A DNA stretch of 64,000 bases from a virus (IMGVR_UViG_3300021387_000272:1-64000); one strand, 5' to 3'. Shown: positions 1 to 64,000, counted from the stretch's first letter. A program made the numbers and translations. The notes: a model not told the origin generated them from the letters alone.

Positions 1-252
1 TCAAAGGCAGACTACAGCCTGATTGAGCAGGCTTTGAATTGCCTATATGGTTCAACTTGTTTAATACCTTATCCAGATTATTTAAAGATGGGAAAATTAC
101 ATTTAGGTGAAATGACAGAAATGGCTCAGCGAATTAAGAAAGCTGAGAACACTAAGGTTGTCAAAGTACAAACAGAAGATGAACAGGATACAGACCCTGT
201 AGAGGATGTTGTAATTAACGATGTTCCTTCTTCTTTGTTTGAGAATCAATAA
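1..252 (+). CDS. 3' end of a conserved phage (probably virion) protein, truncated by the window start
   Basis: Frame 1 is open from base 1 (SKADYSLIEQALNCLYGSTCLIPYPDYLKMG...FENQ*) to TAA at 250-252; the track start at 34 is internal. Confidence 0.7.
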   Translation, partial: SKADYSLIEQALNCLYGSTCLIPYPDYLKMGKLHLGEMTEMAQRIKKAENTKVVKVQTEDEQDTDPVEDVVINDVPSSLFENQ

Positions 253-270
253 CAATAAAACTATAATACT

Positions 271-3200
271 ATGGGCTATATTAAGAAATTAAAGAACAAT
301 GAGCTTGTAGGAGGAACTGATAAGACTACTATCTATCCAGTTACTTCTACTAAAGCAGTATTTGAAGAGGTCACTGAAGGTGACAAGAGTAGTTTCAAAA
401 GCCAAGAGACTATTAATAAAGAGCAGCAGGATATCCTTGATAACCATGAAGAGAGGATTCAAGCTGCTGAAGTTGAAGACATCAAGAGTATCACCATTAA
501 TGGTAGTACCAAGAAATTTAGGGTAGATGATAACAACAATGTAGACCTTACTATCTATACTGTTGATAATGACCCTGAGATGCCTAGTATTGCAAGCAAT
601 GTTGAAGACCTTCGTAATATGGTGGGTACTTCAACTCCTGTACTAGAGACTTCTCATAAGACTAGAATTGAGACTCTTGAAGGAAATGATGCTGTTACTG
701 GTTCTGTGGAGAATAAGATTAAAACCAAGGTTGACTCTATTAATAGTTCTTATCAGGATGACAACAATGAGTATGTAAAATATTCTATGACTCAGACATC
801 TGGTAAGGTAACTAATTTCAATATTGATGAGACTAGTCTGAAGAATGCTATTACATCTCTAAATACTTCTATTAGTGGTGATAATATTGTAATTCGCTCA
901 GGTTCTACTCCTTCAGGAACTGGAGAAGCTGGAAAGATATATAGATATGTAAATAGTAGCAATAATACATACACAGACTATATGTATTCTGGGGGTAGTT
1001 GGGTTACATTAGCCATTCATGATACCAGCGATGAGCAATCACAAGTAGCTTACTATACTTGTACTGCAACAGGTAGTGGGGCTCAGGCAACTAAGCAGTT
1101 TGTAAGTAATGGCTCCCTTGAATATACTCCTTCTAGTGGAGGCCACATTAAGATTCTGATGGGAGAAGCTAATACTGCTACTGGTACTATAGAGCTTCAG
1201 TTTGGTACTAACACTGCTACAAGGAAGCCGTTAATATATAATGGGGAGCCTGCTTCCCAAAGTAACACATGGGATGACGGAGAAGTTCTTTCTATTTATT
1301 ATGACCCTACATATAGCAATAATACTGGAGCATACCAAGCTTCTAATGCTATGGGTGGTGGTTCTGCTGTTGGTAAAAAGAAATTAACTCCTCTTCAAGG
1401 TTATATAGAAAACAACGGGACTACTTTAGGAGCTATTCATACAACTAGTTCTGATAAAACTAACTATCGTTATATTAAATATCCTGCTAAAGAAGGGGAT
1501 GTCGTACAAATAAGTGGAACTGGAGCATCTACTGCAAGACTTTGGGGTATTGTAGGAGAAGAAGATGTAATGTTAGATGCAGCAGTCGCAAATCTTTCTG
1601 CTAGTGACCTTGTATTGGTAATGCCTGAAGGTACTACTTTTATTACATTAAATAGTAAAACTACTGCTAATCCTGAATGGTATTATGCTAAAGCTGGTTC
1701 TGTAGGTGCTCATGAAATATTAACAGAGCAATATATTTATAATAATATAAGGCAACTTACAACAGGAAAAACGTATTATCTGAATGAACAAGTTCAAACT
1801 CCTGATAGACGTATTCTCAGCATGACAACCCCTATAAAACCAATGAATGTATTTGACATTGTTTCTATTGGGGATTTAAAAATTTATGGAAATTCTACTT
1901 ATAAGGCTCAGAAAGATGTTAACATTTATGATTGGCAAAAGGAGGCCAATAGTGAGTATTCTGATGGAGACTATGCTATAGGTCGGCCTACTACTTATGC
2001 TATCGTTATTGATGACTCTGGGTTGACTATAGAAGAAACTGCAAATATTAGTGTTACCATAGGAGAAGTTACAAACATTATCGAGTTGACTTCTGAAAGC
2101 ACTGCAACTAAAATAGCAGAGGATATTGTCGATGCCTTTACCAGTATTGATGGTTGGGAACTAGTAGACAATCTTGATGGTACTTTGACATTAAGAAGTC
2201 ATGATGTTGATAATAAAACTATTTCTATAGTATCTAATGTTGGAGATACTGGACTTGTCATAACTCCTACAAAAACAAAAGGCAATATTATATTAGCTCA
2301 ATATGTAGAAGGTGTGTGGTCTGATGTAGCTATTGCTGATTATGCTGCTGATAGTGGAGAAGAAGCTATGTGGAGTTCCGCATTGACTTATACTGATTTA
2401 CTTGTATATACAGAGCAAGCTTATATTCCTAAATTATATGATTCTTTTGGAAGAAATACTGACGGTGGCATAAATCAAAGTACACTATATGAATATAGTA
2501 CTTTTAAAGGAGAATCTGATTTAGGAGAAGCAGGTTCTTTTACTCGTATTATAAATGCAAGTGGGGAGTGGACAGACAGTAGAACTGGTCATTCATTTAG
2601 AGCATTACATGTTTTTCCTGGTGAAAAATATCGTATAAAAGCAAATGCAACGCAAACTAGTTTTTTTGCATGGCTTACTTCTCTTGGTGTTTCTGGAGGT
2701 CCCTATTATGCGCCTGGATATGATAATAGGTTTGCAGTAGCAGCTAATAAAGAAGAAGATGTTGTAGTTCCAGAAGGCACCGTTTATATGTATATATGTA
2801 ATACAAATAATGGAACTTTACAAATTCCTCAAAGCGTCGTTAAAATAGATGATTTAAAAGATACTGTTGCAAAGAATAAGGAAGATATTAATGATATATT
2901 CTATAATAAAATACACTCTGAAGAAAGTATTAATATAGCAACTTATCCTTCTAAACCTTATTGTATTGCGCAAGGCACTCATAAATGGAGTGTAACAGGT
3001 GCTGTAGCATCTGACAAAAGAAATCATTTTATTATTCCTGTAGGAACATTTGATTATTTTAAAATTACTGCAAGTGCTTCTGCAAGAACTGTTTATGCCT
3101 GGTTGAAGACAGATAACTATTCTTCTGAAGGCAGTGTGGATTGGGCAAGCGGAGAAATTCACGAACATCAAATTCTTGCAGGAACTACTGAATTAACAAC

Positions 3201-4236
3201 AAGACGTCCTGCTGATGCAAATTATTTGTATATAACTAGACAAAATGATTCCAATTTTACTCCTGCTGCTATTTGGGGTTGCTCTCCAACTTCCGAAGCA
3301 ATATCTGATTTGTCAGACAGAGTATCTGCATTAGAAGGGCATACTGAATTTACTCTTCCGTATGCAGGCGAAAAAGTAGATTTAAGAACTTACCATTATA
3401 GAATTGCTACTTGGATTGATAATAGTATAGATTCTGGTAAATTTATACAACAACATCAAAGTGGTGCTTGTTTTGGAGATTATTACTTTATGTTTAAGGA
3501 TAACTATGCCAAAATATTTATTTATAATCTAAGAACAAAAAAACATCTTTACACTATTGATGGTATAAGTGGAAAATCAGCAGAAAGATATCATTGTAAT
3601 CAGTGTACATTTGGTACTATTTATCATACTTCTGGAGACCCGTTCCCATTATTATATGTCACTGCCAATAATGATAGTGAAGGTAGATGTGCGCAAGATG
3701 TATTCAGAATAACTGCTGAATATGATTTTATAACAGAAGAGTATACTTCTTTTGCACTTACTCAAGTTCAAACTATTAAATTACCTATAATGACTGAAGA
3801 TAACTGTCTTGGTAATGCTAATATGGCTATTGATACTTTTAGGAATAAAATGGTATTTTATTCTAGAGATAACGACGAAAGGTCTCCTAATCACTGGTGC
3901 AAAATCAGTGAAATGAATATTCCTGCGCTTGGAGAAGACGGAGAAGTTATAATTTTGGATGACTCCGCTATCTTAACAAACTACTTTATTAATTCTGGTG
4001 CTGCCCTCATGCAAGGAGGAACAATATATGCTGATAAACTATTTATTGCAAGAGGTTATGAAAGTGCTGGTTATATAACCTTAGTAGTAGTTGACCTTAT
4101 TGGAAAACGTCAGATTGCAGAACTTCCTCTGCTTAAAAATGGGTTCAATAAAGAACCTGAAGGAGTATTCTTCTATGATGGAATTTTAAGAATATCTGCT
4201 AATAATAGTAATTTCTATTCTATTCAATTTGAATAA
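271..4236 (+). CDS. Large tail fibre / receptor-binding protein, 1321 aa, mosaic
   Basis: N-terminal TTIYPVT motif typical of Bacteroidota phage fibres; fibre domain YYTCTAT...NTATG...YNG...WDDGEVLSIYYD; beta-rich C-terminus with propeller-like repeats. Confidence 0.7.
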   Translation: MGYIKKLKNNELVGGTDKTTIYPVTSTKAVFEEVTEGDKSSFKSQETINKEQQDILDNHEERIQAAEVEDIKSITINGSTKKFRVDDNNNVDLTIYTVDNDPEMPSIASNVEDLRNMVGTSTPVLETSHKTRIETLEGNDAVTGSVENKIKTKVDSINSSYQDDNNEYVKYSMTQTSGKVTNFNIDETSLKNAITSLNTSISGDNIVIRSGSTPSGTGEAGKIYRYVNSSNNTYTDYMYSGGSWVTLAIHDTSDEQSQVAYYTCTATGSGAQATKQFVSNGSLEYTPSSGGHIKILMGEANTATGTIELQFGTNTATRKPLIYNGEPASQSNTWDDGEVLSIYYDPTYSNNTGAYQASNAMGGGSAVGKKKLTPLQGYIENNGTTLGAIHTTSSDKTNYRYIKYPAKEGDVVQISGTGASTARLWGIVGEEDVMLDAAVANLSASDLVLVMPEGTTFITLNSKTTANPEWYYAKAGSVGAHEILTEQYIYNNIRQLTTGKTYYLNEQVQTPDRRILSMTTPIKPMNVFDIVSIGDLKIYGNSTYKAQKDVNIYDWQKEANSEYSDGDYAIGRPTTYAIVIDDSGLTIEETANISVTIGEVTNIIELTSESTATKIAEDIVDAFTSIDGWELVDNLDGTLTLRSHDVDNKTISIVSNVGDTGLVITPTKTKGNIILAQYVEGVWSDVAIADYAADSGEEAMWSSALTYTDLLVYTEQAYIPKLYDSFGRNTDGGINQSTLYEYSTFKGESDLGEAGSFTRIINASGEWTDSRTGHSFRALHVFPGEKYRIKANATQTSFFAWLTSLGVSGGPYYAPGYDNRFAVAANKEEDVVVPEGTVYMYICNTNNGTLQIPQSVVKIDDLKDTVAKNKEDINDIFYNKIHSEESINIATYPSKPYCIAQGTHKWSVTGAVASDKRNHFIIPVGTFDYFKITASASARTVYAWLKTDNYSSEGSVDWASGEIHEHQILAGTTELTTRRPADANYLYITRQNDSNFTPAAIWGCSPTSEAISDLSDRVSALEGHTEFTLPYAGEKVDLRTYHYRIATWIDNSIDSGKFIQQHQSGACFGDYYFMFKDNYAKIFIYNLRTKKHLYTIDGISGKSAERYHCNQCTFGTIYHTSGDPFPLLYVTANNDSEGRCAQDVFRITAEYDFITEEYTSFALTQVQTIKLPIMTEDNCLGNANMAIDTFRNKMVFYSRDNDERSPNHWCKISEMNIPALGEDGEVIILDDSAILTNYFINSGAALMQGGTIYADKLFIARGYESAGYITLVVVDLIGKRQIAELPLLKNGFNKEPEGVFFYDGILRISANNSNFYSIQFE

Positions 4237-4250
4237 TCGGTTTATAAGCT

Positions 4251-4586
4251 ATGGCAACGTATAGGAATAAGAATGATGATACCATATTCTATGGTGGAGA
4301 GTTCAAGCTGAAAGTCAGCATGGACACTATAGGTGGGTACGATATGGATGATGTAAATTTCAAATGTACATTCTCTACAGGTAATGCTTCAGTGGTGCTT
4401 CAAAAAAGTGATATGTTTCCAGTAACTGGTGACCCAACTACTTATATAGCTCCTTTAGATAGCACTGTATTAGGTAGAGGAACTCTTACTGTTAAATATG
4501 AAGTGGATATTCCAGATACCGAATTCACTGATGACAATCTCAGGCATGAGGTAGTGGAGATTCCAACTAAAATCAAGATTAAATGA
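4251..4586 (+). CDS. Small Ig-like (BppU-like) tail/fibre adaptor protein
   Basis: MDDVNFKCTF...LDSTVLGRGTL...IPDTEF...RHEVV pattern; lies between fibre genes. Confidence 0.55.
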   Translation: MATYRNKNDDTIFYGGEFKLKVSMDTIGGYDMDDVNFKCTFSTGNASVVLQKSDMFPVTGDPTTYIAPLDSTVLGRGTLTVKYEVDIPDTEFTDDNLRHEVVEIPTKIKIK

Positions 4587-4900
4587 GTTGTATATCTGCA
4601 AAAGTAACAAAAGCCTCAGAGCCTTGTGATGTTCAAGTCAGCAAGACTGAAGGTATAGGAGTAGTGGTGATGGCTGTTATTTCAGCTGTCACTGCTGCTG
4701 TTACTTTTGTCTCCTCTCTCATAGTTAAGGCTACCAGTGTTCCTGGAGCGAATGCTGAGGTAGCCTTAGAGGAGAGAGTGAATGTAGAGGTAGGCATCAT
4801 CTGCACTGTCAAGCTCTCTGAGGAATTAGAGATGTGGTGGTGTGATGGATGGAAAGCACTGTGGAATAACTCAAAGAAGATACTATGGCAAACGGAATAG
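4583..4900 (+). CDS. Hypothetical fibre-associated protein, 105 aa
   Basis: ATGA-type overlap with the upstream gene; Val/Ala-rich, beta-strand-like. Confidence 0.6.
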   Translation: MSCISAKVTKASEPCDVQVSKTEGIGVVVMAVISAVTAAVTFVSSLIVKATSVPGANAEVALEERVNVEVGIICTVKLSEELEMWWCDGWKALWNNSKKILWQTE

Positions 4901-6213
4901 CTATAAAAGATGTTGATAATAAGCTCCAGTCTCTTGAAGGGGAAGAAGTAATCCCTATCAGTACTGGAGCCAATGAGCCTGAGGTTGTAGAAGTAGACAC
5001 TCTGAAGGAATATATTAATGCAGATATAGATACTGCTCTTGAAGGAAAGCAAGATGTCATTAATGACCTTGCTACTATCAGGAATGGGGCTGCATTAGGT
5101 GCTACTGCTTTGCAGAGTTATACAGAAAGTGACCCAACTGTTCCTGCTTGGGCTAAAGCAGAGCAAAAACCTTCTTACACAGCCTCTGAAGTAGGGGCTG
5201 TACCTACTACCAGGAAGATAAACAACAAGGTTCTGAGCTCAGATATTACTCTTACAGCATCGGATGTAAATGCTCTTCCAAGCTCAACTGTCATTCCTGC
5301 TGCCCAGATTCAGAGTGACTGGAATCAGAGTAATACTTCTGCCAAGGACTTTATCAAGAATAAGCCGACAATTCCAACTATTCCATCAAATGTATCTGCA
5401 TTCACCAATGATGCGGGATATTTAACAGAGCATCAGGATATCAGCGGAAAGGCCAACTCTGATGACTTGGCAACAGTGGCTTTCAGCGGTGATTATGAGG
5501 ACTTGACAAATACTCCTACAATCCCTGATGTGCCTGAGTGGGCTATGTCTTCCACTAAGCCTTCATATACAGTCAGTGAGATTGATGGAGCACAGGAGGA
5601 ACTTGTGAGCGGCACTAATATCAAGACAATCAATGGAACCTCTGTTCTTGGCAGTGGTAATATTACCATCCAAGGTGGTGGAGGTGGTGATGTCAATGTG
5701 ATTGAGAGCATCACCTTCAATGGAAGTGCTGTTCCTGTGGATTCAAGCAAGAATGCAGCCATCACATATTCTGCTCCTGTTACTTCGGTGAATGGAAATA
5801 CAGGGGCTGTGACTATCAGTATCCCTACGAAGGTTTCTGATTTGACAAATGACAGTGGATTTATCACTTCATACACGGAAACTGACCCCGTGTTTAGTGC
5901 AAGTGCTGCCGCCTCTATTACACCTTCTGATATTACTGCTTGGAATGGAAAGAGTACTTTTAGCGGTAGTTACAATGATTTGACTGACAAGCCAACTCTC
6001 TTTAGTGGTGACTACAATGATTTGTCTAATAAGCCTATTATACCTACAGTACCTTCAAATGTAAGTGCTTTTACAAATGATGCAGGATACACCACTAATA
6101 CAGGTACTGTAACTTCTACAGGAGGAACTGTTACCGTGAATAACATTCAAGTGGTATCTGCCCTTCCTGCTTCTCCTGACCCTAATACACTCTATTTAAT
6201 TCCTGAGTCATGA
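4885..6213 (+). CDS. Tail fibre shaft protein with internal repeats, 442 aa
   Basis: Repeats PSNVSAFTNDAGY (x2) and PTKVSDLTNDSGF; FSGDYEDL, FSGSYNDL and FSGDYNDL; PAWAKAEQKPSYT and PEWAMSSTKPSYT; ends PDPNTLYLIPE. Confidence 0.75.
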   Translation: MANGIAIKDVDNKLQSLEGEEVIPISTGANEPEVVEVDTLKEYINADIDTALEGKQDVINDLATIRNGAALGATALQSYTESDPTVPAWAKAEQKPSYTASEVGAVPTTRKINNKVLSSDITLTASDVNALPSSTVIPAAQIQSDWNQSNTSAKDFIKNKPTIPTIPSNVSAFTNDAGYLTEHQDISGKANSDDLATVAFSGDYEDLTNTPTIPDVPEWAMSSTKPSYTVSEIDGAQEELVSGTNIKTINGTSVLGSGNITIQGGGGGDVNVIESITFNGSAVPVDSSKNAAITYSAPVTSVNGNTGAVTISIPTKVSDLTNDSGFITSYTETDPVFSASAAASITPSDITAWNGKSTFSGSYNDLTDKPTLFSGDYNDLSNKPIIPTVPSNVSAFTNDAGYTTNTGTVTSTGGTVTVNNIQVVSALPASPDPNTLYLIPES

Positions 6214-6866
6214 TTAATATTGGTGGAAATATAGCAGAGATGTCTGTTGGGAATATCTCTATTGGAAGTGCTTATGTTGGGAACCAGCTTGTATGGGAGA
6301 AGACAAGTGATATTCCTGGATATACTAGATTAAGTCGCCTTGAAAACACATCTGACGTTTATATAGATACAGAATATTATCCAAATGCTAAGACGAAGGT
6401 TATATGTGATATGCAGTTTACTTCTGTCATAAAGCAGTCTATACTTTTTGGTACTAGTAATGCTGGCAATGTATGGTTTTCTTTGTATGTTAATAATTAT
6501 AATACCTATACTGTGCAAGCAAGGTCTGGTTCAACAGCAGAAAGTAGAACAAGTACAACTGTTAATACAGCAAGACATACTTTTGAGCTTGATGCAACAT
6601 TAAAAAAGTTCTATATAGATGGGACTTTAATAAGAAACTTGACAAGAGGCATTGGTGCAAGTGCAGTATCTACTTACCCAATCGCTATTTGGAGATATAC
6701 TACAGGAGGTGCAGCGTCACATAGTATACTGTATTCTTTTAAAATATATGATGATGACATATTAGTTAGAGACTTTATACCTGTACAGGAAGAATTAACT
6801 GGTGATTATGGCGTATGGGATAAGGTAAATGAGAAATTTCATAAAATTCAAACAGATACAGTATAA
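6210..6866 (+). CDS. Fibre tip / lectin-like (LamG/ConA-like) beta-sandwich protein, 218 aa
   Basis: YIDTEYYPNAKTKVICD...FYIDG...YSFKIYDDDILVRDFIPV...YGVWDKV pattern; ATGA-coupled to the fibre gene. Confidence 0.6.
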   Translation: MINIGGNIAEMSVGNISIGSAYVGNQLVWEKTSDIPGYTRLSRLENTSDVYIDTEYYPNAKTKVICDMQFTSVIKQSILFGTSNAGNVWFSLYVNNYNTYTVQARSGSTAESRTSTTVNTARHTFELDATLKKFYIDGTLIRNLTRGIGASAVSTYPIAIWRYTTGGAASHSILYSFKIYDDDILVRDFIPVQEELTGDYGVWDKVNEKFHKIQTDTV

Positions 6867-7020
6867 CATGATATTTTTGTTTCCATAAGTTAGTAAATAG
6901 TTTTTTCATAGTTAGAATCGTAGATAACTTCTGGTGAGAAGTGTGTTTCATGTGAATGATTTGTTTATAGTTAGTTATTAAGGTTAAGCTAAAAATTTTC
7001 TTTTTTGTTAGTAAGAGGGG

Positions 7021-7050
7021 AACTGTCTACCTGAGAAGGTAGACAGTTTT
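7021..7050 (+). terminator. Intrinsic terminator
   Basis: Perfect 12-bp stem AACTGTCTACCT-GAGA-AGGTAGACAGTT followed by a T run. Confidence 0.85.
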
Positions 7051-7069
7051 GTTATTAAAGAATAATTTA

Positions 7070-7103
7070 TTTGGAAGTATAAATAATATTGTTTATCTTT
7101 GCA
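7070..7103 (+). promoter_or_regulatory. Bacteroidota sigma-A type promoter
   Basis: TTTG (7070-7073), 20-nt spacer, TATCTTTG (7094-7101), then CA. Confidence 0.85.
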
Positions 7104-7121
7104 ACATAAATCTTCAGTATT

Positions 7122-7250
7122 ATGGCAAAGAAAGTAAAAACAAATATTAAGGCAAGAGGAGGCAGGACTAACAGTCTTAAACCCATGGCCCCAAAAGCAG
7201 GTGTAACTACTCATAAAAGTAGGTATGGAGGAGGAGGTAAGCTTAAGTAA
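7122..7250 (+). CDS. Small basic peptide, 42 aa, absent from the ORF track
   Basis: MAKKVKTNIKARGGRTNSLKPMAPKAGVTTHKSRYGGGGKLK*; first ATG after the 7094 promoter, in an A-rich start context. Confidence 0.75.
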   Translation: MAKKVKTNIKARGGRTNSLKPMAPKAGVTTHKSRYGGGGKLK

Positions 7251-7611
7251 GTTTCTTTATAAAGTAGAACTCCTAGCTATAAAGTATATACCAGTAGTTA
7301 TTGCTTTTATATACTTTTTAAGCTCAGTGCTATCCTGTGTAAATATAGAAGCTCCTATATTATCTTATATAGGGGGAATGTCTTTGCTGACTATTATATT
7401 CTTATATCTTACTTCCTATGTATTCAGGTTTTGTGAGTATCATAGACTTCCACTACATTATATTGTAGTATCTGATGTCATAAACTACATAGACTATTAC
7501 ATTGGAATTCCGTTAGGATATAGAGGAATGCTGGTCTTACAAGTGCTGTTGGCAGGTGCCACTATCTTAGGTATTCTTTGTTTAAAGTATAAGGTATGCA
7601 AGAAGAGTTAG
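7225..7611 (+). CDS. Integral membrane protein, 128 aa (3-4 predicted helices)
   Basis: Several 18-22 aa hydrophobic runs; overlaps both neighbouring genes. Confidence 0.75.
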   Translation: MEEEVSLSKFLYKVELLAIKYIPVVIAFIYFLSSVLSCVNIEAPILSYIGGMSLLTIIFLYLTSYVFRFCEYHRLPLHYIVVSDVINYIDYYIGIPLGYRGMLVLQVLLAGATILGILCLKYKVCKKS

Positions 7612-7883
7612 TAAAAGCAGTAGCTAAGAAGATGCACGAAATTGCTGATGAGATGAGTGCAGGAAACTCTAGGTTATCAGAAGAATCTTTGATGACCATT
7701 GCTAGTGTGTTAACTCATAGGCCTATGAGTATGGAAGCTGCTTGTAAGTATCTAAATATGTCTAGAAGTAAATTTACCACCAAAGTATCTCAGGGGTTAA
7801 TTCCAAAAGGCAGGAAGCAATTTGGATGGAAGGAACTCTGTTGGTATGAGGATGAACTAGAGAAATGTAAAACCAAGCTGTAG
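7596..7883 (+). CDS. AlpA/excisionase-like winged-helix DNA-binding protein
   Basis: MSMEAACKYLNMSRSKFTTKVSQGLIPKGRK...WYEDEL matches the AlpA/Xis HTH pattern. Confidence 0.75.
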   Translation: MQEELVKAVAKKMHEIADEMSAGNSRLSEESLMTIASVLTHRPMSMEAACKYLNMSRSKFTTKVSQGLIPKGRKQFGWKELCWYEDELEKCKTKL

Positions 7884-7923
7884 TAATTTAGTTATATAAC
7901 TTGCATTATTTAAACGTTCTTAT

Positions 7924-7933
7924 TACCTTTGCA
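7924..7933 (+). promoter_or_regulatory. Promoter -7 element for the lysis cassette
   Basis: TACCTTTGCA located about 20 nt upstream of ATG 7953. Confidence 0.7.
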
Positions 7934-7952
7934 TCAGAGAAATAAGGTAATT

Positions 7953-8570
7953 ATGAATGTGAAAGACTACATAAGGACTGGTTTAGGAGTACTACTTCTT
8001 GTCGGAGTAGCTGCTCTATTCTACTATGTAAGGGAGACTGCCAAATTTAAAGAGCTCTACCTTAAAGAACTTACTAACGTAAAAGCATATCAGTCGGAAA
8101 ATAATGATTTAAAAAATCAATCTATTGCACACTTAATGACAATAGACCAACTGATTTCCTCAAAAGATTCTACTGATATTGCTCTTAAAGAGGCTTTAAA
8201 AAAGCTCAGTATTAAACCAAAGAATGTAGTAAGTGCAGGGTCAGTTACCTCCAATATAGAGAAAAAAGATAGTATCATTTTCCGTGATACAGTATTCATA
8301 AAGAATTTAAGTTTGGATACATTAATAGGGGATAAGTGGTATAAAGCTCAGTTGGGTTTAAAATATCCCTCAAAGATAGATTTGACAGTATCCATGAAAA
8401 GTGTTAAGCACATTATTGTGCATAACAAGAGAGAGACAATTAATCCTCCCAAGAAGTTTTGGTTATGGAGATTATTCCAGAAAAAGCATACAATACAAGA
8501 AGTTGTTGTTGATGAGGAAAATCCATATATTGAAGCAGAAAGTCAGAAGTTTATTAACATAGTAAAATAA
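7953..8570 (+). CDS. Putative spanin-like protein (DUF6549-like)
   Basis: Probable start ATG 7953 (the track start at 7929 lies inside the promoter); N-terminal TM helix, coiled coil, C-terminal PPKKFWLWRLFQKKH. Confidence 0.6.
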   Translation: MNVKDYIRTGLGVLLLVGVAALFYYVRETAKFKELYLKELTNVKAYQSENNDLKNQSIAHLMTIDQLISSKDSTDIALKEALKKLSIKPKNVVSAGSVTSNIEKKDSIIFRDTVFIKNLSLDTLIGDKWYKAQLGLKYPSKIDLTVSMKSVKHIIVHNKRETINPPKKFWLWRLFQKKHTIQEVVVDEENPYIEAESQKFINIVK

Positions 8571-8583
8571 GGGAGGATTAGTT

Positions 8584-8970
8584 ATGAGCATTAATCAATT
8601 TGAACAGGGACTTTCTCAGAAGACCAAAGATAAGTTCCAATATGGGATGGCTGGGTTTTTGATACTCACGGCAGTTATCCTCGCATTTGTCTCCTTTATC
8701 ATTACACTGACTGTAGGTACAGGAGTCATAGCATGGGGAGGCTTGTGTATGGGAACTGCCTTAACGCTGATAGGAGGAGGCATGTACTTCCACAACCAGT
8801 TAGTTACCTTTGAAACTAAGGCCAACAGGAAAATGGAAGAAATGTCACAGCAGATGGATATGGAGTTACGCAGGATGAACAGACATCCTTACTCTGGAGG
8901 GCAGGCAATGAGTAAAGAAAATAACTTTAATGTAGAAGAAGATGGAACTGAAATTGCGGAGAATAGCTAA
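8584..8970 (+). CDS. Putative holin
   Basis: Two TM segments and a charged C-terminal tail; sits between the spanin-like and endolysin-like genes. Confidence 0.6.
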   Translation: MSINQFEQGLSQKTKDKFQYGMAGFLILTAVILAFVSFIITLTVGTGVIAWGGLCMGTALTLIGGGMYFHNQLVTFETKANRKMEEMSQQMDMELRRMNRHPYSGGQAMSKENNFNVEEDGTEIAENS

Positions 8971-9406
8971 AAAGAATGGCTATACTATAGGCCGATTATA
9001 TATAAATAATAAGTACTTCTGTGATACCCTTGAAGATGTAGACAGGGGACTAAGCTCCAAAATGTCCTTAGATGAACTCAAAAGGAAGAAACTTGCTCAT
9101 ATTACAGCTATACCTACAGGAAGGTACCAAATAACAATGAATGTGATTTCTCCTAAGATGAGCAGGTCTAATTTCTATAAGCAATTTGGAGGAGGAAGAG
9201 TACCCAGACTTCTCAATGTTCCAGCCTACGAAGGTATATTAATTCATTGTGGTAATACAGCCAAAGATACAGATGGCTGCATACTCGTAGGAAAGAACAC
9301 AAAGGTAGGCATGGTTTTAGATTCCAAAATTACGTACTCCAATCTTTATCCTCTATTGGAGGCAACGTCTAAGAGGAATGAGAAAATCTTTATCACAGTA
9401 GAGTAG
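8942..9406 (+). CDS. DUF5675 family protein, putative L,D-peptidase-type endolysin
   Basis: LKLRR...YTIGRLYIN...FCDTLED and GILIHCGNTAKDTDGCILVG (His/Cys, YkuD-like). Confidence 0.85.
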   Translation: MELKLRRIAKKNGYTIGRLYINNKYFCDTLEDVDRGLSSKMSLDELKRKKLAHITAIPTGRYQITMNVISPKMSRSNFYKQFGGGRVPRLLNVPAYEGILIHCGNTAKDTDGCILVGKNTKVGMVLDSKITYSNLYPLLEATSKRNEKIFITVE

Positions 9407-9462
9407 CTTTTGATTTTATTACCAAAATAGTATCACTTGTTGTGAAGGTAACAATAAATGTT

Positions 9463-9472
9463 TATCTTTGCA
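9463..9472 (+). promoter_or_regulatory. Promoter -7 element for the head operon
   Basis: TATCTTTGCA upstream of ATG 9501. Confidence 0.75.
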
Positions 9473-9500
9473 GCAAGATTATTAATCATAGGAAGAGATA

Positions 9501-10733
9501 ATGGAACTAGGTATTGGAGTAGATTCACTCTTAAGTCCGAATGAATGGGTAGATTCTTCGGAGCTGTTTGGCCAAGACAGTGGTGAAAAAGGAGGCACTA
9601 GTCAGAATACTGACACAAATGCAGGAGTTCCTGCAAGTAATGAAGGAGAAGAAGAGAGTTCACAAACACAGAACTCAGGTATAGTAGATAATGGAAACAG
9701 CACTACTGAGGTGGTGGACACATCAAGTAACTTGTTTGGTGGCCAATCATCAGAGAGCGTAGGTAGTGATGACAATAAAAGGGGAAATGGAGGGCCGTCC
9801 AATCAAAATGGTGGAGGCAGTTCTACCCAGACAAATGTCATCTCTTCCTTTGCTAAAGCTATGAGAGCAGATGGCTACCTCCAGAACCTCAAAGATGAAG
9901 ACCTTGAGAACATCACAGATGCTCACTCAATGGCAGAGGCCATTAAGAAAGAGGTTGAAGCTCAGCTCTCCCAAGAGCAGCTTAGGATTAAGCAAGCCCT
10001 TGAAGGAGGTGCTAATGCTGATGAAATTAATCAGTACCACACTGCCCTTGAAAATCTCAATAACTTAACTGATGAGATTGTAACAGCAGACAATGAACAA
10101 AGTAAGAACCTTAGGATGAATCTTATTTATAGAGACTTTCTGAATAAGGGTATTGCTGAGGAGAAGGCAAAGCAACTCACACTTCGTAGTGTAGAAGCGG
10201 GTACTGATAAAGATGATGCTCTAGATGCACTGCAAGCCAATAAGGATTACTTTCAGGAGAAGTATGATAATCTCCTTAAAGGTGCAGAGGATAGGCAGAA
10301 TGCTACTAAAAATGAGATTAAGAAGCAGGCAGAGGAACTTAAGGCATCTCTCTTAGATTCTGAAGAAGTCTTTAAAGGATTTAAGATGGATTCTAAGACA
10401 AGGCAGAAAGCCTATGATGCAGTTACCAAGCCTGTATATAAGACTCAAGACGGAAGACAGCTTACTGCTATCCAGAAATATGCTGAAGAGCATCCAGTAG
10501 AATTCCGTAAGGCCCTAGGTACATACTTTGTTCTTACCAACGGTTTCCAAGGTATTGGGGAATTACTGAATAAAGAGGTTAGAAAACAAGTACAGTCACA
10601 TCTGAACCGCTTTGATGAAAATCTGCATTCCAGACCCAGTGGTGGCAATATGGTGTATATGGAAGGTGATAGGGGAGGAGCAAGTTCTGAATCATTGCTA
10701 GACGGAGGTTGGCTTCTTGATACAGGTAAGTAA
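9501..10733 (+). CDS. Conserved pre-capsid protein (scaffold-like), 410 aa
   Basis: Acidic low-complexity N-terminus plus helical coiled-coil region; directly upstream of the MCP as in crAss-like phages. Confidence 0.6.
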   Translation: MELGIGVDSLLSPNEWVDSSELFGQDSGEKGGTSQNTDTNAGVPASNEGEEESSQTQNSGIVDNGNSTTEVVDTSSNLFGGQSSESVGSDDNKRGNGGPSNQNGGGSSTQTNVISSFAKAMRADGYLQNLKDEDLENITDAHSMAEAIKKEVEAQLSQEQLRIKQALEGGANADEINQYHTALENLNNLTDEIVTADNEQSKNLRMNLIYRDFLNKGIAEEKAKQLTLRSVEAGTDKDDALDALQANKDYFQEKYDNLLKGAEDRQNATKNEIKKQAEELKASLLDSEEVFKGFKMDSKTRQKAYDAVTKPVYKTQDGRQLTAIQKYAEEHPVEFRKALGTYFVLTNGFQGIGELLNKEVRKQVQSHLNRFDENLHSRPSGGNMVYMEGDRGGASSESLLDGGWLLDTGK

Positions 10734-10753
10734 AACAATTAAAATTTAGAATT

Positions 10754-12289
10754 ATGGCTGGAAAGCTTGGAAAATTTCAATTGAGGGGTTTCACAGGTTG
10801 GGCAGACATCACCCGTGATAACCACCTTAGTGCCATGTGGCAGAGGCAGCCTCAACGTGCAACTGATATTATGATTCAGCTGCTTGCTTACAATCATGGT
10901 ACAAGTTTGGAGTCATTCCTGAATCAGTTCCCCACTAAGGAATTTGATGATGATACAGACTTCTATTGGGATGTGCTTGCATCTGCAGCACGTAATATTC
11001 CTCTGATTGAAGCTCGTAAAGAGGATGGTGTAACTCCAGTAGCCGCTGGTGATGGCAATATTGGTGTAGGAGGTGTTCCCTTCTATCTGGTATTTGGCGA
11101 AAAGTGGTTCTTTGATGGTGAAACTATTGTAGGTAACTACAATGAGGTTTATCCTATGCGAATTCTTGAGGAGCCTCGCGTTGAGGGTACCAATGCTGTA
11201 TATAAGGTACAGCTCCATGGCAATGTCATGAATGGTATTCCTGCAGGTCGTCTGCTTAATGGTGAGCGTTTCTCTTATGAGTATGCAGCTGTTGAGACTG
11301 AGGGTAGCCGTAAGGTAGGTGGTGTTCGTCACACTATGCCTGTAGCTATGCGCAATGGTTGGACTCAAATCCGTAAGTCTCACAAGGTATTTGGCAATAA
11401 GATGGACCGCAAGGTTGCTATGGGTATTCCTATGGTTCGCCAGGATGCTTCAGGCAAGCAGGTGCATGATACTGCTAACTACTGGATGCACTATGAGGAC
11501 TATGAGTATGAGCTTGAGTGGCAGCAGGAGAAGAACCGCATGTTGGCGTTTGCCCGTGATAACTCCAATGCTAATCATGAGTATACTGATTTTGGTAAGT
11601 CAGGTGGTGTTATCCGCATGGGTGATGGTATCTTTGCACAGACTGAGTATGCCAACGTGATTTATTATAATGATACCACTGGTGTCATGAAGCTGGTTAT
11701 GGATGCTCTGTCTGAGATGTCAGAGGGCAAGCTCCTGCCTCAGCAGCGTAAGTTTGTCATCAAGACTGGTGAGCGTGGTGCTCTTATCTTCAACCGTGAG
11801 GCTAAGCGTGAGTCTTCAGGCTGGCTGCCTCTGTATCAGGGTGATAACAATCCTGCAGCTATTTCTAAGGTAAATGCTAAGTTTACCAATGGCAATGCTG
11901 TTAAGATTACTGACTTCCAGGTTACAGAGTGGCAGGCTCCTAATGGAGTTTATGTGAAGCTTGATGTAGACCCATTCTACGATGATAAGGTTCGTAACAA
12001 GATTTATCATCCAGAGGGTGGTGTAGCATTCAGCTACCGCTTTGACATCTGGTATCTGGGTACTGAGGGCTCTACTCCTAACATCCAGAAGGCTACCTGC
12101 AAGACTCAGCCTGAACTTCGTTCTTATGAGCCAGGTATCCGCAATCCTTGGACTGGAGAGCGCAACCTGTCTTGGGCATCTAATGATGAGGATGCATGCA
12201 CAGTACACACCATGTTCTTCGGAGGTGCTATTGTGTATGACCCAACCAAGTGTGTATCTATTATTCCGTCTATTTTGAGGGCTTCTTAA
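10754..12289 (+). CDS. Major capsid protein (crAss-like, HK97 fold)
   Basis: MAGKLGKFQ...NHLSAM, GERFS.EYAAVETEGSRKVG, GGVIRMGDGIFAQ, LDVDPFYDD..RNKIYHPEGGVAFSYRFDI; strongly biased codon usage. Confidence 0.92.
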   Translation: MAGKLGKFQLRGFTGWADITRDNHLSAMWQRQPQRATDIMIQLLAYNHGTSLESFLNQFPTKEFDDDTDFYWDVLASAARNIPLIEARKEDGVTPVAAGDGNIGVGGVPFYLVFGEKWFFDGETIVGNYNEVYPMRILEEPRVEGTNAVYKVQLHGNVMNGIPAGRLLNGERFSYEYAAVETEGSRKVGGVRHTMPVAMRNGWTQIRKSHKVFGNKMDRKVAMGIPMVRQDASGKQVHDTANYWMHYEDYEYELEWQQEKNRMLAFARDNSNANHEYTDFGKSGGVIRMGDGIFAQTEYANVIYYNDTTGVMKLVMDALSEMSEGKLLPQQRKFVIKTGERGALIFNREAKRESSGWLPLYQGDNNPAAISKVNAKFTNGNAVKITDFQVTEWQAPNGVYVKLDVDPFYDDKVRNKIYHPEGGVAFSYRFDIWYLGTEGSTPNIQKATCKTQPELRSYEPGIRNPWTGERNLSWASNDEDACTVHTMFFGGAIVYDPTKCVSIIPSILRAS

Positions 12290-12302
12290 AATAGCATAAT
12301 TA

Positions 12303-12348
12303 GGAGTGGCAGGGAAGTTTTGTTGATTTCTTCCCTGCCCACTTCTTT
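12303..12348 (+). terminator. Intrinsic terminator after the MCP gene
   Basis: GGAGTGGCAGGGAAG...CTTCCCTGCCCACTTC followed by TTT. Confidence 0.75.
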
Positions 12349-12388
12349 AAATAAATAATTAACAAACAATCAAATAAGGAAGAGAGTT

Positions 12389-13258
12389 ATGGGAGAAAAT
12401 TTGATTAGTCCACTCAGAAATGAGCGAGTAATAGTAAGACGTCTTTTAAAAGAAGGCAAGATTACTAATCCAAAACATGTACTTTATGGAGGCATGGCTG
12501 CAGGAGCCTTTAAATGGTTTACAGTACCAATGCTCAGAAATGGTCAGTTGGTAGATGTATTAACCAAGCAAGAAAAGGATTTCCTTGAGGAAGCCATGGG
12601 ACTTGAAGCCAATGCTTTGTCTGTACACAGAAAGGTAGACAACTACTGGTCTAATTACAAAGTAAAGTTAGGCAAGGAAGATACTATCCTTAACCTGAAT
12701 GACCCTGAGGAATATATCAAGTATAAGGTTCTTCTCAACAACACAGACCAAATTGCGCCTTCTCTTGATGAAGTATCTCTTAGACCAAAAGAGACTTATG
12801 AGTATGTTTTGCTTCATGAAGAAGAGGAAGCTAAGGCTAACCAAAAGCGTGTCAATAAGAACATTGAAGCTTATAAGGCATTTGGTAAACTTGAGAATGA
12901 TAGAGACAAGCTGCGTACTATTGTAGAAATTGCTACATCACGTCCTCAGCATAAGACTGTTAGCCTTGAAATTCTCACAGACCAAGTAGACCGTCTTATT
13001 CAGGCAGATGCTAACCTGTTCCTTACAATTGCTCAAGACCCATTGCTTGATACTAAAGTACTCCTTAAAAAGGGTAGGGAATGTGGAGCAGTCAAAGTTA
13101 AGAATGATTTGTTCTATGATTCTGACGGAAAGCCCTTGTGTGACGCAGGCAATGCAACATTCTCAGTAGCAGCTGAATGGCTTAATAAACCCAAGAACCA
13201 GGGAACTAAACTTGCCATTGAAGCAAAGATAAAAGCTGCTGAAGAATTAGAACAATGA
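12389..13258 (+). CDS. Conserved crAss-like protein following the MCP, 289 aa
   Basis: Syntenic position; PLRNERVIVR...HVLYGGMA...LNLNDPEEYIKYKVLL. Confidence 0.7.
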   Translation: MGENLISPLRNERVIVRRLLKEGKITNPKHVLYGGMAAGAFKWFTVPMLRNGQLVDVLTKQEKDFLEEAMGLEANALSVHRKVDNYWSNYKVKLGKEDTILNLNDPEEYIKYKVLLNNTDQIAPSLDEVSLRPKETYEYVLLHEEEEAKANQKRVNKNIEAYKAFGKLENDRDKLRTIVEIATSRPQHKTVSLEILTDQVDRLIQADANLFLTIAQDPLLDTKVLLKKGRECGAVKVKNDLFYDSDGKPLCDAGNATFSVAAEWLNKPKNQGTKLAIEAKIKAAEELEQ

Positions 13259-13275
13259 CAAATTTAGTAATAAGG

Positions 13276-13309
13276 TACTACTTTTAGAAATAAAAGTAGT
13301 ATCTTTGCA
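13276..13309 (+). promoter_or_regulatory. Promoter -7 element overlapped by an 11-bp hairpin
   Basis: TACTACTTTTA-GAAA-TAAAAGTAGTA runs into TATCTTTGCA (13300-13309). Confidence 0.7.
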
Positions 13310-13327
13310 ACATAAAAGGTATAGGAT

Positions 13328-14242
13328 ATGAACACAGTTAAAGAATGGTCAGATGCTTTTGATGTCCTGTATAATCAGGTAATGAGCAATTCATCAGCAG
13401 CCCTTGATGAATATGATAAGTCCATCTTCTTGACTAAGGCTCAAGAAGAGATAGTGAAAAACTATTTCAATCCTAAAGGTAATAAGTATCAGGAGGGCTA
13501 TGATGATACTGCTAAGAGACAGGCAGATTTTGCTACATTAGTAAAGACAGCAACTCTCACAACACCGAGCGGTTACTCCAAATTTGATACAAGAAGTGAC
13601 GCTTATGTGTTTCCCCCTGATTATTTTATTGCTATAAATGAGCAGTTTCAGGTAGTGACTAATGGTAAGACCTATCCTTATACTATTATTCCCATCAGCT
13701 ATACCACCTATAATAGAGTAATGCAGAAGCCTTATAAGTATCCTCCTAAGAATCAGGTATGGAGACTTATTACAGGGGAGCAAGCAAGTTCTGGAGTATC
13801 CGTTGGATATTGGCAAAAGACAGGCCAGAATAATGTAGCTGGAAGTTACACAAATGCTTCTGCTAGCAGCTTACCTGGAGGCCCTTATGCTGATATTACA
13901 GCTGCAGAGGAGGATGGTTGGTCTTTTGTAGGTACTACTGTAGGAGGTGGACAGATTCCTATTGTAGAAATAATAGGCAGGTTTATTAATGGCACTAGTC
14001 GTACATATAAGTTAAGATATATAAGGAGACCTAATCCTATAATCTTGGTGAACTTGTCTACAATAGATGATACTCTCTCTATTAATGGAAATGTCAGTGC
14101 TTCTACTTGTGAGCTCCCTGAGCACATCCATGAGGAAATTCTCCAACGTGCAGTAGAACTTGCCAAGGCAGCTTATGCTACTGACCAGAATGGTACTATA
14201 CAGCTGAACAACCAAGTTCAGATGGGACAAAGAAGTGAGTAA
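13328..14242 (+). CDS. Tail ring protein (crAss001 gp34-like)
   Basis: EWSDAFDVLYN...LDEYDKSIFLTKAQEEIV...YIRRPNPIIL...CELPEHIHEEILQRAVELA; paralog of the next gene. Confidence 0.8.
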   Translation: MNTVKEWSDAFDVLYNQVMSNSSAALDEYDKSIFLTKAQEEIVKNYFNPKGNKYQEGYDDTAKRQADFATLVKTATLTTPSGYSKFDTRSDAYVFPPDYFIAINEQFQVVTNGKTYPYTIIPISYTTYNRVMQKPYKYPPKNQVWRLITGEQASSGVSVGYWQKTGQNNVAGSYTNASASSLPGGPYADITAAEEDGWSFVGTTVGGGQIPIVEIIGRFINGTSRTYKLRYIRRPNPIILVNLSTIDDTLSINGNVSASTCELPEHIHEEILQRAVELAKAAYATDQNGTIQLNNQVQMGQRSE

Positions 14243-14256
14243 TAAATAAGTGAGTT

Positions 14257-14991
14257 ATGTCTGTAAAAGAGATGTCTGATGCCTTTGATTCGATGCTCAA
14301 CAGTTATGCTAACACAGCGAGCTTTGGTGAAGAATCTAGTAAATTAGATATTACTTTGGATGAGTACGAGAAATCCCTATACCTCACCCAAGCCCAAGAG
14401 GGTTTGATTAGGGAGTACTATTCAGGAAGGGGTATCTCAGACGCCTTTGAAGAAACTGAAGAAACAAGGAGAGCATTAGCGGAGCTAGTGATTCATGAAG
14501 AAATAACTGTAAGTGATGCTGATGCCTCCTCTGTACTCACAAAGCATTCGTATGTATTTGACCTTCCTTCTGATTTATGGTACATCGTCTATGAAGGAGC
14601 TGTATTAGATTTAGAGGGAAGTGATGCATGTGAAGAGGCCCTTAATGGAATAGGAGAAGGGGCTGTAATTATACCTGCAAGGTACGATGAACTTCACTAT
14701 CTTCTCAACAATCCCTTCAGAGGGCCAAAAGGAAATCGGGTATTACGTCTTGATAAATCAGGCAATCAGGTAGAGTTAATCTCCATAAGCCACCCAGTTG
14801 CTAAATATGTCATTAGATATATCACGCAACCATCACCAATCATATTGGTTAACCTGCCAGAGACACTGAATATAAGAGGCGAAAATACTGCAACTGAGTG
14901 CCAGTTACCAACACAGCTTCATCAGGTAATACTTGAGAGAGCAGTTGCAAACGCAGTGAGGTCAAAGCTCACGGCAAGGACTCAGGGTTAA
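14257..14991 (+). CDS. Tail ring protein (gp35-like), tandem paralog
   Basis: EMSDAFDSMLN...LDEYEKSLYLTQAQE...YITQPSPIIL...CQLPTQLHQVILERAV. Confidence 0.8.
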   Translation: MSVKEMSDAFDSMLNSYANTASFGEESSKLDITLDEYEKSLYLTQAQEGLIREYYSGRGISDAFEETEETRRALAELVIHEEITVSDADASSVLTKHSYVFDLPSDLWYIVYEGAVLDLEGSDACEEALNGIGEGAVIIPARYDELHYLLNNPFRGPKGNRVLRLDKSGNQVELISISHPVAKYVIRYITQPSPIILVNLPETLNIRGENTATECQLPTQLHQVILERAVANAVRSKLTARTQG

Positions 14992-15021
14992 TTTAGTAAT
15001 AATAGTTAAAACGTTTTAAGT

Positions 15022-15894
15022 ATGTTTAGTACATCACAAGTCCGTCAGCTTTATGTAGTTACTGGTCTGGCTGAAGCTGTCCCCACCACTGAGGGCAATA
15101 TCCAGGTTAAGGCTACTGCTGACAACAAGGAATTCTATTTCCTCCACATGGGCAAGGGTGGACTGGTTCACTCTGACCTTATTCCCGTGAAGCTTGTGCG
15201 TTCTTTGACGCAGACTCCGTATGCTGCTCTGCATACCAAGCTTAAGTCTAAAACGGTGACTGTATCTGGCACTCCTGTAGTTGGTCAGACTTACAGTCTT
15301 AAGCTCACCTTCCGTAACTACATTGGTATGGGAGATGAGGATACTACTGTCAAGGTAGGTACTTTCACAGTGAAGAATTCTTCTATTACTGCTGCTCAGG
15401 TAGCTGCAGGTCTGAAGGCTTCTCTGGAGGCTAACGCTGACCTTGCCAGTCTCTGCTCAATTACCATTGCCTCCAATGTTCTTACAATCAGTGAAGTGGA
15501 GCAGCCTTGGGAGCTGGGTAAGTTCCCTGTAGCTGTTATTCCGTTTGAGGTAACTCTCGGCACTATTGTAGAAAATGGAGTAACTCACAATGAATGGGGT
15601 ACTGTAGCTGCTGGTTCTACCACTACTGCTACTGACGCCATTAAAAAGCTCGCTGACCTTGAATGGTTCTGCTTGGGAGACCGTGCTTCTCAAGACCGTC
15701 AGGGTGGTCCTTATGCTCTGGAGAGTAAGACCATGATTAACATGGCTTCTACTTATGATGTTATCAACATCCAGTATGCCTTCCAGGGTGAAGGAGTGTC
15801 TGTTCAGTTCTCTGAGAAAACTATGCACTTGTTGGTTCCCGCAGGGAATACAACTATTCTTGCAGCAATTCAAGCAATTATAAATCCCGAATAA
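15022..15894 (+). CDS. Auxiliary capsid protein (gp36-like)
   Basis: MFSTSQVRQLYVV...LADLEWFCLGDR; MCP-like codon bias, own terminator, syntenic position. Confidence 0.7.
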   Translation: MFSTSQVRQLYVVTGLAEAVPTTEGNIQVKATADNKEFYFLHMGKGGLVHSDLIPVKLVRSLTQTPYAALHTKLKSKTVTVSGTPVVGQTYSLKLTFRNYIGMGDEDTTVKVGTFTVKNSSITAAQVAAGLKASLEANADLASLCSITIASNVLTISEVEQPWELGKFPVAVIPFEVTLGTIVENGVTHNEWGTVAAGSTTTATDAIKKLADLEWFCLGDRASQDRQGGPYALESKTMINMASTYDVINIQYAFQGEGVSVQFSEKTMHLLVPAGNTTILAAIQAIINPE

Positions 15895-15945
15895 TTTGGA
15901 ATAATCACAAGGGGAACTTTTTTAGGATTTTCGGTAAAGAGGTAG

Positions 15946-15973
15946 GAGGGAGGCTAAAGAGTCTCCCTCTTAT
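15946..15973 (+). terminator. Intrinsic terminator
   Basis: GAGGGAGGCT-AAAG-AGTCTCCCTC followed by TTAT. Confidence 0.75.
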
Positions 15974-16065
15974 AATTTTACCTCCAATAGAGAAATAGAA
16001 ATAGACCTTGTGATTTACTATGTATATAATCTTGGTATTGCCTAAACAACAAAGTTAGTTATTCT

Positions 16066-16099
16066 TTTGCCAATGTGAATTAAAACCTTTATATTTGCA
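16066..16099 (+). promoter_or_regulatory. Bacteroidota sigma-A type promoter
   Basis: TTTG (16066-16069), 20-nt spacer, TATATTTG (16090-16097), then CA. Confidence 0.85.
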
Positions 16100-16131
16100 T
16101 CACAAAGAATCTAAAATAAAAATATAGTAAT

Positions 16132-16869
16132 ATGACACTGAGAGAACTAGTATTCATCTGTCTTGATGAGCTTAAGTTATCTGCTTCTGATGACAGCTTC
16201 TTCAATGAGAATCATGTAAGGTTCTTACTTAATAAGTGGAGAGCACGTCTGCTTAAACAGGAGTATGATAATAATAAGAATAAGGAGATTTCTGAATCAG
16301 CCTATCAGACCATCTGTCTTGACCTGGAGGATGAAAATTCTCTCGGTTCTGATATTAACTGTGGAGAATTCTTTCGTAGGAGTGTGCAGACTATTCCACC
16401 ACTTATGCAAGGAGTGGGAAGTCCAATTCTATCTGCAGGAGGAATATTTTCCAACGACAGAATAGCTTATGTAAGTAGGCAGAAGATGAGATTTGTGGGC
16501 TACAATAGATGGCTTAAAAACATCATCTATGCAGCTCTTGGAGATAATAGCAGACTATATCTATCCTCCAACAATTCTCAATTCAGGTACTTAGACAAGA
16601 TTCAGTTTACAGGAGTGTTTGAGGATGCTGAAAAAGCTATGGAACTCTCTTGTGAGAAGAATGAAGAGTCTTGTGATGCTATGGACCAAGAGTATCCTTT
16701 TGAGTCTTACCTTGTACCTGTATTGGTATACAATGTAGTAAAGGAGCTGCTTGGTGCTAAGTATCAGCCTATTGATGACCAGAATAATGATAGGGATGAC
16801 CTTGCTGCATTAGCACAATTCCTTAGAAGTAACATGAAGTCTGACTTGCTTAAAAAGCTAGAGCAATAA
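16132..16869 (+). CDS. Tail ring protein (gp40-like)
   Basis: MTLRELVFICLDELK...DDSFFNENHVRFLLNKWRARLLKQEY...YQTICLDL...RLYLSSNN...GVFEDAE. Confidence 0.75.
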   Translation: MTLRELVFICLDELKLSASDDSFFNENHVRFLLNKWRARLLKQEYDNNKNKEISESAYQTICLDLEDENSLGSDINCGEFFRRSVQTIPPLMQGVGSPILSAGGIFSNDRIAYVSRQKMRFVGYNRWLKNIIYAALGDNSRLYLSSNNSQFRYLDKIQFTGVFEDAEKAMELSCEKNEESCDAMDQEYPFESYLVPVLVYNVVKELLGAKYQPIDDQNNDRDDLAALAQFLRSNMKSDLLKKLEQ

Positions 16870-17516
16870 TGGAATACAGGGAAGGGATGACATTTGAAGA
16901 CTTCGTAGGTCAGAAGAAAAGACGAAGGAAGAATAAGCGACAGATAGACTATTCAACAAAAGACTATCTAGAGCATTATAAACATTCTGTATGGAGATAC
17001 CAAGGGGGCCTCACTAAAGCTGGTAAGAGAAGAAAGAGGATGGCCAAGAACAGCAAGTGGAAACTGACTCCAGCTATGTTCAGAAAAATAGTGGTCTCTA
17101 TTAATTCTCTTCTATTGGAGGCAACTCTTCAAGGGCAAGATATTGAGCTCCCAGTAGAATTTGGTATTTTATATGCAAGGCAAAAACCTGTGTATACCAA
17201 GATAGATGAGAATGGTAATCTCAAAACCAATAGAGCTATAAATTGGAGAGATACTCTGAAACTTTGGTATGAAGATAAAGAATCTAGGGAGGCTAAGCAA
17301 CTAGTTTATCAAGAGGACTGCAAAGCAAAGCCTTATGTGAAGATTCAATTTGGAGATTTCACTAATAAAAGATTCTTGGAGTTTCATGCTACTCATAAGA
17401 ATCTAAGAGATATAACAAGGGCAATGAGTCAAGAAGGACTTGTTCTCCCCAATAGAGGAACATCAGTAAAAGCCATTAAAGATAATAGTTATGATAGAGA
17501 ACGTACAATATATTGA
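16869..17516 (+). CDS. IHF/HU-like DNA-binding protein of crAss-like phages
   Basis: FRKIVVSINSLLLEATLQGQDIELPVEFGILYAR matches the HU/IHF core; very basic N-terminus. Confidence 0.65.
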   Translation: MEYREGMTFEDFVGQKKRRRKNKRQIDYSTKDYLEHYKHSVWRYQGGLTKAGKRRKRMAKNSKWKLTPAMFRKIVVSINSLLLEATLQGQDIELPVEFGILYARQKPVYTKIDENGNLKTNRAINWRDTLKLWYEDKESREAKQLVYQEDCKAKPYVKIQFGDFTNKRFLEFHATHKNLRDITRAMSQEGLVLPNRGTSVKAIKDNSYDRERTIY

Positions 17517-18177
17517 TTTAAGGGAAATACTGGCAAGAGTTCTTGACCACCCTATGCTCCAAGATGTAAACTTGGAGAGTGCCATAAGGTATTCTTTGGA
17601 TTTTATCCGTAAAATGGGACTTCCTGAAGTTTACCTTGATAAGACAGAGACAGTTGAAATTGAAGATTACAGAGGAAAACTCCCCTGTGACTTAATCATC
17701 ATTAAGCAAGTAAGAGACCATAGAACTCATGTGTGCCTCAGAGCTATGACTGATAACTTCAATGAATTGCCCTCTAGGAACATTTCTCAGCCCTCCTTTA
17801 AGACTCAGGGACAGATTATCTACACTTCTTTCTGTCATGGCTGTGTGGACATTTCTTACAAGGCAATTAATACTGATGAGGATGGTTTCCCAATGCTTCC
17901 TGAGAATCCAGTATTCTTAGATGCACTGGAAAATTACATTAAGGTTAAGAGGTTCAGAATTCTCTTTGACCAAGGTAAGGTAGCCTTCAACGTATATCAG
18001 ACTGCCAGATATGAATACTTTGAGTCTGCTAGAGCTTGCCATGGTATGTTTGCTACTCCTTCTGAAAGTGAAATGGAATCTATCACTTCTATGATGCATC
18101 AGCTTATACCTAGAATTAATGAATTCCAAGCAGGGTTTAAGAATTTGGGTGATAAGGAATATACTAAATTTAAATAA
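17491..18177 (+). CDS. Tail ring / tubular protein (gp43-like)
   Basis: YIDLREILARVLDHPMLQDV...IEDYRGKLPCDL...GCVDISYKAINTDEDGFPMLPEN. Confidence 0.8.
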   Translation: MIENVQYIDLREILARVLDHPMLQDVNLESAIRYSLDFIRKMGLPEVYLDKTETVEIEDYRGKLPCDLIIIKQVRDHRTHVCLRAMTDNFNELPSRNISQPSFKTQGQIIYTSFCHGCVDISYKAINTDEDGFPMLPENPVFLDALENYIKVKRFRILFDQGKVAFNVYQTARYEYFESARACHGMFATPSESEMESITSMMHQLIPRINEFQAGFKNLGDKEYTKFK

Positions 18178-18185
18178 GTATTGCT

Positions 18186-21100
18186 ATGAATGTAAAGGAA
18201 CCTCACGTAGTAACAGGTATGTCAAGGGACTCTGCTGTAAGTAAGCAGAATCCTAACTTAGTATATGATGCTCATAATATTCGTATTACAACGAAGGATG
18301 GTAAGAATTCTGTCTTAGCAGTAACAAATGAAAAAGGCACCAAAAGACTGTATATTACAAGTGGCACTATATCAGGAACTCCAATAGGAAGTGCTATTAT
18401 TGATGACTATATAATTCTCTTTACACATTCTGATACAGACACTACTAAAGACCATATATATAGGTGCGAGATATCAGGAGATAATGTAACGGTGAACACT
18501 GTCTTCTCAGGCAATGCAGGGTTTGCTTTAGACCATCCAATAGAAACCTTGCCTGCTTATGAAAATGCAGAAATTCAGAAGGTGTACTGGGTAGATGGCT
18601 TAAACCAGCCTAGGGTAGTTAATATAATGAAAACGGGCATCACAAACACTAATGTTATTAACTTCAGCAAAGAGGTAGACTTGGGGCACACTTTTAGTGT
18701 TCAGAAGTTCTCTACTGGAGGTGAGTTTCCTGTAGGAACTGTGCAGTATACGTTTTCTTATTATACCAAGTTTGGACAAGAATCTAGGCTTATTGATGTG
18801 AGTCCTATGTACTACTTATCTCCACAAGAGACAGGTTTGGATGCCACAGAAATAGCACACTGTTCTTTTAAGATAACTATAAACAGTCCTGATGCAACCA
18901 ATTTTGAATATGTTAGGATATATGCTATAGTAAGAACTTCTGCCAATTCTATTCCTCAAGGCAGAATAGTGGGAGATTATCCAATTGCTAGTAAAGTAGT
19001 AGTAACTGATGATGGTATTAAGGGAAGGACATATCCTGCTGCTTCTATGTATTTTATCGGAGGTGAAGAACTGATTGCTGGCACTCTGGCAGAAAAAGAT
19101 AATACGTTATTTCTTGGTAATATAGCTCTGACTAAACCAAATGTAGGAGATATCATACTTGACGGAGAAGGTGCTAATGCACATTCAATCAGATATTACG
19201 TAAACGGTTACGCTGCTGGGACAATTGACCAACCCACCTTTGGTAGTAAGGTGGGCAATATCGTTGCTAGTAATTTAGGCTATAGTCCTAACGACAACAG
19301 AGTACCTACCAGTGCTACAAAGTACTATGATTACAATCCAAACAACAATAGGTCATCTTATTATATCAAGCGGTTTAAGTATCTTGAGACATACAGATTT
19401 GGTTTTATCGCTCAGTACAAAAATGGCCAATGGTCTGAGCCTGTTTGGGTAGGTGATTTTACTAATAATACTGTGCCACGTGTAGATGCAGGATATTACA
19501 GAACAGGGTGCTTCCATTTAAATATGCCTCAGAATATTATCACTAAACTTCAGGCAGCTGGCTTTAAGCGCCTTGCCCCAGTAGTGGTATATCCTCAGGC
19601 CCACGAACGTAGATGCGTTATGCAAGGTCTGCTTTGCCCTACTGTTTATGCAGTAAAGGACAGGAATGACAATTCTCCTTATGCACAATCTTCATGGTTT
19701 TTCAGGCTTTATCATAATGTTGCGGCAAATCAAGGTAGCTTATATTACCATCATGCTCCTTTAGGAGGATGTGGTGCTCCACAAGGAGAAATACAATGTG
19801 TTGAAATTTCTGCTGATGGAGGTTACTATATGGATGGTAATATAGTTACTTTTCATTCTCCTGATATTGAATGTGCCGATTTAAATCAAAGTACAGACTT
19901 TGAAGGACTGAACTTAAGTGTAGTTGGTTTTGCTTCAGCTTCTATAACCAATCCCCTTGACTTAGGAGATATTGCTAGAGTTACAGACCATTTCCTTGAA
20001 ACTGAGAATGTAGGTATCAATACCAATATATCCCAGATAATTACAATGAAAAGAACTGGATATACTGGATATAGTATAGATGACTTTTGTTATCCTCTAT
20101 ATTTTGATGGTGTTGTTGCCAATGAAAATACTGATGAGGTATTACTTAAAGATAATATATGGCATGGAGAAGACACAACACTGCTTAATCCAGCTTGTGG
20201 TTGGATTGTCTATCCTTGGCATAGGCAAGGTTCCTTAAATAATCAACAGGCTCTTACAACTAAGCAACGCAGTAATGGTTTCAATACTAGAACTGCTATG
20301 CTTAAACGCAATATTACGGCAAATGCTTGGTTTACTAACAGTACATATTTCTCTAGTCCATTATCATTAAAGTCTGGAGTTACAATGTCTATTCCAAAGC
20401 TGTTCAATTATGACCAACTGGCAAGTGTAAAAGTAGCTGTAGGTAATGAATCCGTTATCTATTATGGTAATATTGATAAGGTAATAACTAATGTTACTGG
20501 TAAATATCCAATTTACTATGGGTGGATGATTACCGCAGATGATGAAACGCAATCAACTAGTATTAGTGATTTGTCTGAGAGTTGCATGAATACCCAGCGG
20601 TGGGAGAGATGCTACTATAATAATAGTGAGTGCTATACTGGTACAGACCCTGTATCTATGAAATACAAGTCTTCTCCACATGCAGTACTTAAGTTCAATG
20701 GCAATACTATACATATACCAATGTACTCATCTGATAATTATAATCTGGCATTCAACAATTCAGGTGCTACTGGCTCAGGTCTTTGGATAGCAGAATTTAT
20801 CAGAACTGTTGACTCTAATACTAGATTTGGAGGTAAGTCTGAACAGGCATTTGTCAGCAATGATTGGATTAGATGTGGAGAATCAAGAGAGCTTGCTACG
20901 TGGTATTATAATACCAGTTATCTAGAGTACCAGCAAGGAGATTGCTATATTCAAAGGTATGACTGTCTTAAGACCTATCCATTTACCCACGAGGATATGA
21001 ATAGTGTTATTGAGACTCTATCTGCTACTCTTGAGACTTATGTCAACTTGGATTTCAGATATGACCATAATAGAGGTAGTGGTAAAAACGTAGCTCTGTC

Positions 21101-22757
21101 TCCTGTTAATTTTAATCTATATAATCATCCTGCCTACGAACAAGTGAATAACTTCTTCACCTATCATGGCTTAGATTATGAAAGATTTTCTTCTCAAGCA
21201 TTTCCCAACTGCATTACCTGGACTACTGAAAAACATGCAGGAGAGGATGTAGACTCGTGGACTTCAATAGATATTGGAAGTTCTTTGTGGGAACTTGATG
21301 GAGCTAAGGGAGAAGTAACTGCTTTAAGAAGGTTTAGAAATGATATCTATTCATTCCAAAAAGAAGGATTTGCCCAGCTGCTCTTCAATTCAAGGGTGCA
21401 GATTCCTACATCTGACAATAATCCAATTGAGATTACCAATGGCATGAAGATGCAGGGAGTGAGGTACATCTCAGAAAAGATAGGCTGTATAAACAAATGG
21501 TCTATAGTAGAAACTCCTGTAGGATTGTACTTTAATGATGACCTCCTTAAGACTACCTATATATTCACTGGACAGCTTCAGGATTTATCAGCTGCCAAAG
21601 GAATGAAGTCTTGGATGAATGAGAGGTGTAATACAAATGTATGGAATCCAAGTAATTTTGCAAACTGCAGAGCGTACTATGATAAAGCTGGGCATGATAT
21701 TTATTGGGTATATGATGATACTGCCCTTGTTTATTCAGAAGTACTTGGACAATACATGTCCTTTATGGACTATGGAAATGTTCCTCTCTTGGAGTCTCTG
21801 AATAACAGTACATACGCTATTACAAACAGTGTTACGAGGAGAACTTCTGCAGAAGTAATGGTTAACATCAGAACATCCTCTCCTGGAGGTTCTTCAAAAG
21901 CTCCTATTCATTTTGAGTTTACTCTAAGTGGTAGTTATAGCTCCTCTAAGGTGGTACATCTACAGGTGGTGTGGCTAGATAGAACTCATTATGATGAACA
22001 TCCTTCTACTTATGCTACGTATTCTAGTTCAGATAATGAAGACACTGTAGTGCTTTATATATACGTAAGACCTAATGTAAGAGTGGACCCAACACAGGCA
22101 TATACAACTGCACAAATTCTAAGTGCTGTCTCCTCTGCACTTAGTAGTGCTGGAGTAACTTTCCTGACTGCCTCTTTCTGGTCAGGTGACCATGTTCCTG
22201 TAACAACAGGCATAATGGCAGAGGACTATGCCCGTGATTATGAGCCTCTAAATGCCTATCTGACTAATGGCACAAACTCTCCTTTCTGGGAGCTGGGTAA
22301 AGGAGAATACAATATGTTCTTCGGCTTATTCAGACCTTATTGGATAACTCTTATCAGCAATTCATATCCTACTGAAAATAAGATATTCAATAACCTAGCT
22401 TGGAGAGACATGGATGTTACGGTAGCAACTACCCCTTATGGAACTTCAGAAATTCCAAGACCCTTCAACACCTTTGACCATATTAGAGTGTGGACAGAGC
22501 ATCAGGATACTGGAGAAGTGAGATTTAGTAACTCTTTGTCTGAAAATACTTCAAGGCAACCTATATCCTACAATGCAGCTGTAAGTAACCTCAGAAAGAA
22601 GTTTAATGTATGGCACTGTCAGATACCCAGAGCTTATGCTAGCAACACCTCTAGGGCACGTATAAGCAATCCTTGGGCATACATCAAGCTATCAAGGCAA
22701 GACTCCCAGACTGAGAGACATGAAATTGAAGACATAGAAGTGGACTACTTCATGTAA
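18186..22757 (+). CDS. Muzzle / tail stabilization protein (gp44-like), 1523 aa
   Basis: GMSRDSAVSK...YDAHNIRIT...YWVDGLNQPR...ETYRFG...GDCYIQRYDCLKTYP...RIRNPW-like end (ARISNPWAYIKL). Confidence 0.85.
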   Translation: MNVKEPHVVTGMSRDSAVSKQNPNLVYDAHNIRITTKDGKNSVLAVTNEKGTKRLYITSGTISGTPIGSAIIDDYIILFTHSDTDTTKDHIYRCEISGDNVTVNTVFSGNAGFALDHPIETLPAYENAEIQKVYWVDGLNQPRVVNIMKTGITNTNVINFSKEVDLGHTFSVQKFSTGGEFPVGTVQYTFSYYTKFGQESRLIDVSPMYYLSPQETGLDATEIAHCSFKITINSPDATNFEYVRIYAIVRTSANSIPQGRIVGDYPIASKVVVTDDGIKGRTYPAASMYFIGGEELIAGTLAEKDNTLFLGNIALTKPNVGDIILDGEGANAHSIRYYVNGYAAGTIDQPTFGSKVGNIVASNLGYSPNDNRVPTSATKYYDYNPNNNRSSYYIKRFKYLETYRFGFIAQYKNGQWSEPVWVGDFTNNTVPRVDAGYYRTGCFHLNMPQNIITKLQAAGFKRLAPVVVYPQAHERRCVMQGLLCPTVYAVKDRNDNSPYAQSSWFFRLYHNVAANQGSLYYHHAPLGGCGAPQGEIQCVEISADGGYYMDGNIVTFHSPDIECADLNQSTDFEGLNLSVVGFASASITNPLDLGDIARVTDHFLETENVGINTNISQIITMKRTGYTGYSIDDFCYPLYFDGVVANENTDEVLLKDNIWHGEDTTLLNPACGWIVYPWHRQGSLNNQQALTTKQRSNGFNTRTAMLKRNITANAWFTNSTYFSSPLSLKSGVTMSIPKLFNYDQLASVKVAVGNESVIYYGNIDKVITNVTGKYPIYYGWMITADDETQSTSISDLSESCMNTQRWERCYYNNSECYTGTDPVSMKYKSSPHAVLKFNGNTIHIPMYSSDNYNLAFNNSGATGSGLWIAEFIRTVDSNTRFGGKSEQAFVSNDWIRCGESRELATWYYNTSYLEYQQGDCYIQRYDCLKTYPFTHEDMNSVIETLSATLETYVNLDFRYDHNRGSGKNVALSPVNFNLYNHPAYEQVNNFFTYHGLDYERFSSQAFPNCITWTTEKHAGEDVDSWTSIDIGSSLWELDGAKGEVTALRRFRNDIYSFQKEGFAQLLFNSRVQIPTSDNNPIEITNGMKMQGVRYISEKIGCINKWSIVETPVGLYFNDDLLKTTYIFTGQLQDLSAAKGMKSWMNERCNTNVWNPSNFANCRAYYDKAGHDIYWVYDDTALVYSEVLGQYMSFMDYGNVPLLESLNNSTYAITNSVTRRTSAEVMVNIRTSSPGGSSKAPIHFEFTLSGSYSSSKVVHLQVVWLDRTHYDEHPSTYATYSSSDNEDTVVLYIYVRPNVRVDPTQAYTTAQILSAVSSALSSAGVTFLTASFWSGDHVPVTTGIMAEDYARDYEPLNAYLTNGTNSPFWELGKGEYNMFFGLFRPYWITLISNSYPTENKIFNNLAWRDMDVTVATTPYGTSEIPRPFNTFDHIRVWTEHQDTGEVRFSNSLSENTSRQPISYNAAVSNLRKKFNVWHCQIPRAYASNTSRARISNPWAYIKLSRQDSQTERHEIEDIEVDYFM

Positions 22758-22766
22758 TACTAACTT

Positions 22767-22811
22767 AGTAATAGACCTGTGAGAGAAATACTTATAGGTC
22801 TATTACTTTTT
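22767..22811 (+). terminator. Intrinsic terminator
   Basis: 17-bp stem AGTAATAGACCTGTGAG / CTTATAGGTCTATTACT followed by TTTT. Confidence 0.85.
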
Positions 22812-22826
22812 ATGTTATAATTCTTT

Positions 22827-22856
22827 TATTTATCGAAGATAAATACTATCTTTGCA
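22827..22856 (+). promoter_or_regulatory. Promoter -7 element preceded by an 8-bp hairpin (cargo operon)
   Basis: TATTTATC-GAA-GATAAATA, then C, then TATCTTTGCA (22847-22856). Confidence 0.75.
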
Positions 22857-22880
22857 GCAATAAACGTTTATTATAAGACA

Positions 22881-25800
22881 ATGGTTACTAATATAAGTAC
22901 AACCAATACTGTAAATACCAATATAGGTGCCCATGAAAACATGGCACATGCAGGTCAGACAGGTGGTGGCAACTGGCTACAACAAGCTGGAAGTTGGCTA
23001 GGGTCTGACTCTATGAGTCAAGGCATGGGAGGCATGGGGGGAATGTCTAATGGCCAAATGATTCTTGCAGCTGACCAGACAGGTGGCCAGATATTTGGAA
23101 TGCTTGCAGGACAAAATGAGACTACAGCAGGAAACATAATAAAGAGCATACCTGGGTTATCTACAGTAGGCAATTTGGTCAATGCAGCCTTTGGTTCACA
23201 CATCAATGAGGGATTTGTAAAACAGACAGAGTTTGGAATTAATTCAGCAGGGTCTCAAGCTTTTAATAGCAATACCAATGCAGATGTGCTAAATGACTGG
23301 CGAAATTTAACACAATTATCTCATGTAGAAAAGTCTGAAGTAGGTTCTGATGGTTGGTTTTCCAAGAAAGCAAAGCGTAAGACTAATGCTCTTAATGAAG
23401 CTATAGATGAGGCAAATGCATTACAAATGACTAACTTTGGTCACGCTGTCACTAATGCAGACCAAAACACAGACCTTAGGATTGCACAAGGAATGATTGC
23501 TGCCTATGGAGGCCCCATTAATTCCTTTAGAAAGTACTACAATGATGGAGGTAACTTATTTAACACTCCACAATTCTTCACCTTTGAGCCTCAAATACAT
23601 GATGACGGAGGTTACTTATCAAAGGCTAAAGCTCTTATAAGACAAAATGAGGGCTGGAGAGCCAAGCCTTATAAAGATGCTCCAAAGGGTAAAGCTTGGA
23701 GAAGTGTTGGCTATGGCTTTAATGATAGTGGCTTTAGGGAGAAGTATCCAGAAGGAATCTCCAAGCACTATGAGCATGGTATTACTAAAGAACAAGCAGA
23801 ACAAGAGCTTGAGTACTACTTAAGAAAGTCTGAAAAAACTCTTAAGAACATCTATGGTAAACAATGGAATAGCTTCACAGATAACCAGAAAGCTGCCATT
23901 CTGGATACTTACTATCAGAGTCCTGCCTCTGTTGGTAAGAAATCAAGATTCTATAAAGCTGTAACTGCAGGAGAAGATGCTGGAAAGTATTTAGGAGTTG
24001 CAGGATATTCTAAAAGAAATAATGTAAGACAAGGAGTATTTGGTGGAGGAGCTGTTCCTAAATCCTCAGGAGCCTCTTATTCATCAGGCTATTCAAATGT
24101 AGACATGGCCTCCAGTAGTGGAACTGGTCAAATAGACACAGAAGAGCTTTCTTATCCTTCTCCTATATTGGAGGGAAGAAGTCCTGTTGTAGATTTTGAC
24201 CTCTCAGGAATTGAGCCTACTAAAGTAATAGACCCCAAGATTAATTTAAGTCGCCCAGCAATGGACTTGAATTTCATGTCTTCTCCTATTGCCCAAGCTC
24301 CACAAGTACAAGCTCCTACAGTAGGAACTGTGGAAGATTTCCTTGCTAGTTATGGAGACGTAGATACTCCAACAATAGATGCTTCTGAGAATAATTTATT
24401 CGGTGATGGAGGCAGCACTAGTGGCTGGCTAGACTTCTTCAAATCTTGGAATCAGTCTCAGGGAGGCAATAACTATTTCAACATGGATAATAGTTGGAAA
24501 CCTTCTGATGGACTGCAAAGAAATACTAGTAATGGTTCTGTCCAAGATTGGATAGGTGTAGCTCAAACTGTAGGAAATACCATTGCTAATTGGGGAGAGG
24601 AAGACCCCTCACTTGGTAGAGGAGGTGGCTATAGTATGTTTGGTATGGCTGCCTATGATTTACTTAAAGGTATTAGGGATGCCACTAAGAGTAAGAGAGA
24701 GTCTATTGACCAAAAGTTAGGAATTCCTATTTATGCTTGTGGTGGTAGGCTATATCCTGATGGAGGTGCTCTAGGTGGCATGGGAGCTGGAGGAGGTGAG
24801 TCTGTTGGAGCTATGGGTTATGCTCAAGCAGGAACAGCTGCTCTTAAGCTTGCAAGTAATGCTGTTCATCAGGCAAAACTTACAGTTGATGAAGATAAAA
24901 TAGATAGAAGCATTAATAGATATGGATTTGGCTTTGATGACTATGCAAAGAATGTAAATACCAATGGTGACTTACTTGACCTTTGGCAAAACAATGCTAC
25001 AGTAAATCCAAATCTTACTGCAAGAGACTTTAGGGATAAGTCTGAATTTGATGATTTCCTTAATAGTTATGCAGCTTCTTGGGAAGGCTTCAATGCAGGT
25101 CAGAATTGGGGGCCCTGGGGTGCGGCTATTGGAGCTGTTGTTGGAGGAATTTCTTCTCGTATAGGTTCTCAGATAGGTAAGAATAAGGCTAAGCATGCTG
25201 CAGAAGAAGCTAATGAAGAAATAGAAAGAGCAAATGAAAGAAGACAGGCAACTCTTGAGTATTTAGCAGAAAGAGTAGACCATGAAAATGATTTAAGAAT
25301 ATTACAAAATATGGATAAAAGGAACATTAACAGTGGAGCCTCTGGCGGTGATTTAAACATGGGATTTGGTCTCAGGAATCCTTTCATCATGCCAGATGGA
25401 GTAGCCAATCCTCTCTATAGGTCATTTGGAGGAGGTCTAACTCACGGAGTAAACTGGGACACAGGAGTTAACTGGGTTGATGAAGGAGGCTCTCATGGAG
25501 AAAATCCTTTAGGTGGTGTACCAATGGGAGTAGATGACCAAGGTATACCTAACTTAGTTGAGGAAGGAGAAGCCATTTGGAATGGTGACTATGTATTCTC
25601 TAAAAGAATGAAAGTTCCAAAGAAGTTAGCTAAGAAGTATGGTCTTGGAGGTGATATAACTTTTGCAGATGCAATTAAAAAGCTGACTAAGGACTCTGAG
25701 GAAAGACCTCTTAGTATGATTGATAGAGATACTAATGACCATATTCTTGGAGAGTTTGCAGATGTTCAGGAAGAACGTAGAATGGCCAAAGCACAACGTG

Positions 25801-28454
25801 CTATGGAAAGAGAGCAGCAACTCCAAGAAGACTTTATAGCTGGCTTCCAATATGGTCTTGGTGGACACCTTAGTCCTTTTGGAATTGTTCCTGATAGTGA
25901 CAATCTTTCTCCATTTGAAAAAGCAGAACAACAATTTGCAGATGGTGGAAACATCAATGATGCTGACTTGGTAGATTGGATTATTAGAGAAGAAGGATTT
26001 AATAAGAAACCTAAAGATATTGGGGATGGCAAAATTACTTTAGGTTCTGGACTCACTGATAAGAAGTGGCATGACCTTTATAGGAAAAGAGGTAACAAGT
26101 GGTCAGAAGCTGATAACAGAATGGCTGTAGCTGAAGAGGTAGCAAATAGAAGAAGGTGGGCTGAGAAGACTATTCCTAATTGGGAAGCTCTTCCAGACAG
26201 TTCTCAGAAGGCTTTACTTTCCTACAAGTATAACTATGATTTTACTCCAACTAATTCTCCAAGGCTCTTTAAGGCTTTAGCTGACAGTAATTTCAGGGAA
26301 GCTGCCAGACAAATGGATGCCACCAGTAAGGACCCCAAATTTAAGGAAGGCTTGATGAAGAGGAGACAGAGAGAACAAGAATGGTTCTTGTCAGACCTTG
26401 CTAATCAAAATATTCCTGAGCCTACTCCAGCTCCAGCACCTGTTATAAATACTTCTTTGCCTAACAATGTAGCTCCTGCAGTAAGCACTGCTGTTGCAAA
26501 TAATTATGTTCCTTCTTCTGTACATCCTTATACAAGAAGAGAGAATGCAAGGAGAGCTTTTGAATCAGCAGTTGCTTTTAATAGGATGATGAATACTACA
26601 AGTATTCCAAATAATCCTTTGCCTGGGTATCAATTTCCCATAGAATATGCTGATGGTGGAGACATTCACATAGACCCATCTAAGAGAGGCACATTCAAAG
26701 CCCAAGCATCTAAGATGGGTATGGGAGTACAGGAAGCTGCCAGTCACATCTTAGCTAATAAGGAGAACTACTCTCCAGCTATGGTAAAGAAAGCTGTATT
26801 TGCTCATAACTTTGCCAAGGCTTATGGAGGAGATTTATTCACTAATCCTTTTGCCTACGGAGGTGAGATGGGTAATATCTTTGAAGGTGAAGGAGACAGA
26901 CCTAACAGTTTTACTTGGGGAACTGACTTTTCAAGTGCTCCTTGGGTAAGAAATATGCAGAGATTAACTTCTAATCCTAGGTCTTACCTTACATTTGAGG
27001 AGCTGCAAGCTATCCAAAAAGCAAGAGAAGCTGCCCAAAAGTATCAAGAAGCGGTTAAACAGCAGAAGGCTCAGGAAGTTGCCTCCAATAAGGGGCAAGG
27101 CAATGGAAAGAAAGCTAAGGCTACTTCTACTCCGAGAAATACAGATGCGGCTAATGCAGCAGCCTTATCCGCAGCAATAGGTCCTACAGGACTAAATCTC
27201 TATGATTGGTACAGAAATGGCTCCGATGGCATTTCAGAACCTACAGGATTTACTGTTGGTGAGAATGGACTCATTGATAGAAAGACTGGATATACTCAGG
27301 GGTATAGAGACTTAGTGGGAAAGCGCACAGCTGATGATATAAGAAAGTGGGCTGAAGCTAGAGGTTGGAAACCTGGTATGACTGACTTCAGTACTATTAC
27401 AGACCCAAGTCTTAGGTCATTCTTAGAGAGAGGAAACAAGCTCGAAGACCTTAAAACAGAACAGTGGAGAACAGGTGCCCTTGATGGTAAATATGGATTC
27501 ATGCATCATGTAGCTGACAGCATGCTAAAGGAAAAAGCACCTGCAAAGAAGGCCGCTTCAGTTGCCCCTGCAGGAGTCTCTGAAGTAGAGTTGCCACAAC
27601 AGGAGTTATTACTAGTAGACCCAAAGATTGCAGAAGACCCTGCAAGAATAGCTAAGGGAACAAGGACTACTACTATTGACGAGAATGGTACTAAGGTAAC
27701 TAGAATTACTGACCCAGATGCTAAAGTAAGTGACACTACTGGTAATGGCAAGTTCAAGCCGAGGGATACCTGGATGAGGCAGGTTCCTATCTGGATGAGT
27801 GGACTTGCTGCTCTTAGAGGGGAGTTGACTCCTCCTGACTATACTAATGCAGATGCTATTCTGAGTGCAGCCTATGCAGCTGGAAGACCTGTAAGTGTAG
27901 GCACTGAGTATGTAGGAGATTATAGGGTACGTGACCCATTTGATGAGAGGTATTTGATGAATATTATCAATCAGAATGCTGCAGCCACTAGAGAGAACCT
28001 GATGAATTTCAGCGGTGGAAATAGAGCTGTTGCAATGTCTGGAATGAGCAACAATGACCTCACAAGACAAATGGCATTGGCTGAAGCTGCTAGACAGGCT
28101 TACTTGGCTAACAGGGCTGATGACGTTCAAGTATCTGACTTTAACTACCGCACTAATAAAGGTAATGCTGATGCTCAGAATACTAGGAACTTGGCTCTTG
28201 CCCAGCTTAATAGTGGTAGACAGAATGCAATGCTTAGTGGAGTAGCTCAAGGTGCAAGACTAAGACAAGCTATTAAGGACCAGCGTGATGCAGCTATTTC
28301 TGCTAACTGGACTGCCTTTGCTCAGAACATGGGTGACTGGGGTAAAGAAAACGGTTACTACAATATGCTTGGTGGCCTGAATGAGGAAGGAGTTCTTAAG
28401 TACTTCTTTGGAGATGATTGGAAGACAAAGTTTAATAACAATTCAACTGTTTAA
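22881..28454 (+). CDS. Cargo/ejection protein 1 (gp45-like) with two GH24 lysozyme domains, 1857 aa
   Basis: Gly-rich hydrophobic segments (GPWGAAIGAVVGG), conserved VDEGGSHGENPLGGVPMG...LVEEGE, many [FY]xxGG motifs, two E-G...D...(T/S)xGxG lysozyme signatures. Confidence 0.8.
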   Translation: MVTNISTTNTVNTNIGAHENMAHAGQTGGGNWLQQAGSWLGSDSMSQGMGGMGGMSNGQMILAADQTGGQIFGMLAGQNETTAGNIIKSIPGLSTVGNLVNAAFGSHINEGFVKQTEFGINSAGSQAFNSNTNADVLNDWRNLTQLSHVEKSEVGSDGWFSKKAKRKTNALNEAIDEANALQMTNFGHAVTNADQNTDLRIAQGMIAAYGGPINSFRKYYNDGGNLFNTPQFFTFEPQIHDDGGYLSKAKALIRQNEGWRAKPYKDAPKGKAWRSVGYGFNDSGFREKYPEGISKHYEHGITKEQAEQELEYYLRKSEKTLKNIYGKQWNSFTDNQKAAILDTYYQSPASVGKKSRFYKAVTAGEDAGKYLGVAGYSKRNNVRQGVFGGGAVPKSSGASYSSGYSNVDMASSSGTGQIDTEELSYPSPILEGRSPVVDFDLSGIEPTKVIDPKINLSRPAMDLNFMSSPIAQAPQVQAPTVGTVEDFLASYGDVDTPTIDASENNLFGDGGSTSGWLDFFKSWNQSQGGNNYFNMDNSWKPSDGLQRNTSNGSVQDWIGVAQTVGNTIANWGEEDPSLGRGGGYSMFGMAAYDLLKGIRDATKSKRESIDQKLGIPIYACGGRLYPDGGALGGMGAGGGESVGAMGYAQAGTAALKLASNAVHQAKLTVDEDKIDRSINRYGFGFDDYAKNVNTNGDLLDLWQNNATVNPNLTARDFRDKSEFDDFLNSYAASWEGFNAGQNWGPWGAAIGAVVGGISSRIGSQIGKNKAKHAAEEANEEIERANERRQATLEYLAERVDHENDLRILQNMDKRNINSGASGGDLNMGFGLRNPFIMPDGVANPLYRSFGGGLTHGVNWDTGVNWVDEGGSHGENPLGGVPMGVDDQGIPNLVEEGEAIWNGDYVFSKRMKVPKKLAKKYGLGGDITFADAIKKLTKDSEERPLSMIDRDTNDHILGEFADVQEERRMAKAQRAMEREQQLQEDFIAGFQYGLGGHLSPFGIVPDSDNLSPFEKAEQQFADGGNINDADLVDWIIREEGFNKKPKDIGDGKITLGSGLTDKKWHDLYRKRGNKWSEADNRMAVAEEVANRRRWAEKTIPNWEALPDSSQKALLSYKYNYDFTPTNSPRLFKALADSNFREAARQMDATSKDPKFKEGLMKRRQREQEWFLSDLANQNIPEPTPAPAPVINTSLPNNVAPAVSTAVANNYVPSSVHPYTRRENARRAFESAVAFNRMMNTTSIPNNPLPGYQFPIEYADGGDIHIDPSKRGTFKAQASKMGMGVQEAASHILANKENYSPAMVKKAVFAHNFAKAYGGDLFTNPFAYGGEMGNIFEGEGDRPNSFTWGTDFSSAPWVRNMQRLTSNPRSYLTFEELQAIQKAREAAQKYQEAVKQQKAQEVASNKGQGNGKKAKATSTPRNTDAANAAALSAAIGPTGLNLYDWYRNGSDGISEPTGFTVGENGLIDRKTGYTQGYRDLVGKRTADDIRKWAEARGWKPGMTDFSTITDPSLRSFLERGNKLEDLKTEQWRTGALDGKYGFMHHVADSMLKEKAPAKKAASVAPAGVSEVELPQQELLLVDPKIAEDPARIAKGTRTTTIDENGTKVTRITDPDAKVSDTTGNGKFKPRDTWMRQVPIWMSGLAALRGELTPPDYTNADAILSAAYAAGRPVSVGTEYVGDYRVRDPFDERYLMNIINQNAAATRENLMNFSGGNRAVAMSGMSNNDLTRQMALAEAARQAYLANRADDVQVSDFNYRTNKGNADAQNTRNLALAQLNSGRQNAMLSGVAQGARLRQAIKDQRDAAISANWTAFAQNMGDWGKENGYYNMLGGLNEEGVLKYFFGDDWKTKFNNNSTV
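23610..24045 (+). other. GH24 (T4-type) lysozyme domain 1 within cargo protein 1
   Basis: LIRQNEGWRAKPYKDAPKGKAWRSVGYG...ITKEQAEQEL...NQKAAILDTYYQ...RNNVR. Confidence 0.8.
25950..26390 (+). other. GH24 (T4-type) lysozyme domain 2 within cargo protein 1
   Basis: WIIREEGFNKKPKDIGDGKITLGSG...QKALLSYKYN...LFKALADSNFREAARQM...GLMKRRQREQEWF. Confidence 0.8.
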
Positions 28455-28457
28455 AAT

Positions 28458-30305
28458 ATGCCAGTAGTAATAGGAGCACGCTATAATCCTTATAGCTTTG
28501 ATGATATGTTGAAGCCTCTTGCTATGGCTCAACAAGAGTATAACACTGTACAAGAGGGTCTGTCTGCACTGACAGACTCCTCTAACCAGTTTAGTAGATA
28601 CTTAGAAGGTACTCAGGCAGGTGAAAGAGTGAAGCAATATAATGCAGCTATTGATACAGCTGTAACTGATATGGCTAAAAATGGTCTCAGAAAAACCAAT
28701 AGAGATACTCTATTGGGGTTAAAGAGGCAATATAATAATGATATAGCCAAGATTAATCAGTCAGCTGCACAATTAGATACTCTCTATAAAGGAGTCCAGG
28801 CAGCAAGACTTAAAGCCCAAGCAAGTGGAGATACCTTGTTTGTAGCTAATATGCCTAATGTAGATACCTTGTTAACTGACCCATCAGCTTCTCCAACAAT
28901 GATAAGTGGAATGGGCCTTCAGAAACAGGGTATGCAAGCTGCCCAAGCTGCTAGTCTACGTAATGTAATTAACAGTACTGCGGAAGGCCAAGGTGCCTTA
29001 CGAATGTACATTCAAGCAGTGCAAGGTTATGGATATGGAAGTGCAGAAGCTCAGAAATTCTTAGAGAATGCGGCTTCTATACCTGAACTTAAGCAAGCCT
29101 TAGATACAATCAGTCAGATGTATAATGTAGATTCTTTGGGAGCAGATAGTGGCAGAGCAAGACAGTTTATTATGCAAGGTATAATGGATGGCCTTACTAC
29201 TCAGCAGAAGACTTCTTATATGGAAGACCCAGAGAAGAAAGCTGCTCTTGACTTAAGTATGTACAAACAAAAGGTTGATTACCAAACTGAAGCTGCTATA
29301 AAGCAGGAATACGCTAAGCAAAATGCCAAAGCACAAGCAGCAGCTGCAAATGGAGGTTTAGGTAGTGGAAGTGTAGAAGGTATTTATTCTCAAAACTTTG
29401 TTACTACCAATGGAAATAGTATAGCTCAGGTACAACAAGCTATAAATGGTCTCCATGCTTCTAGTGGAGGTCTGTCTTCAGCTGTCTTTGGTAAGACTTG
29501 GGGTAATGTAAATCCAATGAAGGTTTATGAGGAATATCAAGCAAGAACTTCTAAGAATGACCGAGGTACAGCCATGTATGCTGTGGGAACTGAAGGAAGG
29601 GTAGGAAAGAATTTCTGGGATAAAGATACTCCAGAAAGTGCTCTTAATAGTCTAAAGAAGAAGTATGGTATTGGACGAATTCTTACATCACAAGAATATA
29701 AAGCTCTCAAAGACCTGGGTTACACCTCAGATAACTTCTTCAAAAAGGCAGGTTCTTACCACAATTTCAAGCAGTCTTTGAATACTCAGATAGATGAGCT
29801 GGCACACAACACAGCTATTTATAACATTAATGGTGGTGAGACCAATAAGAGAATAACTGCAAGGGTACTGGAAAATGCTGACCTCTTTGGGGAGAATAAC
29901 CCAGACGCTACCCTAGTTCAAGAATTTGAGAGAGGTAAGAAGAAGGGAAATGTAAATCCCACCAAGCTCAGAAAAGACATGGAAAAGGGAGCACAGTTCA
30001 CTTTAGGATTGAGCAAGGAAGGTCTTGTTCTCACTTCCTCTATTGGAGGTAAGCAGTATATAATTGCCCCTGAGCTTATTTCAACGGAAGCCAAGAATGC
30101 AATAGATGCTTTGCCTACCAACATTCAGAAGGCATTAGTTGCACAAGAGAAAACCTTTATGGAGTGGTATGGTAGAAAGCCTACAAAAGCAGAGAAGCAG
30201 AGATTAGAGAGTGATGCATATCAGGCTACTGTAAAGGGCATAGCTTCTTCAGTAGGAGCTGATATTGTTCAGTCATTACCCGCAACAAGTAAAGATGCAG
30301 AATAA
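28458..30305 (+). CDS. Cargo/ejection protein 2 (gp46-like), 615 aa
   Basis: ARYNPYSFDDMLKPLAMAQQEYN N-terminus; helical; syntenic position. Confidence 0.65.
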   Translation: MPVVIGARYNPYSFDDMLKPLAMAQQEYNTVQEGLSALTDSSNQFSRYLEGTQAGERVKQYNAAIDTAVTDMAKNGLRKTNRDTLLGLKRQYNNDIAKINQSAAQLDTLYKGVQAARLKAQASGDTLFVANMPNVDTLLTDPSASPTMISGMGLQKQGMQAAQAASLRNVINSTAEGQGALRMYIQAVQGYGYGSAEAQKFLENAASIPELKQALDTISQMYNVDSLGADSGRARQFIMQGIMDGLTTQQKTSYMEDPEKKAALDLSMYKQKVDYQTEAAIKQEYAKQNAKAQAAAANGGLGSGSVEGIYSQNFVTTNGNSIAQVQQAINGLHASSGGLSSAVFGKTWGNVNPMKVYEEYQARTSKNDRGTAMYAVGTEGRVGKNFWDKDTPESALNSLKKKYGIGRILTSQEYKALKDLGYTSDNFFKKAGSYHNFKQSLNTQIDELAHNTAIYNINGGETNKRITARVLENADLFGENNPDATLVQEFERGKKKGNVNPTKLRKDMEKGAQFTLGLSKEGLVLTSSIGGKQYIIAPELISTEAKNAIDALPTNIQKALVAQEKTFMEWYGRKPTKAEKQRLESDAYQATVKGIASSVGADIVQSLPATSKDAE

Positions 30306-30307
30306 TT

Positions 30308-33300
30308 ATGGCAGTAGAAGATTATAGCAGAAACGGATTAAAAGGATTACCTGGTCTTAATATGCGTAGGGAGCCCACTAATATGGACTTCCTGCGTATG
30401 GCAGGAATAACTCCTAGTGGTAGAGAATTAAATGCTCAGAACCGTCCTCTAATGGATGAGCCAGTAGGTATAGAACTTGGTCGTCTTGGTGTAGGAGAAA
30501 GTACCTATGACCAAGATATCCAAACTATGTCTGAAGCTCAAAACATTGGCAACTTCAGAGGAGAAAACCAATCAGGGTTAGTTCAAGTAGGTAATGGTCT
30601 TTTAAAGATGACCACTACAGCCCTTACTACTCTTGCAGATGGTACTATAGGTACTCTTTGGGGATTAGGACAAGGCATAGCTAACTTAGCTGATGATGAT
30701 GAAAAGACTGGCTTTTGGCAAGGCATGTGGAATAATGATTTCAACAAGGCCATGTCAAATATCCAAGAGAATATGGAGAAGATTGCTCCTAACTATTATA
30801 CGGATGAGCAACTAAATTCCCCCTGGTATTCTGCTGCAAATGTTCTATCTGCTAATTTCTTAGGAGATAAACTCCTTAAGAATGCTGGTTTTACAATAGG
30901 TGCTTTGGCTGCTCTTGCAGTGCCTGGCTTTGATATGGCATGGCTAGCCAAGGGAGTCTCTGCAGGAGCAAAGGCTCTTGGTATGGGTTCTAAGGCTGCT
31001 GGTAATACAGGTGCTATTGCTAATTACTTAGCACGTACTTTTATGTCCGCCAACTCTGAAGCAAGCATAGAAGCTATTAATGCAGTTAAGGATAATCAAA
31101 AGTCCATGTATGAAGGAATTGAGCAAAGAGCAAGAGAAGATGCTGCTGCTTCAGAGCAAATAATGGCTCAGGAAATCCTTAATGGTGTTGATGAGCAGAC
31201 TGCCCAGAGCAACCACATGAATAGGTTAAGGACTATTGACCAAGAAGTAAAGAATGCAAAAGCCTATGCGGATGACCAATTACGTGATGTAGGTAACTCT
31301 GTGTGGCTAATGAATGTAGGTCTTCTTTCCTTAACCAATAGTATTGAGTTTGGTAATATACTTAAAGGTGGTTATAATCTTAGAAAGTCGCTCAAAGACT
31401 TTGGAGTAAAGCTTACTGCAGAAGGTAAGGAAGTGGGAATAAGGGAGTTTGGCCAAGCTATGGCTAAAGGCTTAAAGACTTCTATAACTCCTGCAATGAG
31501 TAAAGTAAGTGCAGCTGGTGTAGCTGCTGGTACGGCTAAAAGATTTGCGGCTGAAGGCTTTGAAGAGGGTGCCCAGAGAATAATCTCTGACTCAAATGAA
31601 ATGCAGGCTCAGGCTAAATTACAAGAGTGGGCAACTGACCGTTATAATAAAGATTCTGATAAGTATAGTCTTTGGGAAAAGCAGATTAATCCTTCAGTTA
31701 CTGCAGACCTTGTGGACTACACTAAAGCTCTTGGTAATGCTTGGAAAGAAGGCTTTGGCTCCTTTAGTTCCTCTGGTTGGGAAGAAGTATTCCTTGGAGG
31801 TCTGACGGGTATGTTCGGTACTGCTGGTATGAGAAGGAAGGCCGATGGTAAAATGGGCATTGGTTGGCAAGGAGGTTTTATGGAATCTATCAGGGACCAA
31901 CAAGCTAAATATACTGAGGCCGATAGAATGATTCAGCAGTTTAATGACCAGGTATCCAAAGATGAATTCAAGAACAGAATGCAATGGGCAGCAGCTAAGT
32001 TAGCAGCAGCCTATGATATGGAGGAAGCCCTTAACAATGGAGACATTATGGGCTATAAGAATGGTGAAATGCTTTCTGTAGCCAATGATGCTATTTACTT
32101 CCGTGATAATGGAATGCTTGACTTCTTTAAAGGATATTATGAAGAGACTGCTAAGAATGTTTCTGATGAAACTATCAATAACTTACGTGCTCAAACAAAG
32201 GATGTTAATACTGGAAAGTCCTTCTATGATAGTAAGTCTGATGATGAAATTCGTCAGATGATTCAAGATAAGTCTAAGTCAACCTTGGAGAAGATTGAAA
32301 ATACTGTTTCTATCTATGAAGATATGGAGAGACAGTATACAGATAAGTTTAGGGGAGTAGATGTCACTCCATACTTAGAGGATGTTAAAGACCCCGTGGT
32401 AAGAGCAATGATGCTTGCTATGCCCTCAGACTATGCACAGAAGGGTATTCAGCAGCTTACTTATTTGTCTACTCTCTATGATGATTTAGTACGCCGTAGA
32501 GGAGAACTTGAGCAAGAAAGAGATGCTGCAGAAGGTTCTATTGATGGTGCTGATAAAGTCAAGAAGATTAATAAAGATATTCTGGAAATAGACAACACTT
32601 TAAGTGATATCAAAGACCGCTTCAATAAAGCTAAGAATCACCCTGAAGAGCTTATTGAAGAGATGATTAAGGCACAAGTAGTAAGTGCTAAGCAAGCTAT
32701 AGGAAGAGAGGCTCAGGCTACAAAGCAGAGATACTTCCAAGCAAAAACTCTTCAGGATGTAGCAGACACTTTCTATTATGGAAACTTTAACCAGTCAGTA
32801 TTAGAAGAAGCAATTCAAGAAGCTGCTGATGAGGACAATAAGAATTTACTAAATTCATTCTATCCTTTCTCTGTAGAAGTAAATGCCACACAGGATGCTA
32901 TTGAAAAAGTAGTTGCTGAGCATACCAAAGATGAAGATAATGAAGTAAGAAATAGAACAATCGCAACTTTGGGAAGATATGCACAGGATGCTATCTCAGA
33001 AACCCTTGCTGACCAAAGGGAATCTGGTATATCTACTACAGTTGCTGATACATTAAGAGAGTATGGAGAGCGTATAGTTGAGCATGCTTCTCAGGAGGAG
33101 AGAGCAGTGCAGATAATGGCAGAAAATACCGCTGCTTTCCTAGATAAGATAGCCGAAGAACTTGATAAGGCAAGAGCTACAGCAAAAGTCCCTGAGGTTA
33201 AGCCAGTTGAAGAGCCTAAAAAGAAGACTGAGGAGAAACAAGAGGATGCACCTGAAGCAGGTAAAAAAGGAGAACCACAAGATGCAGCTTCTCAGCCTGA

Positions 33301-36300
33301 AACTCCTATAAAGCCTGAGGTTACTTCTCCCAAGAAGACAGAGACTCCAGAAGCTGAAATTAAACCAGTGGAAGCTCCTGCTACACCAACAACTTCTGCT
33401 AAAAAAGTCGGGGATAAAGTAACTCTTACTGATGGATTTACAGGCACTATTAAGTCTATTCCAAAAGCAGGAGTGTATGAGATTACACTTGAAAATGGAA
33501 AAACAGGAATTTATACTGACGAAAATATTGTAGATAGCCCAGCAGCAAGTGCCCAGCCTGAGCCCAATTCCTCATCTTCTACAGAAAATAAAATACTTGT
33601 GGATAGAGACACTACCGAGTCTGAATTTGGCTTTGCCAATAGTTCTCAAGGTTTCATTAAAAATAAACATGGTATATGGGTTCCTGTAGTTGCTGGTATG
33701 CGTAGTGGCTATAAGTTTGCAGATGGAACTATGGCTCTTGGTGGTAAGGCAGTTAAAGCAGAGGCAATGCTTGAAAGAGGTGTTGTTGCAATCCAAGATG
33801 GCGCAGGGGGTATGTTAGAAGTATCTGTTGATAATGTTATAGGATTATATAAATCTATTGATGGAAACAGAGCTACAGGAACTCCTGCAAAAAGAATTGA
33901 TATCACAGAGGAAATTCAAAAATACGTAGAAAATCTCCAATCCTCAATATCTACTCCTACTGGAGGTAACAAGCAAAACACTCAAGTTACCCCCAATAGA
34001 GAAGAAGAACAAGGGGCAGAGCAAGGTACTACTACAACTCCTACAGAAACTTCTCAAGCTACGCCAACAGAAGCTCAGGTAGAAACTCCAACTACAAATC
34101 AGAATGAGGCTCCAATAAATAATCCTGTAGAAGTTCCTGCCCAAGCTCAGACTGAACAAAATAAAGAAGAGCAAGCTGGAACATCTGCACAGGATACTAG
34201 AGTTATTCAACCTGAGACTGAAGAGCAAGAAGAAAAGAAGGAAGAAATAAGAAGTGGTAAGTCCTTCACAGGAACTGCTTTCCTAACTTACTCTCAGACT
34301 ATACTGGGAAGAAGGAATGCTAAAGATAAGGGAGTAGCTATACGTAGAAAGGGCCCTTCTTTAGAGGCATTCCAAGCTCTTTTGACTGCTAATAACATAG
34401 ATATTGACCATGTAGTGAATAACTATATATATGAGTTTATGGAAGATGGAAAACTTCCTGTACGCTACATGGTAATGAAGGATTCTGAAAACAAGGTAAC
34501 TCCAAAAGAGGGGCATGAGCATATATTCCTTGTAACTAAGATTACTGACAAAATTCAGAAGTTTATAGACAAGGATACCAAACTCCGAGGCAATGTTAAG
34601 GGAATGTCTAATGGAGAGGATATGCTTATTGTAGGCGTTCTTGGATATGGAACCAATGATAATGACTTAATTCAGGGAGCTGAAAGAATCCGTGAGGCAT
34701 ATAGGAATATGGATGATGCTAGTAAAGCTGGTACATATACTCTTATTCCTAGTGCTGAGAATAGTATCTTTGCTATGAATGGAGGTCAGATGGTTCTTCA
34801 GTTTGAAGGACAGGAGAAAGGTAATACAGACCTTAAGACCTTGCTTGATTCTCAAGATAGCTTGGTCAATCCAAGACAGCTTAAGATTGGTGATATAAGA
34901 TTTGCTACAGCTCTTGGTAAAGAAGGTAGTGTTAAATTGAGATTCTTCCAAAAGAGAGAGGGGGATGACCAATATGGTTTCTTAGACCCATTAAGTCTTC
35001 AGAGTGCTCCAGGTAATGTATGGATGTTCGTTAGAAGTGCTGATGGTAGATTCATTCCTACGGCAATTGAGCCAACTACTTGGAATGATGCTAATATGAA
35101 TTGGGATAGTACCTTAGGTACTAAGATAAAAGAACTTGTTGATAACTTAGCCACAGTTACTGATAAGGAAAGTATTCCTGCATTACTCAAGGAGCTTAAT
35201 CAGAGACTCATATTCTCCGTTAATGACAGAAACAGAGGTAATAGGATATTCTATGATGAGAAGACTGGTGAACTTTCTTTCAGAAGATTTAATCTGGATG
35301 CCGCAAGTGACAATGCTAAGATAATAATGGATGATAAGGATTCTGACTTTTTAGTAGTTGATAGGTCAGAAAGTCTTGTCATTAATCTGCATAACCCTGA
35401 TAGGTCTATGGATGAGAGCAGGGAAATTCTCAATAAGATGATTGAGGCTCTTGACCCTGTTATCAATATCCAGAACTCTGTAATGAGCTCTCAGGGTGGT
35501 ATAAAGATGTATTTGGATGCTGGATTATTCAAGGTAGCTATTAAGTCTTTAGGAATGGTAAATGCTAAGACTTATGTCTATCCTATAAATAGTCGCTTAG
35601 AGCCTATTAATAGCTTTGTGGTGGCTCCAGTAGCAATGAACACTACTACGGGAGTAAATACATTCTATTATAATGGAGAAAGGTTTATAATTTCTGATAA
35701 TGTCGTATATGATAGCAGCTTTAAAGAAGTCACTGACAGAGACACCATAGATGACATTAGAGCCGCTGCTGATATACAGTCAGGAAAGGTAAGACCTGTA
35801 AGAACTAATAATACAAAATATTGGGAGATAAATGGAAAAGTATATAGCCAGTATCGTAATGGAGGTTATGCTAGGCTTAGTCCTACTGAAGAGGTTGAAT
35901 ACAAACAAAGAAAAGCTGCTGAGGCTGAAAAGAAAGCTAGAGAAAAAGCTGCAAAAGAGGAAGCAGACAGATTAGAGAAACAAAAGAGTACTCAAGCTAA
36001 GTATAGTGTAGGACAGAACTTAAATGGTAGGGAAATTACTGAGGTCAATATTGTGGATAATGAGGTTATATATACCTTCAATGATGCCCAAAATGGAATT
36101 AAGAATGGCACAATATCCCAAACTGAATTGGATAGTCTTTTGTCAGAGGAAGCTAAGCGTGCAGCAGAAACTCCACAACAGGAAGCACCTCAAAGTGAAA
36201 CTGATTCAAACAAAGAAGTTAAAAAGACTGAACAGGACTCAGAAACATTGGCTAAAAAGGTAAGAAAGTCAAGAAATAATTCTACCTTTGTATCGTTGTT

Positions 36301-36502
36301 TAAGGGCTCTGATGGTAGGTCTTTACTCAATAATTTGATATCAGCCATAAACAATGCGTTGGATAAGGCTGGTGAAGACAGTAAGCAGTTCAAAGGAACT
36401 AAATCTGTAGAGGAAGAACTTTTGGCAAGAGGCAAAAATATTCCGACTTCTATCTCAGAACTTCAGGCTCTTATTGAGGAGCTGAACTCATGTGGATTTT
36501 AA
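30308..36502 (+). CDS. Giant cargo/ejection protein, 2064 aa
   Basis: RGENQSGLVQVGNG...APNYYTDEQLNSPW...NAGFTIGA and EGFEEGAQ motifs; Pro/Glu-rich linkers with small inserted domains. Confidence 0.7.
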   Translation: MAVEDYSRNGLKGLPGLNMRREPTNMDFLRMAGITPSGRELNAQNRPLMDEPVGIELGRLGVGESTYDQDIQTMSEAQNIGNFRGENQSGLVQVGNGLLKMTTTALTTLADGTIGTLWGLGQGIANLADDDEKTGFWQGMWNNDFNKAMSNIQENMEKIAPNYYTDEQLNSPWYSAANVLSANFLGDKLLKNAGFTIGALAALAVPGFDMAWLAKGVSAGAKALGMGSKAAGNTGAIANYLARTFMSANSEASIEAINAVKDNQKSMYEGIEQRAREDAAASEQIMAQEILNGVDEQTAQSNHMNRLRTIDQEVKNAKAYADDQLRDVGNSVWLMNVGLLSLTNSIEFGNILKGGYNLRKSLKDFGVKLTAEGKEVGIREFGQAMAKGLKTSITPAMSKVSAAGVAAGTAKRFAAEGFEEGAQRIISDSNEMQAQAKLQEWATDRYNKDSDKYSLWEKQINPSVTADLVDYTKALGNAWKEGFGSFSSSGWEEVFLGGLTGMFGTAGMRRKADGKMGIGWQGGFMESIRDQQAKYTEADRMIQQFNDQVSKDEFKNRMQWAAAKLAAAYDMEEALNNGDIMGYKNGEMLSVANDAIYFRDNGMLDFFKGYYEETAKNVSDETINNLRAQTKDVNTGKSFYDSKSDDEIRQMIQDKSKSTLEKIENTVSIYEDMERQYTDKFRGVDVTPYLEDVKDPVVRAMMLAMPSDYAQKGIQQLTYLSTLYDDLVRRRGELEQERDAAEGSIDGADKVKKINKDILEIDNTLSDIKDRFNKAKNHPEELIEEMIKAQVVSAKQAIGREAQATKQRYFQAKTLQDVADTFYYGNFNQSVLEEAIQEAADEDNKNLLNSFYPFSVEVNATQDAIEKVVAEHTKDEDNEVRNRTIATLGRYAQDAISETLADQRESGISTTVADTLREYGERIVEHASQEERAVQIMAENTAAFLDKIAEELDKARATAKVPEVKPVEEPKKKTEEKQEDAPEAGKKGEPQDAASQPETPIKPEVTSPKKTETPEAEIKPVEAPATPTTSAKKVGDKVTLTDGFTGTIKSIPKAGVYEITLENGKTGIYTDENIVDSPAASAQPEPNSSSSTENKILVDRDTTESEFGFANSSQGFIKNKHGIWVPVVAGMRSGYKFADGTMALGGKAVKAEAMLERGVVAIQDGAGGMLEVSVDNVIGLYKSIDGNRATGTPAKRIDITEEIQKYVENLQSSISTPTGGNKQNTQVTPNREEEQGAEQGTTTTPTETSQATPTEAQVETPTTNQNEAPINNPVEVPAQAQTEQNKEEQAGTSAQDTRVIQPETEEQEEKKEEIRSGKSFTGTAFLTYSQTILGRRNAKDKGVAIRRKGPSLEAFQALLTANNIDIDHVVNNYIYEFMEDGKLPVRYMVMKDSENKVTPKEGHEHIFLVTKITDKIQKFIDKDTKLRGNVKGMSNGEDMLIVGVLGYGTNDNDLIQGAERIREAYRNMDDASKAGTYTLIPSAENSIFAMNGGQMVLQFEGQEKGNTDLKTLLDSQDSLVNPRQLKIGDIRFATALGKEGSVKLRFFQKREGDDQYGFLDPLSLQSAPGNVWMFVRSADGRFIPTAIEPTTWNDANMNWDSTLGTKIKELVDNLATVTDKESIPALLKELNQRLIFSVNDRNRGNRIFYDEKTGELSFRRFNLDAASDNAKIIMDDKDSDFLVVDRSESLVINLHNPDRSMDESREILNKMIEALDPVINIQNSVMSSQGGIKMYLDAGLFKVAIKSLGMVNAKTYVYPINSRLEPINSFVVAPVAMNTTTGVNTFYYNGERFIISDNVVYDSSFKEVTDRDTIDDIRAAADIQSGKVRPVRTNNTKYWEINGKVYSQYRNGGYARLSPTEEVEYKQRKAAEAEKKAREKAAKEEADRLEKQKSTQAKYSVGQNLNGREITEVNIVDNEVIYTFNDAQNGIKNGTISQTELDSLLSEEAKRAAETPQQEAPQSETDSNKEVKKTEQDSETLAKKVRKSRNNSTFVSLFKGSDGRSLLNNLISAINNALDKAGEDSKQFKGTKSVEEELLARGKNIPTSISELQALIEELNSCGF

Positions 36503-36523
36503 ATAATATAAATAACAATTTCT

Positions 36524-39500
36524 ATGGCTGTATCATGCGTAGTAACAATTTCTCCAGGATTTAAGAAACTCCTGGAGAAAACTCATTTTTCTAGAGGAAC
36601 CCTTAAATCAATTATTCATGAGTATCAAAACACTCCTAGTCTATGGGAACTAGGAAGTCAGGGAGAACCCTCAGAAAAGTATGTATTGAATTATTTTAAT
36701 AGGAGAACTGTCGGTACCCCAGAGCAGATTGCTGTGTGGAAAGGCAGATATAGAGCTCCTCATGTGTATGAAACCTATCAGGATGCTGTTGCTGCTCGCA
36801 ATGTAGCTTCTCAGTGGTTTGAGGATGAGGATATCATGGTCTATGAAAATGACAAGCATAAGTGGGTATTAATGATAGCAAGACCTTTAGATGTCTTTAC
36901 TATCAGAAAGAACTCAGATGCTTGGCTTCAGGACCTTCAAAAAGATGTAGATACTACAGTTAATTCAGGAGCTGTTGGTAGGTATATTCCTGATAAGAGA
37001 AATAAAGGGAAGACTGCCGTAGCAATGGACTTCTTAGGTAAGAGATTAGACAATTTCTATAGGCAAAGAGGTCTTAAAGTAAGGTCTAAGTGGTCTGAAC
37101 GTAATAAGAAATGGTTGGTAGAATATGCTCCAGAAGAGAGAGGCTATGTGGATGACCTTACTGGAGGTATCACTGATTGGACTGAAGGGCAGAAGAATGC
37201 CATTGATACTCTAGTAAATTTTCTCCAAAATCCTGGAGGAGGTAGATATATGCTTCTTGAAGGAGCTGCTGGTACTGGTAAAACCACATTGATTAATGAG
37301 GTATTACAACGCTTAGAAGTAACTGGCAAGCCATCAGTTCTTGTTGGAGCTTTGAGTCATAAGGCAAAGGGAGTATTAGGAAGTAAAATATCCAAAGCTA
37401 ATAGGAAGAAGTACACAATAAATGCAAAGTCTCTTGCAGGTATGCTTGGCATGAAGATGACAATGAAGAATATTAATGGGTCATGGCAAGAGGTCTTTGA
37501 GGTAGATAAACATGCTCGTAGAATGGGTATTCCAATACAAGCAGCTAGTATTGTGTTCATTGATGAGGCTTCCATGGTGTCTGAGGAAGCTATGTCCTAT
37601 ATAGAAGATTTAGCTAGTGCAGGCACTAAGATTGTGTTCTTAGGAGACCAAAGACAGCTTCCTCCAATACGCACAGGAGGTACAGAATTCTGGAATCAGC
37701 ATCCAGAGTTTTTAGTCAATCCTGAAGCAGACTCTCCTGTATTCACACGCACAGATATACCAAGAGTCAGCTTAACTGAAAGAGTTAGGCAAGGAGAGGA
37801 TAGTCCTATACATTTAGTTACCGACCAATTTGGCAATTATACTCTTCAGGGAGGAGAGTTCCCTAATCTTAGCAATGTAGAATCTAGCAAAGACCTAAGA
37901 CTTGTTATAGAGAATCCTGCAACAAACCTTGCAGAGCAGATGCTTCCTCTGTTCCAAGAGGGTATGAAGATTCAAAATCCTAACTTTGCTAAAATAGTAG
38001 CTTTCACCAATGCAAAGGTAAATCAGTACAATAGGGAACTTCACTTTCTGCTACATCCAGAAATGGCAGCCAGCCAAGACATGAACTTTGCAGAAGGTGA
38101 CTTAATTACTATGTATGACTCCTTTACTTATGGTAATGATACAGAGCCTACAGTCTACAATGCAGAAGAAGGAATTGTAGTGTCCTCCTCAAATACTAGG
38201 CACATGTCCACCACAACAGGTGCAGATATTAGGTATAGAGACTATACCATCAAGATGCAAGATGATAGAACAGTCACTATTCCAGTACTTGAGCAAGATG
38301 CTACCAATATACAGAACTTTAATTCTGCCCTAGAGCAACTTAAGAAAGAAGCTATTAATGTTGGAGGCAGAGCTTGGATACCTTATTTTAACTTAAAAGG
38401 TTCCATGGCTAATATGAAGATGGGATATGCTTCCACTATTCATAAGTCTCAGGGAAGTACTTATCAAGTAGTAGGTGTTGATACTACTGATAATTTCGGT
38501 AGTGCAAGATTTAAGTCTCAAGGTATTTATACGGCTCTTACTAGAGCTGCAAATATTTCTATCCTTAAGGGAATGGGAAGTACCAATGCAGCTCCCACAG
38601 CTGAAAGTATTTCCAAAGCTAATGCAAGAGAAATAGCTAGGAGACAAGGTATGCAAATTGCAGGAACTCCTTTGTCAGCTGAGCAGGTAGCTTTCATCAA
38701 GAGTGAAGTAGATGGAGTAGCTAAGATTATCAAGGATGCTTCTGTTACTATTACAGCAATGAATCTGTCAAAAGCTTCTCCTGTAACAGTAAAGGGAGTT
38801 AATGACTTTAAGGATGGAGATACTTCTACTGCTTCTGCAGTATGTAAGTCTATTATAAACAGCCCAAATGCCACAGCACAGCAAAAGGCCTATGCTAAGG
38901 CACTGCTTCCTCTATTAGCTAAGATGGACTTTGACATCCTCTTTGCTACTGAAGAGAATCCTATAATCCAAGAGCGTCTTAGAAAAACTAGGATGGAGCA
39001 TTGGAATGCTGCAGGTAGCACCTTCAATAGTAAGGAGGCTGGTCTTGGCTATGATATTCATATTAAGGTTGGTGTTAGGAAGAATCAGGTTATTCCTGAA
39101 AAGGTATTACTCCATGAAATTACCCACGCACTCACGTCTAATAGACTTAGGAATGATGCTGAGTTTAGAAGAGGTATAGACCAACTTTCCCAATATGTAC
39201 AGGAGTGGGTAAGACAAAATAAGGACGAGTCTCAAATGGTTATGCAGAACTACGGAGGTGCTGATATACCATTTGATATTTATGGATTTAGGAATTACCA
39301 AGATAGTGGGTATGCAGACTTTGTTGCAGAGGCAATGAGCAATGCTTCTTTCCAGGAATTGCTTAAGCAAATCCCTGCTCCAAGAGAGTCTGAACTGAAT
39401 ACTTGGCAGAAGCTTTGTAAGTTAGTGTCAGATGCATTTAAGAAGCTGTTCAATATTTCTTATAAGCAGAATACCACTGTTTATGATATGCTGATTCCTG

Positions 39501-42500
39501 TAATAGCAGACACAATGTCTCTGACTTCTGAACAGGAGCAGCGTGATAGTCCTTACACTGAGTGGAACATAGAGAGAACTACTCAGATGATGGCTAATGC
39601 TACAGAATTAGTGAAAGCTATGAATGTGGCAGTTGAAGACAAAGATGTTCATTGGACTACTGAACAGGTGATGCAACTATTTGGAGAGCCTTTACCTCAA
39701 GAGACACCCAGTATTGCCAATCTGAACTTCTATTCAGGAGGTGCTGAAGGTGCTGATACTGAATGGGGAAATGCTATACAAGCTATCGGAGGCACTGTTA
39801 CTCACTATACCATTGACTTCTATGATGGACTATCCAAGGATGAAAAAGACAGACTTGAGAAGAGGTATCAAGAAGTAAGGCAAGCTTTAGGATATCATGA
39901 GGCTAATGACCCCAAAACAAAGAAGCTTCTTCGTAGGGACATGCTTCAGGCAGATAATGCTAAAGAAGTATTTGCTATAGGAACCATTAATCAGGAAACT
40001 CAGAGAGTTAATGGAGGCACTTTGTACGCAGTTACAAGAGCCCAGCTTTCTGGAAAGCCTATTCATGTGTTTAACCAAGCTGATAATAAATGGTACTTCT
40101 ATGATTATCAAGCAGGTGCTTGGTGGCAAGAAGATACTCCTACCATTACTCAGGATGCTGCTCTTATAGGAACTAGGGGAATTAATGCTGCAGGAAAACA
40201 AGCCATTAAGGATGTCCTAGCAAAAAGCACAGGTCAGCAACCTACTACACAACAAGGCCCTATTCAATCTCCTTCTACTGGAGGTAACGAAGGACTGCCA
40301 AATCTGAGTAACCTAAAGGGGAAAACTGTGCAGTATGGTGTAGAGATTGACCCTAACCTTATTCAGAATTACAGGGAGTGGCTAAATACTCATCCAAATG
40401 GTATTGTAGCATATAGAGTAAATAAAGCCACTTTTAATACTCCCCAGGCTGTAGAGCAGGGAATTATTGGAAATCCGTTTGACTGGCAGAAATATGGAGC
40501 TGGAAAAGCTGTAGAAATGTTCTATGATTGGCTTGTTAATAACAATAATTATGATGAGCCTCTAGCTACTGATGAATTCAGAAGAGCTATTATAGAGCGT
40601 ATACATAGTGCTCCTGAGGATACCCCTGTTCTTTATTATAAAGAATTAGGATATCCTTCTCATGCAACAGTTATAGGTTGGGCTATTAGTGAGTTTAATA
40701 GAATAAAGAAGGAAAAGGCTGCTAGAGACCAAGCTAGAGGTTATACTGATGAACAGGCAAAAAGAGCTATAGAATTGCTTAATAACAATATATCCCATAC
40801 TGAGGGTGTTATTGCCTGGCTTAATAATAAAATTAAGTATAACCAAGCTACAAGTGAGACATACACAGAGCTTGAAGAGCGCAGGCGGCAGCTGTCTGCA
40901 GCTCAATCTCTGTTGGACGGTCTTAACACTGGTAAATCCCAGATTATCATTAATCAGTATGGAGTACCACAAGTTGTAGAAAGAGCACAAGCAGAGAAGC
41001 CTGCTGAGAAAAATATTGTAATTAATGACACCTACGAGTTATCTCCAGTAGAGACAGAGAAAGAAGGATACAGTCAGGGTTATATCATAAAAAAGAAGAA
41101 TGCCGAGGGCACTCCTAAACAAGGTGCTGCCCAGATTCAAAGAATGATTGACCATGATGAGTTACCTTTAGGAGCTCATATTATGTGGCAAGGACTTACT
41201 GCTGAAGAGCTGTCTGAGCTTAATAAGGTTAAAGGCCTTAATAAGAATACAGATGGTTCTTGGACTGTGGGATACACAGAAAGAGAAGTGATACTCAGAA
41301 AGCAAAATGACACACTTTTGAATAGTCCCTTGTTTGGTAGTCATGAGCTTCATAAGTTGGCAGCTCTTACCATGTTTAAGTTGAGTGAGGTTATTACTCA
41401 GCTTCAGGAAGGCACTGTCAACATTGAAGATATTTTGATGGAAGAGTCTCTTGACGATGACCTTAGGAATACAGAGTTCAAGGGCATGGATAGAATTGAT
41501 ATTATTAATGCCATTGGACTTGATAAGCTCTTTAAGGATGTAATAAGAGAAGAGGTATTTAATGCAGATATTAATGAGAGGCTCCAAGAAGACTTTGACT
41601 TAGCAGAAAAAGCTCAGGTAATATATGATAATTTTGACGCCTTTATAAGGTTAGGTTATCAAGCACTGATTGACTTAGAGAATATTTCTATAGATACTGA
41701 GAAGGCAGTAGATACAGGCACTGACCAAAAGAAAGGTGAGAATGGCGAAGACCTTACTGATGAGGAAGTAGTAGCACTCTTTGGTAGCACTGTTGAGCAC
41801 TGGCAAGTAGGCTTTAGACAAGTAAGTACTTTTGCTTCTCTGAGTAACCTTATAAGAAAGCATCTGAATAGGCTTTATGTGCTTGATAAGAATGGTGAAA
41901 AAGTCTTAGATGAGTATGGTATTGAGAGAAACATAGATTCTCATGAGGCCGTTAGTAAGATTCTGAAGTGGACCCAGGGAGCTAGGAACCTTGAGGATAT
42001 GATAATTAAGCTTGAGGGAAAGATTGCCCAAGAGCCTTGGGTTAAACAGCTTACAGATGTTCTTAGAGGAGATGGCAATGAGCAATTCAAGAGCCAGTTC
42101 TACAGTAACTTCAAAAAGTATTTCCAAAAGTATAATATTATATATAAGGAAAAACAAAAGGATGGTTCTACTGTAACCAAAGTGAAGACTATCAATAGAG
42201 ACCCATTTGTGATTAACACAATGGATATGATAACTTCTCTGGACAACAGTAAGCATATTGGAAGCTTTAATCTGTGGAATCCTCGTACTAATAGTATTGA
42301 TACCAATGCACTAGCTAATGTTAAGCAAGGTGCTGAGGCTCTCACTAAACTTATAGAAGTCAGAAAGAGCGGTAATCCAATAACTACTCAATCTAATGGT
42401 TCAGAGATAGCTGAGGTAGAGGCAGCATTGAATGCTCTCAACATTCCAATGCCTAGTAAGGAATTGCTTATAAAGACTTTGGACAGTGTAAATGTTCTGC

Positions 42501-45500
42501 AGACACTCCAAGGTGCTTTAAGCGGACTCTTTGAGACTTTCATGAGAGCTCCTTCAGGAAAGGCTGACTACAAGTTCATTAATAATAAAACACAGTCCAA
42601 CTATAGGCGCATAGTAGAAGCCTTTGCTCCTGTAATGGGAGATGGTTTAGATAGTGTGAGTTACGAGGCAGGAAAACTGCATTACAGCTATGTTACTCCT
42701 TCTTACTTAAGTAAGTTTGTTGAGAACATGAAGGGTATGAGAGGTGATGTAAGGGCTTTCATAGAAAGTGAGTATGGCAATATTGAAGGATGGTTCAGAA
42801 ATAAAGCTAATAATGCTAACCAAGCAGGTGGAGAAGGCTGGCTGAATTACATCTTGGATAGAATGATGGACACTACTGAGGAAGCTAGGAAGACTAGAGC
42901 TAAGTTTGACCATGTAGTTGTTCTTAGTGATGATAGTATTGCCTATGCTGAAAAGTCTCCTGTGCAGTATGCAGCAAGTATGCTGAGTATGTACTTCTAT
43001 GATGACCACAGGCAAAGTGCTTACTTCCGTATTCCTATGATGTCTAATAAGCAGAGTGAGGAGTATATTAAATTTGATAGAATAGCTGATAACTTCAAAG
43101 AGGTTATTACTGACTGGCTTCTTGATAAGACTTATGCCCAAGAGCTTAATAGAATACGTGCTGTCAACTTTAGGAATAATGCACCAGCAGAACTTGAAAG
43201 GCTGAGACAAAAAGACAATCTTACTGCAGAAGAGCAGCAGAGACTTAATATTCTTGAGGAATATCTCAAAGACGGTAACCCTGCAAAGATTTCAAGCTTT
43301 GATGAAAATGGTGCTACCTTTATGTTCATGGAGTACCTCAATGACTATGTGAATGACAAGAATAGTGAGTTGGGTAAATTACTCCGTAAGCAGATTAATG
43401 GTGAGAAATTTGATGAAACTCAGAATGAGTCCACAAGATTCAGGGAGTTGCTCAGGGAAGCTATTGTAAGTAACTTGGATGCTAGATTTGACGAGTTCCT
43501 CAGAAATCTTAGCAGAGAAGGTTTCCTGCAGCTCAGTCCTTCTATGGAGGTCATCAAGGTAAATGCTTTAAAAGATAAGTTACCACAAGGAAAAGCCAAA
43601 GGTCTCTTAGAGGAGTTCTTCTGGAATGATATGTTCATGAGCATTAATATGATGCAATTACTCTGTACTGATATTGCTTACTACAAAAATACAGAGGACT
43701 TGCAGAAGCGTTTTGCTCAGTGGCATTCACCAGGTCTTAGGGGCAACACCGAGGCCACCATTAATGGAGAGAAAGTTACTGATGGCAATGCCCGTAGCAT
43801 GATTATTGCAGATAAAATTGAAAAGAGTGATGTCGTAGAGACCTTAGGAAGAGTTAAGAAGAAAGTTCTTTCTCAAGCTAGGTTTGCTGATAATCCCGCT
43901 GCCAGAGACTTAATGGAAGCTCAGATTGATAAAATCATAGATGCCTTCAAGGAAGTTAATGTAACAGACGCTCAGGCATATACTTCTCCTACTGGATATA
44001 GGAAGAAGATGGCAATCTTTGGACAATGGAGTGAAAGAGATGAGGAGGTATACCAGAAAATATTAAATGGTACATTTACTGCTGAAGACTTAGACGTTTT
44101 ATGGCAACCCCTCAAGCCTTTTGTATATAGTCAGATAACCAAGAACGGCTATAATCCATATATCCCTCTTCTTAAGATGGGCATACAGCAGAAGAACTCT
44201 GAATACTGTCTCATCTTGGCAGATGCTTTAATGAGGTCTGCAGGAGAAGAGAGTACTCTGACTGCCTTGTTTGACTTTATGGAAGAGTCTCACGGACTTA
44301 CAAGGAGTGGAAATCATTGGACTGGAACTCCACATGACCATGGTATTGATACTATAATGTTCAATTCAGCTGTTAAGACTGGTCTTATGGGAGTTTTGGA
44401 TATCAACTCAATGTCCCATGATGATATAGTAAAAGGTCTTAAGAAGTTTGCTGGAGTAGGACAGAATGAATATGATGACCGCTATGTGGATACTATTCCG
44501 TTTGAAGACTATAGTATACAGCAGTACAACCCTGCACACCTTGAAGGAGAACAGCAACTAGGTAGCCAGAATAGGGTACTAGTATTTGCTGATATGCCTA
44601 ATGAGATTGATGGAGTGGAGCAATTCATAGAAATCAATGGAGAGAAGGTAAGTGTCAAGCAGGCTAAGATTAATTACTTCAAAGCTATTGCTGAAAATAT
44701 AGCTATTTCTGAGGCAGGTGTAAGAGAAAGATTTGCTCTGGATTCTCCCAGTAGAAAGATTAGGAATGTAGCTCTCATGCGTGTCCTCCAAGAGGAGATT
44801 GCTAAGGATGCCAGGTATGGTACTGACCTTCAATGGGCTTGCTTACTTGATGAGTCAGGTAACTTCAATGTTCCTTTGAGTGACGCTATTCAGTCAGACA
44901 GAATTCAGCAGCTGCTTAACTCTATTATTAAGAATAGAATTAATAAGCAAGAGATTTCTGGAGGTCCTGTAGTTCAGGTAAGTAACTATGGTACTTCAAA
45001 GAATCTGAGAATTGTCCGTAATGCAGATGGTACTATAAAGTATTATGAATGCTATATTACTGCCTATGACCAACAGCTTTATGAAGACTTTGGTGATGGT
45101 AAAGGTGGTATAGACATGGAGAAAATTCAAAAGACTAATCCTAAGCTTCTTGAGATGATTGGCTATCGTATTCCCACTGAGGCTAAATACTCCATGGCTC
45201 CTCTTAAGATTGTAGGATTCCTGCCTAGGACAGCTGGTGAAGGTATTATGCTTCCTAAGGAAATTACTACTCTGTCAGGTTCTGACTTTGACGTAGATAA
45301 GATGTATATCATGCGTTATAGACTGAACAGGACAGACAACTCCGCAGAATTCATTAAGAAGGAAATGGAGGACTACTACTTAGGAAACAAGATGAGCGGA
45401 GCTAGAGTAAGTAGAGAAGATAGTGCAGCCTATAGAGCAAGACTTACGGGACTTGTAAGGGGCACTATTAAACCTACTACTGATACTGACCATCGAATTA

Positions 45501-47839
45501 TGTCCTACTGGAGGCAACAAAGGGAAGTTAAATATGAAGATTTTGCAGAAGGTAGATATCATAATGACAACTTGATTATAGCTACTCAGTGGGGTATTCT
45601 GACAAGTGGTATGGCAGAAGACCAAGTACTTGCCAGTGGTAATTTTGATGATGTTAAGCAGGTAGGTTATATGCTTGCAGCCATGGACAATGGTGTGCAG
45701 TATGACACTGCTTCTACAATGTCAGGTAAGGCTCTTAAGAAAGCTGCTTACACTAATAAGTATCTTCAGTATGCAGACACTCAGATACAATTCCATAAGC
45801 AGAACATGGTTGCTGCCAAGCTGATTGGTGTATTTGCTCAGGCAAATGTCAGCCATGCTATTGTAGGAATGTCTGATGTAGAAGCTAAAATCCAAATTCC
45901 TGAGGGAGGTGGATTCAGTATTAATGGTGTAAACTACAAGGAAGGAGCAACCTTTAAAGTAGATGAAGAGTATGGGCTAGACAATGCTACACGTATTAGT
46001 ACAGTGCTTGCCCAATTACTTGCTAGCTCTGTGGATGCTGTAAAAGACCCTGTACTCAACCTGCTTAATATTAATATGGATACTGTTAATATTGCAGTAA
46101 CCTTAGTAAGGCTTGGTCATGACCTTGAGTTTATTGGCTTATTCCTAACTCATCCTATTATCAAGCAGCTCATTAACAGGTACAATGTAGAAAAAGCTAG
46201 TGGTAGCTCCAATAGCTTGATGCAGACCTTGATTACCATGCAGAATGAGCTTATGGGAGAAGACAGGAAAGGTGCTGCTCTGCAACTTAAGTATAATTAT
46301 AACAAGGATTTCTTTGTCAGAGAACACCAGTTATCCAATAGGCAGGATGCAGAGTATCTGCAGTACAGAAGAAATATGGATTTGACTGTGCTGGAAATCT
46401 TCAAGAAACTCAATAATATGGCTGAGATGTTCAGAGGAGTAGTACATACAACACGTTATAACTCTATTACTTCTGCTGTAGGACCTTATGCTTCAGACAC
46501 TATGAATAATAGGTTGAAGGATGAGCAGTTTGCTAGCAATAGCTACGTAACTGATGACTTGAAGAAGGCTGCTGAGGGCATCATATATGATGAAAATGGT
46601 AATGAGGTTTCTATCATTCAAGCCTTCCGTGATACTAGTTCTGAACTTGAGAGGGAATTACTTGGTAAGAATATTATTCAAGCAAATGATGAGGCTTACA
46701 AGGTTTATTCTGCACTCAAGAGCAGGATGGGCTATATGTCAAATAAGATGGCTAGAGAGTTTGGCAGATTCTATATGTCTTACTACATGAACATGGAGTC
46801 TCCACTATTTGATTTAAGCTATGAGAACCGTAAGGAGATGCTTGATGAATTCCCCAACAAGTTCATGGCTGCAAAGAATCAGTATAGAGACAATGCATTT
46901 GTTCAAGCTGTAATGATGGACCAGGATAAGGCAGGTAACAGCATACTTGCTTTAAATACCAGAGGATTGACAGACACAGAACTTCAGTCCTTGAGAAGTG
47001 CTTGGTCAGACCTTTATACCTCCGAGAGAGAAAAAGGAATTGAGGACAAGGATAATCTCGCTTTGAAGCTGGTTGAGTATAATTTCTTCTTAGGTTCATT
47101 TGGATTTAGTCCTAAGACCTTTATGTCACTAACTCCTAATACAGTGAAGCTTGCTATTCCAGGATATAAGGAAAGTCTGCTCAAGGAGCTTGTAATGACT
47201 CCTGACAGAATAGACAATCTGCTTATGCAGTTCATGCTCAACTTAGGTTATGCTAACTTAGGTACGGTAAAGGAAGAGGATTTGAATTGGGGAAGTGATG
47301 ACTTACTGCCAATAGAAACCTTTGGTGATGTAAATGTCTCTGGTCTTGCCAAGGTACAAATGAAGGATGGTTCTACCAAGTGGCTTTATGTGGAGCCTAT
47401 AGGTAATTCCAGCTTAGCTCATGCGTACTTCGTAGATAAGCTCGGTGGAGAAAATCAGCAATGCTTTGAAATAGACCCAAGTAAAAAGGTGTATGAAATG
47501 AAATCTGTGGTGGAGAATGCAGAGCCCCAGAGTGCTCCTGCTCCTGACCCAGATTCAGGAGAGTCTGTAGCCCCACTAGTGGAAGATAATAGACCTATTT
47601 ATCAAAGGTTAATGGTTCTATTGACCACTTATTCTATGGATGACCCGAAGTTGAATATGCGGAATCTGCAAGACAGGTTTAATAAGCTCTATAATGCAGG
47701 ACAAGAAAGATATCTCAGTGAAACAACAGGTATTGACTTACCTACATTGGCTAAAATAGCAGAAGTCCTTGGAGTAACTCCTGAGGAACTTACTAAGGAT
47801 GTAAATGATTCTGAAAACAAACTAAATCTATGTAAGTAA
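36524..47839 (+). CDS. Virion RNA polymerase polyprotein, 3771 aa (helicase + zincin + SLOG + DUF4326-like + two-barrel RNAP)
   Basis: YRIPTEAKYSM...MLPKEITTLSGSDFDVDKMY catalytic loop (DFDVD at 45284-45298); DLQKR; four recognisable N-terminal domains. Confidence 0.9.
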   Translation: MAVSCVVTISPGFKKLLEKTHFSRGTLKSIIHEYQNTPSLWELGSQGEPSEKYVLNYFNRRTVGTPEQIAVWKGRYRAPHVYETYQDAVAARNVASQWFEDEDIMVYENDKHKWVLMIARPLDVFTIRKNSDAWLQDLQKDVDTTVNSGAVGRYIPDKRNKGKTAVAMDFLGKRLDNFYRQRGLKVRSKWSERNKKWLVEYAPEERGYVDDLTGGITDWTEGQKNAIDTLVNFLQNPGGGRYMLLEGAAGTGKTTLINEVLQRLEVTGKPSVLVGALSHKAKGVLGSKISKANRKKYTINAKSLAGMLGMKMTMKNINGSWQEVFEVDKHARRMGIPIQAASIVFIDEASMVSEEAMSYIEDLASAGTKIVFLGDQRQLPPIRTGGTEFWNQHPEFLVNPEADSPVFTRTDIPRVSLTERVRQGEDSPIHLVTDQFGNYTLQGGEFPNLSNVESSKDLRLVIENPATNLAEQMLPLFQEGMKIQNPNFAKIVAFTNAKVNQYNRELHFLLHPEMAASQDMNFAEGDLITMYDSFTYGNDTEPTVYNAEEGIVVSSSNTRHMSTTTGADIRYRDYTIKMQDDRTVTIPVLEQDATNIQNFNSALEQLKKEAINVGGRAWIPYFNLKGSMANMKMGYASTIHKSQGSTYQVVGVDTTDNFGSARFKSQGIYTALTRAANISILKGMGSTNAAPTAESISKANAREIARRQGMQIAGTPLSAEQVAFIKSEVDGVAKIIKDASVTITAMNLSKASPVTVKGVNDFKDGDTSTASAVCKSIINSPNATAQQKAYAKALLPLLAKMDFDILFATEENPIIQERLRKTRMEHWNAAGSTFNSKEAGLGYDIHIKVGVRKNQVIPEKVLLHEITHALTSNRLRNDAEFRRGIDQLSQYVQEWVRQNKDESQMVMQNYGGADIPFDIYGFRNYQDSGYADFVAEAMSNASFQELLKQIPAPRESELNTWQKLCKLVSDAFKKLFNISYKQNTTVYDMLIPVIADTMSLTSEQEQRDSPYTEWNIERTTQMMANATELVKAMNVAVEDKDVHWTTEQVMQLFGEPLPQETPSIANLNFYSGGAEGADTEWGNAIQAIGGTVTHYTIDFYDGLSKDEKDRLEKRYQEVRQALGYHEANDPKTKKLLRRDMLQADNAKEVFAIGTINQETQRVNGGTLYAVTRAQLSGKPIHVFNQADNKWYFYDYQAGAWWQEDTPTITQDAALIGTRGINAAGKQAIKDVLAKSTGQQPTTQQGPIQSPSTGGNEGLPNLSNLKGKTVQYGVEIDPNLIQNYREWLNTHPNGIVAYRVNKATFNTPQAVEQGIIGNPFDWQKYGAGKAVEMFYDWLVNNNNYDEPLATDEFRRAIIERIHSAPEDTPVLYYKELGYPSHATVIGWAISEFNRIKKEKAARDQARGYTDEQAKRAIELLNNNISHTEGVIAWLNNKIKYNQATSETYTELEERRRQLSAAQSLLDGLNTGKSQIIINQYGVPQVVERAQAEKPAEKNIVINDTYELSPVETEKEGYSQGYIIKKKNAEGTPKQGAAQIQRMIDHDELPLGAHIMWQGLTAEELSELNKVKGLNKNTDGSWTVGYTEREVILRKQNDTLLNSPLFGSHELHKLAALTMFKLSEVITQLQEGTVNIEDILMEESLDDDLRNTEFKGMDRIDIINAIGLDKLFKDVIREEVFNADINERLQEDFDLAEKAQVIYDNFDAFIRLGYQALIDLENISIDTEKAVDTGTDQKKGENGEDLTDEEVVALFGSTVEHWQVGFRQVSTFASLSNLIRKHLNRLYVLDKNGEKVLDEYGIERNIDSHEAVSKILKWTQGARNLEDMIIKLEGKIAQEPWVKQLTDVLRGDGNEQFKSQFYSNFKKYFQKYNIIYKEKQKDGSTVTKVKTINRDPFVINTMDMITSLDNSKHIGSFNLWNPRTNSIDTNALANVKQGAEALTKLIEVRKSGNPITTQSNGSEIAEVEAALNALNIPMPSKELLIKTLDSVNVLQTLQGALSGLFETFMRAPSGKADYKFINNKTQSNYRRIVEAFAPVMGDGLDSVSYEAGKLHYSYVTPSYLSKFVENMKGMRGDVRAFIESEYGNIEGWFRNKANNANQAGGEGWLNYILDRMMDTTEEARKTRAKFDHVVVLSDDSIAYAEKSPVQYAASMLSMYFYDDHRQSAYFRIPMMSNKQSEEYIKFDRIADNFKEVITDWLLDKTYAQELNRIRAVNFRNNAPAELERLRQKDNLTAEEQQRLNILEEYLKDGNPAKISSFDENGATFMFMEYLNDYVNDKNSELGKLLRKQINGEKFDETQNESTRFRELLREAIVSNLDARFDEFLRNLSREGFLQLSPSMEVIKVNALKDKLPQGKAKGLLEEFFWNDMFMSINMMQLLCTDIAYYKNTEDLQKRFAQWHSPGLRGNTEATINGEKVTDGNARSMIIADKIEKSDVVETLGRVKKKVLSQARFADNPAARDLMEAQIDKIIDAFKEVNVTDAQAYTSPTGYRKKMAIFGQWSERDEEVYQKILNGTFTAEDLDVLWQPLKPFVYSQITKNGYNPYIPLLKMGIQQKNSEYCLILADALMRSAGEESTLTALFDFMEESHGLTRSGNHWTGTPHDHGIDTIMFNSAVKTGLMGVLDINSMSHDDIVKGLKKFAGVGQNEYDDRYVDTIPFEDYSIQQYNPAHLEGEQQLGSQNRVLVFADMPNEIDGVEQFIEINGEKVSVKQAKINYFKAIAENIAISEAGVRERFALDSPSRKIRNVALMRVLQEEIAKDARYGTDLQWACLLDESGNFNVPLSDAIQSDRIQQLLNSIIKNRINKQEISGGPVVQVSNYGTSKNLRIVRNADGTIKYYECYITAYDQQLYEDFGDGKGGIDMEKIQKTNPKLLEMIGYRIPTEAKYSMAPLKIVGFLPRTAGEGIMLPKEITTLSGSDFDVDKMYIMRYRLNRTDNSAEFIKKEMEDYYLGNKMSGARVSREDSAAYRARLTGLVRGTIKPTTDTDHRIMSYWRQQREVKYEDFAEGRYHNDNLIIATQWGILTSGMAEDQVLASGNFDDVKQVGYMLAAMDNGVQYDTASTMSGKALKKAAYTNKYLQYADTQIQFHKQNMVAAKLIGVFAQANVSHAIVGMSDVEAKIQIPEGGGFSINGVNYKEGATFKVDEEYGLDNATRISTVLAQLLASSVDAVKDPVLNLLNINMDTVNIAVTLVRLGHDLEFIGLFLTHPIIKQLINRYNVEKASGSSNSLMQTLITMQNELMGEDRKGAALQLKYNYNKDFFVREHQLSNRQDAEYLQYRRNMDLTVLEIFKKLNNMAEMFRGVVHTTRYNSITSAVGPYASDTMNNRLKDEQFASNSYVTDDLKKAAEGIIYDENGNEVSIIQAFRDTSSELERELLGKNIIQANDEAYKVYSALKSRMGYMSNKMAREFGRFYMSYYMNMESPLFDLSYENRKEMLDEFPNKFMAAKNQYRDNAFVQAVMMDQDKAGNSILALNTRGLTDTELQSLRSAWSDLYTSEREKGIEDKDNLALKLVEYNFFLGSFGFSPKTFMSLTPNTVKLAIPGYKESLLKELVMTPDRIDNLLMQFMLNLGYANLGTVKEEDLNWGSDDLLPIETFGDVNVSGLAKVQMKDGSTKWLYVEPIGNSSLAHAYFVDKLGGENQQCFEIDPSKKVYEMKSVVENAEPQSAPAPDPDSGESVAPLVEDNRPIYQRLMVLLTTYSMDDPKLNMRNLQDRFNKLYNAGQERYLSETTGIDLPTLAKIAEVLGVTPEELTKDVNDSENKLNLCK
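37150..38570 (+). other. SF1B (Dda/RecD2-like) helicase domain
   Basis: LEGAAGTGKTT (Walker A at 37262), FIDEASM, LGDQRQLPPI, YASTIHKSQGSTY, IYTALTRA; all motifs intact. Confidence 0.9.
38880..39470 (+). other. Zincin-like metallopeptidase domain
   Basis: LLHEITHALT (HExxH at 39113-39127) and downstream DFVAEAMSNASFQELL. Confidence 0.8.
39715..40225 (+). other. SLOG-superfamily (DprA/YpsA/MoCo-carrier-like) domain
   Basis: FYSGGAEGAD...LLRRD..Q...VFAIG...GGTLYAV..A....KPIHVFNQ...GTRG. Confidence 0.75.
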
Positions 47840-47840
47840 T

Positions 47841-50800
47841 ATGGAAGGTGCAATGTGTACAGTGTATCCCACAGCTAAGGGCAAAAAGAGTAAGCTCTAT
47901 GGGGATATGTATAATAAGACAGGACATGACAGGAAGTTAACCAACTTCCTGTATGCCATGTCCAAGTTAGACAATGTGAGAGCCCAGTTCAACAAGAAGC
48001 AATTTGACAGGCTTGGAGAGATTAAGAGTGATGCTTTTATGGACTGGGTACACATTGAAGATTTAATTAAAGACCAAAATGCTCTTCAACAAGCTAAGAA
48101 TACTCTGGGAGCAGAAAATCCTGATGGTACCCAAAAGGGATATGACACCCCAGAAGAGGTGCTAGATAGGGTGATAGACTTCAATAACAATAACACACGA
48201 ATGAAAGCAATGATACGCTTCTCTAATGGTCAATTTGTTATTGATGTAGAAAATCTCAATGCTGAGAATTATGGAGCTAACAGGTCTCTTATCAGAAGAA
48301 AGATTATTCTGGATGCTATTACAGGCTGGTTAAATACTCAGGGATTAAAGACTGACTTTAGTCCTGAAGTAAAAACCAGATATGCCAATACATTGTCAGC
48401 ACTTGGATTTGAGCGTACTATTAAAGATATGATAGATGCCTTTGGCAGAGATAGGTATAGAGCAAATCCTGATGCTGCCAGGCTTATCATGGATATGTTT
48501 GAAGGAAGTCCTCTGCTTGACACTATCAAGAATGGTTTTGGGGATGACTTAGCTAATGCTATATCTTACAGAACAGGTAATGACCAAGCTCCTATTACTC
48601 CTGAAACCTTGGATTTATTGCGAGATAGGTATTGGAGTGACCAATTAAACCTATTCCTTCAGGAAGTTAAAAGGAAAATGAGCAGGCTAGATGCCTCTAG
48701 TCTTGAAGCTAAAAAAGAACATGAGCTGTCTAGATTTAGTGATGATACTGAATACTTCAATATTCCTGCTTCTGAAATTCATGAAGCTTTAACAGAGCTA
48801 TATAAGGTAAGTCATGTGGATAAGGAAGAAGTTCTTACTGATATAGAGCAGGCTACTAAATTAAGTGAAGCTGCCAGAGCATTCCTTAACAATAAGTATA
48901 TTGAACTTGAGACCTTCAGACGTAAGACAGGAGGCAAAAAAAGAGGAGATGATAAGGAGCTTAGAAAGATAGAACAGGAAATAGAAAGAGGACGATATGG
49001 GGACTCTATAATCAGTATGCTTAGTGACTTAGCAGGAGAAATCAACACTACGACAGATTTGATTGCTGCTTTGGATACTTCCTTTGCAGCTGCTCCTGAT
49101 ACCCTAACAGCAGTTAATGACGCTAGTAAAGTCATTATTAGAAGCTCTGAACTGGCAGATGTTTATAGGCCAATACTGGAAAGACTACTCAGCCTTGATG
49201 GTTTAGAGCTAGATGAATTGGGCCTTACTGAAGATATGATAGAAGCTATCCAGCAGCTTGCTTCCTCTCTAAATGAGAAATTAACTACCCTAAGAAGAGA
49301 TGCCAAGAGAAAACAATTTGATGTAGTATATGCATATTACAGTATCTATTGGGGTAACTCTGACCAGAGGAATAATGGGGAAGAAATGGTTTCTCTTAGA
49401 GAGATTCTGGAAACTGCTAGGAAAGATATTAATTTCTTTGATAGGTATATCTATGCAATGGGAGAGTCCAATGATGAAGCACTTGCTCTTTTTGCTGCAG
49501 CTGTCAGAGACAGAAACCAGGCAAGAGATAAAATAGCTAGAAAGGGAGACACTATTATACGAAGACTTACCAATGACCTCTTTGAGGCAGGAAGTGATGC
49601 AGTCTTTATGTATGAAAGAAAAGATGGTTCTCCTACAGGCAAAATAATATCTGACGTAGATTGGGATGCCTTTGAAGCTAAGAGAAAGCAAATGAAGGAG
49701 TACTATGAGAATCAGGGATATTCTCAAAGGGAAGTACAGAGAAGACTTGAGTCTTGGGAAAATAATAATACTGAATGGGTTACTCCCTTCACTCATCCTA
49801 CATTCAGGAATGCCTATGCAGAATACTTGAAAGTATTCCATGGAGATTCTGCTACTCCCTCAGAATATGATTTCAAAATACGTATTCCACTAAGGGAGAA
49901 ATTTGGTAAAGCATTGCCTAATATGACACAGGCTCAGCAGGATTATTACTATAAGATGATGGCATTAAAAGCCGCTGTCACTTATGGCCTTCCAACAGCT
50001 GAATTTGGGTTCTTTGATGCTCCTCAAATTTCTACTGATGTAACCACTGCATTAAAAGAATCTGGAGGAGACCCTTCAAAGGTTCTTCAGATTATTAAAA
50101 ATAAGATAGTAGATGCTCTGGTTAAGAGAGAAGATGATACAGACTATGGAGACTTCATGGATACCCTAGGAGCCAATAATATCTCTCTAAGACACTCTGA
50201 CCTCTCTGGACAAGAAGCTCAGACACTTCCACTATTCTTTACTCATAAGATTAAAGACCCCTCAAGGCTTAGCTTAGACTTTAGCCGTGGTATGGAAGCT
50301 ATTATGACTTCCTCTGTTCAGTATAATGAAATGAATAAGGCTCTTGATGCCCTGATGCTTGCAAAAGACTGGCTTATAAACCGTAGAAATATTGCAGCAG
50401 TTGAAGGAGACAAGACTCTTATGGATATCTATACCTGGGGCAGGGATGTGATGATTAGGACAATTAAAAAGACTCCTGCAACAGCTCTTTCTGCAGGTCT
50501 GGTTGCAGACTTTACTGAAGCTAATATCTTTGGAAAGAGACATAAAGATGGTAAAGGGCATGTATCTGTATTTGGTCTAGATGTAAGCTATGATAAACTG
50601 ACTGGATTAGTAACAGGCTATACCTCATATACAGGACTGTCTCTTAACTTACTTGGTGCTCAAGCCAATGCTTTAGTAGGTAAATTACAGATGTGTATTG
50701 AGGGAGCTTGTGGAGAGTTCTATAATATTGCTGACTGGGGTTATGCTGAGTGGGAGTACTTCCAAGAAATATGGCCTATGCTTGCAGAACTTGCTAGTAA

Positions 50801-51860
50801 TAAGAAGACTTCTGACTTAGCTCTTCTGATGGACTACTTTGATGTAAAGGATGAGTTCATAGAGAATCTTAAAGCAGATGGTTTCTACAATAATATAGTA
50901 GGCAAAGTAATTGGAAATGCCAATATACTGTTCATGTATGGCATGGGTGAGCACATGCTCCATGCAGAAACAATGCTAGCTATTCTACACAGAAAGAAAG
51001 TAGTCAATAGGCAGACTGGCCAAACAGTTTCTCTTAGAAAAGTCTTTGAAAAGAAAGTTGAAAGTGGTACAGGAGAGTTAGTAGTTGACTATAGTAAGTG
51101 GGATATTATTGATGCAGAAGGTAATAGAAGAGCCCTTACTGAGAGAGACTTAGATATTATCAAGGGACAAGTATCTTATTGTAATAAGACTATGCATGGT
51201 GCCTTTGGACAACTTGATAAGGGTATGGTTCATAGATATTGCTTTGGAAGACTCATAATGAACTTCAGACAATGGATGCCTGGCCACTATGAAAGACGTT
51301 TCAGAGGTTTGCATTATAACTATGACCTTAATGAATGGAGAGAGGGTTATTATACCACTTCTCTCAAATTCTTGGCAGATACTGTAAAAGAATGGAATGA
51401 TGGAGGTTGGCAGTTAATAACTAGATGGCATCAACTTAATGATATGCAGCAAGCCAATATAAAGAGAGCAGTTGCTGAAATAGCTCTACTTGTCGGACTT
51501 TGTGCATCTACAGCATCTCTTGGAAGGTATAAGGATAAGAAGGGCAACTGGGCATACAGAAACCTTATGTATCAGCTTATGCGTATGAGAATGGAAACTA
51601 GAGCTTCTGTACCATTTAGCCCAGGTTTTGTAACCAACATTATTACCATACTCAACTCTCCTGCTGCTTGTATAACACAATTCAGTAAGTTAGCAAAGCT
51701 TCTTTCCCTTACTGATTTAGCAGTAACTATTGAGAGTGGTAAATATGAAGGGGAAAATCTTTGGGTACACAATGCTGTAAAGGCTGTGCCATTCCTCAAG
51801 CAAGTTCAGAATCAACTAGAACTAGCAACTGAGGATGACTTATTCCAGGTATTCAAATAG
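47841..51860 (+). CDS. Giant cargo/ejection protein, 1339 aa
   Basis: Follows the RNAP gene; helical; LPLFFTH...LSLDF, GLSLNLLG and FRQWMP motifs typical of the last crAss cargo gene. Confidence 0.7.
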   Translation: MEGAMCTVYPTAKGKKSKLYGDMYNKTGHDRKLTNFLYAMSKLDNVRAQFNKKQFDRLGEIKSDAFMDWVHIEDLIKDQNALQQAKNTLGAENPDGTQKGYDTPEEVLDRVIDFNNNNTRMKAMIRFSNGQFVIDVENLNAENYGANRSLIRRKIILDAITGWLNTQGLKTDFSPEVKTRYANTLSALGFERTIKDMIDAFGRDRYRANPDAARLIMDMFEGSPLLDTIKNGFGDDLANAISYRTGNDQAPITPETLDLLRDRYWSDQLNLFLQEVKRKMSRLDASSLEAKKEHELSRFSDDTEYFNIPASEIHEALTELYKVSHVDKEEVLTDIEQATKLSEAARAFLNNKYIELETFRRKTGGKKRGDDKELRKIEQEIERGRYGDSIISMLSDLAGEINTTTDLIAALDTSFAAAPDTLTAVNDASKVIIRSSELADVYRPILERLLSLDGLELDELGLTEDMIEAIQQLASSLNEKLTTLRRDAKRKQFDVVYAYYSIYWGNSDQRNNGEEMVSLREILETARKDINFFDRYIYAMGESNDEALALFAAAVRDRNQARDKIARKGDTIIRRLTNDLFEAGSDAVFMYERKDGSPTGKIISDVDWDAFEAKRKQMKEYYENQGYSQREVQRRLESWENNNTEWVTPFTHPTFRNAYAEYLKVFHGDSATPSEYDFKIRIPLREKFGKALPNMTQAQQDYYYKMMALKAAVTYGLPTAEFGFFDAPQISTDVTTALKESGGDPSKVLQIIKNKIVDALVKREDDTDYGDFMDTLGANNISLRHSDLSGQEAQTLPLFFTHKIKDPSRLSLDFSRGMEAIMTSSVQYNEMNKALDALMLAKDWLINRRNIAAVEGDKTLMDIYTWGRDVMIRTIKKTPATALSAGLVADFTEANIFGKRHKDGKGHVSVFGLDVSYDKLTGLVTGYTSYTGLSLNLLGAQANALVGKLQMCIEGACGEFYNIADWGYAEWEYFQEIWPMLAELASNKKTSDLALLMDYFDVKDEFIENLKADGFYNNIVGKVIGNANILFMYGMGEHMLHAETMLAILHRKKVVNRQTGQTVSLRKVFEKKVESGTGELVVDYSKWDIIDAEGNRRALTERDLDIIKGQVSYCNKTMHGAFGQLDKGMVHRYCFGRLIMNFRQWMPGHYERRFRGLHYNYDLNEWREGYYTTSLKFLADTVKEWNDGGWQLITRWHQLNDMQQANIKRAVAEIALLVGLCASTASLGRYKDKKGNWAYRNLMYQLMRMRMETRASVPFSPGFVTNIITILNSPAACITQFSKLAKLLSLTDLAVTIESGKYEGENLWVHNAVKAVPFLKQVQNQLELATEDDLFQVFK

Positions 51861-51879
51861 ACTACCACCAACTGAACGT

Positions 51880-51920
51880 AAAAAAGGCTCTAGGGAAGTA
51901 AAACCCAAGAGTCTTTTTTT
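51880..51920. terminator. Bidirectional terminator at the convergence of the two gene blocks
   Basis: AAAAAAGGCTCT-AGGG-AAGTAAAA-CCCA-AGAGTCTTTTTTT; an A tract and a T tract flank the stem. Confidence 0.85.
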
Positions 51921-51921
51921 A

Positions 51922-52008
51922 TTATTCATTTTCTTTATCCTTATGTGCTCCTAGTAATCTAGCAATACACACCAATATAAAAGCAAATAATAGCCCGAAT
52001 ATTTCCAT
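51922..52008 (-). CDS. 28-aa single-TM peptide, absent from the ORF track
   Basis: MEIFGLLFAFILVCIARLLGAHKDKENE*; the stop lies directly before the terminator. Confidence 0.55.
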   Translation of the reverse strand: MEIFGLLFAFILVCIARLLGAHKDKENE

Positions 52009-52021
52009 AGCAAATTAAAGT

Positions 52022-52131
52022 AACCTCCAATAGAGAGAATTTTGCAGGCCCACGATTTACATACACTAACATCATGAAGTTCAGAAAAGAAAGTCTATCC
52101 TTGGCCTATTCTTATTCTTCTATTGGAGGTA
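52022..52131. repeat. About 110-bp element with imperfect terminal inverted repeats
   Basis: ACCTCCAATAGA...AGGCC on the left and GGCCT...TCTATTGGAGGT on the right, with identical arm spacing. Confidence 0.7.
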
Positions 52132-52136
52132 AGAGT

Positions 52137-52889
52137 TTAGAGGTTAAATGTTTCCTCAAAGAGACTATGAGTCACCACATGGTCATTTACATAAGTTGTG
52201 GGGTGACTTGTCTTAAGAGATTCTGTGATATGGTTATATAAGTCATAAGCAGTGAATTTAAGGTCACCAAGATGCCTAAAATTCTGACTGAAAGCAAGCT
52301 CCTTCTTAATGATAGACATTTGAGTAATGTTTATTACTTGCTTAGTGAAGAATAAGGTACCCAAAATCTTAAAGACTTCTTCTGGGCTAACCTCAAAATG
52401 CTTAAGCTCATTGAGTTGCTCAGAAGTATGCTCAAAGGAGTTCTGCAGTACTGTAAAGCCCCCTTCCACACTTGCAATTACTTCTTTCTCAGTAGTGCTA
52501 GTACCTTCTAGAAATGCTCCTCTGTGAATTCTTCTATATTGATAGTCTCCAGAGATACATCCATTGGAACATATCCAAACTACCATACCACACACAAAGG
52601 CAAAGCTCATAGATTTATCATAAGAGTTCCTAAACATAACTCTTTGTCCATAGTCACCGTCAGGAGTACTAATATCATAGGAGCCAATAACTCCCTTGAT
52701 TAATCCATCACTAGTTCTAGTTACCTTGTAATGCTCATCCTTTACTACCAGTCCTAAGTTATTGATTTTAGTATCAACTAAATCCATAACCATACTATTA
52801 GCAAGAGGAGTATAAGTACCATTATTCCAAGGAATGATAGGGGCATTATACACTTCTTCCCTATCAGCAACTACCATTCTTCTGTTCAT
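52137..52889 (-). CDS. DUF932/DUF945-family protein
   Basis: RVMFRNSYDKSMSFAFVCGMVVWICSNG...RIHRG and TAYDLYNHITE. Confidence 0.8.
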   Translation of the reverse strand: MNRRMVVADREEVYNAPIIPWNNGTYTPLANSMVMDLVDTKINNLGLVVKDEHYKVTRTSDGLIKGVIGSYDISTPDGDYGQRVMFRNSYDKSMSFAFVCGMVVWICSNGCISGDYQYRRIHRGAFLEGTSTTEKEVIASVEGGFTVLQNSFEHTSEQLNELKHFEVSPEEVFKILGTLFFTKQVINITQMSIIKKELAFSQNFRHLGDLKFTAYDLYNHITESLKTSHPTTYVNDHVVTHSLFEETFNL

Positions 52890-52936
52890 AGTTATTTATT
52901 TGATTGTTCATTTTTTATATCAACATATTTTCCATA

Positions 52937-53227
52937 CTATCTTAACTTCACTTTCTTAAGAATATATCTATAGTACTCTTCCATTTCTTCACCAGAGTTT
53001 TCATGTTGCCATGTTACTCCAGTATAAGCCCAAATATAACTAGGTTTGTCTCCTTTATGATAGTCTCTGTGAACTACCTTGCATCTTCTGCGGGCAACAT
53101 CCCCCTCCATGAAGTTTTTTGCAGCAGTTCTTGTTTTAAAATTCTCCTGCCTGATTAACTCCAGCTTGTCTTCCAAATCACCCCTAACCCAATCTTTGTC
53201 ATGGTGATGAATTGTTACTTGGTACAT
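52937..53227 (-). CDS. Hypothetical protein, 96 aa
   Basis: Tightly packed - strand ORF. Confidence 0.7.
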   Translation of the reverse strand: MYQVTIHHHDKDWVRGDLEDKLELIRQENFKTRTAAKNFMEGDVARRRCKVVHRDYHKGDKPSYIWAYTGVTWQHENSGEEMEEYYRYILKKVKLR

Positions 53228-53229
53228 AA

Positions 53230-53439
53230 TTACTTAATTGATTTAACTTGATAAAAATAACACCAATGTCCACAGCCTAAACTTATAGTTCCATTACTAT
53301 GTTTTCGTAAGTCGCAGCTCTTAACAACTCTTCCATATTTAGAATCTCTGGCACAAATCTCAATACTTTCTACCTTTCCAGTAACCCTCTGACCTCCAAA
53401 TAGGACAGCGGTTACTACATCCCCCAATTTAATCTTCAC
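53230..53439 (-). CDS. Hypothetical KOW/SH3-like protein, 69 aa
   Basis: IKLGDVV...GKVESIE pattern; GTG start. Confidence 0.65.
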   Translation of the reverse strand: MKIKLGDVVTAVLFGGQRVTGKVESIEICARDSKYGRVVKSCDLRKHSNGTISLGCGHWCYFYQVKSIK

Positions 53440-53459
53440 AGCCTTAGTGATAATTACAC

Positions 53460-53900
53460 TTATGCACTCTCTTCCTTTTTACCGAAATTCACCAAATTAT
53501 CAACGATATTCTGGCGACTATTAATCCAATAATATTCTCCGTCACAGTTAATACCAAAGAGAACAATATCATTATCATCATAGGCTTTCTCAATGACGTC
53601 AAATATCTCTTTAGTCCTTACTTCTCCATACCAAGAGCATTCCATCATGAAGAATTGCTTGACATACTCAAGGTCTCTTCCATTCTGCATCTTGATGCCT
53701 ACAACCTCATGGTCATCACTTCCTGCTAACAAGTCCCATTCAGTAGCTTTACCTACAGTAAGCTTGGCAATTCTTGCCCTGATTACACCCTTAGCAGATT
53801 CTTCATATTTCAGGCATTCTGTCTTGTCATGGAACTGTGTACCATCAAGGGCTTCATACATAGTGTACTTCTGTACTTTTTCTTTTGTTACTTCTTTCAT
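53460..53900 (-). CDS. Hypothetical protein, 146 aa
   Basis: YEALDGTQFHDKTECLKYE pattern, common in Bacteroidota phages. Confidence 0.75.
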   Translation of the reverse strand: MKEVTKEKVQKYTMYEALDGTQFHDKTECLKYEESAKGVIRARIAKLTVGKATEWDLLAGSDDHEVVGIKMQNGRDLEYVKQFFMMECSWYGEVRTKEIFDVIEKAYDDNDIVLFGINCDGEYYWINSRQNIVDNLVNFGKKEESA

Positions 53901-53918
53901 AATTGTTGAATTTAAAAG

Positions 53919-54305
53919 TTATTCTCTTGGTTCTTTAAATAATTTACACATGAATTGGTAATATTCTTCAGCCCAACGTTCTACTTCTTCAATGGTATCA
54001 TTATCATGCCAGGCAAAGCAGAGTTCCAATCTCTCATCAATGGTTCTTGCCATATCTACATGGACTTCAATTCCCACATGGTTCCTCATGTCTTTAGGAA
54101 TTCTATCCCAAAACATAGTCCTTTCTGAGTAATCATAGATAGAGAGAATTATCTGATAGGCATTCCTGTCTTCTTCCCATTGGTTATCAGTTTTATGGAA
54201 GCCTTTGCCTATGATATAATCCTCATGATGCCATTGCTGATTATATTTCTTATAGCCTCTCTCATAAAGCAGGTTGGCAAGTTTGTCAAATTGTTCTTTA
54301 TTCAT
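53919..54305 (-). CDS. Hypothetical protein, 128 aa
   Basis: Packed - strand ORF. Confidence 0.75.
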   Translation of the reverse strand: MNKEQFDKLANLLYERGYKKYNQQWHHEDYIIGKGFHKTDNQWEEDRNAYQIILSIYDYSERTMFWDRIPKDMRNHVGIEVHVDMARTIDERLELCFAWHDNDTIEEVERWAEEYYQFMCKLFKEPRE

Positions 54306-54306
54306 T

Positions 54307-54528
54307 TTACAACTTTTCTTTTATTCTTTGATACTCTGCATTAGACATGGTTCTCCAACTCTTTTCTGAGACTTGAATAAGCCAGTCATTCTCTCTTGCA
54401 TAGTGTGCCTTGGATTCAAAGGTTCCCTTGAATCTGAAATGCCCTGAGACTGTCTTAAAACACATCTCAACACATGGTAACTGCATGACAGTACCTAAGT
54501 TCTCCCTATTGATTTGAATTGCCTTCAT
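54307..54528 (-). CDS. Hypothetical protein, 73 aa
   Basis: Packed - strand ORF. Confidence 0.7.
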   Translation of the reverse strand: MKAIQINRENLGTVMQLPCVEMCFKTVSGHFRFKGTFESKAHYARENDWLIQVSEKSWRTMSNAEYQRIKEKL

Positions 54529-54621
54529 CTCTCTCCTTTTTCCAAATATGAGATAAAATTATAAAGTTTACTAATACTACTACAGCACCTAATGCTGCTC
54601 CTAATAAAAATGCTATCATAA

Positions 54622-54810
54622 TTAATCAAAATAATCTTTTTTAATAAAATATGAGCAACCATCAGTAACAGGTTCCTTTGGATGGTAGAAACTTGCATAC
54701 TGATAGTCTGTGTTCTTAATCTCTTGACCAAGCCAGTATCTGTAGCATTGGTCTTTCTTCGTGCATTGTTCTTGTGAACAATGCATATAATCATGGAAAT
54801 ATTGGGGCAT
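54622..54810 (-). CDS. Cys-rich small protein, 62 aa
   Basis: HCSQEQCTKKDQCYRY...CSYF (four Cys). Confidence 0.7.
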   Translation of the reverse strand: MPQYFHDYMHCSQEQCTKKDQCYRYWLGQEIKNTDYQYASFYHPKEPVTDGCSYFIKKDYFD

Positions 54811-54813
54811 AAC

Positions 54814-54981
54814 TTATTCCTTCATAAATAATTCTTCTCGTTCAAATTCGGTGTGCATTATCTCATATTTTCCATCACATGAGGTTAAGACATAATGGTC
54901 ATTGGCTGTGCCTTCCCACATATCTATTTCCCATAGACGGTTAGCATAACGCACTTTGTCTCCTTTTTTAAATTTTGGCAT
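54814..54981 (-). CDS. Small KOW-like protein, 55 aa, absent from the ORF track
   Basis: MPKFKKGDKVRYANRLWEIDMWEG...ELFMKE*. Confidence 0.7.
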   Translation of the reverse strand: MPKFKKGDKVRYANRLWEIDMWEGTANDHYVLTSCDGKYEIMHTEFEREELFMKE

Positions 54982-54993
54982 AATTATTGCATT

Positions 54994-55224
54994 TTAAATT
55001 TTGATATCAGTCCACTCAGTAACCTTATGAATTCCTGAAGTTGTTGCTTCATAACAATCCATCCACTTTTTTGTTGCAAAGCTGTAACGTGAATAACCAA
55101 GAATAGATACACCATCTTTTTCTCCACATCTTACCAAATACAGCGGACTTAATGCGTAATTATTTGCACAATGTTTAGTTGGGATTTCAGTAATTGACTT
55201 CCAAGAAAAATTGATTTTTTTCAT
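54994..55224 (-). CDS. Hypothetical protein, 76 aa (DUF551-like W...P...Y...W pattern)
   Basis: FSWKSITEIP...LYLV...KKW...VTEW. Confidence 0.6.
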   Translation of the reverse strand: MKKINFSWKSITEIPTKHCANNYALSPLYLVRCGEKDGVSILGYSRYSFATKKWMDCYEATTSGIHKVTEWTDIKI

Positions 55225-55238
55225 AACTTATTCTCCTA

Positions 55239-55418
55239 TTATTCCTTTTTTAAATAATTAGGCCACGCACTTGTACCAGAAGTTGTGGTTGTAGTGATTT
55301 CAACATATTGTTTGTCAGAACAACTACATGTTTCACAACTACACGGAAATTTTCCATTCATACAAAATCTTGAAAGACCATCTGTCGCAAGATAGGGGCA
55401 TTGTATAACTATACTCAT
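55239..55418 (-). CDS. Cys-rich small protein, 59 aa, absent from the ORF track
   Basis: MSIVIQCPYLATDGLSRFCMNGKFPCSCETCSCSDK... Confidence 0.6.
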   Translation of the reverse strand: MSIVIQCPYLATDGLSRFCMNGKFPCSCETCSCSDKQYVEITTTTTSGTSAWPNYLKKE

Positions 55419-55422
55419 AACT

Positions 55423-55931
55423 TTATTCTCCTTTCATATAGTTTTTGAAATCCTCAAAAAATCTACTATCTACATACATGGTTTCCATATGAATATCATA
55501 CCTCCATATCGTTGTTTCCAGCTACATAAGCATCACATAGCATTTTATGAACTTCAAGACTTGTATAAATTCTGTTACTCTCATAGTGATTGATAGCATA
55601 ATCACTGGCTTTCAATTCTTGTTTTTCTTTTTTTGTCATAGTTTTATATTATTTTGATTACAATATTTTATTGCTTTATTGTATGCTTCTTGTCTTGTAT
55701 TTCCTTCACAAGTGACTTGTTTAGTCCACTTATCATAATGGATATATGCATAAAATCCTTTATCTTTTCTTGTGGAAGGAAATGGCCTTATCATTATTTC
55801 TGTTGCCATAATCACATATTTTTAAGTCTTTCTTTAATCTTTTCTTCCAATACTTCAACCTTGTCTTGATAAGTCAAAGATTCATCGTGTAAGATGTATA
55901 AATAGTATTCTAATTCGTGCTTAAAATCCAT
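55423..55931 (-). CDS. Run of four tiny coupled ORFs (55812-55931, 55636-55809, 55496-55639, 55423-55488)
   Basis: 39, 57, 47 and 21 aa; adjacent stops and starts abut or overlap; none is in the ORF track. Confidence 0.55.
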
Positions 55932-55932
55932 A

Positions 55933-57351
55933 TTATTCTCCTTTTAGTTTCTTTAAATCGTTATACAAATTAATCAATTCTTGTCCTTGTCCTGCATAGG
56001 ATATATTTCCAGTAAGATTTAAGTCGTGCAATGCTTTCATTTGTTCTTCGCTTGGTCTCCACCCTATTCTTTGTTTTAGGCTTTTGAGCCAATCTATATC
56101 TTGATTTACTGCGAATCGAGTTGTGATGAATGTTGAACCTTTCTTACACATCCCTTCAAGTCTGTCAAGAAGGCTGTGTATATGTTCTTCATCCTCTTTA
56201 CTCCAAGGCTTTTGCTCATATAATTTCTTGACGGCAGTAATAGCACATTTATGTGATAAGATACCATCGTCTGTCTGGTAACCATCAACACTTCCAAGAG
56301 TCTTTTCAAGGATTCTTTGGGCATGAAAAAGGCTATCAATGCCATAATCCTCGCCATTATATTCTTCATCCTCAATCTTCTTCAATTCTTTTTTCTCAGC
56401 ATCCCATTCATAGCCTGCTTCCTTTATTTTTGCAAAGAGAGTATCGCGCTGTTCTTTGGTGGCTGGTTTCAAGTAGTTTATACAGATACAACAAGTGCCT
56501 TTATCATAAAACTCATCATTAACAAGAAGCGCATGATAATGGACGTGCCCTTCATAAGGTTCATACAAAGACCAATAAATCATTATCCACAAATCTTCTT
56601 CGTCTGTTACATAAGCAAGTACGTCGCCATCCTTGGCATCATCAATAGTCCAAAGGTGGTAATTGTCTTGTAAACTAAACGGGATGCTTGTATTGATGCC
56701 TCCCATAAAGTCTGCGATTTTATAGCAAGGATAGCTATATTCTATGCTTGTTATCTGGCCACCAACATATCCATCAGTAATCCAATCACCAACCTTAAAC
56801 TTTGGTTTATTTTCACCAAATATGCAATCATTGACAATCTCGTTGTATGTTTCAGAATCTATACCAAGACTTTCTTCTGCTGATTTCATTTCTATGGTAG
56901 GCTTCTGCTCATCCTTTCCAATGTTTGAAGAATTGGAAAGAATTGGAGAGGTTTCACCTTGCTTTAAATGTAATTCATCCAAAGTATTTTCAACTCCATG
57001 CTTAAAGGCTGCCACACACATATTAACGATTGGACTATTTTTTACACCATTACCTTGGTTTATAAGTCTCTGTTCATACGCTTCTATCATAGATTCAATA
57101 TCCACAGTTAAGGATTTCTCACCTTGCTTTTCAAGCCAATCAATATACCTTTTAGCATCTTCTTCTGAAGTGTATGAAGTTTCACCTTTGAAAACGGCAA
57201 TAATTTCTTTCCTCACCTTCTCATCCTCGGATTCTTTGAGTTCGGGGAAGATTTGAATAGCAGCGTCTTCATAAACCAATCCTGCGTCAATTAAATTTTT
57301 AATCACCCTTAAAGCCTTATCATAGGCTTTTGCTTTTTCTTTTTGAGTCAT
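55933..57351 (-). CDS. Mosaic hypothetical protein, 472 aa
   Basis: MTQKEKAKAYD start, KFKVGDWIT KOW-like module, ATKEQRDTLFAKIKEAGYEWD and WRPSEEQM modules common in Bacteroidota phages. Confidence 0.8.
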   Translation of the reverse strand: MTQKEKAKAYDKALRVIKNLIDAGLVYEDAAIQIFPELKESEDEKVRKEIIAVFKGETSYTSEEDAKRYIDWLEKQGEKSLTVDIESMIEAYEQRLINQGNGVKNSPIVNMCVAAFKHGVENTLDELHLKQGETSPILSNSSNIGKDEQKPTIEMKSAEESLGIDSETYNEIVNDCIFGENKPKFKVGDWITDGYVGGQITSIEYSYPCYKIADFMGGINTSIPFSLQDNYHLWTIDDAKDGDVLAYVTDEEDLWIMIYWSLYEPYEGHVHYHALLVNDEFYDKGTCCICINYLKPATKEQRDTLFAKIKEAGYEWDAEKKELKKIEDEEYNGEDYGIDSLFHAQRILEKTLGSVDGYQTDDGILSHKCAITAVKKLYEQKPWSKEDEEHIHSLLDRLEGMCKKGSTFITTRFAVNQDIDWLKSLKQRIGWRPSEEQMKALHDLNLTGNISYAGQGQELINLYNDLKKLKGE

Positions 57352-57355
57352 AATT

Positions 57356-57502
57356 TTATTCTATTTTTATACAAATTTCATTATCAAGATATATCCAAGT
57401 TACTTCATGTGTATTTTCATTATCATCATAAACATTTAACAAACCATCTTCATCTGCTTTTTTTAACAATGATAATAATAGTTCTTTTTCTTCCTGTGTC
57501 AT
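57356..57502 (-). CDS. Hypothetical protein, 48 aa, absent from the ORF track
   Basis: MTQEEKELLLSLLKKADEDGLL... Confidence 0.6.
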   Translation of the reverse strand: MTQEEKELLLSLLKKADEDGLLNVYDDNENTHEVTWIYLDNEICIKIE

Positions 57503-57517
57503 AACTATTTATTTAAA

Positions 57518-57745
57518 TTATAATTCATTATTTTTGTGTGCCTCTTCTAAAGCATCCCAAAAATTTACTGATGCATCACATCGTAATTCCCAAAAGCCGC
57601 AACTTGTTGAGTCTTCGATATATGTAATTGGATAACTTGAAGCTGTATGACCACCCAAATTAATCATAATGAAATCATCATCAGGAATATGTTTAAGTTC
57701 TTCCATCAAATCGTGTTTTCTAAATTTATAATATCCCATAATCAC
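57518..57745 (-). CDS. Hypothetical protein, 75 aa
   Basis: Packed - strand ORF. Confidence 0.65.
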   Translation of the reverse strand: MIMGYYKFRKHDLMEELKHIPDDDFIMINLGGHTASSYPITYIEDSTSCGFWELRCDASVNFWDALEEAHKNNEL

Positions 57746-58116
57746 AACATTTTAAGTTCATTGAGTTTAATAATCATTTCATAGCAAGCATCAATAGGAT
57801 TATTGAAACACTCTGTTTTATAATTATTTGGCTTCATAAATTCATCATAGTATTGAATCCAATAGTATCCCATATAATTAGAATCTAATGATGGACGACC
57901 TATATTTAGATTTTTAGGCAAAACACTAAGCAATGCTGCAAGACTCCAACAAGGAATATCAATACCTGACGGTTTACTAAAATCTATTGTATAAACTATT
58001 TCATCACAAGGATATAGATTATATTGAGATATTGTATGATACCTCATATCCGCACTCTCAATAGGCAGTATTTCTGCCAACCTTTTGCTTTGCTCTATGT
58101 CTGTGTAACTTCTCAT
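57742..58116 (-). CDS. Hypothetical protein, 124 aa
   Basis: YTDIEQSKRLAEIL...IPCWSLAALLSVLP...NPIDACYEMI pattern. Confidence 0.75.
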   Translation of the reverse strand: MRSYTDIEQSKRLAEILPIESADMRYHTISQYNLYPCDEIVYTIDFSKPSGIDIPCWSLAALLSVLPKNLNIGRPSLDSNYMGYYWIQYYDEFMKPNNYKTECFNNPIDACYEMIIKLNELKML

Positions 58117-58415
58117 TTTCTTTTCTTTTTGTATATTTTGTCTCCTATCTTAAATGCTAATTTCATAAGAATTATAGTTAGTACTGGATAAATTATTATA
58201 CAATTAACGAGTATCAATATAAAATGAACATTTGTACTTATTATGCCATTTAATCTAAGATTCAATATAAAATGCATAAGCCATACAAAAATTGCTGATG
58301 CTATTATATATCCGCACACGCCACAAACGCACCCTATTGCTTCCTCATCATCATGAGGATTTAAGTCGGGAATATCATCTGAATCATAAAATGCCCAAGG
58401 ATTGATAAATATCAT
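58113..58415 (-). CDS. Two-TM membrane protein, 100 aa
   Basis: Two hydrophobic helices and a basic C-terminal tail. Confidence 0.7.
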   Translation of the reverse strand: MIFINPWAFYDSDDIPDLNPHDDEEAIGCVCGVCGYIIASAIFVWLMHFILNLRLNGIISTNVHFILILVNCIIIYPVLTIILMKLAFKIGDKIYKKKRK

Positions 58416-58904
58416 CTAACTTTCCTCCTTAATTTTAAATGTGAGTATATTTTCAAGCGAATACTTCAATGATGCTTCAACAGCTTCTTCATAGTTTTTT
58501 GCTGACACAACAAATGCCTTTTGTTGAGGATTATATTTGTCATTCATCCACCCACCGCTTGCCATGTAGTGCCAGTAGAGCAAGCCACAAGTGTTCCTGC
58601 CTTTTTCATCTTTGACTTTGCCATATATAGGGCTTACACCAACACTTATATACAGTTGATGCACTTCTCTCAACCACTTCATTGCCATTTGATGAGTTGG
58701 AGCAGAAATTCTTGGCACAGAATCATCTTCATAATCTTCTAAACCACCTTCACGATTAAAATGAAGAGATTTTGAAAACAGTGCACACAACTCATATTCC
58801 TCACTATTCCAAATATATGCACTTCTACAAGGCTCATCAAAACCTTTCTCTTTGAGCAGCTTGGCTACTTCTAATGAACAATACGCTTCTTTAATCATAA
58901 TCAT
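58416..58904 (-). CDS. Hypothetical protein, 162 aa
   Basis: YCSLEVAKLLKEKGFDEPC...SAPTHQMAMKWLRE...YEEAVEA pattern. Confidence 0.75.
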   Translation of the reverse strand: MIMIKEAYCSLEVAKLLKEKGFDEPCRSAYIWNSEEYELCALFSKSLHFNREGGLEDYEDDSVPRISAPTHQMAMKWLREVHQLYISVGVSPIYGKVKDEKGRNTCGLLYWHYMASGGWMNDKYNPQQKAFVVSAKNYEEAVEASLKYSLENILTFKIKEES

Positions 58905-59140
58905 TTCTCCTTTAATTGTTCGACAAGTTCTTTCAATTCCTTCTGCCTACGTTCCTTGCAGAAGCGACAGTTGCCTTTGTGAGAATAAACATAAGAATTA
59001 ATGCCATATGTATAGCATTTAATATATTCGCAACTATCTATATTTACTATTTTTAATCCTTCTTTAACATCAATAGTTACTGGTTCTTTGCACCCCGCCA
59101 TCATCAAGGCGGCAAGTGCTAATAGGATAATCTTTTTCAT
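58901..59140 (-). CDS. Putative lipoprotein, 79 aa
   Basis: Signal peptide MKKIILLALAALMMAG-C (lipobox); IDSCEYI...HKGNCRFC. Confidence 0.75.
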   Translation of the reverse strand: MKKIILLALAALMMAGCKEPVTIDVKEGLKIVNIDSCEYIKCYTYGINSYVYSHKGNCRFCKERRQKELKELVEQLKEK

Positions 59141-59143
59141 ATA

Positions 59144-59269
59144 CTAATCTTCTAATTTAATATCTTTGATTTCTAACCATTCTTCAAAGGTTGTTGTATT
59201 AATAGCGCAGTATTGCTCAAATAAAGCAACTTCTGTGTGATATTGGTTTATTGCATCTTGTCTTTTCAT
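59144..59269 (-). CDS. Hypothetical protein, 41 aa, absent from the ORF track
   Basis: MKRQDAINQYHTEVALFEQY...LED*. Confidence 0.55.
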   Translation of the reverse strand: MKRQDAINQYHTEVALFEQYCAINTTTFEEWLEIKDIKLED

Positions 59270-59325
59270 AACTTTATTCTTTATAAGGGTTATTTTCTTC
59301 TGTTACTTCAATAGCAAGATTCGAG

Positions 59326-59757
59326 TCATTTACAGGCTTCTTCAACCATCTGCTCTTTCTGCCATTGAGCACCTGCCTTGAAGATTTCATAGAAACTATT
59401 CTTGTCTGAATCTACAATTCGTTTAAAGGCTTCTACTGCTGCTTCTTCCAAATCATTGCTTACAGGCTCTTCACCTTTCTTGATGATAACTTTATTACCA
59501 TCAATAACTGCGTGATAGCCTTGTGGGATGAAATATGTAGCTTCCATCAGTTCACTGTTTGAAGCTCCAAAAGGGATTACGGATTCTTTGATGCCGAAAT
59601 CTTTTTCGGTATCTGAGAGGGAGTCAATAAATAAAATAAGGTTATTATAACAGTTATTTACTGCTATAATTTCCCTAAGATTCAATATTTCTTTGTTATA
59701 AGAAAGTTCATTTTTAAGCCTTTCAATCTCAGCTTTGATTTTTTCTGCTTTGTTCAT
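59326..59757 (-). CDS. Hypothetical protein, 143 aa (possibly frameshifted near its 3' end)
   Basis: KIKAEIERLK...EPVSNDLEEAA...FKAGAQWQKEQM pattern. Confidence 0.7.
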   Translation of the reverse strand: MNKAEKIKAEIERLKNELSYNKEILNLREIIAVNNCYNNLILFIDSLSDTEKDFGIKESVIPFGASNSELMEATYFIPQGYHAVIDGNKVIIKKGEEPVSNDLEEAAVEAFKRIVDSDKNSFYEIFKAGAQWQKEQMVEEACK

Positions 59758-59759
59758 AG

Positions 59760-60005
59760 TTATAAATCAATTTCTCTTATATTTTTAATACTGCATTTAG
59801 GTATAGTAATGATATTACATACCTGCTCTGGCTTAATTCCGTAGTTCTGTGCAATAGTAACACAGTTGTCCATCTCTTTCAATAAGAACCCTACAGATAT
59901 ACAATCTAAAGATTTTTCATCTACGTCTTCCAAAAGAGTCCAGTCAAATGCTCTGACTGAATCTACCCATTCAATTACTATTATATTTTTTTCTACTTTG
60001 TTCAT
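59760..60005 (-). CDS. Conserved small phage protein, 81 aa
   Basis: VIEWVDS...W...CISVGFLLKE...VTIA...TIPKCSI pattern. Confidence 0.75.
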   Translation of the reverse strand: MNKVEKNIIVIEWVDSVRAFDWTLLEDVDEKSLDCISVGFLLKEMDNCVTIAQNYGIKPEQVCNIITIPKCSIKNIREIDL

Positions 60006-60006
60006 A

Positions 60007-60162
60007 TTACCAAATACTTACATAATAGTTTCCATTATTGTCCTGACTGAGTTCAAGACGTGTAATGTTATCACCTACTCCCTGGTATACAACAGGGATT
60101 TCACAAGAGGTTATCTGCCTTCCTATGGAAGTAGATTGGTCAATTAATTGTTGTAGTGTCAT
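60007..60162 (-). CDS. Hypothetical protein, 51 aa, absent from the ORF track
   Basis: MTLQQLIDQSTSIGRQITSCEIPV...YYVSIW*. Confidence 0.6.
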   Translation of the reverse strand: MTLQQLIDQSTSIGRQITSCEIPVVYQGVGDNITRLELSQDNNGNYYVSIW

Positions 60163-60187
60163 AATTGTTTTGTTTTTAGTTAATAAT

Positions 60188-60291
60188 TAGTGGGGAAGAC
60201 AGGAGTTGCACCCATTACACCAGTATATTATCCTAAGATAATAAGTGGTTTAACTACTCGGACTCTTTTGTGCTTTGAGAATCCCATCCCC
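60188..60291 (-). ncRNA. tRNA-like RNA (atypical; possibly a degenerate tRNA-Leu(UAA))
   Basis: Acceptor GGGGAUG/CUUCCCC followed by A-CUA; T-arm AUGGG-UGCAACU-CCUGU; two internal hairpins; intergenic. Confidence 0.5.
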
Positions 60292-60294
60292 AAA

Positions 60295-60313
60295 TGCCCC
60301 TACACTTAGGGGC
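60295..60313. terminator. GC-rich hairpin just upstream of the tRNA-like element (terminator or processing site)
   Basis: TGCCCCTA-CACT-TAGGGGCA, a perfect 8-bp stem with only a short U run on the - strand. Confidence 0.5.
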
Positions 60314-60375
60314 AAAAACCAACACATGAGATTTTTAAGTACAAGAATTCATTATAAATACTAACCTTCACAGGC

Positions 60376-60945
60376 TTATTTCTTCAACATAGCTATCTTA
60401 TCTTCTATATAAAAGATTGCTTTTTGCAAATCTTCAATAGCTTTGTCTGTATCTGATATACCTTTCTCAGTTTTATGCCCCTGCCTTAAGATATACTTAA
60501 TAGCATTGCCTAAGTCGAAATCCATGTGACGAGTAATATCAATTACCTCAATACCACACAAATCCTTTAGCCAAGTATAATGACTTGGATGATACACTCT
60601 GTCATCTTTTTTAAGTACCTTTCTCTTAGTAGTTTTTGCAGGAGCCATGTTCATAATAGGTATATAACCTATTGCCTTAGGAGAACTTCCTTCCATAGTC
60701 CTTGTAATAGGTAAAGCCAGCTTAGCAAGTATCTTACCTGCCAATTCTCTATTCTTTTCAGGAACAGTATCATAATAGTTTACAAGGGCTTCTTGTAGAG
60801 GTTCTAAAACTTCCTGATATTCTCCTGTCATTCCCATTTTCTGATTTTGAAGAAAGGGCTTCGTTTCATTCTCTATTGGAGGCAAGTTATCTCCAGTAGA
60901 GGAGGAGAAATTGGTGGAGAAATTCTTAGAATTTAGATTGCTCAT
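60376..60945 (-). CDS. DUF3310-family (SaV-like) protein with a long N-terminal extension
   Basis: DRVYHPSHYT...IEVIDITRHMDFDLGNAIKYILRQGHK...EDLQKAIFYI. Confidence 0.85.
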   Translation of the reverse strand: MSNLNSKNFSTNFSSSTGDNLPPIENETKPFLQNQKMGMTGEYQEVLEPLQEALVNYYDTVPEKNRELAGKILAKLALPITRTMEGSSPKAIGYIPIMNMAPAKTTKRKVLKKDDRVYHPSHYTWLKDLCGIEVIDITRHMDFDLGNAIKYILRQGHKTEKGISDTDKAIEDLQKAIFYIEDKIAMLKK

Positions 60946-61204
60946 AACTATCTGTCTTGATAAAATTTTCCATAAGGAGTTTTGGTCCCTTGGTGAAATT
61001 AACTTCTACAATATTTTTAATACGAAGCTTATCTTGAACTCCATTGAATTGGGATTCAGACATAAAACAGCTCTGAGCTTTATTAAGAGTTTCTGCCTGT
61101 ACTACTGCAGTTCCTGCATACTCAATAGTCTGGGCCACTTCTTTAACCTCATAGGTAATAGCAAATAGCCTCATCCTTTCCTTCTTACAATTGTTGTTTG
61201 CCAT
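60926..61204 (-). CDS. Hypothetical protein, 92 aa
   Basis: ORF downstream of the 61254 promoter. Confidence 0.7.
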   Translation of the reverse strand: MANNNCKKERMRLFAITYEVKEVAQTIEYAGTAVVQAETLNKAQSCFMSESQFNGVQDKLRIKNIVEVNFTKGPKLLMENFIKTDSYEQSKF

Positions 61205-61246
61205 ATCAATACTCTATTTTTGTTTTTAATTTCATAACTCTAGGAG

Positions 61247-61290
61247 TATGGTGCAAAGATAAGGAAAATTTCCTAAACCTCTGCACCATA
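61247..61290 (-). promoter_or_regulatory. Leftward promoter -7 element embedded in an inverted repeat
   Basis: TATCTTTGCA on the - strand (61261-61252); flanking inverted repeat TATGGTGCA/TGCACCATA and inner AGGAA-AAT-TTCCT. Confidence 0.65.
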
Positions 61291-61296
61291 ATACTA

Positions 61297-61659
61297 TTAT
61301 TGTGTAAATTCCACTTCACCAAATACTTGGTTAAATAGAGATTGTTCCATATAAACTATAGGGGAGTTTACATCCTTAAACATTCTCTCCTTAGCTTCCT
61401 TGGTAATACCTATTATTCTACCTGTTCTATAGGGATTATTGCCAGATTCTCCATCTCGGACCTCGATTATCATTAAGCCTTTTTGGTTAATGACTTTCTG
61501 ACAGTCATCACAAAAGCCTTGCCTCATATCCTTAGGAGCTTCTGCATCTCCCTTTAGCTTACCAAGTAGAGCTAACCCATATTCTTTACCACAGCATTCG
61601 CAATGGAGAATTGACGGATTAACACCATGTTTCTTAGATATTGTTATACTTCTACCCAT
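61297..61659 (-). CDS. Zn-finger protein, 120 aa
   Basis: HCECCG...FCDDC; HGVNPSI...YRTGR pattern. Confidence 0.75.
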   Translation of the reverse strand: MGRSITISKKHGVNPSILHCECCGKEYGLALLGKLKGDAEAPKDMRQGFCDDCQKVINQKGLMIIEVRDGESGNNPYRTGRIIGITKEAKERMFKDVNSPIVYMEQSLFNQVFGEVEFTQ

Positions 61660-61661
61660 AG

Positions 61662-62060
61662 TTATTCTCCTTCATAAACTTCTTCATCTACTGTCCAATT
61701 ATCACACTCACTTAAAATATGCTCATACTTTCTCTTAAGGAACTTTTCATTAATATTACGTTCTTTGGAAACCTCATGAACTTTATTAAGGTCCTTTTGC
61801 ACATACTGCTTAAGCATCTCAAGTAATTGAGGGATAGTATAATGATTGTCTGTATACACAGAACTCCAATTAGTGTCACTAGTATCTAATTCAATGTGGT
61901 GAGTAGCATCATCATACTCAATGCCATAATCATTTGTATTACAAACTACAGTCTTACTTAAAGATATAGACACTGTGACATCAAACTCCATGTCAGGAAT
62001 TATCTGCTCATTGTATGGAGCATCTGCGTCATTAGCTGCTCCTGGAGGGTAATTATCCAT
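61662..62060 (-). CDS. Hypothetical protein, 132 aa
   Basis: NYPPGAANDADAPYNE N-terminus, common in Bacteroidota phages. Confidence 0.75.
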   Translation of the reverse strand: MDNYPPGAANDADAPYNEQIIPDMEFDVTVSISLSKTVVCNTNDYGIEYDDATHHIELDTSDTNWSSVYTDNHYTIPQLLEMLKQYVQKDLNKVHEVSKERNINEKFLKRKYEHILSECDNWTVDEEVYEGE

Positions 62061-62448
62061 TGTTCTGCTGCTTTTCTATTGATTCTTTATCTAAGTCATA
62101 ATCACTGCCAGGTTTTCCCTCTGTAGTAGGAGGCACTGTATCCTCTTCCTGCTCCTCTATTAACTGTGCTTGGATGTCAAGCCATCTCTTCCAGTTACCA
62201 TCTATGACAGAGGCAATAGGCAACTCAAAGGAAGCCATAATAGGCTGAGTATCATCTCCTTCAACGTAAGAGTAAAGTAGAGAAAGGACTTTTCCGTCTA
62301 TTCTCCAAGACCTGAGAGTTTCTTCCTGAGCATTCTCATTCTTTTTAGGAATAACCTTGAGGATATAATCAAATATCCTCTTGGTTTCTTCCTCAAGAAA
62401 GTTCCTAACAAGTAGGTACTTTATAACATCTTTTCTACTAATTGCCAT
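62053..62448 (-). CDS. Hypothetical protein (about 131 aa)
   Basis: Probable start ATG 62448 (MAISRKDVIKY); the track start at 62472 overlaps polA. Confidence 0.65.
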   Translation of the reverse strand: MAISRKDVIKYLLVRNFLEEETKRIFDYILKVIPKKNENAQEETLRSWRIDGKVLSLLYSYVEGDDTQPIMASFELPIASVIDGNWKRWLDIQAQLIEEQEEDTVPPTTEGKPGSDYDLDKESIEKQQNNG

Positions 62449-62459
62449 AATAATTGTTT

Positions 62460-64000
62460 TTAATGAATCCAATGGTCTGGCAGGCTTCCATCCTTATTTC
62501 TGGATATATCTGCATCAAGTTTACACTTAGTGCAGAATATTTTACCAGCTTCAACCATACAGGTATAAACTACCTTAGCTATTTTCTCTGCCATCTCTTC
62601 AGGAGCTTCCAGATTAATTTCATCATAGGGAGCCACACATATCTTAACTATTCCCTGAAGATTATGCATGGTAATATACTTCCAAAGATATATCATAGAA
62701 TAACGGAGGCACATTGACCCTGTGGCTTGAATAGGATAGTTGATACTCTGCTTTTCAGAGGCAGACTTTCTTTTAAAGAAGTGCCTAACCATCTGAACAG
62801 TATCACAGTCAGGGTGATTTTTCTTCATCTCCCTATAGTAATCCCAGAATCCATCCTCAGACATTCTGCGTTTTTCTGATAAGAGTTCTTCATAGTCATA
62901 AATAAACGCCTTGTGCCCAGTGAGAGGATTTAATAAGATATAACCTTTCTCAAACCAATCCTTGCGTCTGAAATCCTGATATCTCTTAAGACCATTGAAA
63001 CCACTCATATAGTTATTATAAACCTTCTGAGCTTCTTCCAATGGAATACCTTTATTCTGATGAATGGTATTTGCATCACCACCGTAATTAATGGAAAATT
63101 CTATACCTTTGGCTTCCTGTCTATAATCAAGACCTCCATTCTTATGAGACTTCTTGGAGAAATCCTTGATTTCAGAAATAGGCATATCTCTAGGTATCTC
63201 AGGATAAGCCATGTAAGCAGTCAAGCTGTGGATATCTCCAGACCCCTCAGTAAGCTCCTTGATAATGGCTTCATCATTCGCAATAGAAGCCATAAGATAA
63301 GTTTCTTGGCCTGAATAGTCAATAGAAATCCACTTATTACCCTCCTCAGCTACGAAGCAGGCTCTAGTTACCTCATCAGAGGGAAGATTAAGTAGGTTGA
63401 CATATTCTGTCTTACTACTTTTATCCTTACCTCCAGAAGTAATTCTAGTGGTATCTGCACCCATCTGAGAATAGCTTGTATGAATCCTGCCACTTACAGG
63501 ATTAATCTGGTCTAGGAAATTCTGTCCATAAGTACCCACCACTTTGGCAGCTGCCTTATAGTTAAGATAAATAGGAGCAATACTACTAAGTCCCTTCTGA
63601 GGTTCTATAATCTTAGCATCAACACTGTCTTTCTCTTGTCCTGTAGCTTTATCCTTGGTCTTTAAATTAAAACCAAGCTCTTTAAATAGAGGTATTACTT
63701 GCTTAGGACTTGCCCAGTTAATAGTACACTTAGGAGTAGTATCAAAGCCTTCCCATAAATCACCCTGAAGATTTATCCTGGTGAACCTGGTGTCCTTAGG
63801 ATAGTGCTTACATACCCACTCATTCAAGGCATTGATTGTATTGTTGTATTCCTTCTCATCATTCTGCATCTTAGCTTTCCATTTATCAACATCCAGCTTG
63901 ATGCCACAATGTTCCATATAAGCAAGGGGAAGCACAAACTTGTTCTCAACCTTTATGGCATTTGTAAGGCCCTTCTTCTGAAGTTCCTTATATTGCTCTC
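62460..64000 (-). CDS. polA: Family A DNA polymerase, 3' part (5' end beyond the window)
   Basis: Motif A SIDYSGQETYLMA, motif B RQEAKGIEFSINYGG, NYPIQATGS, motif C APYDEINLE; the frame stays open to the window edge. Confidence 0.92.
   Translation of the reverse strand, partial: EQYKELQKKGLTNAIKVENKFVLPLAYMEHCGIKLDVDKWKAKMQNDEKEYNNTINALNEWVCKHYPKDTRFTRINLQGDLWEGFDTTPKCTINWASPKQVIPLFKELGFNLKTKDKATGQEKDSVDAKIIEPQKGLSSIAPIYLNYKAAAKVVGTYGQNFLDQINPVSGRIHTSYSQMGADTTRITSGGKDKSSKTEYVNLLNLPSDEVTRACFVAEEGNKWISIDYSGQETYLMASIANDEAIIKELTEGSGDIHSLTAYMAYPEIPRDMPISEIKDFSKKSHKNGGLDYRQEAKGIEFSINYGGDANTIHQNKGIPLEEAQKVYNNYMSGFNGLKRYQDFRRKDWFEKGYILLNPLTGHKAFIYDYEELLSEKRRMSEDGFWDYYREMKKNHPDCDTVQMVRHFFKRKSASEKQSINYPIQATGSMCLRYSMIYLWKYITMHNLQGIVKICVAPYDEINLEAPEEMAEKIAKVVYTCMVEAGKIFCTKCKLDADISRNKDGSLPDHWIH

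Follow-up and report, generated by a model that had tools for sequence, protein, structure and literature searches.

Results

A short asymmetric word is maintained at the DNA level

Why does one short, non-palindromic word recur along both strands of a viral genome, within genes as well as between them? We addressed this question in the window, the whole stretch of 64,000 nucleotides that was analysed, and in the 81,373-bp genome of the crAss-like phage to which it belongs. Inspection of the window recovers all seven exact copies of CCTCCAATAGA reported by a sequence-only reading of this DNA (9352-, 15981+, 17111-, 30039-, 52024+, 52119- and 60872-), six of which are preceded by TTR, the exception at 52021 being TAA. 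Likewise present are two copies of CCTCCAGTAGA (18711- and 40274-), the variant GTTATCTCCAGTAGAG, identical at 41038 and 60886, and near-matches at 8245, 27079, 33956 and 33987. A further near-match reported at 49346 does lie there, on the minus strand, in the form of a one-base deletion, GTTACC-CCAATAGA. Three copies are intergenic, as had been described (15978, 52021 and 52119).

The seven copies compare with 0.06 expected from dinucleotide shuffles, in agreement with a previous estimate of fewer than 0.1. Across the whole genome CCTCCAATAGA occurs ten times and ranks first among 10-, 11- and 12-mers. Allowing at most two mismatches to TTRCCTCCARTAGA yields 25 matches versus 2.5 expected, the one-base-deletion form TCTATTGGGG is found 5 times versus 0.13 expected, and a 30-nt matrix returns 26 sites in the 81-kb genome versus 0 in the reversed-sequence control. 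The excess also survives the codon-aware comparison that the sequence-only reading had proposed. In 300 codon-preserving shuffles the mean core count is 3.7 versus 13 observed; three of that mean come from intergenic copies, on which the shuffle does not act, so the figure for coding DNA only is 10 copies versus ~0.7. Selection at the DNA level maintains the motif, including within conserved genes and in any frame. That is to say, this crAss-like phage carries a DNA word of ~30 bases in 26 copies under selection. No published description of the motif was found in the literature; our own tests covered the present phage, one close relative and three Steigviridae.

A core and purine tail occupy both strands without regard to coding

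The motif is built from an asymmetric core of 14 nt, TTRCCTCCARTAGA, with a purine-rich tail, ~15 nt long, coming after it on the same strand. Purines contribute 80% of the tail where the site is sense and 71% where it is antisense, versus a background of 45%, and the tail is independent of which strand codes. The 26 matrix sites are distributed as 12 on the plus strand and 14 on the minus strand and, with respect to transcription, as 12 sense and 14 antisense, with no bias. Most (23/26) lie within ORFs, some of them mid-gene in genes of 6-11 kb (Table 1). Together the sites span five frame/orientation classes plus intergenic DNA. A peptide repeat was rejected. The signal is frame-independent and lies at the level of the nucleic acid, in support of the cis-acting signal, unexplained by protein constraint, that the sequence-only reading had proposed; at the 17111 site, where 23 homologues share the conserved peptide, protein constraint does contribute. 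No orientation flip occurs among matrix sites at the skew switch, and the simple Ter or KOPS replichore polarity that had been argued against is indeed absent.

Table 1 Sites of the motif in the window
Site	Coordinates	Strand	Remarks
Weak, TGGCCTCCACTAGA	1132..1145	-	15.6 bits
TTACCTCCAATATA + purine tail	8245..8258	+	Sense in ORF 7953-8570; retained in L081 at 5965+
Strong, reads LLEA	9352..9365	-	Antisense to ORF 8942-9406; retained in L081, L085, L087
Strong, intergenic	15978..15991	+	Directly after terminator-like hairpin
Strong, in gp42-like gene (SINSLLLEA)	17111..17124	-	20 nt identical in L081
Weak, TTCTCCCCAATAGA	17443..17456	+	Stronger in relative L081 (16588+)
TCACCTCCAGTAGA, reads STGG	18711..18724	-	
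TTCCCTCCAATATA	24164..24177	-	23.9 bits
TTGCCTCCAATAAG	27079..27092	+	24.5 bits
Strong, reads SIGG	30039..30052	-	Exact copy and matrix
Back-to-back with 33987+	33956..33969	-	Near-match and matrix
TTACCCCCAATAGA, paired with 33956-	33987..34000	+	Near-match and matrix
Strong, in 3771-aa polyprotein gene	40274..40287	-	
TTATCTCCAGTAGA, sense	41039..41052	+	
TTGCCTCCAGTAGG, reads YWRQ	45504..45517	-	
Weak	47016..47029	+	16.6 bits
One-base-deletion variant GTTACCCCAATAGA	49346..49359	-	Excluded from the 26
Left arm, 112-bp convergent pair	52021..52034	+	Intergenic gap separating two gene blocks
Right arm, 112-bp convergent pair	52119..52132	-	Intergenic gap separating two gene blocks
Strong, back-to-back with 60887+	60872..60885	-	5' end of / upstream of DUF3310 gene
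TTATCTCCAGTAGA, paired with 60872-	60887..60900	+	

Spacing is even on each strand

Each strand was analyzed separately and in combination with the other. The per-strand interval is an even ~6-7 kb, with a coefficient of variation (CV) of 0.33 on each strand (p<=3e-4), in contrast to the pooled strands, where a CV of 0.81 is not significant. Even spacing per strand and not in the pool favours a process that reads strands and depends on orientation, and it argues against the orientation-blind binding for genome organisation that had been suggested. The strand alternates at 20/26 neighbour transitions (p=0.012), and opposite-strand sites tend to pair (p ~1.5e-4), four such pairs having members 15-110 bp apart. 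Two site pairs fold as long hairpins, one of them in the convergent intergenic gap. The ~15-nt purine tail, the even per-strand spacing, the opposite-strand pairing and the six of the 26 sites that lie outside the window are features beyond those of the sequence-only reading.

Relatives retain sites or carry dialects of their own

In the relative L081 (70-80% DNA identity), five coding sites are retained with no indel. Conservation at synonymous positions, which had been named as a check, is observed here: synonymous codons are preserved at 17/23 core positions versus 57% elsewhere, a comparison that rests on few codons; two further contigs preserve 5/5 each. In relatives, an indel of 1-1.7 kb begins at a distance of ~40 bp from the site at 9352, and the intergenic region at 15978 is replaced.

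More distant phages present versions of the same build. The DAC15 dialect is TACCACCAGAAG / CACCAGAAG (CACCAGAAG 22 versus 1.9 expected), with sites on both strands and in several frames and an inverted pair within the terminal repeat; that of crAss001 is CTCCAGAAG (14 versus 0.92 expected, within 50 kb), and that of Kolpuevirus is ACCTTCAAGTG / CTTCAAGTG (CTTCAAGTG 16 versus 1.9 expected). All three are gap-free and share the core and purine-tail build, and dialects differ among phages of one host genus. Positions are partly shared as well, in that 2/6 mappable sites coincide with DAC15 sites to within 30 bp (null 0.09, p ~0.003), and a DAC15 site lies <=25 bp from the equivalent of 17111 on the opposite strand. 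Even spacing is reproduced weakly in DAC15 with the site lists used. Given that the cultured relatives crAss001 and DAC15 have versions of their own, the motif resembles a hitherto undescribed DNA signal that is read by the phage.

The word is not enriched in the searched host-order genomes

Across 401 Bacteroidales genomes the word occurs in 0-11 copies each, like the reversed control; the lack of enrichment holds for the searched genomes only, as the host may lie outside this set. A 15-mer scan of genome contigs returned single matches only, among the matches listed. Together with the differing dialects of relatives, these counts support a phage-specific signal. Uptake sequences, the DUS of Neisseria and USS of Pasteurellaceae, resemble the present motif in having a core of 10-12 nt that is over-represented and extended by a weaker flank, in occurring in both orientations and several frames in genes, and in forming inverted pairs between convergent genes. 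In contrast, DUS and USS are properties of competent-host genomes with hundreds to thousands of copies, whereas the present word stays at control level in the Bacteroidales set and varies between phages of one host genus. A host uptake sequence was rejected on the genomes searched.

Nicking or priming as a candidate function

We tentatively read the motif as the local dialect of a cis-acting DNA signal that may be common to Steigviridae crAss-like phages and read in a polar manner for nicking or priming; its range probably extends more widely, beyond Steigviridae. A co-evolving phage-encoded factor would read the signal in an orientation-dependent manner, each strand being supplied with one signal per ~6-7 kb. 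At these marks on each strand a polar DNA transaction would take place, in which site-specific nicks or primers would supply 3' ends for replication or recombination. We infer that DNA, rather than RNA, is the form in which the signal is read and that its reader is phage-encoded. We favour site-specific nicking or priming as the candidate function, with a Chi-like role next.

The closest analogy is to the nick-site motifs of tf/LUZ24-like phages (TACTRTGMC), phiKMV-like phages (CGACNNNNNCCTACTCCGG) and T5 (RGCGCRGG) (PMC3517423). These share with the present motif a short asymmetric consensus, dispersal over the genome including coding DNA far above chance, similar positions among relatives and lineage-specific variants. 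In tf/LUZ24-like phages, the motif keeps its positions and, lineage by lineage, evolves together with the nickase; nick-site variants are thought to co-evolve with a phage-encoded enzyme, and their function is still enigmatic (PMC3517423). In contrast, nick-site motifs are 7-19 nt long and lack a purine tail, and their nicks are physically demonstrated, whereas the present motif is known from sequence alone. All known nick-site systems use one strand only (PMC3517423), unlike the present motif, which occupies both strands equally, often in pairs and with even spacing on each. Constitutive nicks at the four close opposite-strand pairs would nearly break the duplex, an observation that speaks against nicking; against priming or a Chi-like role, a site of 14-30 nt exceeds the length of known primase or Chi sites.

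Alternative readings

Chi, as read by RecBCD or AddAB, is likewise a polar, strand-read signal whose usefulness is set by how far away the next copy in the correct orientation lies. A Chi-like self-marker would be read by a helicase-nuclease or a recombination machine, either phage-encoded or injected, that changes activity at a correctly oriented site; in a variant, sites would attenuate a helicase-nuclease of the phage that enters at a break, from whichever side. Since tracking is along one strand from a DNA end, each strand would need a site no more than a few kb away wherever a break occurs, as is consistent with even per-strand but not pooled spacing and with equally common orientations. 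Among the phage's genes are those for an exonuclease VIII-like nuclease, a Sak4-like annealase and a resolvase-like endonuclease, as well as for extra helicases, and dialects that vary within one host genus fit a phage-encoded reader. Nevertheless, we consider this role unlikely: Chi is 5-8 nt, host-defined, chromosome-enriched and replichore-skewed, none of which describes a motif of 14-30 nt that is absent from the searched host-order genomes, and a RecBCD/AddAB-like two-motor enzyme was not identified in the phage. Somewhat more doubtful still is the reading favoured previously, that the sites are duplex binding sites for an architectural or packaging protein, such as the gp42-like, HU/IHF-annotated product of 16869-17516, that would compact the genome in the cell or capsid. 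The asymmetric ~30-bp footprint is as for IHF, an HU/IHF-annotated gene characterises crAss-like phages (10.1101/2020.07.20.212944), and gp42 is missing from the resolved virion parts. Spacing that is irregular when pooled and regular per strand argues otherwise, as do back-to-back pairs 15-30 bp apart, in which a binder blind to orientation would have no need of the second site. The neighbouring gene 16132-16869, at the IHF_54 position of crAss-phage nomenclature, matches PF25702 CrAss_Ring_2, a tail ring protein, and gp40, which corresponds to it in crAss001, is ring R2 (PMC10172136). Gene 16869-17516, named earlier as an IHF-like reader, has no Pfam or PDB match and an unusable predicted fold (pLDDT 47), and the helix-turn-helix call for 7596-7883 found no family support. 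By position counts the motif is unlike the IHF core WATCAANNNNTTR with its upstream A/T tract, and an IHF site was rejected.

A signal in RNA or transcription, whether promoter, terminator, RNase site, stoperator-like repressor block or internal ribosome-binding site, is improbable. It would suit the two hairpin-forming pairs, a Shine-Dalgarno-like GGAGG in the complement, and the precedent of cluster A mycobacteriophage stoperators, asymmetric, dispersed 13-mers (13-14 bp) read by a phage protein, whose ~25-35 copies per genome resemble the present motif. Stoperators are oriented with transcription and mostly intergenic, in contrast to a motif that is unbiased in orientation and mostly within ORFs rather than short intergenic gaps, and were rejected. 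GGAGG has no start codons downstream, and the DAC15 and crAss001 dialects lack it. Phage promoters are of the ordinary Bacteroidetes type (-33 TTTG, -7 TAnnTTTG-like) and lie apart from the motif at 7094, 9463, 13300, 22847 and 61252; the motif has neither block and is mostly intragenic, so a promoter was also rejected. For the phi14:2 virion RNA polymerase, early promoters share no common motif, and middle promoters are intergenic and sense. Least probable is an origin in mobile or recombining DNA, of which the sites would be remnants or boundaries, either as MITE-/RPE-like insertions or as short homology boxes for module exchange between phages. Two 110-bp units resemble terminal-inverted-repeat elements, and the indel near 9352 and replaced region at 15978 could be read in this way, but the units are alike in motif arms only and show no target-site duplications. 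Insertions would give neither even spacing nor dialect turnover. MITE or Rickettsia-palindromic-element insertion was rejected on the indel-free alignment of the five coding sites to L081 and the location of the 17111 site within a conserved peptide.

Polar nicking or priming could also be cast more broadly, in a version that is possible but that we hold with considerable doubt. Here, a Crassvirales-wide, strand-specific genome punctuation would pair a co-evolving enzyme with a ~30-nt word per 6-7 kb on each strand, to provide programmed nicks or primers or a phage-private Chi. If true, this punctuation system would define the way in which a very abundant group of phages of the gut and rumen carries out replication or repair, or distinguishes its own from host DNA. 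Cores described for Intestiviridae, composed of a C-run, GTAGA and purines, CCCCC(C)GTAGARRAA and CCCCGTAGAGGG, resemble CCTCCAGTAGARR of the present motif.

Enrichment and anatomy of the motif

All motif copies listed in the sequence-only reading were found in the sequence. The word CCTCCAATAGA occurs seven times in the window versus 0.06 copies expected and ten times in the whole genome, where it and its overlapping words are the commonest 10-, 11- and 12-mers. Enrichment was assessed against 300 codon-preserving shuffles that keep every protein and the codon usage of each gene. The core CCTCCARTAGA was observed 13 times compared with a shuffled mean of 3.7; three of these copies are intergenic and untouched by the shuffle, so that coding DNA alone contains 10 versus ~0.7. 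With at most one mismatch, the 14-mer was observed 19 times versus 4.8, and the maximum in any shuffle was 8. This shuffle, one of the outcomes by which the sequence-only reading could have been refuted, thus speaks for the motif. Sites occupy five frame/orientation classes as well as intergenic DNA and are read as SIGG/STGG, LLEA/LLEE/LLEV, YWRQ, LPPIE/LPPVE/LSPVE or TSNIE/TPNRE; this diversity, combined with the shuffle, rules out a protein or codon artefact. The sub-variant CCCCAATAGA (TCTATTGGGG) is enriched in its own right, with 5 copies versus 0.13 expected.

Site anatomy was derived from 19 aligned core-defined sites of the motif, one written form of which is CCTCCAGTAGARR. Inspection of the alignment reveals a conserved stretch from G at -1 onward through TTRCCTCCARTAGARR, followed by a purine-biased stretch to about +27, where position +19 is A in 15 of the 19 sites and +26/+27 are G/A. 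Purines make up 80% of the tail at sense sites and 71% at antisense sites, compared with a background of 45% for that strand. Because sense and antisense tails are alike purine-rich, the tail belongs to the motif strand and not to the coding strand. A 30-nt matrix identifies 26 genomic sites scoring at least 14 bits (20 inside the window and 6 beyond it) and none in the reversed sequence.

Strand-specific spacing and pairing of sites

The most informative placement pattern is the spacing of sites along each strand. Per-strand gaps are mostly 5-9 kb with a CV of 0.33 on both strands (p<=3e-4 each), whereas spacing is irregular when the strands are pooled (CV 0.81, n.s.). The core-only list of 19 sites likewise points to per-strand regularity (CV 0.40, p=0.005, and 0.56, p=0.048). 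Of the 26 transitions between neighbouring sites, 20 switch strand (p=0.012). This dependence on strand suggests that the reader, a putative factor recognising the site, tells orientation apart and that the distance to the next same-strand site matters. The + strand carries 12 of the 26 sites and the - strand 14; relative to transcription, 12 are sense and 14 antisense. Given this near equality, it is unlikely that the motif acts at the RNA level or in the manner of a stoperator.

Sites on opposite strands also cluster, with four + sites having a - partner less than 150 bp away (random mean 0.34, p about 1.5e-4) and seven having one within 1.2 kb (p about 0.002). The close pairs are either back to back or convergent, and hairpin folding is predicted for all four. 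A 91-aa ORF that lacks matches in PHROG and Pfam is mostly taken up by one 109-bp convergent pair and may be non-coding; an HNH/endonuclease VII-like gene adjoins both the ORF and the pair. The 60872-/60887+ pair corresponds to codons 15-25 of the longest ORF at 60376-60945, and an in-frame ATG lies ~60 nt downstream, so the pair may be 5' leader as opposed to coding sequence. The DUF3310 domain of this ORF spans residues 117-180 only.

Coordinates of motif sites, neighbouring features and related words
Feature	Position	Strand	Remark
Matrix site beyond window	67276	-	
Matrix site beyond window	67906	+	
Matrix site beyond window	72234	-	
Matrix site beyond window	74617	+	
Matrix site beyond window	79373	+	
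Matrix site beyond window	79481	-	
Back-to-back pair	33956/33987	-/+	
Back-to-back pair	60872/60887	-/+	
110-bp convergent pair	52021/52119	+/-	between convergent gene blocks
110-bp convergent pair	79373/79468	+/-	second arm also given as 79481-
Sub-variant CCCCAATAGA	window 28709, 33987, 17443, 49346 and others		
Site coinciding with DAC15	primase gene	same strand	
Site coinciding with DAC15	gp42-like gene	opposite strand	
DAC15 word CACCAGAAG			22 vs 1.9 expected
crAss001 word CTCCAGAAG	first 50 kb		14 vs 0.92 expected
Kolpuevirus word CTTCAAGTG			16 vs 1.9 expected
Promoter-like TATCTTTGCA	window 7094, 9463, 13300, 22847	+	
Promoter-like TATCTTTGCA	window 61252	-	
GC-rich hairpin	window 15945-15975		GAGGGAGGCT...AGTCTCCCTC
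CrAss_Ring_2 gene	16132-16869		
gp42-like gene	16869-17516		
rIIB-like and rIIA-like genes	genome 68322-71533		L214 (genome beyond window) 4322-7533
HNH/endonuclease VII-like gene	78802-79164		
91-aa ORF	genome 79302-79577		L214 15302-15577
Additional DNA at window 9406-9417	L081 7115-8629		metagenomic relative
Additional DNA at window 9406-9417	L085 956-2689		metagenomic relative
Additional DNA at window 9406-9417	L087 136-1118		metagenomic relative

Conservation and lineage dialects

The record spanning the window is a single contig of 81,373 bp, the window being its first 64 kb. Its major capsid gene (10754-12289) matches the crAss-type family phrog_11589, and the product is 55-60% identical to counterparts in Kolpuevirus, DAC15 and crAss001, all Steigviridae. 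Gene direction changes from rightward (up to 51860) to leftward (from 52137), and GC skew tracks transcription. The nearest relatives are all metagenomic and, apart from L081, short contigs; L081 is a 21.5-kb locus out of the 101-kb contig JAEIGA010000134.1, with a capsid 94% identical in amino acids and DNA 70-80% identical. L081 homologues of sites 8245, 9365, 17124, 17443 and 18724 are all kept without an indel, and at site 17111 20 nt are identical between diverged flanks. Among codons with a conserved amino acid in L081, the codon is kept at 17/23 core positions versus 57% elsewhere, and it is kept at 5/5 in each of two further contigs; these numbers are small, and the synonymous-codon retention is supportive of conservation at the DNA level. 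At 17111 the encoded peptide, SINSLLLEA, is conserved as well (23 homologues), so sites seem to arise where the protein permits.

Markov-based k-mer ranking of three cultured or complete Steigviridae returned one outstanding word for each. Both strands of DAC15 carry its word, which occupies intergenic DNA as well as four frame/orientation classes. Its extended consensus TACCACCAGAAGA aligns gap-free with TACCTCCAGTAGA of this phage, with two substitutions, the crAss001 word has one difference from CTCCAGTAG, and the purine-biased tail is also found in both phages. Just 6 of the 26 sites fall in protein segments alignable to DAC15, and two of these six lie <30 bp from a DAC15 site (null 0.09, p about 0.003). 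In the Suoliviridae phage cr1_1, CCARAGTA is weakly enriched (14 vs 2.8). An inverted pair of the DAC15 word (NC_055832.1 503-583) lies within the annotated 1842-bp direct terminal repeat, which places a copy at both physical genome ends.

Searches for the exact 15-mer returned nothing but chance single matches in IMG/VR and, among the matches listed, scattered single matches in bacterial genomes (genome_contigs). Counts of the 11-mer across 401 Bacteroidales genomes range from 0 to 11 per genome and do not exceed those of the reversed control, compared with 10 in 81 kb of phage. For the genomes scanned, these results rule out a host word, be it an uptake sequence or Chi. Since Bacteroides phages differ in dialect, the reader is most likely phage-encoded and co-evolving with the motif.

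Candidate mechanisms and readers

Crass-like phages are the most abundant human gut viruses and are common in the rumen; to our knowledge, their replication and DNA handling are largely unknown. The evidence points to the motif being a DNA signal whose reading by a phage factor depends on orientation. A signal that is under selection, regular along each strand and divided into lineage dialects implies that crAss-like phages as a group have a DNA-reading machine not recognised so far, and the presence of the same class of word in cultured crAss001 and DAC15 makes the question directly testable. Dialect words could double as lineage markers and are a constraint for engineering crAss-like phages. 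Literature searches covering the word, crAss motifs and crAss001 transcription-start motifs returned no description of the signal.

Several ordinary explanations fail. A promoter is ruled out because the TTTG/TATCTTTG promoters of the phage are located elsewhere and published phi14:2 promoters are unlike the motif, and a ribosome-binding site or internal start because GGAGG occurs without start codons after it. The pairs fold as terminators might, yet most sites are single and intragenic; a MITE is excluded by the lack of indels relative to L081 and by the two 110-bp pairs, which have only their motif arms in common. The nearest documented phenomenon is the nick-site motifs of T5-, phiKMV- and tf/LUZ24-like phages (PMC3517423), and in the tf group nick-site positions are common to relatives, with motif and nickase thought to co-evolve (PMC3517423). 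By analogy, the sites of this phage may direct nicking or priming. Those systems use one strand only, whereas the present sites lie on both, and close opposite-strand pairs are awkward for permanent nicks; nicking/priming is therefore kept as the leading but unproven mechanism, followed by a Chi-like polar signal and then by an architectural binding site.

Among candidate readers, the 16132-16869 product is the tail ring protein CrAss_Ring_2, counterpart of crAss001 gp40 (ring R2; PMC10172136), and is thereby ruled out as a DNA-binding IHF. The adjacent gene encodes a homologue of crAss001 gp42, annotated HU/IHF-like, and gp42 is not mentioned in the text of the crAss001 virion atlas (PMC10172136). 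The predicted fold of the gp42-like protein has a pLDDT of 47, too low to use; no PDB sequence match was found, nor any relatives among viral_contigs or genome_contigs. Products of the leftward block include two helicases, one of them DnaB-like, along with a primase, a Sak4-like annealase, an exonuclease VIII-like nuclease, an endonuclease I/resolvase-like protein and the HNH/endonuclease VII-like protein.

Neighbouring signals and rearrangements

Each of the five TATCTTTGCA copies is preceded by TTTG-containing AT-rich DNA and followed by a gene start 25-40 bp downstream, and four copies are present in L081 as well. They are promoters of the ordinary Bacteroidetes type (-33/-7) and probably represent the middle/late promoters of the phage. 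The strong GC-rich hairpin is followed by a T-rich run and is terminator-like, lying directly upstream of the intergenic motif copy at 15978. The replication block contains neighbouring rIIB-like (329 aa) and rIIA-like (741 aa) genes. In the gap between the gene that ends at 9406 and the one that starts at 9501, relatives have an additional 1-1.7 kb, which in L081 and L087 includes ~110-130 bp homologous to window 22-153; this segment thus occupies a different genome position here.
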